DNA of 64,000 nt from Eledone cirrhosa (lineage: Eukaryota), in assembly GCA_964016885.1 (NCBI GenBank), contig OZ024740.1, forward strand, positions 9,176,001 through 9,240,000. Reading direction: 5' to 3'. Shown here one piece after another: positions 1 through 64,000 of the stretch; the first letter of the stretch is position 1, and each line of letters begins with the position of its first letter. The translations under genes were made by a program, and so were the position numbers. The notes under the pieces were generated by a model, which ran no database searches, was not told where the DNA came from, and was given only the letters and a program-made list of their open reading frames with translations.

Positions 1-3000
1 ATCAGTTTCTATTGGTATGTCAGTTTCGATTGGTATGTTAGTCCTCGATTTGTATATCAGTTTCTATTGGTATATCAATTTCGATTGGTAGGTCAGTTTC
101 TATTGGTATATCAGTTTCTATTGGTATGTCAGTTTTGATTGGTATGTCAGTTTCTATTGGTATATCAGTTTCGATTGGTATATCAGTTTCTATTGTTATA
201 TCAGTTCCAATTGGTATATCAGTTTCGATTAGTATATCAGTTTCTATTTGTATATCAGTCCCCATTGGTATATCAGTTTCAATTGGTATGTCAGTTTCGA
301 TTGGTATATCAGTTTCGCTTGATATATCCGTTTCGACTAGTATATCAGTTTCTATTGGTATGTCAGTTTCGATTAGTATATCAGTTTCTATTGGTATATC
401 AGTTTCGATTGGTATGTTAGTTTCTTTTGGTATGTCAGTTTTATTGGTATGTCAATTTCAATTGGTATATCAGTTTATATTTGTATGTCAGTTTCGATTG
501 GTATGTCAGTTTCTATTGGTATATCAGTTTTGATTGGTATGTTAGTTTCTATTGGTATGTCAGGTCCGATTGGTATGTTAGTCCGCGATTCGTACATAAG
601 TTTCTATTGGTATATCAATTTAGATTGGTATGTCAGTTTCTATTGGTCTGTTAGTTTCTATTGGTATATCAGTTTCTATTGGTATGACAGTTTTGATTGG
701 TATGTCAGTTTCTATTGGTATATCAGTTTCGATTGGTATATCAGTTTCTATTGGTATATCAGTTCCGATTGGTATATCAGTTTCGATTGCTATGTCAGTT
801 TCGATTAGTATATCAGTTTCTATTGGTATGTCAGTTATGATTGGTATGTCAGTTTCTATTGGTATATCAGTTTCTATTGGTATATCAATTTCGATTGGTA
901 TGTCAGTTTCTATTGGTATGTCAGTTTCTATTGGTATATCAATTTCGATTGATATGCCAGTTTCGATTGGTATGTCAGTTTCGATTTGTATGTCAGTTTC
1001 GATTGGTATATCAGTTTCGATTAGTATGTCAGTTTCTATTGGTATATCGGTTTCCATTGGTATATCAGTTTCGATTAGTATATAAGTTTCGATTGGTATG
1101 TCAGTTTCTATTGGTATGTCAGTTTCTATTGGTATGTCAGTTTCAATTGGTATATCAGTTTCAATTGGTATGTCAGTTTTATTGGTATGTCAATTTCGAT
1201 TGGTATATCAGTTTTGATTGGTACGTCAGTTTCTATTGGTATATCAGTTTATATTTGTATGTCAGTTTCGATTGGTATCTCAGTTTCTATTGGTATATCA
1301 GTTTTGATTGCTATGTTAGTTTCGATTGGTATATCAGTTTTGATTGATATATCAATTTCTACGTGTATATCAGTTCAGATTGGTATATCAGTTTTGATTG
1401 GTATGTCAGTTTTGATTGGTATGTCAGTTTCTATTGGTATATCAGTTTCTATTGGTATATCAGTTTCTATTGGTATATCAGTTTCTATTGGTATGTTAGT
1501 TTCTATTGGTATATCAGTTTTGATTGGTATGTTAGTTTCTATTGGTATGTCAGTTTCGATTAGTATATCAGTTTCTATTGGTATGTCAGTTTCGATTGGT
1601 ATGTTAGTCCTCGATTCGTATGTCAGTTTCTATTGGTATATCAATTTCGATTGGTAGGTCAGTTTCTATTGGTATATCAGTTTCTATTGGTATGCCAGTT
1701 TTGATTAGTATGTCAGTTTCTATTGGTATATCAGTTTCGATTGGTATATCAGTTTCTATTGTTATATCACTCCCGATTGGTATATCAGTTTCTATTGGTA
1801 TATCAGTTTCGATTGGTATGTTAGATTCTATTGGTATGTGAGTTTATATTTGTATGTCAGTTTCGATTGGTATGTCAGTTTCTATTGGTATATCAGTTTT
1901 GATTGGTATGTTAGTTTCTATTGGTATGTCAGTTCCGATTGGTATGTTAGTCCTCGATTTGTATGTCAATTTCTATTGGTATATCAATATCGATTGGTAT
2001 GTCAGTTTCTATTGGTATGTCAGTTTCTATTCGTATATCAATTTCGATTGGTATATCAGTTTCGATTAGTATGTCAGTTTCGATTCATATGTCAGTTTCG
2101 ATTGGTATCTCAGTTTCGATTGGTTTGTCAGTTTCAATTTGTATGTCAGTTTCTATTGGTATATCAGTTTCGATTGGTATATCAGTGTCGATTGGTATGT
2201 CAGTTTCGATTAGTATATCAGTGTCGATTGGTATGTCAGTTTCGATGAGTATATCAGTTTCTATTGGTATGTCAGTTTCTATTGGTATATCAGTTTCTAT
2301 TGGTATATCAGTTTCTATTGGTATGTTAGTTTCTATTTGTATATCAGTTTTGATTGGTATGTTAGTTTCTATTGGTATATCAGTTTCAATTGGTATGTCA
2401 GTTTTATTGGTATGTCAATTTCGATTGGTATATCAGTTTCGATTGGTATGTCAATTTCGATTGGTATGTCAGTTTAGATTTGTATATCAGTTTGAATTTG
2501 TATGTTAGTTTCGATTGGTATGTCAGTTTCGATTGGTATGTCAGTTTCTATTGGTATATCAATATCGATTCATATATCGGTTTCAATTAGTATATCAGTT
2601 TCTATTGATGTGTCAGTTTCAAATGGTATATCAGTTTCGATTAGTATGTCAGTTTCTATTATTATGTCAGTATGTATTGGTATATCAGTTTCAATTGGTA
2701 TATCAGTTTCTATTGGTATGTCAGTTTTATTGGTATGTCAGTTTCGATTGGTATATCAGTTTCTGTTGGTATGTCAATTTCGATTATTATGTCAGTTTAT
2801 ATTGGAATATCAGTTTCTATTGGTATGTCAGTTTTGACTAGTATATCAGTCTCTATTGGTATGTCAATTTCGATTGGTATGTCTATTTCGATTGGTATAT
2901 CAGTTTCTACATGTATGTCAGTCTCGATTGGTATATCAGTTTCTATTGGTATATCAGTTCCGATTGGTATATCAGTTTCGATTGGTATGTCAGTTTATAT

Positions 3001-6000
3001 TGGAATATCAGTTTCGATTGATATATCAGTTTTGATTAGTATGTCAGTTTCTATTGGTATGTCAGTTTCGATTAGTATATCAGTTTCTATTGGTATGTCA
3101 GTTTCGATTGGTATGTCAGTTTCTATTGGTATATCAGTTTAGGTTGGTATATCAGTTTCGATTGGTATGTCAGTTTCTCTTGGTATGTCAGTTTCTATTG
3201 GTATGTCAGTTTCAATTGGTATATCAGTTTCAATTGGTATGTCAGTTTAATTGGTACGTCAATTTTGATTGGTATATCAGTTTCGATTGGTATGTCAGTT
3301 TCTATTGGTATTTCAGTTTATATTTGTATGTCAGTTTCGATTTGTATGTCAGTTTCTATTGTTATATCAGTTTTGATTGGTATGTTAGTTTCTATTGGTA
3401 TGTCAGTTCCGATTGGTATGTTAGTCCTCGATTTGTATGTCAGTTTCTATTGGTATATCAATTTCGATTGGTATGTCTGTTTCTATTGGTATGTCAGTTT
3501 CTATTGGTATATCAGTTTCGATTGGTATGTCAGTTTCAATTAGTATATCAGTTTCGAATCATATGTCAGTTTCGATTGGTATGTCAGTTTCGATTGGTAT
3601 GTCAGTTTCAATTTGTATGTCAGTTTCGATTGGTATATCAGTTTCGATTAGTATGTCAGTTTCTATTGGTATATCAGTTTCTATTTGTATGTCAGTTTTG
3701 ATTGGTATGTCAGTTTCCATTGGTATATCAGTTTCGATTGGTATATCAGTGTCGATTGGTATGTCAGTTTCGATTAGTATATCAGTGTCGATTGGTATGT
3801 CAGTTTCGATTAGTATATCAGTTTCTATTGGTATGTCAGTTTCTATTGTATATCAGTTTCTATTCGTATGTTAGTTTCTATTTGTATATCAGTTTTGATT
3901 GGTATGTTAGTTTCTATTGGTATGTCAGTTTCGATTAGTATATCAGTTTCTATTAGTATGTCAGTTTCGATTTGTATGTCAGTTTCTATTGGTATGTCAG
4001 TTTCGATTGGTATGTCAGTTTCGATTGGTATGTCAGTTTCAATTTGTATGTCAGTTTCTATTGGTATGTCAGTTTCGATTAGTATATCAGTTTCTATTAG
4101 TATATCAGTTTCGATTAGTATGTCAGTTTCTATTGGTATGTCAGTTTTGATTAGTATATCAGTTTCTATTGGTATATCAGTTTCGATTGGTATGTCAGTT
4201 TCTATTGGTATATCAGTGTCGATTGGTATGTCAGTTTCGATTAGTATATCAGTTTCTATTGGTATGTTAGTTTCTATTTGTATATCAGTTTTGATTGGTA
4301 TGTTAGTTTCTATTGGTATGTCAGTTTCGATTAGTATACCAGTTTCTTTTAGTATGTCAGTTTCGATTTGTATGTCAGTTTCTATTGGTATATCAATTTC
4401 GATTGGTATATCAGTTTCAATTGGTATGTCAGTTTTGATTGGTATGTCAGTTTCTATTGGTATATCAGTTTCGATTGATATATCAGTTTCGATTAGTATG
4501 TCAGTTTCTATTGGTATGTAAGTTTCGATTAGTATATCAGTTTCTATTGGTATATCAGTTTCGATTGGTATGTCAGTTTCGATTGGTATATCAGTTTCGA
4601 TTGGTATATATGTTTTGATTAGTATATAGGTTTCGATTGGTATGTCAGTTTCTATTGGTATGTCAGTTTCTATTGGTATGTCAGTTTCTATTGGTATGTC
4701 AGTTTCAATTGGTATATCAGTTTCAATTGTTATGTCAGTTTTATTGGTATGTCAATTTCGATTGGTATATCAGTTTCGATTGGTATATCAGTTTCTATTG
4801 GTATATCAGATTATATTTGTATGTCAGTTTCGATTGGTATCTCAGTTTCTATTGGTATATTAGTTTTGATTGGTATGTTAGTTTCGATTGGTATATCAGT
4901 TTCGATTGGTATATCAATTTCTACGTGTATATCAGTTCCGATTGGTATATCAGTTTCGATTGGTATGTCAGTTTCGATTGGTATGTCAGTTTCTATTGGT
5001 ATATCAGTTTATATTTGTATGTCAGTTTCGATTGGTATGTCAGTTTCGATTGGTATATCAGTTTCTATTGGTATATCAGTTTCTATTGATATGTTAGTTT
5101 CTATTGGTATATCAGTTATTATTGGTATGTTAGTTTCTATTGGTATGTCAGTTTCGATTAGTATATCAGTGTCTAATGGTATGTCAGTTTCGATTGGTAT
5201 GTTAGTCCTCGATTTGTATATCAATTTCGATTGGTAGGTCAGTTTCTATTAGTATATCAGTTTCTATTGGTATGTCAGTTTCGATTGGTATGTTAGTCCT
5301 CGATTTGTATATCAGTTTCTATTGGTATATCAATTTCGATTGGTAGGTCAGTTTCTATTGGTATATCAGTTTCTATTGGTATGTCAGTTTTGATTGGTAT
5401 GTCAGTTTCTATTAGTATATCAGTTTCGATTGGTATATCAGTTTCTATTGTTATATCAGTTCCAATTGGTATATCAGTTTCGATTAGTATATCAGTTTCT
5501 ATTGGTATATCAGTCCCCATTGGTATATCAGTTTCAATTGGTATGTCAGTTTCGATTGGTATATCAGTTTCGATTGATATATCCGTTTCGATTAGTATAT
5601 CAGTTTCTATTGGTATGTCAGTTTCGATTAGTATATCAGTTTCTATTGGTATATCAGTTTCGATTGGTATGTTAGTTTCTTTTGGTATGTCAGTTTTATT
5701 GGTATGTCAATTTCAATTGGTATATCAGTTTATATTTGTATGTCAGTTTCGATTGGTATGTCAGTTTCTATTGGTATATCAGTTTTGATTGGTATGTTAG
5801 TTTCTATTGGTATGTCAGGTCCGATTGGTATGTTAGTCCGCGATTCGTACATCAGTTTCTATTGGTATATCAATTTAGATTGGTATGTCAGTTTCTATTG
5901 GTCTGTTAGTTTCTATTGGTATATCAGTTTCTATTGGTATGACAGTTTTGATTGGTATGTCAGTTTCTATTGGTATATCAGTTTCGATTGGTATATCAGT

Positions 6001-6376
6001 TTCTATTGGTATATCAGTTCCGATTGGTATATCAGTTTCGATTGGTATGTCAGTTTCGATTAGTATATCAGTTTCTATTGGTATGTCAGTTATGATTGGT
6101 ATGTCAGTTTCTATTGGTATATCAGTTTCTATTGGTATATCAATTTCGATTGGTATGTCAGTTTCTATTGGTATGTCAGTTTCTATTGGTATATCAATTT
6201 CGATTGGTATGCCAGTTTCGATTGGTATGTCAGTTTCGATTTGTATGTCAGTTTCGATTGGTATATCAGTTTCGATTAGTATGTCAGTTTCTATTGGTAT
6301 ATCGGTTTCCATTGGTATATCAGTTTCAATTGGTATGTCAGTTTCTATTGGTATATCAGTTTCTATTGGTATGTCA

Positions 6377-6726
6377 ATTTGATGGAGGCACATGGCTTAG
6401 TGGTTAGAGCATTGGCCTTGCAATCGAAAGGTTGTGAGTTCAATTCTCAGACTGGGTGATGTGTTGTTTCCTTGAGCAAGACACTTTATTTCACATTGCT
6501 CCAGTTTACTCAGCTGTAGAAATGAGATGATAGGGACTGGGGTCCATATCATTCCACTGTAAAGTGGTCGTGGAGGTGCCACAGCAAAAAAGCACCCAGC
6601 ACTCACTGTAAATGAGGTTGGTGTTAGGAAGGGCATCCAGCTGTAGAAATCAAGCCAGCATCAGTTCCCGTCCCACCCTTGCAAGCAGGGAAAAGCGGAC
6701 GTAAAATGAAATGAATGAAATGAATG
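6377..6726 (+). mobile_element. tRNA-derived SINE with a CORE-like central segment and an RTE-LINE-derived 3' end, (ATGAA/TGAA)n tail, TSD ATGTCA
   Basis: The head ggaggcacaTGGCTTAGTGGttagagc...gAGTTCAATTCt contains A and B boxes. The segment ccttgagcaagacacttt resembles the CORE-SINE motif (from memory). 6555-6668 matches the LINE 3'UTR at about 13450-13600. The TSD is at 6371-6376 and 6727-6732. The empty site at about 33506 explains the exact 356-bp offset change. Confidence 0.92.
6393..6447 (+). promoter_or_regulatory. RNA polymerase III type-2 internal promoter of the SINE (A box 6393-6403, B box 6437-6447)
   Basis: TGGCTTAGTGG fits the A-box consensus TRGCNNARYGG. AGTTCAATTCT is near the B-box consensus GGTTCRANNCC. 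The spacing is tRNA-like. Confidence 0.8.
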
Positions 6727-6962
6727 ATGTCAGTTTTGATTGGTATGTCAGTTTCTATTGGTATATCAGTTTTGATTGGTATATGAGTTTCTATTGGTAT
6801 ATCAGTTCCGATTGGTATATCAGTTTCGATTGGTATATCAGTTTCTATTGGTATATCAGTTTCGAGTGATATACCAGTTTCGATTAGTATGTCAGTTTCT
6901 ATTGGTATGTCAGTTTCGATTAGTATATCAGTTTCTATTGGTATGTCAGTTTCGATTGGTAT

Positions 6963-7358
6963 CATCATCATCATCATCAGATTTAGCGTCCGTGTTCCAC
7001 GCTAGCATGGGTTTGGACGGGGGTTTTCCCACTTGAGGCAAGAGTGGTTGTCTTGCTCGCATAGGACTGTCTGGCGGGTTTTCTACAGTTGGATGCCCTT
7101 CCTAACACCAACCACATTTACAGTGTGGGGCTGGGAGATTTTTACCGTGTTGCCTACACGGCCACATTACAGCGTGGACTGTCTGGCGGGTTTTCTACAG
7201 CTGGATGCCCTTCCTAACACCAACCACATTTACAGTGTGGGGCTGGGAGGTTTTTACCGTGTTGCCTACACGGCCACATTTACAGCGTGGACTGTGTGTT
7301 TTTTGTCGTGACACCTACACGATCTCATTTGTTTCGGCCTGGATGTTGTGGGACCAAC
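6963..7358 (-). mobile_element. 396-bp non-coding RTE-related retroposon fragment (3'UTR plus ATG-repeat tail), copy 1
   Basis: It starts with (CAT)n on the + strand. It shares ttccacgctagcatggg and ctacagctggatgcccttcctaacaccaacc with the LINE 3'UTR. There is an 8-bp TSD ATTGGTAT (6955-6962 and 7359-7366) and an internal 112/113-bp duplication (7064-7175, 7176-7288). Confidence 0.9.
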
Positions 7359-9439
7359 ATTGGTATGTCAGTTTTTATTGGTATATCAGTTTCGATTGGT
7401 ATATCAGTTTCGATTGGTATATCAGTTTCGATTGGTATGTCAGTTTATATTGGTATGTCAGTTTCTATTGGTATGTCACTTTCAATTGGTATATCAGTTT
7501 CGATTGATATGTCAGTGTTATTGGTACGTCAATTTCGATTGGTATATCAGTTTCGATTGGTATGTCAGTCTCTATTGGTATATCAGTTTATAATTGTATG
7601 TCAGTTTCGATTGGTATGTCAGTTTCTATTGGTATATCAGTTTTGATTGGATTGGTATGTTAGTTTCTATTGGTATGTCAGTTCCGATTGGTATGTTAGT
7701 CCTCGATTCGTATGTCAGTTTCTATTGGTATATCAATTTCGATTGGTATGTCAGTTTCTATTGGTATGTCAGTTTCTATTGGTATATCAGTTTCGATTGG
7801 TACGTCAGTTTTGATTGGTATGTCAGTTTCGATTGGTATGTTAGTCCTTGATTCGTATGTCAGTTTCTATTGGTATATCAATTTCGATTGGTATATCAGT
7901 TTCTATTGGTATGTCAGTTTTGATTGGTATGTAAGTTTCTATTGGTATATCAGTTTCGATTGGTATATCTGTGTCTGTTGTTATATCAGTTCCGATTGGT
8001 ATATCAGTTTCGATTAGTATGTCAGTTTCTATTGGTATATCAGTTTCGATTAATATATCAGTTTCGATTAGTATGTCAGTTTCTATTGGTATGTCAGTTT
8101 CGATTAGTATATCAGTTTCTATTGGTATATCAGTTTCGATTGGTATGTCAGTTTCTATTGGTATATCAGTTTCGATTGGTATATCAGTTTCGATTAGTAT
8201 ATAAGTTTCGATTGGTATGTCAGTTTACATTGGTATGTCAGTTTCTATTGGTATGTCAGTTTCAATTGGTATATCAGTTTCAATTGGTATGTCAGTTTTA
8301 TTGGTATGTCAATTTCGATTGGTATATCAGTTTCGATTGGTATGTCAGTTTCTATTGGTATATCAGTTTATATTTGTATGTTAGTTTCGATTGGTATCTC
8401 AGTTTCTATTGGTATATCAGTTTTGATTAGTATGTTAGTTTCGATTGGTATATCAGTTTTGATTGGTATGTCAGTTTTGATTGGTATGTCAGTTTCTATT
8501 GGTATATCAGTTTCTATTGGTATATCAGTTTCTATTGGTATGTTAGTTTCTATTGGTATATCAGTTATTATTGGTATGTTAGTTTCTATTGGTATGTCAG
8601 TTTCGATTAGTATATCAGTGTCTAATGGTATGTCAGTTTCGATTGGTATGTTAGTCCTCGATTTGTATATCAATTTCGATTGGTAGGTCAGTTTCTATTA
8701 GTATATCAGTTTCTATTGGTATGTCAGTTTCGATTGGTATGTTAGTCCTCGATTTGTATATCAGTTTCTATTGGTATATCAATTTCGATTGGTAGGTCAG
8801 TTTCTATTGGTATATCAGTTTCTATTGGTACGTCAGTTTTGATTGGTATGTCAGTTTCTATTGGTATATCAGTTTCGATTGGTATATCAGTTTCTATTGT
8901 TATATCAGTTCCAATTGGTATATCAGTTTCGATTAGTATATCAGTTTCTATTGGTATATCAGTCCCCATTGGTATATCAGTTTCAATTGGTATGTCAGTT
9001 TCGATTGGTATATCAGTTTCGATTGATATATCCGTTTCGATTAGTATATCAGTTTCTATTGGTATGTCAGTTTCGATTAGTATATCAGTTTCTATTGGTA
9101 TATCAGTTTCGATTGGTATGTTAGTTTCTTTTGGTATGTCAGTTTTATTGGTATGTCAATTTCAATTGGTATATCAGTTTATATTTGTATGTCAGTTTCG
9201 ATTGGTATGTCAGTTTCTATTGGCATATCAGTTTTAATTGGTATGTTAGTTTCTATTGGTATGTCAGGTCCGATTGGTATGTTAGTCCGCGATTCGTACA
9301 TCAGTTTCTATTGGTATATCAATTTAGATTGGTATGTCAGTTTCTATTGGTCTGTTAGTTTCTATTGGTATATCAGTTTCTATTGGTATGACAGTTTTGA
9401 TTGGTATGTCAGTTTCTATTGGTATATCAGTTTCGATTG

Positions 9440-10613
9440 GTATATCAGTTTCTATTGGTATATCAGTTCCGATTGGTATATCAGTTTCGATTGGTATGTC
9501 AGTTTCGATTAGTATATCAGTTTCTATTGGTATGTCAGTTATGATTGGTATGTCAGTTTCTATTGGTATATCAGTTTCTATTGGTATATCAATTTCGATT
9601 GGTATGTCAGTTTCTATTGGTATGTCAGTTTCTATTGGTATATCAATTTCGATTGGTATGTCAGTTTCGATTGGTATGTCAGTTTCGATTTGTATGTCAG
9701 TTTCGATTGGTATATCAGTTTCGATTAGTATGTCAGTTTCTATTGGTATATCGGTTTCCATTGGTATATCAGTTTCAATTGGTATGTCAGTTTCTATTGG
9801 TATATCAGTTTCTATTGGTATGTCAGTTTTGATTGGTATGTCAGTTTCTATTGGTATATCAGTTTTGATTGGTATATGAGTTTCTATTGGTATATCAGTT
9901 CCGATTGGTATATCAGTTTCGATTGGTATATCAGTTTCTATTGGTATATCAGTTTCGAGTGATATACCAGTTTCGATTAGTATGTCAGTTTCTATTGGTA
10001 TGTCAGTTTCGATTAGTATATCAGTTTCTATTGGTATATCAGTTCCGATTGGTATATCAGTTTCGATTGGTATGTCAGTTTCGATTAGTATATCAGTTTC
10101 TATTGGTATGTCAGTTATGATTGGTATGTCAGTTTCTATTGGTATATCAGTTTCTATTGGTATATCAATTTCGATTGGTATGTCAGTTTCTATTGGTATG
10201 TCAGTTTCTATTGGTATATCAATTTCGATTGGTATGTCAGTTTCGATTGGTATGTCAGTTTCGATTTGTATGTCAGTTTCGATTGGTATATCAGTTTCGA
10301 TTAGTATGTCAGTTTCTATTGGTATATCGGTTTCCATTGGTATATCAGTTTCAATTGGTATGTCAGTTTCTATTGGTATATCAGTTTCTATTGGTATGTC
10401 AGTTTTGATTGGTATGTCAGTTTCTATTGGTATATCAGTTTTGATTGGTATATGAGTTTCTATTGGTATATCAGTTCCGATTGGTATATCAGTTTCGATT
10501 GGTATATCAGTTTCTATTGGTATATCAGTTTCGAGTGATATACCAGTTTCGATTAGTATGTCAGTTTCTATTGGTATGTCAGTTTCGATTAGTATATCAG
10601 TTTCTATTGGTAT
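9440..10613 (+). repeat. 576-bp (32-monomer) tandem duplication (mirrored at 36219-37392)
   Basis: ORF pairs 9545/10121 and 9869/10445 have offset 576. The rare variant tcgagtgatataccag recurs at about 9955 and 10531. Confidence 0.9.
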
Positions 10614-10631
10614 GTCAGTTTCGATTGGTAT

Positions 10632-11027
10632 CATCATCATCATCATCAGGTTTAGCGTCCGTGTTCCACGCTAGCATGGGTTTGGATGGGGGTTTTCCCA
10701 CTTGAGGCAAGAGTGGTTGTCTTGCTCGCATAGGACTGTCTGGCGGGATTTCTACAGTTGGATGCCCTTCCTAACACCAACCACATTCACAGTGTGGGGC
10801 TGGGAGATTTTTACTGTGTTGCCTACACGGCCACATTACAGCGTGGACTGTCTGGCGGGTTTTCTACAGCTGGATGCCCTTCCTAACACCAACCACATTT
10901 ACAGTGTGGGGCTGGGAGGTTTTTACCGTGTTGCCTACACGGCCACATTTACAGCGTGGACTGTGTGTTTTTTGTCGTTACACCTACACGATCTCATTTG
11001 TTTCGGCCTGGATGTTGTGGGACCAAC
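10632..11027 (-). mobile_element. 396-bp RTE-related fragment, copy 2 (made by array duplication)
   Basis: It has the same junctions and TSD as copy 1. I counted 6 substitutions versus copy 1 by eye. Confidence 0.9.
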
Positions 11028-12030
11028 ATTGGTATGTCAGTTTCTATTGGTATATCAGTTTCTATTGGTATATCAGTTTCGATTGGTATATCAGTTTCGA
11101 TTGGTATGTCAGTTTAAATTGGTATGTCAGTTTCTATTGGTATGTCACTTTCAATTGGTATATCAGTTTCGATTGATATGTCAGTGTTATTGGTACGTCA
11201 ATTTCGATTGGTATATCAGTTTCGATTGGTATGTCAGTCTCTATTGGTATATCAATTTATAATTGTATGTCAGTTTCGATTGGTATGTCAGTTTCTATTG
11301 GTATATCAGTTTTGATTGGATTGGTATGTTAGTTTCTATTGGTATGTCAGTTCCGATTGGTATGTTAGTCCTCGATTCGTATGTCAGTTTCTATTGGTAT
11401 ATCAATTTCGATTGGTATGTCAGTTTCTATTGGTATGTCAGTTTCTATTGGTATATCAGTTTCGATTGGTACGTCAGTTTGATTGGTATGTCAGTTTCGA
11501 TTGGTATGTTAGTCCTTGATTTGTATGTCAGTTTCTATTGGTATATCAATTTCGATTGGTAGGTCAGTTTCTATTGGTATGTCAGTTTCAATTTGTATGT
11601 CAGTTTAGATTGGTATGTCAGTTCCTATTGGTATATCAGTTTCTATTTGTATGTCAGTTTCGATTGGTATGTCAGTTTCTATTGGTATATCAGTTTCGAT
11701 TGGTATGTTAGTTTCTATTGTCATGTCAGTTTCGATTAGTATATCACTTTCTATTGGTATGTCAGTTTCGATTGGTATGACAGTTTCGATTGGTATGTCA
11801 GTTTCTATTGGTATATCAGTTTCGATTGGTATGTCAGTTTTGATTGGTATATCAGTTTCTATTATTATAGCAGTTTCTATTGGTATGTGAGTTTCAATTG
11901 GTATATCAGTATCTATTGGTACATCAGTTCCGATTGGTATATCAGTTTCGATTGTTATGTCAGTTTCTATTGGTTTATCAGTTCCGATTGGTATATCAGT
12001 TTCGATTGGTATGTCAGTTTCTATTGGTAT

Positions 12031-13410
12031 ATAGCACAGCTGATTAGGTACCGGGTGAATATAGACGAGATGCAATTTGGGTTTGTACCAGGAAGAAGCA
12101 CCACTGATGCCCTCTTCCTTGTGAGGCAATTACAGGAAAAGTACCTAGCTAAAAGTAAGCCACTCTACTTGGCATTTGTCGACCTTGAGAAAGCCTTTGA
12201 CAGAGTTCCACGTGCAGTAATCTGGTGGGCTCTTGGAAAACTAGGAATAGATGAATGGCTTGTGAAAGCGGTACAAGCCATGTATAGGGGAGCAGTCAGC
12301 AAAGTTAGGATTAGCAATGAGTATAGCGAGGAATTTAGCGTACAGGTTGGGGTCCACCAGGGCTCTGTTCTTAGCCCTCTCCTGTTCATCATAGTCCTGC
12401 AGGCAATAACGGAGGAATTTAAGACCTGATGCCCATGGGAACTCCTGTATGCTGATGACCTCGCACTCATAGCTGAATCTATGATAGAACTAGAGAATAA
12501 ATTCCAAACCTGGAAGCAGGGACTAGAGAGAAAGGGCCTCAAAGTCAACATGACAAAGACTAAGGTCCTTATAAGTAGACGAGAAAACAGAACCCAGATC
12601 CCCTCAGGGAAATGGCCTTGCTCAGTATGTAGGAAAGGTGTAGGTAGGAACTCCATTCTCTGCCCCAAATGCAAACAATGGGTACACAAGAGATGTAGCG
12701 GGATCTCAGGAAGCTTAATTAAGAATGTAGGATTCACATGCAGCAGCTGTGCTGAAACAGCAAGCAAACAGCCACAGGAAACAAGTACCACCAATCTCTG
12801 GGAGGGCCCTGTAGAAACAGTAGACAGCTTCTGCTACCTAGGTGACCGAATTAGCAGCGGAGGTGGGTGTTCAGAAAGTACAATAACTAGGGTAAGAACG
12901 GGATGGAAGAAGTTTAGGGAACTACTACCACTGCTAGCTGCAAAAGACTTCTCCCTCAGAATGAAAGGCAGACTGTATGATGCGTGTATCCGAACAGCGA
13001 TGGTGCATGGTAGTGAGACCTGGGCGCTGAAGGTGGAAGACTTACGTAGATTAGAGAGAAACGAAGCCTGCATGCTCCGATGGATGTGTAACAGTAATAT
13101 ACGTGAACGACAAAGCATAAATGAATTGAGAGGGAGACTGAGCATAAGAGGAATCAAATGCTGTGTGCAGGAGAGGTGGATGCGCTGGTATGGACATGTG
13201 ATGCGTATGAAGGATGACAGCTGCATAAAAAGGTGCAGAGCACTAGAAGTTGATGGAAACCGCGGAGTGGGGAGACCCAAGATGACCTGGGATGAGGTGA
13301 TAAAAGCCGACCTTACCCAATTACACCTCTCAAAGACAATGACACACGACCGTGACTTCTGGCGTCACGCAGTAATACAGAGTACCCGACCTCCCATGGG
13401 TACATGCTGA
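12031..13410 (+). pseudogene. Reverse transcriptase ORF remnant; lacks the N-terminus/endonuclease and has a nonsense codon at 12427-12429
   Basis: ORFs 11887..12429 and 12481..13410 share one frame. TGA replaces the GGA seen in the 58.7-60.1 kb copy (KTGCPWELLYADD). YADD is at 12448-12459. Confidence 0.93.
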
Positions 13411-13714
13411 AGCATATAAACAATATGACCCCACAGCCCCCACCGCCAGGTGGTCGTGGAGGTGCCACGGAAAAAAAGCACCCAGCCCACACTGTAAAGT
13501 GGACGTGTAGGCGCCACGAAAAAAGTACCCAGCACTCACTGTAAATGAGGTTGGTGTTAGGAAGGGCATCCAGCTGTAGAAACCAGGCCAAATCAGTTCC
13601 TGTATGAGCAAGGCATGGTCAGCCGACCAGACACAGCCCACAACAGGACAACCCGTCTAACCCATGCTAGCGTGGAAGAACGGATGTAAAACGGTGATGA
13701 TGATGATGATGATG
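12031..13714 (+). mobile_element. 5'-truncated RTE-clade non-LTR retrotransposon (LINE) with (TGA)n tail
   Basis: RT motifs present: QFGF, AFVDLEKAFDRVPR, GVHQGSVLSPLLF, YADD, KTKV and F.YLG. RTE-type C-terminal motifs RWYGHVMR and GRPKMTW follow. The 3'UTR is 13411-13694 and the tail 13695-13714. The element is flanked by the direct repeat ATGTCAGTTTCTATTGGTATAT (12011-12032 and 13715-13736), which includes microhomologies. Confidence 0.96.
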
Positions 13715-14539
13715 ATGTCAGTTTCTATTGGTATATCAGTTTTGATTGGTATGTCAGTTTCGATTGGTATATCAGTTTAGAATGGTATGTCAATCTCGAT
13801 TGGTATGTCAGTTTCGATTGGTATATCAGTTTTGATTAGTATGTCAATTTCTATTGGTATATCAGTTTTGATTGGTATATCAGTTTCGATTGGTATGTCA
13901 GTTTCGATTGGTATGTCAGTTTCTATTGGTATGTCAGTTTCGATTAGTATGTCAGTTTCTATTGGTATATCAGTTCCTATTGGTATATCAGTTTCGATTG
14001 GTATGTCAGTTTCTATTGGTATGTCAGTTTTGATTGGTAGCTCAGTTTCTATTGGTATGTCAGTTTCGCATAGTATGTCAGTTTCGATTAGTATGTCTGT
14101 TTCTATTGGTATATCAGTTTTAATTGGTATGTCAGTTTTGATTGGTATGTCAGTTTCTATTGGTATATCAGTTTCGATTGGTATATCAATTTCTATTGGT
14201 ATATCAGTTCCGATTGGTATATCAGTTTCGATTGGTATATCAGTTTCTATTGGTATATCAGTTCCGATTGGTATATCAGTTTCGATTGGTATGTCAGTTT
14301 CGATTAGTATATCAGTTTCTATTGATATATCAGTCTCGATTGGTATGTAAGTTTCGATTGGCATGTCAGTTTCTATTGGTATATCATTTTCGATGAGTAT
14401 ATCAGTTTCTATTGGTATATCAGTTTTGATTGGTATGTCAGTTTCTATTGGCATATCAGTTTCTATTGGTATGTTAGTTTCTATTGGTATGTCAGTTTCG
14501 ATTAGTATATCAGTTTCTATTGGTATGTCAGTTTCGATT

Positions 14540-17500
14540 GGTTTGTTAGTCCTCGATTTGTATGTCAGTTTCTATTGGTATATCAATTTCGATTGGTAGG
14601 TCAGTTTCTATTGGTATATCAGTTTCTATTGGTATGTCAGTTTTGATTGGTATGTCAGTTTCTATTGGTATATCAGTTTCGATTGGTATATCAGTTTCTA
14701 TTGTTATATCAGTTCCGATTGGTATATCAGTTTCGATTAGTATATCAGTTTCTATTGGTATATCAGTCCCGATTGGTATATCAGTTTCGATTGGTATGTC
14801 AGTTTCTATTGGTATATCAGTCTCGATTGATATATCAGTTTCAATTAGTATGTCAGTTTCTATTGGTATGTCAGTTTCGATTAGTATATCAGTTTCTATT
14901 GGTATATCAATTTCGATTGGTAGGTCAGTTTCAATTTGTATGTCAGTTTCGATTGGTATGTCAGTTTCTATTGGTATATCAGTTTCTATTTGTATGTCAG
15001 TTTCGATGGTATGTCAGTTTCTATTGGTATATCAGTTTCGATTGGTATGTTAGTTTCTATCGGTATATCAGTTTCGATTGGTATGTCAGTTTTGATTGGT
15101 ATGTCAGTTTCTATTATTATATTAGTTTCTATTGGTATGTGAGTTTAAATTGGTATATCAGTTTCTATTGGTATATCAGTTCCGATTGGTATATCAGTTT
15201 CGATTGGTATATCAGTTTCTATTGGTATATCAGTTCCGATTGGTATATCAGTTTCGATTGGTATGTCAGTTTCTATTGCTATATCAGTTTCGATTGATAT
15301 ATCAGTTTCGATTAGTATGTCAGTTTTTATTGGTATGTCAGTTTCGATTAGTATATCAGTTTCTATTGTTATGTCAGTTTCAATTGGTATGTCAGTTTCT
15401 ATTGGTATATCAGTTTTGATTGGTATATCAGTTTTGATTGGTATATCAGTTTCGATTGGTATGTCAGTTTCGATTAGTATATCAGTTTCTATTGGTATGT
15501 CAGTTTCGATTTTTATGTTAGTCCTCGATTTGTATGTCAGTTTCTATTGGTATATCAATTTCGATTGGTATGTCAGTTTCTATTGGTATGTCAGTTTCTA
15601 TTGGTATATCAATTTCGATTGGTATTTCAGTTTCGATTGGTATGTCAGTTTCGATTGGTATGTCAGTTTCTATTGGTATATCAGTTTCGATTGGTATATC
15701 AGTTTTGATTGGTATATCAGTTTCGATTGGTATGTCAGTTTCGATTGGTATGTCAGTTTTATTTGTATGTCAATTTCGATTGGTATATCACTTTCAATTG
15801 GTATGTCAGTTTCTATTTGTATATCAGTTTATATTTGTATGTCAGTTTCGATTGGTATGTCAGTTTCTATTGGTATATCAGTTTTGATTGGTATGTTAGT
15901 TTCTATTAGTATGTCAGGTCCGATTGGTATGTTAGTCCGCGATTCGTACGTCAGTTTCTATTGGTATATCAATTTCGATTGGTATGTCAGTTTCTATTGG
16001 TCTGTGAGTTTCTATTGGTATGTCAGTTTCGATTAGTATATCAGTTTCTATTGGTATGTCAGTTTCTATTGGTATATCAATTTCGATTGGTATATCAGTT
16101 TCGATTAGTATGTCAGTTTCGATTCGTATGTCAGTTTCGATTAGTATATCAGTTTCTATTGGTATGTCAGTTTCAATTGGTATGTTAGTCCTCGATTTGT
16201 ATGTCAGTTTCTATTGGTATATCAATTTCGATTGGTATATCAGTTTCGATTGGTATGTCAGTTTCGATTAGTATATCAGTTTCTATTGGTATGTCAGTTT
16301 CTATTGGTATATCAATTTCGATTGGTAGGTCAGTTTCTATTGGTATGTCAGTTTCAATTTGTATGTCAGTTTCGATTGGTATGTCAGTTTCTATTGGTAT
16401 ATCAGTTTCTATTTGTATGTCAGTTTCGATGGTATGTCAGTTTCTATTGGTATATCAGTTTCAATTGGTATGTTAGTTTCTATTGTTATTTCAGTTTCGA
16501 TTAGTATATCACTTTCTATTGGTATGTCAATTTCGATTCGTATGTCAGTTTCGATTGGTATGTCAGTTTCTATCGGTATATCAGTTTCGATTGGTATGTC
16601 AGTTTTGATTGGTATGTCAGTTTCTATTATTATATTAGTTTCTATTGGTATGTGAGTTTAAATTGGTATATCAGTTTCTATTGGTATATCAGTTCCGATT
16701 GGTATATCAGTTTCGATTGGTATATCATTTTCTATTGGTATATCAGTTCCGATTGGTATATCAGTTTCGATTGGTATGTCAGTTTCTATTGGTATATCAG
16801 TTTCGATTGATATATCAGTTTCGATTAGTATGTCAGTTTTTATTGGTATGTCAGTTTCGATTAGTATATCAGTTTCTATTGGTATGTCAGTTTCAATTGG
16901 TATGTCAGTTTCTATTGGTATATCAGTTTTGATTGGTATATCAGTTTCGATTGGTATGTCAGTTTCGATTAGTATATCAGTTTCTATTGGTATGTCAGTT
17001 TCGATTTTTATGTTAGTCCTCGATTTGTATGTCAGTTTCTATTGGTATATCAATTTCGATTGGTATGTCAGTTTCTATTGGTATGTCGGTTTCTATTGGT
17101 ATATCAATTTCGATTGGTATTTCAGTTTCGATTGGTATATCAGTTTCGATTGGTATGTCAGTTTCTATTGGTATATCAGTTTCGATTGTTATATCAGTTT
17201 TGATTGGTATATCAGTCTCGATCGGTATGTCAGTTTCGATTGGTATGTCAGTTTTATTGGTATGTCAATTTCGATTGGTATATCACTTTCGATTGGTATG
17301 TCAGTTTCTATTTGTATATCAGTTTATATTTGTATGTCAGTTTCGATTGGTATGTCAGTTTCTATTGGTATATCAGTTTTGATTGGTATGTTAGTTTCTA
17401 TTAGTATGTCAGGTCCGATTGGTATGTTAGTCCGCGATTCGTACGTCAGTTTCTATTGGTATATCAATTTCGATTGGTATGTCAGTTTCTATTGGTCTGT

Positions 17501-19400
17501 CAGTTTCTATTGGTATGTCAGTTTCGATTAGTATATCAGCTTCTATTGGTATGTCAGTTTCTATTTGTATATCAATTTCGATTGGTATATCAGTTTCGAT
17601 TAGTATGTCAGTTTCGATTCGTATGTCCGTTTCGATTGGTACATCAGTTTCGATTAGTAAGTCAGTTTCAATTTGTATGTCAGTTTCTATTGGTATATAA
17701 GTTTCGATTGGTATATCAGTTTCTATTGGTATATCAGTTCTGATTGGTATATCAGTTTCGATTGGTATGTGAGTTTCGATTAGTATATCAGTTTCTATTG
17801 GTATGTCAGTTATGATTGGTATGTCAGTTTCTATTGGTATATCAGTTTCTATTGGTATGTCAGTTTCTATTGGTATGTTAGTCCTCGATATGTATGTCAG
17901 TTTCTATTGGTATATCAATTTCGATTGGTATGTCAGTTTCTATTGGTATGTCAGTTTTTATTGGTATATCAATTTCGATTGGTATGTCAGTTTCGATTTG
18001 TATATCAGTTTCTATTGGTATGTCAGTTTCGATTTTTATGTTAGTCCTCGATTTGTATGTCAGTTTCTATTGGTATATTAATTTCGATTGGTATGTCAGT
18101 TTCTATTGGTATGTCAGTTTCTATTGGTATATCAATTTCGATTGGTATTTCAGTTTCGATTTGTATATCAGTTTCGATTCGTATGTCAATTTATATTGGT
18201 ATGTCAGTTTCGATTGGTATATCAGTTTCGATTGATATATCAGTTTCGATTGGTATATCGGTTTCCATTGGTATATCAGTTTTGATTGGTATATCAGTTT
18301 CTATTGGTATATCAGTTTCTATTGGTATGTCAGTCTTGATTGGTATGTCAGTTTCTATTGGTATGTCAGTTTCTATTGGTATATCAGTTTCGATTGATAT
18401 ATCAGTTTCGATTAGTATGTCAGTTTCTATTGGTATGTCAGTTTCGATTAGTATATCAGTTTCTATTGGTATGTCAGTTTCGATTGGTATGTCAGTTTCT
18501 ATTGGTATATCAGTTTCGATTGGTATATCAGTTTTGATTGGTATATCAGTTTCGATTGGTATGTCAGTTTCGATTGGTATGTCAGTTTTATTGGTATGTC
18601 AATTTCGATTGGTATATCACTTTCGATTGGTATGTCAGTTTCTATTTGTATATCAGTTTATATTTGTATGTCAGTTTCCATTGGTATGTCAGTTTCTATT
18701 GGTATATCAGTTTTGATTGGTATGTTAGTTTCTATTAGTATATCAGGTCCGATTGGTATGTTAGTCCGCGATTCGTACGTCAGTTTCTATTGGTATATCA
18801 ATTTCGATTGGTATGTCAGTTTCTATTGGTCTGTCAGTTTCTATTGGTATGTCAGTTTCGATTAGTATGTCAGTTTCGATTCGTATGTCAGTTTCGATTC
18901 GTACATCAGTTTCGATTAGTATGTCAGTTTCGATTTGTATGTCAGTTTCTATTGGTATATCAGTTTCGACTGGTATATCAGTTTCTATTGGTATATCAGT
19001 TCCGATTGGTATATCAGTTTCGATTGGTATGTGAGTTTCGATTAGTATATCAGTTTCTATTGGTATGTCCGTTATGATTGGTATGTCAGTTTCTATTGGT
19101 ATATCAGTTTCTATTGGTATATCAGTTTCTATTGGTATGTCAGTTTCTATTGGTATGTTAGTCCTCGATATGTATGTCAGTTTCTATTGGTATATCAATT
19201 TCGATTGGTATGTCAGTTTCTATTGGTATGTCAGTTTCTATTGGTATATCAATTTCGATTGGTATGTCAGTTTCGATTTGTATATCAGTTTCGATTCGTA
19301 TGTCAGTTTCGATTGGTATGTCAGTTTCGATTGGTATGTCAGTTTCGATTTGTATGTCAGTTTCGATTGGTATATCAGTTTCGATTAGTATGTCAGTTTC
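14540..19400 (+). repeat. Series of degenerate ~1.3-1.5-kb higher-order blocks (boundaries approximate; mirrored at about 41320-46360)
   Basis: ORF pair offsets: 15132/16645 (1513), 15534/17029 (1495), 17204/18538 (1334), 17894/19174 (1280). Shared rare variants include gatttttatgttagtcctcg, gtgagtttaaattgg and ggtccgattgg. Confidence 0.75.
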
Positions 19401-22400
19401 TATTGGTATATCGGTTTCCATTGGTATATCAGTTTCAATTGGTATGTCAGTTTCTATTGGTATATCAGTTTCTATTGGTATGTTAGTTTTGATTGGTATG
19501 TCAGTTTCTATTGGTATATCAGTTTCGATTGGTATATCAGGTTCTATTGGTATATCAGTTCCGATTGGTATATCAGTTTCGATTTGTATATCAGTTTCGA
19601 TTGGTATATCAGTTTCAATTGGTATATCAGTTTCGATTGGTATGTCAGTTTCTATTTGTATGTCAGTTTCTATTGGTATGTCAGTTTCAATTGGTATATC
19701 AGTGTCGATTGGTATGTCAGTTTCGATTGGTATATCAGTTTTGATTGGTATGTTAGTTTCTATTGGTATGTCAGTTCCGATTGTTATGTCATTTTCTATT
19801 GGTATATCAATTTCGATTGGTATATCAGTTTCGATTAGTATGTCAGTTTCGATTCATATGTCAGTTTCGATTGGTATGTCAGTGTCGATTGGTATGTCAG
19901 TGTCGATTGGTATATCAGTTTTGATTGGTATGTCAGTTTCGATTAGTATATCAGTTTCTATTGATATGTCAGTTTCGATTGGTATGTCAGTTTCTATTGG
20001 TATATCAATTTCGATTTGTAGGTCAGTTTCTATTGGTATATCAGTTTCTATTGGTATGTCAGTTTTGATTAGTATATCAGTTTCCATAGGTATATCAGTT
20101 TCGATTGGTATGTCAGTTTCTATTGGTATATCAGTTTCGATTGGTATATCAGTTTCGATTGTATATAAGTTTCGATTGGTATGTCAGTTTCTATTGGTAT
20201 TTCAGTTTCAATTTGTATGTCAGTTTCGATTGGTATGTCAGTTTCTATTGGTATATCATTTTCTATCTGTATGTCAGTTTCGATTGGTATGTCAGTTTCT
20301 ATTGGTATATCAGTTTCGATTGGTATATCAGTTTCTATTGGTATATCAGTTCCGATTGTTATATCAGTTTCGATTGGTATATCAGTTTCTATTGGTATAT
20401 CAGTTCCGATTGGTATATCAGTTTCGATTGGTATGTCAGTTTCTATTAGTATATCAGTTTCGATTGATATATCAGTTTCTATTAGTATGTCAGTTTCTAT
20501 TGGTATGTCAGTTTCAATTAGTATATCAGTTTCTATTGGTATGTCAGTTTTGATTGGTATGTCAGTTTCTATAGGTATGTCAGTTTCTATTGGTATGTCA
20601 GTTTCGATAGGTATGTCAGTTTTATTGGAATGTCAATTTCGAGTGGTATATCAGTTTCGATTGTTATGTCAGTTTTATTGGTACGTCAATTTCGATTGGT
20701 ATATCAGTTTCGATTGGTATATCAGTTTTGATTGGTATGTTGGTTTCTATTGGTATGTCAGGTCTGATTGGTATGTTAGTCCGCGATTCGTACGTCAGTT
20801 TCTATTGGTATATCAATTTCGATTGGTATGTCAGTTTCTATTGGTATGTCAGTTTCTATTGGTATATCAATTTCGATTGGTATATCAGTTTCGATTAGTA
20901 TGTCAGTTTCGATTCGTATGTCAGTTTCGATTGGTACATCAGTTTCGATTGGTATGTCAGTTTCGATTTGTATGTCAATTTCGATTTGTATGTCAGTTTC
21001 GATTAGTATGTCAGTTTCTATTGGTATATCAGTTCCGATTGGTATATCAGTTTCGATTGGTATGTCAGTCTCGATTAGTATATCAGTTTCTATTGGTATG
21101 TCAGTAATGATTGGAATGTCAGTTTCTATTGGTAAATCAGTTTCTATTGGTATATTAGTTTCTATTGTTATGTCAGTTTCTATTGGTATATCAGTTTCGA
21201 TCGGTATGTCAGTTTCTATTGCTATATCAGTTTTGATTGGTATATCAGTTTCGAATGGTATGTCAGTTTCTATTGGTATGTCAGTTTCAATTGGTATATC
21301 AGTTACGATTGATATGTCAGTTTTATTGGTATGTCAATTTCGATTGGTATATCAGTTTCGATTGGTATGTCAGTTTCTATTGGTATATCAGTTTATATTT
21401 GTTTGTCAGTTTCGATTGGTATGTTAGTTTCTATTGGTATATCAGTTTTGATTGGTATGTTAGTTTCTATTGTTATGTCAGTACCAATCGGTATGTTAGT
21501 CATCGATTCGTATGTCAGTTTCTATTGGTATATCAATTTCGATTGCTATGACAGTTTCGATTGGTATGTCAGTTTCGATTGGTATATCAGTTTCAAATGG
21601 TATGTCTGTTTTGATTGGTATGTCAGTTTGGATTGGTATATCAGTTTCTATTAGTATGTCAGTTTCTATTGGTATATCAGTTTCTATTGGTATATCAGTT
21701 TCGATTGGTATGTCTGATTCATTGGTATATCAGTTTCGATTGGTATATCAGTTTCGGTTGGTATGTCAGTTTCGATTGGTATATCAGTTTCTATTGGTAT
21801 ATCAGTTTCGAATGGTATGTCAGTTTCTATTGGAATGTCAGTTTTGATTAGTATATCAGTTTCTATTGGTATGTGAGTTTCGATTGGTATGTTAGTCCTC
21901 GCTTTGTTTGTCAGTTTCTCTTGGCATATCAGTTTCGATTGGTATTTCAATTTCGATTAGTAAATCAGTTTCTGTTTGTTTGTCAGTTTCTATTGGTATA
22001 TCAGTTTCGATTGGTATGTCTGTTTTGATTGGTATGTCTGTTTTGATTGGTATGTCAGTTTGGATTGGTATATCAGTTCCTATTGGTATATCAGTTTCGA
22101 TCGATATATCCGTTTCTATTTGTATGTCAATTTTCGATTGGTATGTCAGTCTCTATTGGTATATCAGTTTCTATTGGTATATCAGTTTCGATATGGATGT
22201 CAGTTTCGATTGATATGTCAGATACGATTAGTATATCAGTTTCTATTGGTAAGTCAGTTTCTATTGGTATATGAGTTTCAATTGGTATATCAGTTTTAAT
22301 AGGTATATCAGTTTCGATTGGTATGTCAGTTTCGAATAGTATATCAGTTTCTTTTGGTATGTGAGTTTCTATTGGTATATCAGTTTCGATAGCTATGTAA

Positions 22401-25400
22401 ATTTCGATTGGTATTTCAGTTTCGATTGGTATATCAGTTTCGAGTCGTATGTCAGTTTCGATTGGTATATCAGTTTCGATTTATATGTCAGTTTCGATTG
22501 GTATGTCAGTTTATATTGGTATAACAGTTTCTGCTGGTATGTCAGTTTCTATTGGTATATCAGATTCGATTGGTATATCAGTTTCTATTGGTATATCAGT
22601 TTCGATTGGTATGTCTGATTCATTGGTATATCAGTTTCGATTGGTATATCAGTTTCGGTTGGTATGTCAGTTTCGATTGGTATATCAGTTTCTATTGGTA
22701 TATCAGTTTCGAATGGTATATCAGTTTCTATTGGTATGTCAGTTTCGATTGGTATGTTAGTCCTCGATTTGTTTGTCAGTTTCTATTAGTATGTCAGTTT
22801 CTATTGGTATATCAGTTCCTATTGGTATATCAGTTTCGATTGATAAATCCGTTTCTATTTGTATGTCAATTTTCGATTGGTTTGTCAGTTTCTATTGGTA
22901 TATCAGTTTCTATTGGTATATCAGTTTCTATTGGTATGTCAGGTCCGATTGGTATGTTAGACCGCGATTCGTACGTCAGTTTCTATTGGTATATCAATTT
23001 CGATTGGTATGTCAGTTTCTATTGGTCGGTCAGTTTCTATTGGTATATCAGTTTCGATTGGTATGTCAGTTTCTATAGGTATATCAATTTAGATTGGTAT
23101 ATCAGTTTCGATTCGTATGTCAGTTTCGATTGGTACGTCAGTTTCGATTGGTATATCAGTTTTGAATGGTATGTCTGTTTTGATTGGTATGTCAGTTTCG
23201 ATTGGTATGTCAGTTTCGATTGGTATATCAGTTTCTATTGGTATGTCAGTTATGATTGATATGTCAGTTTCTATTGGTATATCAGTTTCTATTGGTATAT
23301 CAGTTTCTATTGGTACGTCAGTTTCTCTTGGTATGTTAGTCCTCGATTTGTATGTCAGTTTCTATTGGTATATTAATTTCGATTGGTATGTCAGTTTATA
23401 TTGGTATGTCAGTTTCTATTGCTATATCAATTTCGATTGGTATGCCAGTTTCGATTTGTATATCAGTTTCGATTCGTACATCAGTTTCGATTGTTATGTC
23501 AGTTTCGATTGGTATGTAAGTTTCGATTTGTATGTCAGTTTCGATTAGTATGTCAGTTTCTATTGGTATATCGGTTTCCATTGGTATATCAGTTTCAATT
23601 GGTATGTCAGTTTCTATTGGTATATCAGTTTCTATTGGTACGTCAGTTTTTAGTGGTATGTCAGTTTCTATTGGTATATCAGTTTCGATTTGTATATCAG
23701 TTTCTATTGGTATATCATTTCCGATTGGTATATCAGTTTCGATTGGTATATCAGTTTCTATTGTTATATCAGTTCCGATTGGTATATCAGTTTCGATTGG
23801 TATATCAGTTTCTATTGTTATGTCAGTTTCGACTAGTATATCAGTTTCTATTGGTATGTCAGTTTCGATTGGTATGTCAGTTTCTATTGGTATATCAGTT
23901 TCGATTGGTTTATCAGTTTCGATTGGTATGTCAGTTTCTATTGGTATGTCAGTTTCTATTCGTATGTCAGTTTCATTTGGTATATCAGTTTCGATTGATA
24001 TGTCAGTTTTATTGGTATGTCAATTTCGATTGATATATCAGTTTCGATTGGTATGTCAGTTTCTATTGGTATATCAGTTTATATTTGTCTGTCAGTTTCG
24101 ATTGGTATATCAGTTTTGATTGTTATGTTAGTTTCTATTGGGATGTCAGTACCGATTGGTATGTTAGTCCTTGATTCGTATGTCAGTTTCTATTGGTATC
24201 TCAATTTCGATTGGTATGTCAGTTTCTATTGGTATGTCAGTTTCAATTGGTATATCAGTTTCGATTGGTATGTCAGTTTCGATTAGTTTATCAGTTTCTA
24301 TTGGTATGTCAGTTTTGATTGGTATGTTAGTTTCTATTGGTATGTCAGTTTCGACTGGTATGTTAGTCCTCGATTCGTATGTCAGTTTCTATTGGTATAT
24401 CAATTTCGATTGGTAGGTCAGTTTCGATTGGTATGTCAGTTTCGATTGGTATGTCAATTTCGATTGGTATGTCAGTTTCGATTGGTATATCAGTTTCAAA
24501 TGGTATGTCTGTTTTGATCGGTATGTCAGTTTGGATAGGGATATCAGTTTCTATTAGTATGTCAGTTTCTATTGGTATATCAGTTTCTATTGGTATGTCA
24601 GTTTCGATTGGTATGTTAGTCCTCGATTCGTATGTCAGTTTCTTTTGGTATATCAATTTAAATTGGTATGTCAGTTTTGATTGGTATGTCAGTTTCGATT
24701 AGTATATCAGTTTCTATTAGTATGTCAGTTTCGATTTGTATGTCAGTTTCTATTGGTATGTCAGTTTTGATTAGTATATCAGTTTCAATTTGTATGTCTG
24801 TTTTGATCGGTATGTCAGTTTGGATAGGGATATCAGTGTCGATTGGTATTTCAGTTTCGATTAGTACATCAGTTTCTATTGGTATGTCAGTTTCTATTGT
24901 ATATCAGTTTCTATTCGTATGTTAGTTTCTATTTGTATATCAGTTTTGATTGGTATGTTAGTTTCTATTGGTATGTCAGTTTCGATTAGTATATCAGTTT
25001 CTATTAGTATGTCAGTTTCGATTTGTATGTCAGTTTCTATTGGTATGTCAGTTTTGATTAGTATATCAGTTTCAATTTGTATGTCAGTTTCTATTGGTAT
25101 GTCAGTCTCGATTAGTATATCAGTTTCTATTAGTATATCAGTTTCGATTAGTATGTCAGTTTCTATTGGTATGTCAGTTTTGATTAGTATATCAGTTTCT
25201 ATTGGTATATCAGTTTCGATTGGTATGTCAGTTTCTATTGGTATATCAGTGTCGATTGGTATGTCAGTTTCGATTAGTATATCAGTTTCTATTGGTATAT
25301 CAGTTTCTATTGGTATATCAGATTCTATTGGTATATCAGTTTCTATTGGTATGTTAGTTTCTATTTGTATATCAGTTTTGATTGGTATGTTAGTTTCTAT

Positions 25401-28400
25401 TGGTATGTCAGTTTCGATTAGTATACCAGTTTCTTTTAGTATGTCAGTTTCGATTTGTATGTCAGTTTCTATTGGTATATCAATTTCGATTGGTATATCA
25501 GTTTCAATTGGTATGTCAGTTTTGATTGGTATGTCAGTTTCTATTGGTATATCAGTTTCGATTGATATATCAGTTTCGATTAGTATGTCAGTTTCTATTG
25601 GTATGTCAGTTTCGATTAGTATATCAGTTTCTATTGGTATATCAGTTTCGATTGGTATGTCAGTTTCGATTGGTATATCAGTTTCGATTGGTATATATGT
25701 TTTGATTAGTATATAGGTTTCGATTGGTATGTCAGTTTCTATTGGTATGTCAGTTTCTATTGGTATGTCAGTTTCTATTGGTATGTCAGTTTCAATTGGT
25801 ATATCAGTTTCGATTGGTATATCAGTTTCTATTGGTATATCAGATTATATTTGTATGTCAGTTTCGATTGGTATCTCAGTTTCTATTGGTATATTAGTTT
25901 TGATTGGTATGTTAGTTTCGATTGGTATATCAGTTTCGATTGGTATATCAATTTCTACGTGTATATCAGTTCCGATTGGTATATCAGTTTCGATTGGTAT
26001 GTCAGTTTCGATTGGTATGTCAGTTTCTATTGGTATATCAGTTTATATTTGTATGTCAGTTTCGATTGGTATGTCAGTTTCGATTGGTATATCAGTTTCA
26101 ATTTGTATGTCAGTTTCTATTGGTATGTCAGTTTCGATTAGTATATCAGTTTCTATTAGTATATCAGTTTCGATTAGTATGTCAGTTTCTATTGGTATAT
26201 CAGTGTCGATTGGTATGTCAGTTTCGATTAGTATATCAGTTTCTATTGGTATATCAGATTCTATTGGTATATCAGTTTCTATTGGTATGTTAGTTTCTAT
26301 TTGTATATCAGTTTTGATTGGTAGGTTAGTTTCTATTGGTATGTCAGTTTCGATTAGTATACCAGTTTCTATTAGTATGTCAGTTTCGATTTGTATGTCA
26401 GTTTCTATTGGTATATCAATTTCGATTGGTATATCAGTTTCAATTGGTATGTCAGTTTTGATTGGTATGTCAGTTTCTATTGGTATATCAGTTTCGATTG
26501 ATATATCAGTTTCGATTAGTATGTCAGTTTCTATTGGTATGTCAGTTTCGATTAGTATATCAGTTTCTATTGGTATATCAGTTTCGATTGGTATGTCAGT
26601 TTCGATTGGTATATCAGTTTCGATTGGTATATCAGTTTTGAGTAGTATATAGGTTTCGATTGGTATGTCAGTTTCTATTGGTATGTCAGTTTCTATTGGT
26701 ATGTCAGTTTCAATTGGTATATCAGTTTCAATTGTTATGTCAGTTTTATTGGTATGTCAATTTCGATTGGTATATCAGTTTCGATTGGTATATCAGTTTC
26801 TATTGGTATATCAGATTATATTTGTATGTCAGTTTCGATTGGTATCTCAGTTTCTATTGGTATATCAGTTTTGATTAGTATGTTAGTTTCGATTGGTATA
26901 TCAGTTTTGATTGGTATGTGAGGTTTTGATTGGTATGTCAGTTTCTATTGGTATATCAGTTTCTATTGGTATATCAGTTTCTATTGGTATGTTAGTTTCT
27001 ATTGGTATATCAGTTATTATTGGTATGTTAGTTTCTATTGGTATGTCAGTTTCGATTAGTATATCAGTGTCTAATGGTATGTCAGTTTCGATTGGTATGT
27101 TAGTCCTCGATTTGTATATCAATTTCGATTGGTAGGTCAGTTTCTATTAGTATATCAGTTTCTATTGGTATGTCAGTTTCGATTGGTATGTTAGTCCTCG
27201 ATTTGTATATCAGTTTCTATTGGTATATCAATTTCGATTGGTAGGTCAGTTTCTATTGGTATATCAGTTTCTATTGGTATGTCAGTTTTGATTGGTATGT
27301 CAGTTTCTATTGGTATATCAGTTTCGATTGGTATATCAGTTTCTATTGTTATATCAGTTCCAATTGGTATATCAGTTTCGATTAGTATATCAGTTTCTAT
27401 TTGTATATCAGTCCCCATTGGTATATCAGTTTCAATTGGTATGTCAGTTTCGATTGGTATATCAGTTTCGATTGATATATCCGTTTCGACTAGTATATCA
27501 GTTTCTATTGGTATGTCAGTTTCGATTAGTATATCAGTTTCTATTGGTATATCAGTTTCGATTGGTATGTTAGTTTCTTTTGGTATGTCAGTTTTATTGG
27601 TATGTCAATTTCAATTGGTATATCAGTTTATATTTGTATGTCAGTTTCGATTGGTATGTCAGTTTCTATTGGTATATCAGTTTTGATTGGTATGTTAGTT
27701 TCTATTGGTATGTCAGGTCCGATTGGTATGTTAGTCCGCGATTCGTACATAAGTTTCTATTGGTATATCAATTTAGATTGGTATGTCAGTTTCTATTGGT
27801 CTGTTAGTTTCTATTGGTATATCAGTTTCTATTGGTATGACAGTTTTGATTGGTATGTCAGTTTCTATTGGTATATCAGTTTCGATTGGTATATCAGTTT
27901 CTATTGGTATATCAGTTCCGATTGGTATATCAGTTTCGATTGGTATGTCAGTTTCGATTAGTATATCAGTTTCTATTGGTATGTCAGTTATGATTGGTAT
28001 GTCAGTTTCTATTGGTATATCAGTTTCTATTGGTATATCAATTTCGATTGGTATGTCAGTTTCTATTGGTATGTCAGTTTCTATTGGTATATCAATTTCG
28101 ATTGATATGCCAGTTTCGATTGGTATGTCAGTTTCGATTTGTATGTCAGTTTCGATTGGTATATCAGTTTCGATTAGTATGTCAGTTTCTATTGGTATAT
28201 CGGTTTCCATTGGTATATCAGTTTCGATTAGTATATAAGTTTCGATTGGTATGTCAGTTTCTATTGGTATGTCAGTTTCTATTGGTATGTCAGTTTCAAT
28301 TGGTATATCAGTTTCAATTGGTATGTCAGTTTTATTGGTATGTCAATTTCGATTGGTATATCAGTTTTGATTGGTACGTCAGTTTCTATTGGTATATCAG

Positions 28401-31400
28401 TTTATATTTGTATGTCAGTTTCGATTGGTATCTCAGTTTCTATTGGTATATCAGTTTTGATTGCTATGTTAGTTTCGATTGGTATATCAGTTTTGATTGA
28501 TATATCAATTTCTACGTGTATATCAGTTCAGATTGGTATATCAGTTTTGATTGGTATGTCAGTTTTGATTGGTATGTCAGTTTCTATTGGTATATCAGTT
28601 TCTATTGGTATATCAGTTTCTATTGGTATGTTAGTTTCTATTGGTATATCAGTTTTGATTGGTATGTTAGTTTCTATTGGTATGTCAGTTTCGATTAGTA
28701 TATCAGTTTCTATTGGTATGTCAGTTTCGATTGGTATGTTAGTCCTCGATTCGTATGTCAGTTTCTATTGGTATATCAATTTCGATTGGTAGGTCAGTTT
28801 CTATTGGTATATCAGTTTCTATTGGTATGCCAGTTTTGATTAGTATGTCAGTTTCTATTGGTATATCAGTTTCGATTGGTATATCAGTTTCTATTGTTAT
28901 ATCACTCCCGATTGGTATATCAGTTTCTATTGGTATATCAGTTTCGATTGGTATGTTAGATTCTATTGGTATGTGAGTTTATATTTGTATGTCAGTTTCG
29001 ATTGGTATGTCAGTTTCTATTGGTATATCAGTTTTGATTGGTATGTTAGTTTCTATTGGTATGTCAGTTCCGATTGGTATGTTAGTCCTCGATTTGTATG
29101 TCAATTTCTATTGGTATATCAATATAGATTGGTATGTCAGTTTCTATTGGTATGTCAGTTTCTATTCGTATATCAATTTCGATTGGTATATCAGTTTCGA
29201 TTAGTATGTCAGTTTCGATTCATATGTCAGTTTCGATTGGTATGTCAGTTTCGATTGGTTTGTCAGTTTCAATTTGTATGTCAGTTTCTATTGGTATATC
29301 AGTTTCGATTGGTATATCAGTGTCGATTGGTATGTCAGTTTCGATTAGTATATCAGTGTCGATTGGTATGTCAGTTTCGATGAGTATATCAGTTTCTATT
29401 GGTATGTCAGTTTCTATTGGTATATCAGTTTCTATTGGTATATCAGTTTCTATTGGTATGTTAGTTTCTATTTGTATATCAGTTTTGATTGGTATGTTAG
29501 TTTCTATTGGTATATCAGTTTCAATTGGTATGTCAGTTTTATTGGTATGTCAATTTCGATTGGTATATCAGTTTCGATTGGTATGTCAATTTCGATTGGT
29601 ATGTCAGTTTAGATTTGTATATCAGTTTGAATTTGTATGTTAGTTTCGATTGGTATGTCAGTTTCGATTGGTATGTCAGTTTCTATTGGTATATCAATAT
29701 CGATTCATATATCGGTTTCAATTAGTATATCAGTTTCTATTGATGTGTCAGTTTCAAATGGTATATCAGTTTCGATTAGTATGTCAGTTTCTATTATTAT
29801 GTCAGTATGTATTGGTATATCAGTTTCAATTGGTATATCAGTTTCTATTGGTATGTCAGTTTTATTGGTATGTCAGTTTCGATTGGTATATCAGTTTCTG
29901 TTGGTATGTCAATTTCGATTATTATGTCAGTTTATATTGGAATATCAGTTTCTATTGGTATGTCAGTTTTGACTAGTATATCAGTCTCTATTGGTATGTC
30001 AATTTCGATTGGTATGTCTATTTCGATTGGTATATCAGTTTCTACATGTATGTCAGTCTCGATTGGTATATCAGTTTCTATTGGTATATCAGTTCCGATT
30101 GGTATATCAGTTTCGATTGGTATGTCAGTTTATATTGGTATATCAGTTTCGATTGATATATCAGTTTTGATTAGTATGTCAGTTTCTATTGGTATGTCAG
30201 TTTCGATTAGTATATCAGTTTCTATTGGTATGTCAGTTTCGATTGGTATGTCAGTTTCTATTGGTATATCAGTTTAGGTTGGTATATCAGTTTCGATTGG
30301 TATGTCAGTTTCTCTTGGTATGTCAGTTTCTATTGGTATGTCAGTTTCAATTGGTATATCAGTTTCAATTGGTATGTCAGTTTAATTGGTACGTCAATTT
30401 TGATTGGTATATCAGTTTCGATTGGTATGTCAGTTTCTATTGGTATTTCAGTTTATATTTGTATGTCAGTTTCGATTTGTATGTCAGTTTCTATTGTTAT
30501 ATCAGTTTTGATTGGTATGTTAGTTTCTATTGGTATGTCAGTTCCGATTGGTATGTTAGTCCTCGATTTGTATGTCAGTTTCTATTGGTATATCAATTTC
30601 GATTGGTATGTCTGTTTCTATTGGTATGTCAGTTTCTATTGGTATATCAGTTTCGATTGGTATGTCAGTTTCAATTAGTATATCAGTTTCGAATCATATG
30701 TCAGTTTCGATTGGTATGTCAGTTTCGATTGGTATGTCAGTTTCAATTTGTATGTCAGTTTCGATTGGTATATCAGTTTCGATTAGTATGTCAGTTTCTA
30801 TTGGTATATCAGTTTCTATTTGTATGTCAGTTTTGATTGGTATGTCAGTTTCCATTGGTATATCAGTTTCGATTGGTATATCAGTGTCGATTGGTATGTC
30901 AGTTTCGATTAGTATATCAGTGTCGATTGGTATGTCAGTTTCGATTAGTATATCAGTTTCTATTGGTATGTCAGTTTCTATTGTATATCAGTTTCTATTC
31001 GTATGTTAGTTTCTATTTGTATATCAGTTTTGATTGGTATGTTAGTTTCTATTGGTATGTCAGTTTCGATTAGTATATCAGTTTCTATTAGTATGTCAGT
31101 TTCGATTTGTATGTCAGTTTCTATTGGTATGTCAGTTTCGATTGGTATGTCAGTTTCGATTGGTATGTCAGTTTCAATTTGTATGTCAGTTTCTATTGGT
31201 ATGTCAGTTTCGATTAGTATATCAGTTTCTATTAGTATATCAGTTTCGATTAGTATGTCAGTTTCTATTGGTATGTCAGTTTTGATTAGTATATCAGTTT
31301 CTATTGGTATATCAGTTTCGATTGGTATGTCAGTTTCTATTGGTATATCAGTGTCGATTGGTATGTCAGTTTCGATTAGTATATCAGTTTCTATTGGTAT

Positions 31401-33741
31401 GTTAGTTTCTATTTGTATATCAGTTTTGATTGGTATGTTAGTTTCTATTGGTATGTCAGTTTCGATTAGTATACCAGTTTCTTTTAGTATGTCAGTTTCG
31501 ATTTGTATGTCAGTTTCTATTGGTATATCAATTTCGATTGGTATATCAGTTTCAATTGGTATGTCAGTTTTGATTGGTATGTCAGTTTCTATTGGTATAT
31601 CAGTTTCGATTGATATATCAGTTTCGATTAGTATGTCAGTTTCTATTGGTATGTAAGTTTCGATTAGTATATCAGTTTCTATTGGTATATCAGTTTCGAT
31701 TGGTATGTCAGTTTCGATTGGTATATCAGTTTCGATTGGTATATATGTTTTGATTAGTATATAGGTTTCGATTGGTATGTCAGTTTCTATTGGTATGTCA
31801 GTTTCTATTGGTATGTCAGTTTCTATTGGTATGTCAGTTTCAATTGGTATATCAGTTTCAATTGTTATGTCAGTTTTATTGGTATGTCAATTTCGATTGG
31901 TATATCAGTTTCGATTGGTATATCAGTTTCTATTGGTATATCAGATTATATTTGTATGTCAGTTTCGATTGGTATCTCAGTTTCTATTGGTATATTAGTT
32001 TTGATTGGTATGTTAGTTTCGATTGGTATATCAGTTTCGATTGGTATATCAATTTCTACGTGTATATCAGTTCCGATTGGTATATCAGTTTCGATTGGTA
32101 TGTCAGTTTCGATTGGTATGTCAGTTTCTATTGGTATATCAGTTTATATTTGTATGTCAGTTTCGATTGGTATGTCAGTTTCGATTGGTATATCAGTTTC
32201 TATTGGTATATCAGTTTCTATTGATATGTTAGTTTCTATTGGTATATCAGTTATTATTGGTATGTTAGTTTCTATTGGTATGTCAGTTTCGATTAGTATA
32301 TCAGTGTCTAATGGTATGTCAGTTTCGATTGGTATGTTAGTCCTCGATTTGTATATCAATTTCGATTGGTAGGTCAGTTTCTATTAGTATATCAGTTTCT
32401 ATTGGTATGTCAGTTTCGATTGGTATGTTAGTCCTCGATTTGTATATCAGTTTCTATTGGTATATCAATTTCGATTGGTAGGTCAGTTTCTATTGGTATA
32501 TCAGTTTCTATTGGTATGTCAGTTTTGATTGGTATGTCAGTTTCTATTAGTATATCAGTTTCGATTGGTATATCAGTTTCTATTGTTATATCAGTTCCAA
32601 TTGGTATATCAGTTTCGATTAGTATATCAGTTTCTATTGGTATATCAGTCCCCATTGGTATATCAGTTTCAATTGGTATGTCAGTTTCGATTGGTATATC
32701 AGTTTCGATTGATATATCCGTTTCGATTAGTATATCAGTTTCTATTGGTATGTCAGTTTCGATTAGTATATCAGTTTCTATTGGTATATCAGTTTCGATT
32801 GGTATGTTAGTTTCTTTTGGTATGTCAGTTTTATTGGTATGTCAATTTCAATTGGTATATCAGTTTATATTTGTATGTCAGTTTCGATTGGTATGTCAGT
32901 TTCTATTGGTATATCAGTTTTGATTGGTATGTTAGTTTCTATTGGTATGTCAGGTCCGATTGGTATGTTAGTCCGCGATTCGTACATCAGTTTCTATTGG
33001 TATATCAATTTAGATTGGTATGTCAGTTTCTATTGGTCTGTTAGTTTCTATTGGTATATCAGTTTCTATTGGTATGACAGTTTTGATTGGTATGTCAGTT
33101 TCTATTGGTATATCAGTTTCGATTGGTATATCAGTTTCTATTGGTATATCAGTTCCGATTGGTATATCAGTTTCGATTGGTATGTCAGTTTCGATTAGTA
33201 TATCAGTTTCTATTGGTATGTCAGTTATGATTGGTATGTCAGTTTCTATTGGTATATCAGTTTCTATTGGTATATCAATTTCGATTGGTATGTCAGTTTC
33301 TATTGGTATGTCAGTTTCTATTGGTATATCAATTTCGATTGGTATGCCAGTTTCGATTGGTATGTCAGTTTCGATTTGTATGTCAGTTTCGATTGGTATA
33401 TCAGTTTCGATTAGTATGTCAGTTTCTATTGGTATATCGGTTTCCATTGGTATATCAGTTTCAATTGGTATGTCAGTTTCTATTGGTATATCAGTTTCTA
33501 TTGGTATGTCAGTTTTGATTGGTATGTCAGTTTCTATTGGTATATCAGTTTTGATTGGTATATGAGTTTCTATTGGTATATCAGTTCCGATTGGTATATC
33601 AGTTTCGATTGGTATATCAGTTTCTATTGGTATATCAGTTTCGAGTGATATACCAGTTTCGATTAGTATGTCAGTTTCTATTGGTATGTCAGTTTCGATT
33701 AGTATATCAGTTTCTATTGGTATGTCAGTTTCGATTGGTAT

Positions 33742-34137
33742 CATCATCATCATCATCAGATTTAGCGTCCGTGTTCCACGCTAGCATGGGTTTGGACGGG
33801 GGTTTTCCCACTTGAGGCAAGAGTGGTTGTCTTGCTCGCATAGGACTGTCTGGCGGGTTTTCTACAGTTGGATGCCCTTCCTAACACCAACCACATTTAC
33901 AGTGTGGGGCTGGGAGATTTTTACCGTGTTGCCTACACGGCCACATTACAGCGTGGACTGTCTGGCGGGTTTTCTACAGCTGGATGCCCTTCCTAACACC
34001 AACCACATTTACAGTGTGGGGCTGGGAGGTTTTTACCGTGTTGCCTACACGGCCACATTTACAGCGTGGACTGTGTGTTTTTTGTCGTGACACCTACACG
34101 ATCTCATTTGTTTCGGCCTGGATGTTGTGGGACCAAC
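33742..34137 (-). mobile_element. 396-bp RTE-related fragment, copy 3 (duplicate of copy 1)
   Basis: Offset 26779 from copy 1; carries the copy-1 alleles at all six diagnostic sites. Confidence 0.9.
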
Positions 34138-37100
34138 ATTGGTATGTCAGTTTTTATTGGTATATCAGTTTCGATTGGTATATCAGTTTCGATTGGTATA
34201 TCAGTTTCGATTGGTATGTCAGTTTATATTGGTATGTCAGTTTCTATTGGTATGTCACTTTCAATTGGTATATCAGTTTCGATTGATATGTCAGTGTTAT
34301 TGGTACGTCAATTTCGATTGGTATATCAGTTTCGATTGGTATGTCAGTCTCTATTGGTATATCAGTTTATAATTGTATGTCAGTTTCGATTGGTATGTCA
34401 GTTTCTATTGGTATATCAGTTTTGATTGGATTGGTATGTTAGTTTCTATTGGTATGTCAGTTCCGATTGGTATGTTAGTCCTCGATTCGTATGTCAGTTT
34501 CTATTGGTATATCAATTTCGATTGGTATGTCAGTTTCTATTGGTATGTCAGTTTCTATTGGTATATCAGTTTCGATTGGTACGTCAGTTTTGATTGGTAT
34601 GTCAGTTTCGATTGGTATGTTAGTCCTTGATTCGTATGTCAGTTTCTATTGGTATATCAATTTCGATTGGTATATCAGTTTCTATTGGTATGTCAGTTTT
34701 GATTGGTATGTAAGTTTCTATTGGTATATCAGTTTCGATTGGTATATCTGTGTCTGTTGTTATATCAGTTCCGATTGGTATATCAGTTTCGATTAGTATG
34801 TCAGTTTCTATTGGTATATCAGTTTCGATTAATATATCAGTTTCGATTAGTATGTCAGTTTCTATTGGTATGTCAGTTTCGATTAGTATATCAGTTTCTA
34901 TTGGTATATCAGTTTCGATTGGTATGTCAGTTTCTATTGGTATATCAGTTTCGATTGGTATATCAGTTTCGATTAGTATATAAGTTTCGATTGGTATGTC
35001 AGTTTACATTGGTATGTCAGTTTCTATTGGTATGTCAGTTTCAATTGGTATATCAGTTTCAATTGGTATGTCAGTTTTATTGGTATGTCAATTTCGATTG
35101 GTATATCAGTTTCGATTGGTATGTCAGTTTCTATTGGTATATCAGTTTATATTTGTATGTTAGTTTCGATTGGTATCTCAGTTTCTATTGGTATATCAGT
35201 TTTGATTAGTATGTTAGTTTCGATTGGTATATCAGTTTTGATTGGTATGTCAGTTTTGATTGGTATGTCAGTTTCTATTGGTATATCAGTTTCTATTGGT
35301 ATATCAGTTTCTATTGGTATGTTAGTTTCTATTGGTATATCAGTTATTATTGGTATGTTAGTTTCTATTGGTATGTCAGTTTCGATTAGTATATCAGTGT
35401 CTAATGGTATGTCAGTTTCGATTGGTATGTTAGTCCTCGATTTGTATATCAATTTCGATTGGTAGGTCAGTTTCTATTAGTATATCAGTTTCTATTGGTA
35501 TGTCAGTTTCGATTGGTATGTTAGTCCTCGATTTGTATATCAGTTTCTATTGGTATATCAATTTCGATTGGTAGGTCAGTTTCTATTGGTATATCAGTTT
35601 CTATTGGTACGTCAGTTTTGATTGGTATGTCAGTTTCTATTGGTATATCAGTTTCGATTGGTATATCAGTTTCTATTGTTATATCAGTTCCAATTGGTAT
35701 ATCAGTTTCGATTAGTATATCAGTTTCTATTGGTATATCAGTCCCCATTGGTATATCAGTTTCAATTGGTATGTCAGTTTCGATTGGTATATCAGTTTCG
35801 ATTGATATATCCGTTTCGATTAGTATATCAGTTTCTATTGGTATGTCAGTTTCGATTAGTATATCAGTTTCTATTGGTATATCAGTTTCGATTGGTATGT
35901 TAGTTTCTTTTGGTATGTCAGTTTTATTGGTATGTCAATTTCAATTGGTATATCAGTTTATATTTGTATGTCAGTTTCGATTGGTATGTCAGTTTCTATT
36001 GGCATATCAGTTTTAATTGGTATGTTAGTTTCTATTGGTATGTCAGGTCCGATTGGTATGTTAGTCCGCGATTCGTACATCAGTTTCTATTGGTATATCA
36101 ATTTAGATTGGTATGTCAGTTTCTATTGGTCTGTTAGTTTCTATTGGTATATCAGTTTCTATTGGTATGACAGTTTTGATTGGTATGTCAGTTTCTATTG
36201 GTATATCAGTTTCGATTGGTATATCAGTTTCTATTGGTATATCAGTTCCGATTGGTATATCAGTTTCGATTGGTATGTCAGTTTCGATTAGTATATCAGT
36301 TTCTATTGGTATGTCAGTTATGATTGGTATGTCAGTTTCTATTGGTATATCAGTTTCTATTGGTATATCAATTTCGATTGGTATGTCAGTTTCTATTGGT
36401 ATGTCAGTTTCTATTGGTATATCAATTTCGATTGGTATGTCAGTTTCGATTGGTATGTCAGTTTCGATTTGTATGTCAGTTTCGATTGGTATATCAGTTT
36501 CGATTAGTATGTCAGTTTCTATTGGTATATCGGTTTCCATTGGTATATCAGTTTCAATTGGTATGTCAGTTTCTATTGGTATATCAGTTTCTATTGGTAT
36601 GTCAGTTTTGATTGGTATGTCAGTTTCTATTGGTATATCAGTTTTGATTGGTATATGAGTTTCTATTGGTATATCAGTTCCGATTGGTATATCAGTTTCG
36701 ATTGGTATATCAGTTTCTATTGGTATATCAGTTTCGAGTGATATACCAGTTTCGATTAGTATGTCAGTTTCTATTGGTATGTCAGTTTCGATTAGTATAT
36801 CAGTTTCTATTGGTATATCAGTTCCGATTGGTATATCAGTTTCGATTGGTATGTCAGTTTCGATTAGTATATCAGTTTCTATTGGTATGTCAGTTATGAT
36901 TGGTATGTCAGTTTCTATTGGTATATCAGTTTCTATTGGTATATCAATTTCGATTGGTATGTCAGTTTCTATTGGTATGTCAGTTTCTATTGGTATATCA
37001 ATTTCGATTGGTATGTCAGTTTCGATTGGTATGTCAGTTTCGATTTGTATGTCAGTTTCGATTGGTATATCAGTTTCGATTAGTATGTCAGTTTCTATTG

Positions 37101-37410
37101 GTATATCGGTTTCCATTGGTATATCAGTTTCAATTGGTATGTCAGTTTCTATTGGTATATCAGTTTCTATTGGTATGTCAGTTTTGATTGGTATGTCAGT
37201 TTCTATTGGTATATCAGTTTTGATTGGTATATGAGTTTCTATTGGTATATCAGTTCCGATTGGTATATCAGTTTCGATTGGTATATCAGTTTCTATTGGT
37301 ATATCAGTTTCGAGTGATATACCAGTTTCGATTAGTATGTCAGTTTCTATTGGTATGTCAGTTTCGATTAGTATATCAGTTTCTATTGGTATGTCAGTTT
37401 CGATTGGTAT

Positions 37411-37806
37411 CATCATCATCATCATCAGGTTTAGCGTCCGTGTTCCACGCTAGCATGGGTTTGGATGGGGGTTTTCCCACTTGAGGCAAGAGTGGTTGTC
37501 TTGCTCGCATAGGACTGTCTGGCGGGATTTCTACAGTTGGATGCCCTTCCTAACACCAACCACATTCACAGTGTGGGGCTGGGAGATTTTTACTGTGTTG
37601 CCTACACGGCCACATTACAGCGTGGACTGTCTGGCGGGTTTTCTACAGCTGGATGCCCTTCCTAACACCAACCACATTTACAGTGTGGGGCTGGGAGGTT
37701 TTTACCGTGTTGCCTACACGGCCACATTTACAGCGTGGACTGTGTGTTTTTTGTCGTTACACCTACACGATCTCATTTGTTTCGGCCTGGATGTTGTGGG
37801 ACCAAC
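37411..37806 (-). mobile_element. 396-bp RTE-related fragment, copy 4 (duplicate of copy 2)
   Basis: Offset 26779 from copy 2; carries the copy-2 alleles. Confidence 0.9.
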
Positions 37807-38809
37807 ATTGGTATGTCAGTTTCTATTGGTATATCAGTTTCTATTGGTATATCAGTTTCGATTGGTATATCAGTTTCGATTGGTATGTCAGTTTAAATTG
37901 GTATGTCAGTTTCTATTGGTATGTCACTTTCAATTGGTATATCAGTTTCGATTGATATGTCAGTGTTATTGGTACGTCAATTTCGATTGGTATATCAGTT
38001 TCGATTGGTATGTCAGTCTCTATTGGTATATCAATTTATAATTGTATGTCAGTTTCGATTGGTATGTCAGTTTCTATTGGTATATCAGTTTTGATTGGAT
38101 TGGTATGTTAGTTTCTATTGGTATGTCAGTTCCGATTGGTATGTTAGTCCTCGATTCGTATGTCAGTTTCTATTGGTATATCAATTTCGATTGGTATGTC
38201 AGTTTCTATTGGTATGTCAGTTTCTATTGGTATATCAGTTTCGATTGGTACGTCAGTTTGATTGGTATGTCAGTTTCGATTGGTATGTTAGTCCTTGATT
38301 TGTATGTCAGTTTCTATTGGTATATCAATTTCGATTGGTAGGTCAGTTTCTATTGGTATGTCAGTTTCAATTTGTATGTCAGTTTAGATTGGTATGTCAG
38401 TTCCTATTGGTATATCAGTTTCTATTTGTATGTCAGTTTCGATTGGTATGTCAGTTTCTATTGGTATATCAGTTTCGATTGGTATGTTAGTTTCTATTGT
38501 CATGTCAGTTTCGATTAGTATATCACTTTCTATTGGTATGTCAGTTTCGATTGGTATGACAGTTTCGATTGGTATGTCAGTTTCTATTGGTATATCAGTT
38601 TCGATTGGTATGTCAGTTTTGATTGGTATATCAGTTTCTATTATTATAGCAGTTTCTATTGGTATGTGAGTTTCAATTGGTATATCAGTATCTATTGGTA
38701 CATCAGTTCCGATTGGTATATCAGTTTCGATTGTTATGTCAGTTTCTATTGGTTTATCAGTTCCGATTGGTATATCAGTTTCGATTGGTATGTCAGTTTC
38801 TATTGGTAT

Positions 38810-40189
38810 ATAGCACAGCTGATTAGGTACCGGGTGAATATAGACGAGATGCAATTTGGGTTTGTACCAGGAAGAAGCACCACTGATGCCCTCTTCCTTG
38901 TGAGGCAATTACAGGAAAAGTACCTAGCTAAAAGTAAGCCACTCTACTTGGCATTTGTCGACCTTGAGAAAGCCTTTGACAGAGTTCCACGTGCAGTAAT
39001 CTGGTGGGCTCTTGGAAAACTAGGAATAGATGAATGGCTTGTGAAAGCGGTACAAGCCATGTATAGGGGAGCAGTCAGCAAAGTTAGGATTAGCAATGAG
39101 TATAGCGAGGAATTTAGCGTACAGGTTGGGGTCCACCAGGGCTCTGTTCTTAGCCCTCTCCTGTTCATCATAGTCCTGCAGGCAATAACGGAGGAATTTA
39201 AGACCTGATGCCCATGGGAACTCCTGTATGCTGATGACCTCGCACTCATAGCTGAATCTATGATAGAACTAGAGAATAAATTCCAAACCTGGAAGCAGGG
39301 ACTAGAGAGAAAGGGCCTCAAAGTCAACATGACAAAGACTAAGGTCCTTATAAGTAGACGAGAAAACAGAACCCAGATCCCCTCAGGGAAATGGCCTTGC
39401 TCAGTATGTAGGAAAGGTGTAGGTAGGAACTCCATTCTCTGCCCCAAATGCAAACAATGGGTACACAAGAGATGTAGCGGGATCTCAGGAAGCTTAATTA
39501 AGAATGTAGGATTCACATGCAGCAGCTGTGCTGAAACAGCAAGCAAACAGCCACAGGAAACAAGTACCACCAATCTCTGGGAGGGCCCTGTAGAAACAGT
39601 AGACAGCTTCTGCTACCTAGGTGACCGAATTAGCAGCGGAGGTGGGTGTTCAGAAAGTACAATAACTAGGGTAAGAACGGGATGGAAGAAGTTTAGGGAA
39701 CTACTACCACTGCTAGCTGCAAAAGACTTCTCCCTCAGAATGAAAGGCAGACTGTATGATGCGTGTATCCGAACAGCGATGGTGCATGGTAGTGAGACCT
39801 GGGCGCTGAAGGTGGAAGACTTACGTAGATTAGAGAGAAACGAAGCCTGCATGCTCCGATGGATGTGTAACAGTAATATACGTGAACGACAAAGCATAAA
39901 TGAATTGAGAGGGAGACTGAGCATAAGAGGAATCAAATGCTGTGTGCAGGAGAGGTGGATGCGCTGGTATGGACATGTGATGCGTATGAAGGATGACAGC
40001 TGCATAAAAAGGTGCAGAGCACTAGAAGTTGATGGAAACCGCGGAGTGGGGAGACCCAAGATGACCTGGGATGAGGTGATAAAAGCCGACCTTACCCAAT
40101 TACACCTCTCAAAGACAATGACACACGACCGTGACTTCTGGCGTCACGCAGTAATACAGAGTACCCGACCTCCCATGGGTACATGCTGA
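38810..40189 (+). pseudogene. Reverse transcriptase ORF remnant with nonsense codon at 39206-39208
   Basis: Translations are identical to those of the 12031-13410 copy in the ORF track. Confidence 0.93.
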
Positions 40190-40493
40190 AGCATATAAAC
40201 AATATGACCCCACAGCCCCCACCGCCAGGTGGTCGTGGAGGTGCCACGGAAAAAAAGCACCCAGCCCACACTGTAAAGTGGACGTGTAGGCGCCACGAAA
40301 AAAGTACCCAGCACTCACTGTAAATGAGGTTGGTGTTAGGAAGGGCATCCAGCTGTAGAAACCAGGCCAAATCAGTTCCTGTATGAGCAAGGCATGGTCA
40401 ACCGACCAGACACAGCCCACAACAGGACAACCCGTCTAACCCATGCTAGCGTGGAAGAACGGATGTAAAACGGTGATGATGATGATGATGATG
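38810..40493 (+). mobile_element. 5'-truncated RTE LINE, segmental duplicate of 12031-13714
   Basis: Same truncation point, flanks, tail length and nonsense codon. One difference seen: G13622 vs A40401. Confidence 0.96.
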
Positions 40494-43400
40494 ATGTCAG
40501 TTTCTATTGGTATATCAGTTTTGATTGGTATGTCAGTTTCGATTGGTATATCAGTTTAGAATGGTATGTCAATCTCGATTGGTATGTCAGTTTCGATTGG
40601 TATATCAGTTTTGATTAGTATGTCAATTTCTATTGGTATATCAGTTTTGATTGGTATATCAGTTTCGATTGGTATGTCAGTTTCGATTGGTATGTCAGTT
40701 TCTATTGGTATGTCAGTTTCGATTAGTATGTCAGTTTCTATTGGTATATCAGTTCCTATTGGTATATCAGTTTCGATTGGTATGTCAGTTTCTATTGGTA
40801 TGTCAGTTTTGATTGGTAGCTCAGTTTCTATTGGTATGTCAGTTTCGCATAGTATGTCAGTTTCGATTAGTATGTCTGTTTCTATTGGTATATCAGTTTT
40901 GATTGGTATGTCAGTTTTGATTGGTATGTCAGTTTCTATTGGTATATCAGTTTCGATTGGTATATCAATTTCTATTGGTATATCAGTTCCGATTGGTATA
41001 TCAGTTTCGATTGGTATATCAGTTTCTATTGGTATATCAGTTCCGATTGGTATATCAGTTTCGATTGGTATGTCAGTTTCGATTAGTATATCAGTTTCTA
41101 TTGATATATCAGTCTCGATTGGTATGTAAGTTTCGATTGGCATGTCAGTTTCTATTGGTATATCATTTTCGATGAGTATATCAGTTTCTATTGGTATATC
41201 AGTTTTGATTGGTATGTCAGTTTCTATTGGCATATCAGTTTCTATTGGTATGTTAGTTTCTATTGGTATGTCAGTTTCGATTAGTATATCAGTTTCTATT
41301 GGTATGTCAGTTTCGATTGGTTTGTTAGTCCTCGATTTGTATGTCAGTTTCTATTGGTATATCAATTTCGATTGGTAGGTCAGTTTCTATTGGTATATCA
41401 GTTTCTATTGGTATGTCAGTTTTGATTGGTATGTCAGTTTCTATTGGTATATCAGTTTCGATTGGTATATCAGTTTCTATTGTTATATCAGTTCCGATTG
41501 GTATATCAGTTTCGATTAGTATATCAGTTTCTATTGGTATATCAGTCCCGATTGGTATATCAGTTTCGATTGGTATGTCAGTTTCTATTGGTATATCAGT
41601 CTCGATTGATATATCAGTTTCAATTAGTATGTCAGTTTCTATTGGTATGTCAGTTTCGATTAGTATATCAGTTTCTATTGGTATATCAATTTCGATTGGT
41701 AGGTCAGTTTCAATTTGTATGTCAGTTTCGATTGGTATGTCAGTTTCTATTGGTATATCAGTTTCTATTTGTATGTCAGTTTCGATGGTATGTCAGTTTC
41801 TATTGGTATATCAGTTTCGATTGGTATGTTAGTTTCTATCGGTATATCAGTTTCGATTGGTATGTCAGTTTTGATTGGTATGTCAGTTTCTATTATTATA
41901 TTAGTTTCTATTGGTATGTGAGTTTAAATTGGTATATCAGTTTCTATTGGTATATCAGTTCCGATTGGTATATCAGTTTCGATTGGTATATCAGTTTCTA
42001 TTGGTATATCAGTTCCGATTGGTATATCAGTTTCGATTGGTATGTCAGTTTCTATTGCTATATCAGTTTCGATTGATATATCAGTTTCGATTAGTATGTC
42101 AGTTTTTATTGGTATGTCAGTTTCGATTAGTATATCAGTTTCTATTGTTATGTCAGTTTCAATTGGTATGTCAGTTTCTATTGGTATATCAGTTTTGATT
42201 GGTATATCAGTTTTGATTGGTATATCAGTTTCGATTGGTATGTCAGTTTCGATTAGTATATCAGTTTCTATTGGTATGTCAGTTTCGATTTTTATGTTAG
42301 TCCTCGATTTGTATGTCAGTTTCTATTGGTATATCAATTTCGATTGGTATGTCAGTTTCTATTGGTATGTCAGTTTCTATTGGTATATCAATTTCGATTG
42401 GTATTTCAGTTTCGATTGGTATGTCAGTTTCGATTGGTATGTCAGTTTCTATTGGTATATCAGTTTCGATTGGTATATCAGTTTTGATTGGTATATCAGT
42501 TTCGATTGGTATGTCAGTTTCGATTGGTATGTCAGTTTTATTTGTATGTCAATTTCGATTGGTATATCACTTTCAATTGGTATGTCAGTTTCTATTTGTA
42601 TATCAGTTTATATTTGTATGTCAGTTTCGATTGGTATGTCAGTTTCTATTGGTATATCAGTTTTGATTGGTATGTTAGTTTCTATTAGTATGTCAGGTCC
42701 GATTGGTATGTTAGTCCGCGATTCGTACGTCAGTTTCTATTGGTATATCAATTTCGATTGGTATGTCAGTTTCTATTGGTCTGTGAGTTTCTATTGGTAT
42801 GTCAGTTTCGATTAGTATATCAGTTTCTATTGGTATGTCAGTTTCTATTGGTATATCAATTTCGATTGGTATATCAGTTTCGATTAGTATGTCAGTTTCG
42901 ATTCGTATGTCAGTTTCGATTAGTATATCAGTTTCTATTGGTATGTCAGTTTCAATTGGTATGTTAGTCCTCGATTTGTATGTCAGTTTCTATTGGTATA
43001 TCAATTTCGATTGGTAGGTCAGTTTCTATTGGTATATCAGTTTCTATTGGCATGTCAGTTTTGATTGGTATGTCAGTTTCTATTGGTATATCAGTTTCGA
43101 TTGGTATATCAGTTTCTATTGTTATATCAGTTCCGATTGGTATATCAGTTTCGATTAGTATATCAGTTTCTGTTGGTATATCAGTCCCGATTGGTATATC
43201 AGTTTCGATTGGTATGTCAGTTTCGATTAGTATATCAGTTTCTATTGGTATGTCAGTTTCTATTGGTATATCAATTTCGATTGGTAGGTCAGTTTCTATT
43301 GGTATGTCAGTTTCAATTTGTATGTCAGTTTCGATTGGTATGTCAGTTTCTATTGGTATATCAGTTTCTATTTGTATGTCAGTTTCGATGGTATGTCAGT

Positions 43401-46400
43401 TTCTATTGGTATATCAGTTTCAATTGGTATGTTAGTTTCTATTGTTATTTCAGTTTCGATTAGTATATCACTTTCTATTGGTATGTCAATTTCGATTCGT
43501 ATGTCAGTTTCGATTGGTATGTCAGTTTCTATCGGTATATCAGTTTCGATTGGTATGTCAGTTTTGATTGGTATGTCAGTTTCTATTATTATATTAGTTT
43601 CTATTGGTATGTGAGTTTAAATTGGTATATCAGTTTCTATTGGTATATCAGTTCCGATTGGTATATCAGTTTCGATTGGTATATCATTTTCTATTGGTAT
43701 ATCAGTTCCGATTGGTATATCAGTTTCGATTGGTATGTCAGTTTCTATTGGTATATCAGTTTCGATTGATATATCAGTTTCGATTAGTATGTCAGTTTTT
43801 ATTGGTATGTCAGTTTCGATTAGTATATCAGTTTCTATTGGTATGTCAGTTTCAATTGGTATGTCAGTTTCTATTGGTATATCAGTTTTGATTGGTATAT
43901 CAGTTTCGATTGGTATGTCAGTTTCGATTAGTATATCAGTTTCTATTGGTATGTCAGTTTCGATTTTTATGTTAGTCCTCGATTTGTATGTCAGTTTCTA
44001 TTGGTATATCAATTTCGATTGGTATGTCAGTTTCTATTGGTATGTCGGTTTCTATTGGTATATCAATTTCGATTGGTATTTCAGTTTCGATTGGTATATC
44101 AGTTTCGATTGGTATGTCAGTTTCTATTGGTATATCAGTTTCGATTGTTATATCAGTTTTGATTGGTATATCAGTCTCGATTGGTATGTCAGTTTCGATT
44201 GGTATGTCAGTTTTATTGGTATGTCAATTTCGATTGGTATATCACTTTCGATTGGTATGTCAGTTTCTATTTGTATATCAGTTTATATTTGTATGTCAGT
44301 TTCGATTGGTATGTCAGTTTCTATTGGTATATCAGTTTTGATTGGTATGTTAGTTTCTATTAGTATGTCAGGTCCGATTGGTATGTTAGTCCGCGATTCG
44401 TACGTCAGTTTCTATTGGTATATCAATTTCGATTGGTATGTCAGTTTCTATTGGTCTGTCAGTTTCTATTGGTATGTCAGTTTCGATTAGTATATCAGCT
44501 TCTATTGGTATGTCAGTTTCTATTTGTATATCAATTTCGATTGGTATATCAGTTTCGATTAGTATGTCAGTTTCGATTCGTATGTCCGTTTCGATTGGTA
44601 CATCAGTTTCGATTAGTAAGTCAGTTTCAATTTGTATGTCAGTTTCTATTGGTATATAAGTTTCGATTGGTATATCAGTTTCTATTGGTATATCAGTTCC
44701 GATTGGTATATCAGTTTCGATTGGTATGTGAGTTTCGATTAGTATATCAGTTTCTATTGGTATGTCAGTTATGATTGGTATGTCAGTTTCTATTGGTATA
44801 TCAGTTTCTATTGGTATGTCAGTTTCTATTGGTATGTTAGTCCTCGATATGTATGTCAGTTTCTATTGGTATATCAATTTCGATTGGTATGTCAGTTTCT
44901 ATTGGTATGTCAGTTTTTATTGGTATATCAATTTCGATTGGTATGTCAGTTTCGATTTGTATATCAGTTTCTATTGGTATGTCAGTTTCGATTTTTATGT
45001 TAGTCCTCGATTTGTATGTCAGTTTCTATTGGTATATTAATTTCGATTGGTATGTCAGTTTCTATTGGTATGTCAGTTTCTATTGGTATATCAATTTCGA
45101 TTGGTATTTCAGTTTCGATTTGTATATCAGTTTCGATTCGTATGTCAATTTATATTGGTATGTCAGTTTCGATTGGTATATCAGTTTCGATTGATATATC
45201 AGTTTCGATTGGTATATCGGTTTCCATTGGTATATCAGTTTTGATTGGTATATCAGTTTCTATTGGTATATCAGTTTCTATTGGTATGTCAGTCTTGATT
45301 GGTATGTCAGTTTCTATTGGTATGTCAGTTTCTATTGGTATATCAGTTTCGATTGATATATCAGTTTCGATTAGTATGTCAGTTTCTATTGGTATGTCAG
45401 TTTCGATTAGTATATCAGTTTCTATTGGTATGTCAGTTTCGATTGGTATGTCAGTTTCTATTGGTATATCAGTTTCGATTGGTATATCAGTTTTGATTGG
45501 TATATCAGTTTCGATTGGTATGTCAGTTTCGATTGGTATGTCAGTTTTATTGGTATGTCAATTTCGATTGGTATATCACTTTCGATTGGTATGTCAGTTT
45601 CTATTTGTATATCAGTTTATATTTGTATGTCAGTTTCCATTGGTATGTCAGTTTCTATTGGTATATCAGTTTTGATTGGTATGTTAGTTTCTATTAGTAT
45701 ATCAGGTCCGATTGGTATGTTAGTCCGCGATTCGTACGTCAGTTTCTATTGGTATATCAATTTCGATTGGTATGTCAGTTTCTATTGGTCTGTCAGTTTC
45801 TATTGGTATGTCAGTTTCGATTAGTATGTCAGTTTCGATTCGTATGTCAGTTTCGATTCGTACATCAGTTTCGATTAGTATGTCAGTTTCGATTTGTATG
45901 TCAGTTTCTATTGGTATATCAGTTTCGACTGGTATATCAGTTTCTATTGGTATATCAGTTCCGATTGGTATATCAGTTTCGATTGGTATGTGAGTTTCGA
46001 TTAGTATATCAGTTTCTATTGGTATGTCCGTTATGATTGGTATGTCAGTTTCTATTGGTATATCAGTTTCTATTGGTATATCAGTTTCTATTGGTATGTC
46101 AGTTTCTATTGGTATGTTAGTCCTCGATATGTATGTCAGTTTCTATTGGTATATCAATTTCGATTGGTATGTCAGTTTCTATTGGTATGTCAGTTTCTAT
46201 TGGTATATCAATTTCGATTGGTATGTCAGTTTCGATTTGTATATCAGTTTCGATTCGTATGTCAGTTTCGATTGGTATGTCAGTTTCGATTGGTATGTCA
46301 GTTTCGATTTGTATGTCAGTTTCGATTGGTATATCAGTTTCGATTAGTATGTCAGTTTCTATTGGTATATCGGTTTCCATTGGTATATCAGTTTCAATTG

Positions 46401-49400
46401 GTATGTCAGTTTCTATTGGTATATCAGTTTCTATTGGTATGTTAGTTTTGATTGGTATGTCAGTTTCTATTGGTATATCAGTTTCGATTGGTATATCAGG
46501 TTCTATTGGTATATCAGTTCCGATTGGTATATCAGTTTCGATTTGTATATCAGTTTCGATTGGTATATCAGTTTCAATTGGTATATCAGTTTCGATTGGT
46601 ATGTCAGTTTCTATTTGTATGTCAGTTTCTATTGGTATGTCAGTTTCAATTGGTATATCAGTGTCGATTGGTATGTCAGTTTCGATTGGTATATCAGTTT
46701 TGATTGGTATGTTAGTTTCTATTGGTATGTCAGTTCCGATTGTTATGTCATTTTCTATTGGTATATCAATTTCGATTGGTATATCAGTTTCGATTAGTAT
46801 GTCAGTTTCGATTCATATGTCAGTTTCGATTGGTATGTCAGTGTCGATTGGTATGTCAGTGTCGATTGGTATATCAGTTTTGATTGGTATGTCAGTTTCG
46901 ATTAGTATATCAGTTTCTATTGATATGTCAGTTTCGATTGGTATGTCAGTTTCTATTGGTATATCAATTTCGATTTGTAGGTCAGTTTCTATTGGTATAT
47001 CAGTTTCTATTGGTATGTCAGTTTTGATTAGTATATCAGTTTCCATAGGTATATCAGTTTCGATTGGTATGTCAGTTTCTATTGGTATATCAGTTTCGAT
47101 TGGTATATCAGTTTCGATTGTATATAAGTTTCGATTGGTATGTCAGTTTCTATTGGTATTTCAGTTTCAATTTGTATGTCAGTTTCGATTGGTATGTCAG
47201 TTTCTATTGGTATATCATTTTCTATCTGTATGTCAGTTTCGATTGGTATGTCAGTTTCTATTGGTATATCAGTTTCGATTGGTATATCAGTTTCTATTGG
47301 TATATCAGTTCCGATTGTTATATCAGTTTCGATTGGTATATCAGTTTCTATTGGTATATCAGTTCCGATTGGTATATCAGTTTCGATTGGTATGTCAGTT
47401 TCTATTAGTATATCAGTTTCGATTGATATATCAGTTTCTATTAGTATGTCAGTTTCTATTGGTATGTCAGTTTCAATTAGTATATCAGTTTCTATTGGTA
47501 TGTCAGTTTTGATTGGTATGTCAGTTTCTATAGGTATGTCAGTTTCTATTGGTATGTCAGTTTCGATAGGTATGTCAGTTTTATTGGAATGTCAATTTCG
47601 AGTGGTATATCAGTTTCGATTGTTATGTCAGTTTTATTGGTACGTCAATTTCGATTGGTATATCAGTTTCGATTGGTATATCAGTTTTGATTGGTATGTT
47701 GGTTTCTATTGGTATGTCAGGTCTGATTGGTATGTTAGTCCGCGATTCGTACGTCAGTTTCTATTGGTATATCAATTTCGATTGGTATGTCAGTTTCTAT
47801 TGGTATGTCAGTTTCTATTGGTATATCAATTTCGATTGGTATATCAGTTTCGATTAGTATGTCAGTTTCGATTCGTATGTCAGTTTCGATTGGTACATCA
47901 GTTTCGATTGGTATGTCAGTTTCGATTTGTATGTCAATTTCGATTTGTATGTCAGTTTCGATTAGTATGTCAGTTTCTATTGGTATATCAGTTCCGATTG
48001 GTATATCAGTTTCGATTGGTATGTCAGTCTCGATTAGTATATCAGTTTCTATTGGTATGTCAGTAATGATTGGAATGTCAGTTTCTATTGGTAAATCAGT
48101 TTCTATTGGTATATTAGTTTCTATTGTTATGTCAGTTTCTATTGGTATGTTAGTCCACGATTAGTATGTCAGTTTCTATTGGTATATCAATTTTCATTGG
48201 TATGTCAGTTTCTATTGGTATATCAATTTCGATTGGTATGCAACTTTCGATTTGTATATCTGTTTCGATTCGTATGTCAGTTTCGATTGTTATGTCAGTT
48301 TCGATTGGTATGTCAGTTTCGATTGGTATATCAGTTTCGATTAGTATGTCAGTTTCTATTGGTATATCAGTTTCGATCGGTATGTCAGTTTCTATTGCTA
48401 TATCAGTTTTGATTGGTATATCAGTTTCGAATGGTATGTCAGTTTCTATTGGTATGTCAGTTTCAATTGGTATATCAGTTACGATTGATATGTCAGTTTT
48501 ATTGGTATGTCAATTTCGATTGGTATATCAGTTTCGATTGGTATGTCAGTTTCTATTGGTATATCAGTTTATATTTGTTTGTCAGTTTCGATTGGTATGT
48601 TAGTTTCTATTGGTATATCAGTTTTGATTGGTATGTTAGTTTCTATTGTTATGTCAGTACCAATCGGTATGTTAGTCATCGATTCGTATGTCAGTTTCTA
48701 TTGGTATATCAATTTCGATTGCTATGACAGTTTCGATTGGTATGTCAGTTTCGATTGGTATATCAGTTTCAAATGGTATGTCTGTTTTGATTGGTATGTC
48801 AGTTTGGATTGGTATATCAGTTTCTATTAGTATGTCAGTTTCTATTGGTATATCAGTTTCTATTGGTATATCAGTTTCGATTGGTATGTCTGATTCATTG
48901 GTATATCAGTTTCGATTGGTATATCAGTTTCGGTTGGTATGTCAGTTTCGATTGGTATATCAGTTTCTATTGGTATATCAGTTTCGAATGGTATGTCAGT
49001 TTCTATTGGAATGTCAGTTTTGATTAGTATATCAGTTTCTATTGGTATGTGAGTTTCGATTGGTATGTTAGTCCTCGCTTTGTTTGTCAGTTTCTCTTGG
49101 CATATCAGTTTCGATTGGTATTTCAATTTCGATTAGTAAATCAGTTTCTGTTTGTTTGTCAGTTTCTATTGGTATATCAGTTTCGATTGGTATGTCTGTT
49201 TTGATTGGTATGTCTGTTTTGATTGGTATGTCAGTTTGGATTGGTATATCAGTTCCTATTGGTATATCAGTTTCGATCGATATATCCGTTTCTATTTGTA
49301 TGTCAATTTTCGATTGGTATGTCAGTCTCTATTGGTATATCAGTTTCTATTGGTATATCAGTTTCGATATGGATGTCAGTTTCGATTGATATGTCAGATA

Positions 49401-52400
49401 CGATTAGTATATCAGTTTCTATTGGTAAGTCAGTTTCTATTGGTATATGAGTTTCAATTGGTATATCAGTTTTAATAGGTATATCAGTTTCGATTGGTAT
49501 GTCAGTTTCGATTAGTATATCAGTTTCTTTTGGTATGTGAGTTTCTATTGGTATATCAGTTTCGATAGCTATGTAAATTTCGATTGGTATTTCAGTTTCG
49601 ATTGGTATATCAGTTTCGAGTCGTATGTCAGTTTCGATTGGTATATCAGTTTCGATTTATATGTCAGTTTCGATTGGTATGTCAGTTTATATTGGTATAA
49701 CAGTTTCTGCTGGTATGTCAGTTTCTATTGGTATATCAGATTCGATTGGTATATCAGTTTCTATTGGTATATCAGTTTCGATTGGTATGTCTGATTCATT
49801 GGTATATCAGTTTCGATTGGTATATCAGTTTCGGTTGGTATGTCAGTTTCGATTGGTATATCAGTTTCTATTGGTATATCAGTTTCGAATGGTATATCAG
49901 TTTCTATTGGTATGTCAGTTTCGATTGGTATGTTAGTCCTCGATTTGTTTGTCAGTTTCTATTAGTATGTCAGTTTCTATTGGTATATCAGTTCCTATTG
50001 GTATATCAGTTTCGATTGATATATCCGTTTCTATTTGTATGTCAATTTTCGATTGGTTTGTCAGTTTCTATTGGTATATCAGTTTCTATTGGTATATCAG
50101 TCTCGATTGGGATGTCAGTTTCGATTAGTAAATCATTTTCTATTTGTATGTCAGTTTCTATTGGTATATCAGTTTCTATTGGTATGTCAGGTCCGATTGG
50201 TATGTTAGACCGCGATTCGTACGTCAGTTTCTATTGGTATATCAATTTCGATTGGTATGTCAGTTTCTATTGGTCGGTCAGTTTCTATTGGTATATCAGT
50301 TTCGATTGGTATGTCAGTTTCTATAGGTATATCAATTTAGATTGGTATATCAGTTTCGATTCGTATGTCAGTTTCGATTGGTACGTCAGTTTCGATTGGT
50401 ATATCAGTTTTGAATGGTATGTCTGTTTTGATTGGTATGTCAGTTTCGATTGGTATGTCAGTTTCGATTGGTATATCAGTTTCTATTGGTATGTCAGTTA
50501 TGATTGGTATGTCAGTTTCTATTGGTATATCAGTTTCTATTGGTATATCAGTTTCTATTGGTACGTCAGTTTCTCTTGGTATGTTAGTCCTCGATTTGTA
50601 TGTCAGTTTCTATTGGTATATTAATTTCGATTGGTATGTCAGTTTATATTGGTATGTCAGTTTCTATTGCTATATCAATTTCGATTGGTATGCCAGTTTC
50701 GATTTGTATATCAGTTTCGATTCGTACATCAGTTTCGATTGTTATGTCAGTTTCGATTGGTATGTAAGTTTCGATTTGTATGTCAGTTTCGATTAGTATG
50801 TCAGTTTCTATTGGTATATCGGTTTCCATTGGTATATCAGTTTCAATTGGTATGTCAGTTTCTATTGGTATATCAGTTTCTATTGGTACGTCAGTTTTTA
50901 GTGGTATGTCAGTTTCTATTGGTATATCAGTTTCGATTTGTATATCAGTTTCTATTGGTATATCATTTCCGATTGGTATATCAGTTTCGATTGGTATATC
51001 AGTTTCTATTGTTATATCAGTTCCGATTGGTATATCAGTTTCGATTGGTATATCAGTTTCTATTGTTATGTCAGTTTCGACTAGTATATCAGTTTCTATT
51101 GGTATGTCAGTTTCGATTGGTATGTCAGTTTCTATTGGTATATCAGTTTCGATTGGTTTATCAGTTTCGATTGGTATGTCAGTTTCTATTGGTATGTCAG
51201 TTTCTATTCGTATGTCAGTTTCATTTGGTATATCAGTTTCGATTGATATGTCAGTTTTATTGGTATGTCAATTTCGATTGATATATCAGTTTCGATTGGT
51301 ATGTCAGTTTCTATTGGTATATCAGTTTATATTTGTCTGTCAGTTTCGATTGGTATATCAGTTTTGATTGTTATGTTAGTTTCTATTGGGATGTCAGTAC
51401 CGATTGGTATGTTAGTCCTTGATTCGTATGTCAGTTTCTATTGGTATCTCAATTTCGATTGGTATGTCAGTTTCTATTGGTATGTCAGTTTCAATTGGTA
51501 TATCAGTTTCGATTGGTATGTCAGTTTCGATTAGTTTATCAGTTTCTATTGGTATGTCAGTTTTGATTGGTATGTTAGTTTCTATTGGTATGTCAGTTTC
51601 GACTGGTATGTTAGTCCTCGATTCGTATGTCAGTTTCTATTGGTATATCAATTTCGATTGGTAGGTCAGTTTCGATTGGTATGTCAGTTTCGATTGGTAT
51701 GTCAATTTCGATTGGTATGTCAGTTTCGATTGGTATATCAGTTTCAAATGGTATGTCTGTTTTGATCGGTATGTCAGTTTGGATAGGGATATCAGTTTCT
51801 ATTAGTATGTCAGTTTCTATTGGTATATCAGTTTCTATTGGTATGTCAGTTTCGATTGGTATGTTAGTCCTCGATTCGTATGTCAGTTTCTTTTGGTATA
51901 TCAATTTAAATTGGTATGTCTGTTTCTATTGGTATGTCAGTTTCTATTGGTATATCAGTTTCTATTGGTATGTCAGTTTTGATTGGCTTGTCAGTTTCTA
52001 TTATTATATCAGTTTCTATTGGTATGTGAGTTTCTATTGGTATATCAGTTTCGATTGCTATGTCAATTTCGATTGGTATTTCAGTTTCGATTGGTATATC
52101 AGTTTCGATTTGTATGTCAGTTTCGATTGGTATATCAGTTTCGATTTATAAGTCATTTTCGATTGGTATGTCAGTTTCTATAGGTATATCAGTTTCTATT
52201 GGTATGTCAGTTTCTATTGGTATATCAGTTTCGATTGGTATGTCTGTTTAAATTGGTATATCAGTTTCGATTAGTATATCAGTTTCGGTTGGTATGACAG
52301 TTTCGATTGGTATATCATTTTCTATTGGTATATCAGTTTCGAATGGTATGTCAGTTTCTATTGGTATGTCAGTTTTGATTAGTATAACAGTTTCTATTGG

Positions 52401-55400
52401 TATGTCAGTTTCGATTGGTATGTTAGTCCTCGATTTGTTTGTCAGTTTCTATTGGCATATCAGTTTCGATTGGTATTTCAATTTCGATTAGTAAATCAGT
52501 TTCTATTGGTATATCAGTTTCAATTGGTATGTCAGTTTCGATTGGTATATCAGTTTCGACTGGTATATCAGTTTCGATTGGTATGTCAATTTCGATTGGT
52601 ATGTCAGTTTCGATTGGTATGTCAGTTTCGATTGGTATATCAGTTTCAAATGGTATGTATGTTTTCATTGGTATGTCAGTTTGGATAGGTATATCAGTTT
52701 CTATTAGTATGTCAGTTTCTATTGGTATATCAGTTTCAATTGGTATGTCAGTTTCGATTGGTATGTCAGTTTCTATTGGTATATCACTTTCGATTGATAT
52801 ATCAATTTCCATTTGTATGTCAATTTTCGACTGGTATGTCAGTTTCTATTGGTATATCAGTTTCGATTGCTATGTCAATTTCGATTGGTATGTCAGTTTC
52901 GATTGGTATATCAGTTTCGATTGGTATGTCAGTTTCGATTGGTATGTCAGTTTTGATTGGTATGTCAGTTTCTATTGGTATATCAGTTTCAAATGGTATA
53001 TCAGTTTCTATTGATATGTCAGTTTTATTAGTATGTCAGTTTCTATTGGTATATTAGTTTCGATTGGTATGTCAGTTTCTATTGGTATGTCAGTTTCGAT
53101 CAGTATATCAGTTACTATTGTTATGTCAATTTCGATTGGTATGTCAGTTTCGATTGGTATATCAGTTTTGATTTGTATGTCAGTTTCGATTACTATATCA
53201 GTTTCTTTTGGTATCTCAGTTTATATTGGTATATCAGTTTCTATTCAGATGTCAGTTTCTATTGGTATGTCAGTCTCGATTTGTATGTCCGTTTCGAGAG
53301 GCATATCATTTTCGATTCGTATGTCAGTTTCTCTTGGTATATCAGTTTCTATTGGTATATCATTTTCGATTGGTATGTCAATTTCTATTGGTATGTCAGT
53401 TTATATTTGTATGTCAGTTTCGATTGGTATGTCAGTTTCTATTGGTATATCAGTTTTGATTGGTATGTTAGTTTCTATTGGTATGTCAGTTTCGATTAGT
53501 ATATCAGTTTCTATTGGTATGTCAGTTTCGATTGGTATGTTAGTCCTCGATTTGTATGTCAGTTTCTTTTGGTATATCAATTTAGATTATATGTCAGTTT
53601 CTATTGGTATGTCAGTTTCTATTGGTATATCAGTTTCGATTGATATATCAGTTTCGATTGGTATATCGGTTTCCATTGGTATATCAGTTTCGATTGGTAT
53701 GTCAGTTTCGATTGGAATATCAGTTTCTATTGGTATATCAGTTTCTATTGGTATATCAGTTCCGATTGGTATAACAGTTTCGATTGGTATGTCAGTTTCT
53801 ATTGGTATATCAGTTTCGATTCATATATCAGTTTCGATTTGTATGTCCGTTTCTATTGGTATGTCAGTTTCGATTAGTATATCAGTTTCTATTGGTATGT
53901 CAGTTTCGATTGGTATGTCAATTTCTATTGGTATATCAGTTTTGATTGGTATATCAGTTTTGATTGGTATGTCAGTTTTGATTAGTATATCAGTTTCTAT
54001 TGGTATGTCAGTTTCAATTGGTATGTTAGTCCTCGATTTGTATGTCAGTTTCTATTGGTATATCAATTTCGATTGGTATGTCAGTTTCTATTGGTAAGTC
54101 AGTTTCTATTGGTATATCAATTTCAAATTGGTATGTGAGTTTCGATTTGTATATCAGTTTCGATTCGTATGTCAGTTTCGAATGGTATATCAGTTTCGAT
54201 TGATATATCAGTTTTGATTGGTATGTCAGTATCTATTGGTATGTCAGTTTCTATTTGTATATCAGTTTCGATTGGTATATCAGTTTCTATTGGTATATCA
54301 GTTCCGATTGGTATATCAGTTTCGATTGGTATATCAGTTTCTATTGGTATATCAGTTCTGATTGGTATATCAGTTTCGATTGGTATGTCAGTTTCTATTG
54401 GTATATCAGTTTCGATTGGTATATCAATTTTTGATTGGTATATCAGTTTCGATTGGTATGTCAGTTTCTATTAGTATGTCAGTTTCGATTGGTATGTCAG
54501 TTTCGATTTGTACGTCAGTTTCGATTGGTATGTCAATTTCGATTGGTATGTCAATTTCGATTAGTATGTCAGTTCCTATTGGTATATCAGTTTCTATTGG
54601 TATGTCAGTTTTGATTGGTATGTCAGTTTCTATTGGTATATCAGTTTCGATTGGTATATCAGTTTCTATTGGTATATCAATTCCGATTGGTATATCAGTT
54701 TCGATTGGTATGTCAGTTTTGATTGGTATGTCAGTTTCTATTGGTATATCAGTTTCGATTGGTATATCAGCTTCTATTGGTATATCAGTTCCGATTGGTA
54801 TATCAGTTTCGGTTGGCATATCAGTTCCGATTGGTATATCAGTTTCTATTGGTATGTCAGTTTCTATTGGTATATCAATTTCGATTGGTATATCAGTTTC
54901 AATTAGTATGTCAGCTTCGATTCGTATGTCAGTTTCGATTGGTACGTCAGTTTCGATTGGTATGTCAGTTGCGATTTGTATGTAAGTTTCTATTGGTATA
55001 TCAGTTTCGATTGGTATATCAGTTTCTATTGGTATATCAGTTCCGATTGGTATATCAGTTTCCATTGGTATATCAGTTTCTATTGTTATATCAGTTCCGA
55101 TTGGTATATCAGTTTCGATTGGTATATCAGTTTCTATTGGTATATCAGTTTCTATTGGTATATCAGTTCCGATTGGTATGTCTGTTTCGATTGGTATGTC
55201 AGTTTCTATTGGTACATCAGTTTCGATTGGTATATCAGTTTCGATTGCTATATCAGTTTCGATTGGTATGTCAGTTTCTATTGGTATGTCAGTTTCTATT
55301 GGTATGTCAATTTCGATTGGTATATCAGTTTCGATTGGTATGTCAGTTTCTATTGGCATATCAGTTTTGATTGGTATGTTAGTTTCTGTTGGTATGTCAG

Positions 55401-58400
55401 TTCCGATTGGTATGTTAGTCCTCGATTCTTATGTCAGTTTCTATACGTATATCAATTTCGATTGACATGTCAGATTCTATTGGTCTGTCCGTTTCTATTG
55501 GTATATCAGTTTCTATTGGTATGTTAATTTCGATTGGTATATCAATTTCGATTGGTATGTCAGTTTCTATTGGTATGTCAGTTTCTATTGGTATATCAGT
55601 TTCAATTGGTATATCAGTTTCGATTGGTATGTTAATTTCGATTGGTATATCAATTTCGATTGGTATGTCAGTTTCTATTGGTATGTCAGTTTCTATTGAT
55701 ATGTCAGTTTCTATTGGTATATCAGTTTCGATTGGTATGTCAATTTGAATTGGTATATCAGTTTCGATTGGTATGTCAGTTTCTATTGGTATATCAGTTT
55801 CAATTGGTATGTCAGTTTCTATTGGTATATTAGTTTGTATTGGTATGTCAGTTTTGATTGGTATGTCAGTGTCTATTGGTATATCAGTTTCGATTGGTAT
55901 ATCAGTTTCTATTGGTATATCAGTTCCGATTGGTATATTAGTTTCGATTGGTATATCAGTTTCTATTGGTATATCAGTTTCTATTGGTATGTCAGTTCAA
56001 TTGGTATATCAGTTTCTATTGGTATATCAGTTCCGATTGGTATATCAGTTTCGATTGGTATGTCAGTTTCGATTAGTATATCAGTTTCTATTGGTATGTC
56101 AGTTATGATTGGTATGTCAGTTTCTATTAGTATATCAGTTTCTATTGGTATGTCAGTTTCTATTGGTATGTTAGTCCTCGATTTGTATGTCAGTTTCTAT
56201 TGGTATATCAATTTCGATTGGTATGTCAGTTTCTGTTGGTATATCAATTTCTATTGGTAAGTCGGTTTCGATTTGTGTATCAGTTTCGATTGGTATGTCA
56301 GTTTCGATTGGTATGTCAGTTTCGATTGGTATGTCAGTTTCGATTGGTATATCAGTTTCGATTAGTATGTCAGTTTCTATTGGTATATCGGTTTCCATTG
56401 GTATATCAGTTTCAATTGGTATGTCAGTTTTGATTGGTATATCAATTTCGATTGGTATATCAGTTTCGATTAGTATGTCAGCTTCGATTCGTATGTCAGT
56501 TTCGATTGGTACGTCAGTTTCGATTGGTATGTCAGTTTCTATAGGCATATCAATTTCGATTGGTATGTCAGTTTCTATTGGTCTGTCCGTTTCTATTGGT
56601 ATATCAGTTTCTATTGGTATGTCAGTTTCTATTGGTATATCAGTTTCAATTGGTATATCAGTTTCGATTGGTATGTCAATATCGATTGGTATATCAATTT
56701 CGATTAGTATGTCAGTTTCTATTGGTATGTCAGTTTCTATTGGTATATCAGTTTCAATTGGTATATCAGTTTCGATTGGTATGTCAATTTCGATTGGTAT
56801 ATCAATTTCGATTGGTATGTCAGTTTCTATTGGTATGTCAGTTTCTATTGATATGTCAGTTTCAATTGGTATATCAGTTTCGATTGGTATGTCAATTTCG
56901 ATTGGTATATCAGTTTTGATTGGTATGTCAGTTTCTATTGGTATATCAGTTTATATTTATATGTCAGTTTCTATTGGTATATCAGTTTTGATTGGTATGT
57001 CAATTTCGATTGGTATATCAATTTCGAGTGGTATATCAGTTTCAATTGGTATATCAGTTTCGATTGGTATGTCAATTTCGATTGGTATATCAATTTCGAT
57101 TGGTATGTCAGTTTCTATTGGTATGTCAGTTTCTATTGGTATATCAGTTTCAATTGGTATATCAGTTTCGATTGAAATGTCAATTTCGATTGGTATATCA
57201 ATTTCGATTAGTATGTCAGTTTCTATTGGTATATCAATTTCGATTGGTATGTCAGTTTCGATTTGTATATCAGTTTCGATTCGTATGTCAGTTTCGATTG
57301 CTATGACAGTTTCGATTGGTATGTCAGTTTCGATTAGTATGTCAGTTTCGATTGGTATATCAGTTTCGATTAGTATGTCAGTTTCTATTGGTATATCGGT
57401 TTCCATTGGTATATCAGTTTCAATTGGTATGTCAGTTTCTATTGGTATATCAGTTTCTATTGGCATGTCAGTTTTGATTGGTATGTCAGTTTCTATTGGT
57501 ATATCTGTTTCGATTGGTACATCAGTTTCGATTGGTATATCAGTTCCGATTGGTATGTCAGTTTCTATTGGTATATCAATTTCGATTGGTATATCAGTTT
57601 CGATTAGTATGTCTGTTTCGAATCATATGTCAGTTTCGATTAGTACGTCAGTTTCGATTGGTATGTCAGTTTCGATTTGTATATCAGTTTCGATTCTTAT
57701 GTAAGTTTCTATTGGTATATCAATTTTGATTGGTATGTCAGTTTCGATTTGTATATCAGTTTCGATTCGTATGTCAGTTTCGATTCGTATGTCAGTTGCG
57801 ATTGGTATATCAGTTTCGATTAGTATGTCAGTTTTGATTGGTATGTCAGTTTCTATTGGTATATCAGTTTCGATTGGTATATCAGTTTCTATTGGTATAT
57901 CAGTTCCGATTGGTATGTCAGTTTCTATTGGTATATCGGTTTCCATTGGTATATCAGTTTCAATTGGTATGTCAGTTTCTATTGGTATATCAGTTTCGAT
58001 TGGTATATCAGTTTCTATTGGTATATCAGTTCCGATTAGTATATCAGTTTCGATTGGTATATCAGTTTCCATTGGTATATCAGTTTCAATTGGTATGTCA
58101 GTTTCGATTAGTATGTCAGATTCAATTGGTATGTCAGTTTCGATTAGTATATCAGTTTCTATTGGTATGTCAGTTTCTATTGGTATGTCAGTTTCTATTG
58201 GTAAATCAGTTTCGATTGGTATATCAGTTTCGATTGGCATATCAGTTTCTATTGGTATGTCAGTTTCTATTGGTATGTCAGTTTCTATTGGTATGTCAGT
58301 TTCAATTGGTATATCTGTTTCTATTGGTACATCAGTTCCGATTGGTATATCAGTCTCGATTGGTATGTCAGTTTCGATTAGTATATCAGTTTCTATTGGT

Positions 58401-58691
58401 ATGTCAGTTATGATTGGTATGTCAGTTTCTATTAGTATATCAGTTTCTATTGGTGTGTCAGTTTCTATTGGTATGTTAGTCCTCGATTGGTATGTCAGTT
58501 TCTATTGGTATATCAATTTCGATTGGTATGTCAGTTTCTATTGGTATATCAATTTCGATTGGTATGTCAGTTTCGATTTGTGTATCAGTTTCGATTCATA
58601 TGTCAGTTTCGATTGGTATGTCAGTTTCGATTGGTATGTCAGTTTCGATTAGTATGTCAGTTTCGATTGGTATATCAGTTTCGATTAGTAT

Positions 58692-60101
58692 CATCATCAT
58701 CACCGTTTTACGTCCGTTCTTCCACGCTAGCATGGGTTAGACGGGTTGTCCTGTTGTGGGCAGTGTCTGGTCGGCTGACCATGCCTTGCTCATACAGGAA
58801 CTGATCTGGCTTGATTTCTACAGCTGGATGCCCTTCCTAACACCAACCTCATTTACAGTGAGTGCTGGGTGCTTTTTCGTGGCGCCTACACGTCCACTTT
58901 ACAGTGTGGGCTGGGTGCTTTTTTGCCGTGGCACCTCCACGACCACCTTGCGGTGGGGGGAGGGGGGGCATATTGATTATATGCTTCAGCATGTACCCAT
59001 GGGAGGTCGGGTACCCTGTATTACTGCGTGACGCCAGAGGTCACGGTCGTGTGTCATTGACTTTGAGAGGTGTAGTTGGGTAAGGTCGGCTTTTATCACC
59101 TCATCCCAAGTCATCTTGGGTCTCCCCACTCCGCGGTTTCCATCAACTTCTAGTGCTCTGCACCTTTTTATGCAGCTGTCATCCTTCATACGCATCACAT
59201 GTCCATACCAGCGTAACCGCCTCTCCTGCACGCAGCATTTGATTCCTCTTATGCTCAGTCTCTCTCTCAATTCCTTTATGCTTTGTCGTTCACGTATATT
59301 ACTGTTACACATCCATCGGAGCATGCAGGCTTCGTTTCTCTCTAATCTACGTAAGTCTTCCACCTTCAGCGCCCAGATCTCACTACCATGCAACATCGCT
59401 GTTCGGATACACGCATTATACAGTCTGCCTTTCATTCTGAGGGAGAAGCCTTTTGCAGCTAGCAGTGGTAGTAGTTCCCTAAACTTCTTCCATCCCGTTC
59501 TTACCCTAGTTATTGTACTTTCTGAGCACCCACCTCCGTTGCTAATTCGGTCACCTAGGTAGCAGAAGCTGTCTACTGTTTCTACAGGGCCCTCCCAGAG
59601 ATTGGTGGTACTTGTTTCCTGTGGCTGTTTGCTTGCTGTTTCAGCACAGCTGCTGCATGTGAATCCTACAATCTTAATTAAGCTTCCTGAGATCCCGCTA
59701 CATCTCTTGTGTACCCATTGTTTGCATTTGGGGCAAAGAATGGAGTTCCTACCTACACCTTTCCTACATACTGAGCAAGGCCATTTCCCTGAGGGGATCT
59801 GGGTTCTGTTTTCTCGTCTACTTATAAGGACCTTAGTCTTTGTCATGTTGACTTTGAGGCCCTTTCTCTCTAGTCCCTGCTTCCAGGTTTGGAATTTATT
59901 CTCTAGTTCTACCATAGATTCAGCTATGAGTGCGAGGTCATCAGCATACAGGAGTTCCCATGGGCATCCGGTCTTAAACTCCTCCGTTATTGCCTGCAGG
60001 ACTATGATGAACAGGAGAGGGCTAAGAACAGAGCCCTGGTGGACCCCAACCTGTACGCTAAATGCCTCGCTATACTCATTGCCAATCCTAACTTTGCTGA
60101 C
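58692..60101 (-). mobile_element. Independent 5'-truncated RTE LINE insertion, same family, antisense, no TSD (2-bp target deletion)
   Basis: Reverse complement of about 12295-13700 with scattered substitutions. It has a different truncation point and a shorter tail. The empty paralog at 62866-62880 reads attagtat-GT-cagtttctattggtatatcggtttcc. Confidence 0.95.
58986..60101 (-). pseudogene. C-terminal RT ORF fragment, frame open, YADD at 59937-59948
   Basis: The 309-aa ORF 58986..59915 plus upstream in-frame GVHQGSVLSPLLF...KTGCPWELLYADD. About 14 aa differ from the + copies. Confidence 0.9.
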
Positions 60102-63100
60102 CAGTTTCTATTGGTATATCGGTTTCCATTGGTATATCAGTTTCAATTGGTATGTCAGTTTATATTGGTATATCAGTTTCTATTGGTATGTCAGTTTTGA
60201 TTGGTATGTCAGTTTCTATTGATATATCAGTTCCGATTGGTATATCAGTTTCGATTGGTATATCAGTTCCGATTGGTATATCAGTTTCTATTGGTATGTC
60301 AGTTTCTATTGGTATTTCAATTTCGATTGGTATATCAGTTCCGATTAGTATGTCAGTTTCGATTTGTATGTCAGTTTCGATTTGTACGTCAGTTTCGATT
60401 TGTACGTCAGTTTTGATTGGTATGTCAGTTTCGATTTGTATATCAGTTTCGATTCCTATGTCAGTTTCGATTGGTATGTCAGTTTCGATTGGTATGTCAG
60501 TTTCGATTAGTATGTCAGTTTCGAATGGTATATCAGTTCCGATTAGTATATCAGTTTCGATTGGTATATCAGTTTCCATTGGTATATCAGTTTCTATTGG
60601 TACATCAGTTTCGATTGGTATATCAGTTCCGATTGGTATGTCAGTTTCTATTGGTATATCAATTTCGATTGGTATATCAGTTTCGATTAGTATGTCTGTT
60701 TCGAATCATATGTCAGTTTCGATTAGTACGTCAGTTTCGATTGGTATGTCAGTTTCGATTTGTATATCAGTTTCGATTCTTATGTAAGTTTCTATTGGTA
60801 TATCAATTTTGATTGGTATGTCAGTTTCGATTTGTATATCAGTTTCGATTCCTATGTCAGTTTCGATTGGTATGTCAGTTGCGATTGGTATATCAGTTTC
60901 GATTAGTATGTCAGTTTTGATTGGTATGTCAGTTTCTATTGGTATATCAGTTTCGATTGGTATATCAGTTTCTATTGGTATATCAGTTCCGATTGGTATG
61001 TCAGTTTCTATTGGTATATCGGTTTCCATTGGTATATCAGTTTCAATTGGTATGTCAGTTTCTATTGGTATATCAGTTTCGATTGGTATATCAGTTTCTA
61101 TTGGTATATCAGTTCCGATTAGTATATCAGTTTCGATTGGTATATCAGTTTCCATTGGTATATCAGTTTCAATTGGTATGTCAGTTTCGATTAGTATGTC
61201 AGATTCAATTGGTATGTCAGTTTCGATTAGTATATCAGTTTCTATTTGTATGTCAGTTTCTATTGGTATGTCAGTTTCTATTGGTAAATCAGTTTCGATT
61301 GGTATATCAGTTTCGATTGGTATATCAGTTTCTATTGGTATGTCAGTTTCTATTGGTATGTCAGTTTCTATTGGTATGTCAGTTTCAATTGGTATATCAG
61401 TTTCTATTGGTACATCAGTTCCGATTGGTATATCAGTCTCGATTGGTATGTCAGTTTCGATTAGTATATCAGTTTCTATTGGTATGTCAGTTATGATTGG
61501 TATGTCAGTTTCTATTAGTATATCAGTTTCTATTGGTGTGTCAGTTTCTATTGGTATGTTAGTCCTCGATTGGTATGTCAGTTTCTATTGGTATATCAAT
61601 TTCGATTGGTATGTCAGTTTCTATTGGTATATCAATTTCGATTGGTATGTCAGTTTCGATTTGTGTATCAGTTTCGATTCGTATGTCGGTTTCGATTGGT
61701 ATGTCAGTTTCGATTGGTATGTCAGTGTCGATTAGTATGTCAGTTTTGATTGGTATATCAGTTTCGATTAGTATGTCAGTTTCTATTGGTATATCGGTTT
61801 CCATTGGTATATCAGTTTCAATCTGTATGTCAGTTTATATTGGTATATCAGTTTCTATTGGTATGTCAGTTCCGATTGGTATATCAGTTTCTATTGGTAT
61901 GTCAGTTTCTATTGGTATTTCAATTTCGATTGGTATATCAGTTCCGATTAGTATGTCAGTTTCGATTTGTATGTCAGTTTCGATTTGTACGTCAGTTTCG
62001 ATTTGTACGTCAGTTTTGATTGGTATGTCAGTTTCGATTTGTATATCAGTTTCGATTCCTATGTCAGTTTCGATTGCTATGTCAGTTGCGATTGGTATAT
62101 CAGTTTCGATTAGTATGTCAGTTTTGATTGGTATGTCAGTTTCTATTGGTATATCAGTTTCGATTGGTATGTCAGTTTCTATTGGTATATCGGTTTCCAT
62201 TAGTATATCAGTTTCAATTGGTATGTCAGTTTCTATTGGTATATCAGTTTCGATTGGTATATCAGTTTCTATTGGTATATCAGTTCCGATTAGTATATCA
62301 GTTTCCATTGGTATATCAGTTTCCATTGCTATATCAGTTTCAATTGGTATGTCAGTTTCGATTAGTATGTCAGATTCAATTGGTATGTCAGTTTCGATTA
62401 GTATATCAGTTTCTATTGGTATGTCAGTTTCTATTGGTATGTCAGTTTCTATTGGTAAATCAGTTTCGATTGGTATATCAGTTTCGATTGGTATATCAGT
62501 TTCTATTGGTATGTCAGTTTCTATTGGTATGTCAGTTTCTATTGGTATGTCAGTTTCAATTGGTATATCAGTTTCTATTGGTACATCAGTTCCGATTGGT
62601 ATATCAGTCTCGATTGGTATGTCAGTTTCGATTAGTATATCAGTTTCTATTGGTATGTCAGTTATGATTGGTATGTCAGTTTCTATTAGTATATCAGTTT
62701 CTATTGGTGTGTCAGTTTCTATTGGTATGTTAGTCCTCGATTGGTATGTCAGTTTCTATTGGTATATCAATTTCGATTGGTATGTCAGTTTCGATTGGTA
62801 TGTCAGTTTCGATTGGTATGTCAGTTTCGATTAGTATGTCAGTTTCGATTGGTATATCAGTTTCGATTAGTATGTCAGTTTCTATTGGTATATCGGTTTC
62901 CATTGGTATATCAGTTTCAATTGGTATGTCAGTTTATATTGGTATATCAGTTTCTATTGGTATGTCAGTTTTGATTGGTATGTCAGTTTCTATTGATATA
63001 TCAGTTCCGATTGGTATATCAGTTTCGATTGGTATATCAGTTCCGATTGGTATATCAGTTTCTATTGGTTTGTCAGTTTCTATTGGTATTTCAATTTCGA

Positions 63101-64000
63101 TTGGTATATCAGTTCCGATTAGTATGTCAGTTTCGATTTGTATGTCAGTTTCGATTTGTACGTCAGTTTCGATTTGTACGTCAGTTTTGATTGGTATGTC
63201 AGTTTCGATTTGTATATCAGTTTCGATTCCTATGTCAGTTTCGATTGGTATGTCAGTTTCGATTGGTATGTCAGTTTCGATTAGTATGTCAGTTTCGAAT
63301 GGTATATCAGTTTCGATTAGTATGTCAGTTTCTATTGGTATATCGGTTTCCATTGTTATATCAGTTCCGATTAGTATATCAGTTTCGATTGGTATATCAG
63401 TTTCCATTGGTATATCAGTTTAAATTGGTATGTCAGTTTCGATTAGTATGTCAGTTTCAATTGGTATGTCAGTTTCGATTAGTATATCAGTTTCTATTGG
63501 AATGTCAGTTTCGATTGGTATGTCAGTTTCTATTTGTATATCAGTATTGATTGGTATATCAGTTTCGATTGGTATATCAGTTTCTATTGGTATGTCAGTT
63601 TCTATTGGTATGTCAGTTTCAATTGGTATATCAGTTTCGATTGGTATGTCAGTTTCTATTGGTATATCAGTTTATATTTGTATGTCAGTTTCGATTGGTA
63701 TGTCACTTTCTATTGGTATATCAGTTTTGATTGGTATGTTAGATTCTGTTGGTATGTTAGTTCCGATTGGTATGTTAGTGCTCGATTCGTATGTCAGTTT
63801 CTATTGGTATTTCAGTTTCGATTAGTATGTCAGTTTCGATTCGTATGTCAGTTTCAATTGGTATGTCAGTTTCGATTAGTATATCAGTTTCTATTGGTAT
63901 GTCAGTTTCTATTGGTATGTCAGTTTCTATTGGTAAATCAGTTTCGATTGGTATATCAGTTTCGATTGGCATATCAGTTTCTATTGGTATGTCAGTTTCT

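Follow-up and report, generated by a model that had tools for sequence, protein, structure and literature searches.

In-phase insertion of RTE-like LINEs and a SINE in an 18-bp satellite of Eledone cirrhosa most likely follows a genome-wide ATR/(AT)n target rule

INTRODUCTION

Judging by the title of a 1997 study by Laurent et al. (PMID 9403067), L1 reportedly inserts in a site-specific manner in human alphoid satellite. A Tn-TA insertion signature is known for RTE-clade LINEs and their SINEs, such as Bov-B, Sauria SINE and plant RTE/Au (PMC6007223, PMC13295347). According to PMC6007223 the RTE target duplication measures 7-15 bp, the search in that work requiring 10 bp or more. Whether the site is chosen by endonuclease preference or by tail pairing is a question raised in both papers. 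Koshi (TTC) and Dong (TAA) are microsatellite-targeting non-LTR elements whose bias is credited mainly to endonuclease specificity in a passage of PMC3812793 that lists TA targeting for Micron MITEs alone. PMC5786205 describes SINEs whose body derives from a LINE and whose tail has been exchanged. Here we examine insertions of (ATG)n-tailed elements in a satellite array, starting from a window of 64,000 nucleotides (the whole stretch of DNA analysed).

RESULTS

Insertions within the window

The window belongs to a satellite array of 2.4 Mb in total, with about 130,000 copies of an 18-base monomer. The monomer target is T6-A7-T8-R9, the sole Y-A-T-R palindrome within the monomer, and a TTT at 14-16 lies 9-11 bases upstream of the + strand target. 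The window carries eight insertions, four of them duplicates on 3.7-kb and 26.8-kb segmental copies. The features are as follows.

1..64000, + strand: 18-bp satellite, monomer ATTGGTATRTCAGTTTCK; belongs to a single array at about C1:7.23-9.59 Mb
6381..6726, + strand: tRNA-headed SINE with its 3' junction at monomer 7; the duplication is ATGTCA, 6 exact or 10 with one mismatch
6963..7358, - strand: LINE family D, 3'UTR fragment truncated at the 5' end; joined at monomer 8; 8-bp duplication ATTGGTAT
9800..9840, + strand: empty-site paralogue of the SINE; target A at 9820; 0 mismatches across 2 x 126 flanking bases
10632..11027, - strand: non-independent duplicate of the family D fragment
12033..13714, + strand: 5'-truncated LINE of family A with reverse transcriptase and PHD finger; junction at monomer 7
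33742..34137, - strand: duplicate of the family D fragment
37411..37806, - strand: duplicate of the family D fragment
38812..40493, + strand: duplicate of the LINE at 12033..13714 (family A), 26,779 bases downstream of it
58692..60101, - strand: second, independent 5'-truncated LINE of family A; junction at monomer 8

The four 3' junctions reported in the earlier note, on both strands, were all read in the sequence as described there: ...AATG/ATGTCAG for the SINE (6726/6727), ATTGGTAT/CATCAT for the family D fragment (6962/6963, minus), ...GATG/ATGTCAG for the first family A LINE (13714/13715) and ATTAGTAT/CATCAT for the minus LINE (58691/58692). The family D fragment at 6963..7358 contains a 112-bp internal duplication. 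The family A LINE at 12033..13714 has one in-frame stop near 12427-12429 and is flanked by a 4-bp duplication, ATAT in the left copy and ATGT in the right. The LINE at 58692..60101 is without duplication, two target bases being missing relative to its empty site (7 mismatches over 252 flanking bases). Taken alone, the window gives marginal statistics: for 4/4 junctions at AT 7-8, P is 0.027 if any AT could be used, and 0.055 when sharing of any single AT site is counted.

Element families and composition of the SINE

The elements end in a short tandem repeat, (ATG)n, instead of poly(A). In all three families scanned, single frames of 1040-1166 residues carry PF03372 (APE endonuclease) and PF00078 (reverse transcriptase). 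The RTE clade is not known to carry an RNase H domain; no Pfam match to RNase H was obtained in the scanned LINE frames, which have a PHD finger downstream of the RT core. None of the 120 matches listed among 926 homologues was named to clade, and a search of solved structures returned L1 and R2 as sole, distant matches. A putative RTE label fits these LINEs by architecture and known motifs.

The SINE head matches the Rfam tRNA model RF00005 at 6391-6454 (29.9 bits for a gathering threshold of 29, E 0.0002), and ARAGORN detected no tRNA in it. The SINE body corresponds to the 3'UTR of family A, and its tail to another LINE, family E; over the ~40 bases directly ahead of the tail, the SINE matches the end of a LINE of 1025 residues (C1:9080345-9085055).

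Phase of the junctions across the array

The main sample was a contiguous 1.064 Mb of the array and comprised 55 independent (ATG)n-tailed 3' junctions; removal of duplicates in the array reduced 88 ends to 54 clusters. The docking at a single AT (monomer 7-8) proposed from four insertions was borne out in this larger sample, with 51/55 junctions at AT 7-8 (P = 3.8e-16 against use of any AT) and a phase common to four LINE families and a SINE. That other AT dinucleotides of the monomer go unused proved nearly right: three of the remaining four junctions lie at AT 1-2 and one is off by a base. The phase was kept by same-orientation copies (42/45, P 9e-14) and by opposite-orientation ones (9/10, P 0.002). 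Outside the main sample, 35/36 satellite junctions read by eye at 7.23-8.48 Mb, duplicates included, were in phase, and so were 6/6 further junctions at the array end. Tail and target have AT or ATG in common, which limits the placing of each junction to the range 6/7 to 8/9 (9/10 in ATG monomers), a microhomology blur of 2-3 bases.

The bidirectional landing site suggested earlier holds insofar as both strands are used at a fixed phase, but usage is strongly asymmetric, with 45 events along the satellite and 10 against it (4.5:1; n=55). T was found at -1 in 27/27 resolved + events, while the minus site has Y/A; as the monomer background is already 98% T, support for T/A comes from the choice of site. 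The T run about 10 bases upstream was likewise intact in 27/27 + events (chance 0.04) and is missing at the minus site. Genome-wide, TTT:AAA reached 947:587 at the expected offset versus 902:680 twelve bases further (P 0.008), a weak effect (for the SINE, odds ratio 1.22). The 4.5:1 strand bias might, tentatively, stem from the TTT located 9-11 bases ahead of the + site.

Empty sites and target duplications

Empty-site paralogues were found for 14/55 events, including 3 of the window's 4. Comparison with them identifies the events as genuine insertions that either duplicated 4-10 bp or deleted a little of the target: eight cases showed a 4-6 bp duplication, three a duplication of 8-10 bp and three a net loss. 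Longer duplications, of 4-6 bp extended by one monomer to 22-24 bp, were ruled out (0/14 empty-site cases). Base 9 was identical on both sides in 20/23 duplications (P 0.0002), and the three mismatches all had A on the left and G on the right, as expected if the ATG of the tail overwrites the target. Outside the array, duplications are similarly short where flanks allow measurement. They do not fit the 7-15 bp cited for RTE, which is a typical range and not a strict criterion (PMC6007223), and would escape searches that demand 10 bp.

Targets outside the array

We then considered 129 junctions in the first 6.5 Mb of one contig, with background drawn from the same loci. Among AT-starting junctions, 107/117 had ATR versus 72% of background AT sites, and purine-pyrimidine alternation of 6 or more bases begins at 80/129 junctions. 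The same ATR preference is hence present in (AT)n-type DNA, so that the landing site noticed in the satellite looks not to be specific to it. Resolved 5' flanks were also alternating (35/72 versus 14% of background), indicating that the (AT)n tracts are older than the insertion; growth of (AT)n from the element tail was ruled out by these flanks and by array tails, which carry no (AT)n growth. Most likely, the array phase is this genome-wide ATR/(AT)n target rule displayed on a periodic substrate.

Density of insertions in the array

The array could also be an actively preferred sink for currently mobile families, acting via chromatin or periodic DNA structure beyond the sequence rule. Accordingly, independent copies of the young families A, B and D occur in it at 3.7, 4.7 and 6.2 times the genome mean, and frames of 988-1166 residues remain open in ten array events. 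Few or no copies are present in other satellites: the 19-bp satellite (about 0.49 Mb, site TTTT...T/ATATG) showed no tails in either orientation, against 8-13 expected if detection rates of 0.3-0.5 are assumed, and 90 kb of it read directly contained none; no elements were seen in 70 kb from four other satellites; and family B had no row within C1:11.83-16.9 Mb, where 9/9 samples were tandem repeats. A second 18-bp satellite with CATACG gave no tails in the single orientation searched, a result that carries no weight either way. The 19-bp array is empty despite carrying the same motif, so sequence alone does not set density, and a T run plus TA is ruled out as a sufficient magnet.

However, the 19-bp array is more homogenised (77% recurring 200-mers versus 32% in the 18-bp array), and its emptiness can be due to faster turnover. 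The excess of young families falls to 1.0-3.3x against nearby ordinary DNA (family A 1.24x, P 0.46), and relaxed selection is another possible cause of raised density. Families B and D still reach 3.3x and 2.9x relative to C1:0-6.45 Mb although the array is not denser in YATR (46 per kb versus 59 per kb at comparison loci), which speaks against the sequence rule as the full account. Older families are level with or below the comparison density (family C 0.08x, SINE pattern 0.57x). Enrichment in the satellite thus exists but is modest and depends on family age, and a preferred sink appears unlikely to us. Dedicated targeting of this satellite was ruled out, at most 0.5% of the copies of each family being located in the array (42/11,490 for family B, 17/3,659 for family D, about 41/12,314 for family A).

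Tail pairing and the choice of site

If nicks fell evenly across the monomer, tail-target pairing alone would have to select the site. AT or ATG is indeed common to the tail and every used site, and an unrelated (ATT)n-tailed LINE took its best match, TATT (18-3), in 1/3 events; in the other 2/3 it took the TATA site. Moreover, ATCA at 9-12, which is the longest match on the minus strand and occurs in 48% of monomers, was used in 0/10 events and 0/12 rows, GAT at 18-2 in 2/45, and ATA monomers, which offer a wobble pair, were as frequent targets as ATG monomers (13 versus 10). The nicked primers of the earlier note, with their YAT-3' ends, can pair with the (AUG)n tail, but pairing alone does not choose the site and is improbable as the full explanation. 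A pyrimidine-purine step together with a YAT primer is offered by just two monomer positions (6/7 on the bottom strand, 8/9 on the top strand).

Multiplication of a few ancestral junctions by unequal crossing-over or conversion between copies is very improbable and largely refuted already: duplicates are frequent and chimeras exist (for example a family D end adjoining a family B piece, C1:9.108-9.121 Mb), but five distinct 3'-end types, with proteins 64-91% identical, are in phase, and the empty-site paralogues come with event-specific duplications.

DISCUSSION

We consider it likely, with a probability of about 0.7, that RTE-like LINEs and the SINE enter at the sole Y-A-T-R palindrome, probably through a YAT^R nick and AUG-tail pairing, as in (AT)n DNA elsewhere. 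The endonuclease would nick one strand at 5'-YAT^R: for copies oriented with the satellite this would be the bottom strand, at the 6/7 step, and for opposite ones the top strand, at the 8/9 step. Two Watson-Crick pairs, with C-G or a T-G wobble as the third, would join the freed YAT primer to the AUG tail, and cleavage of the second strand would lie about 4-6 bases away. The array would be a permissive and fairly long-lived substrate, because of which young families would build up in it at the local rate or somewhat above; older copies would likely be lost, or be older than the array. A broader proposition treats the satellite as an oriented landing pad, and a reservoir, that active LINEs prefer (through TTT-to-TATR spacing and chromatin, with young, often intact copies arriving in one orientation at several-fold the genome rate and other satellites excluded, even the one that shares the motif), and the family as an (AT)n-seeking lineage, RTE-like and with a stagger of 4-6 bases; as a whole it seems rather unlikely.

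The in-phase insertion is a variant of known behaviour and reveals no new targeting system. The array is nevertheless a useful natural reporter for target choice of retrotransposons: with its natural monomer variants it reports the target rule at base resolution, whereas (AT)n flanks elsewhere hide it. On the question of endonuclease or pairing (PMC6007223, PMC13295347), the best-pairing site is skipped here.

As in Tn-TA systems, the duplication begins at A after T and its first base agrees with the microsatellite tail; a TTT lies about 10 bases upstream of the + site, and LINEs and SINE have the site in common. Unlike in those systems, the T run is weakly enriched genome-wide and missing at the minus site, duplications are mostly 4-6 bp (versus 7-15 bp) and insertion goes predominantly into (AT)n. 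Like Koshi and Dong (PMC3812793), these elements are strongly biased to a simple repeat; here, however, it consists of (AT)n, with a partial bias (80/129) and an element of a single-frame APE-RT-PHD type. The SINE resembles those in PMC5786205 by its tRNA head, LINE-sequence body and tail from a partner LINE, and differs in that the body is family A 3'UTR and the tail family E. The recurrence of a LINE of weak specificity at given satellite positions recalls L1 in alphoid satellite, as far as the title of Laurent et al. goes, but the present case concerns a different clade, an 18-bp monomer, both strands and 55 events.

The satellite array and its elements

The 18-bp satellite, numbered A1 T2 T3 G4 G5 T6 A7 T8 R9 T10 C11 A12 G13 T14 T15 T16 C17 K18 (R, purine), makes up the window (C1:9176001-9240000 in the 3.0-Gb assembly, G000). 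Satellite dimer matches (21,052 forward, 137 reverse) are consistent with a single array of ~2.3 Mb, starting at ~7.230 Mb and ending at ~9.59 Mb of contig C1. Inverted satellite patches occur at G000:C1:7893710 and 8071707. Eight insertions are present in the window, four independent and the remaining four carried by segmental duplicates.

In long LINE copies a single frame of ~1000-1170 residues encodes an APE endonuclease, a reverse transcriptase and a PHD finger, and the four LINE protein types share 64-91% identity. Their architecture is RTE-like. The PHD finger directly follows the reverse-transcriptase core in one LINE locus (L102:3334-6831), and many unnamed homologues (among P0001-P0120; ~50% identity) also have the finger. 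Ten independent near-full-length copies with open frames (988-1166 residues) lie at G000:C1:8.476-9.54 Mb; active source copies may reside within the array.

The SINE is three-part: a tRNA head, a body resembling the 3′UTR of family A (families A-D are related LINEs with (ATG)n tails) and a 3′ end matching that of family E, a separate LINE and the likely partner of the SINE within the same array. A family E copy (L011, G000:C1:9080345-9085055) has an open 1025-residue frame and its terminal ~40 bases in common with the SINE (window 6381-6726). Since this end is shared, the SINE 3′-end pattern counts SINE and E together. Another LINE, unrelated to these, has two frames, APE and RT domains and an (ATT)n tail; it is probably CR1-like, judging by a motif, and 22-24% identical to the other LINEs. 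Its sites in the array are TATA twice and TATT once, for three copies:

L158:1929-7173, (ATT)n-tailed LINE
G000:C1:9386197-9386771, (ATT)n-tailed LINE
C1:8324384, (ATT)n-tailed LINE

Insertions share one monomer phase

The earlier note placed four independent 3′ junctions at monomer positions 7-8, and we confirmed these positions; taken alone, 4/4 junctions on one site is marginal (P 0.027-0.055). Phase-free pattern searches returned 78 overlapping same-orientation rows, all at register 7 except a duplicated junction at position 1, and 12 opposite-orientation rows, all at position 8. Contiguous reading of 1.064 Mb of array gave 96 non-satellite segments, of which 88 met the satellite with an (ATG)n end that was called by motif. 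These collapsed to 54 clusters, conservatively merged so that a few distinct events may be hidden, and one motif-missed SINE brought the total to 55 independent events. Seven segments were excluded: a duplicate belonging to a cluster already counted, two tailless LINE pieces, two elements with (ATT)n tails and a pair of related, unidentified fragments. The common phase on both strands held in this larger sample: 51 events lay at 7-8, including four in monomers that were variant or slipped and were placed by eye; three more lay at 1-2, and one was a base off. A further 35/36 junctions were in phase between 7.23 and 8.48 Mb, a count made by eye that includes duplicates and omits two rows in non-satellite patches. 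The shared phase is genuine, with far stronger support than the window alone gave.

Flank phases imply duplications mostly of 3-6 bases. Of 23 informative events, 20 had the same base 9 to the left and right, the three mismatches all being A left and G right. Empty-site paralogues, identified for 14/55 events, revealed eleven duplications of 4-10 bp and three net losses, with none of at least 22 bp among the 14. The events are true insertions with short duplications. One study (PMC6007223) cites RTE duplications of 7-15 bp, its own search minimum being 10 bp; shorter ones may figure in its supplements and those of PMC13295347.

Proposed cleavage preference and tail pairing

Junctions outside the array (129 distinct ones, taken from 137 loci) mostly ran into (AT)n-type DNA. 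ATR was found in 107/117 AT-starting junctions (background 72%), and 35/72 resolved 5′ flanks were alternating against 14% background. YATR occurs once per monomer, at T6-A7-T8-R9, and both strands read alike. Target-primed reverse transcription is an established mechanism; by it, a nick at 5′-YAT^R on either strand would give precisely the two used sites and a primer able to pair with AUG. Each unused site would lack one condition: ATT and ATC would pair more weakly with the tail, while minus-strand ATAT at 10-9 and the 4-base match ATCA would require cutting a non-pyrimidine-purine step. Neither of the latter was used in the 10 opposite-orientation events, so the proposed tail/target pairing, although possible at the used site, is insufficient alone. 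Most likely, the phase is an ordinary target preference shown on a periodic substrate.

Opposite-orientation pairs, tail-to-tail in one short AT tract, were seen at L053/L054, L219, L234 and L282. Another dispersed repeat (around ATTACTCTAT) received repeated insertions near one position by the same families (loci L073, L242, L245, L250).

A permissive target

Genome counts were 12,314 (A), 11,490 (B), 14,890 (C), 3,659 (D) and 22,861 (SINE/E). Independent array copies reached 3.7x (A), 4.7x (B) and 6.2x (D) the genome mean; C stood at 0.19x and SINE/E at 0.74x. Judged by pairwise identity, A, B and D (98-99%) are young, and C (93%) and SINE/E (88%) older. Against nearby ordinary DNA, A, B and D were at 1.0-3.3x in the array (rows counted by eye). 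Other satellites are almost without these elements, and no (ATG)n-tailed insertions were found in one ~0.49-Mb array that also has the T-run and TATA motif:

G000:C1:28.07-28.56 Mb (L318, L321-L329), 19-bp satellite, TTTT...TATATG motif, highly homogenised

This array is more homogenised than the 18-bp one, so turnover may account for its lack of insertions. The 18-bp array is a permissive target, perhaps mildly favoured, and not a dedicated one. The region G000:C1:6.5-31 Mb (L081-L100, L301-L320) is a mosaic of >20 unrelated minisatellite arrays (units ~12-74 bp), mostly almost free of these LINE/SINE families.

Strand bias and known systems

No report of RTE-like elements phased in satellite or (AT)n-biased was found in a search that left most subscription papers and Repbase outside. 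A site-specific L1 insertion in human alphoid satellite was reportedly described by Laurent et al. in 1997, to go by the title.

The suggested bidirectional landing site is used on both strands but unequally, with 45 events oriented with the satellite and 10 against. The two elements in the inverted patches follow the satellite, not the chromosome; these patches may be later inversions. Genome-wide the T run upstream of SINE heads is weak: TTT:AAA stood at 1.61 for the expected offset against 1.33 farther away, using forward counts alone because reverse counts repeat matches. In the array, TTT was intact in 27/27 resolved plus events (chance 0.04). Bov-B insertion carries a Tn-TA signature (PMC13295347); the satellite plus site resembles it, with TTT at -11 to -9 and then T|A. 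Upstream of the minus site stands AAA.
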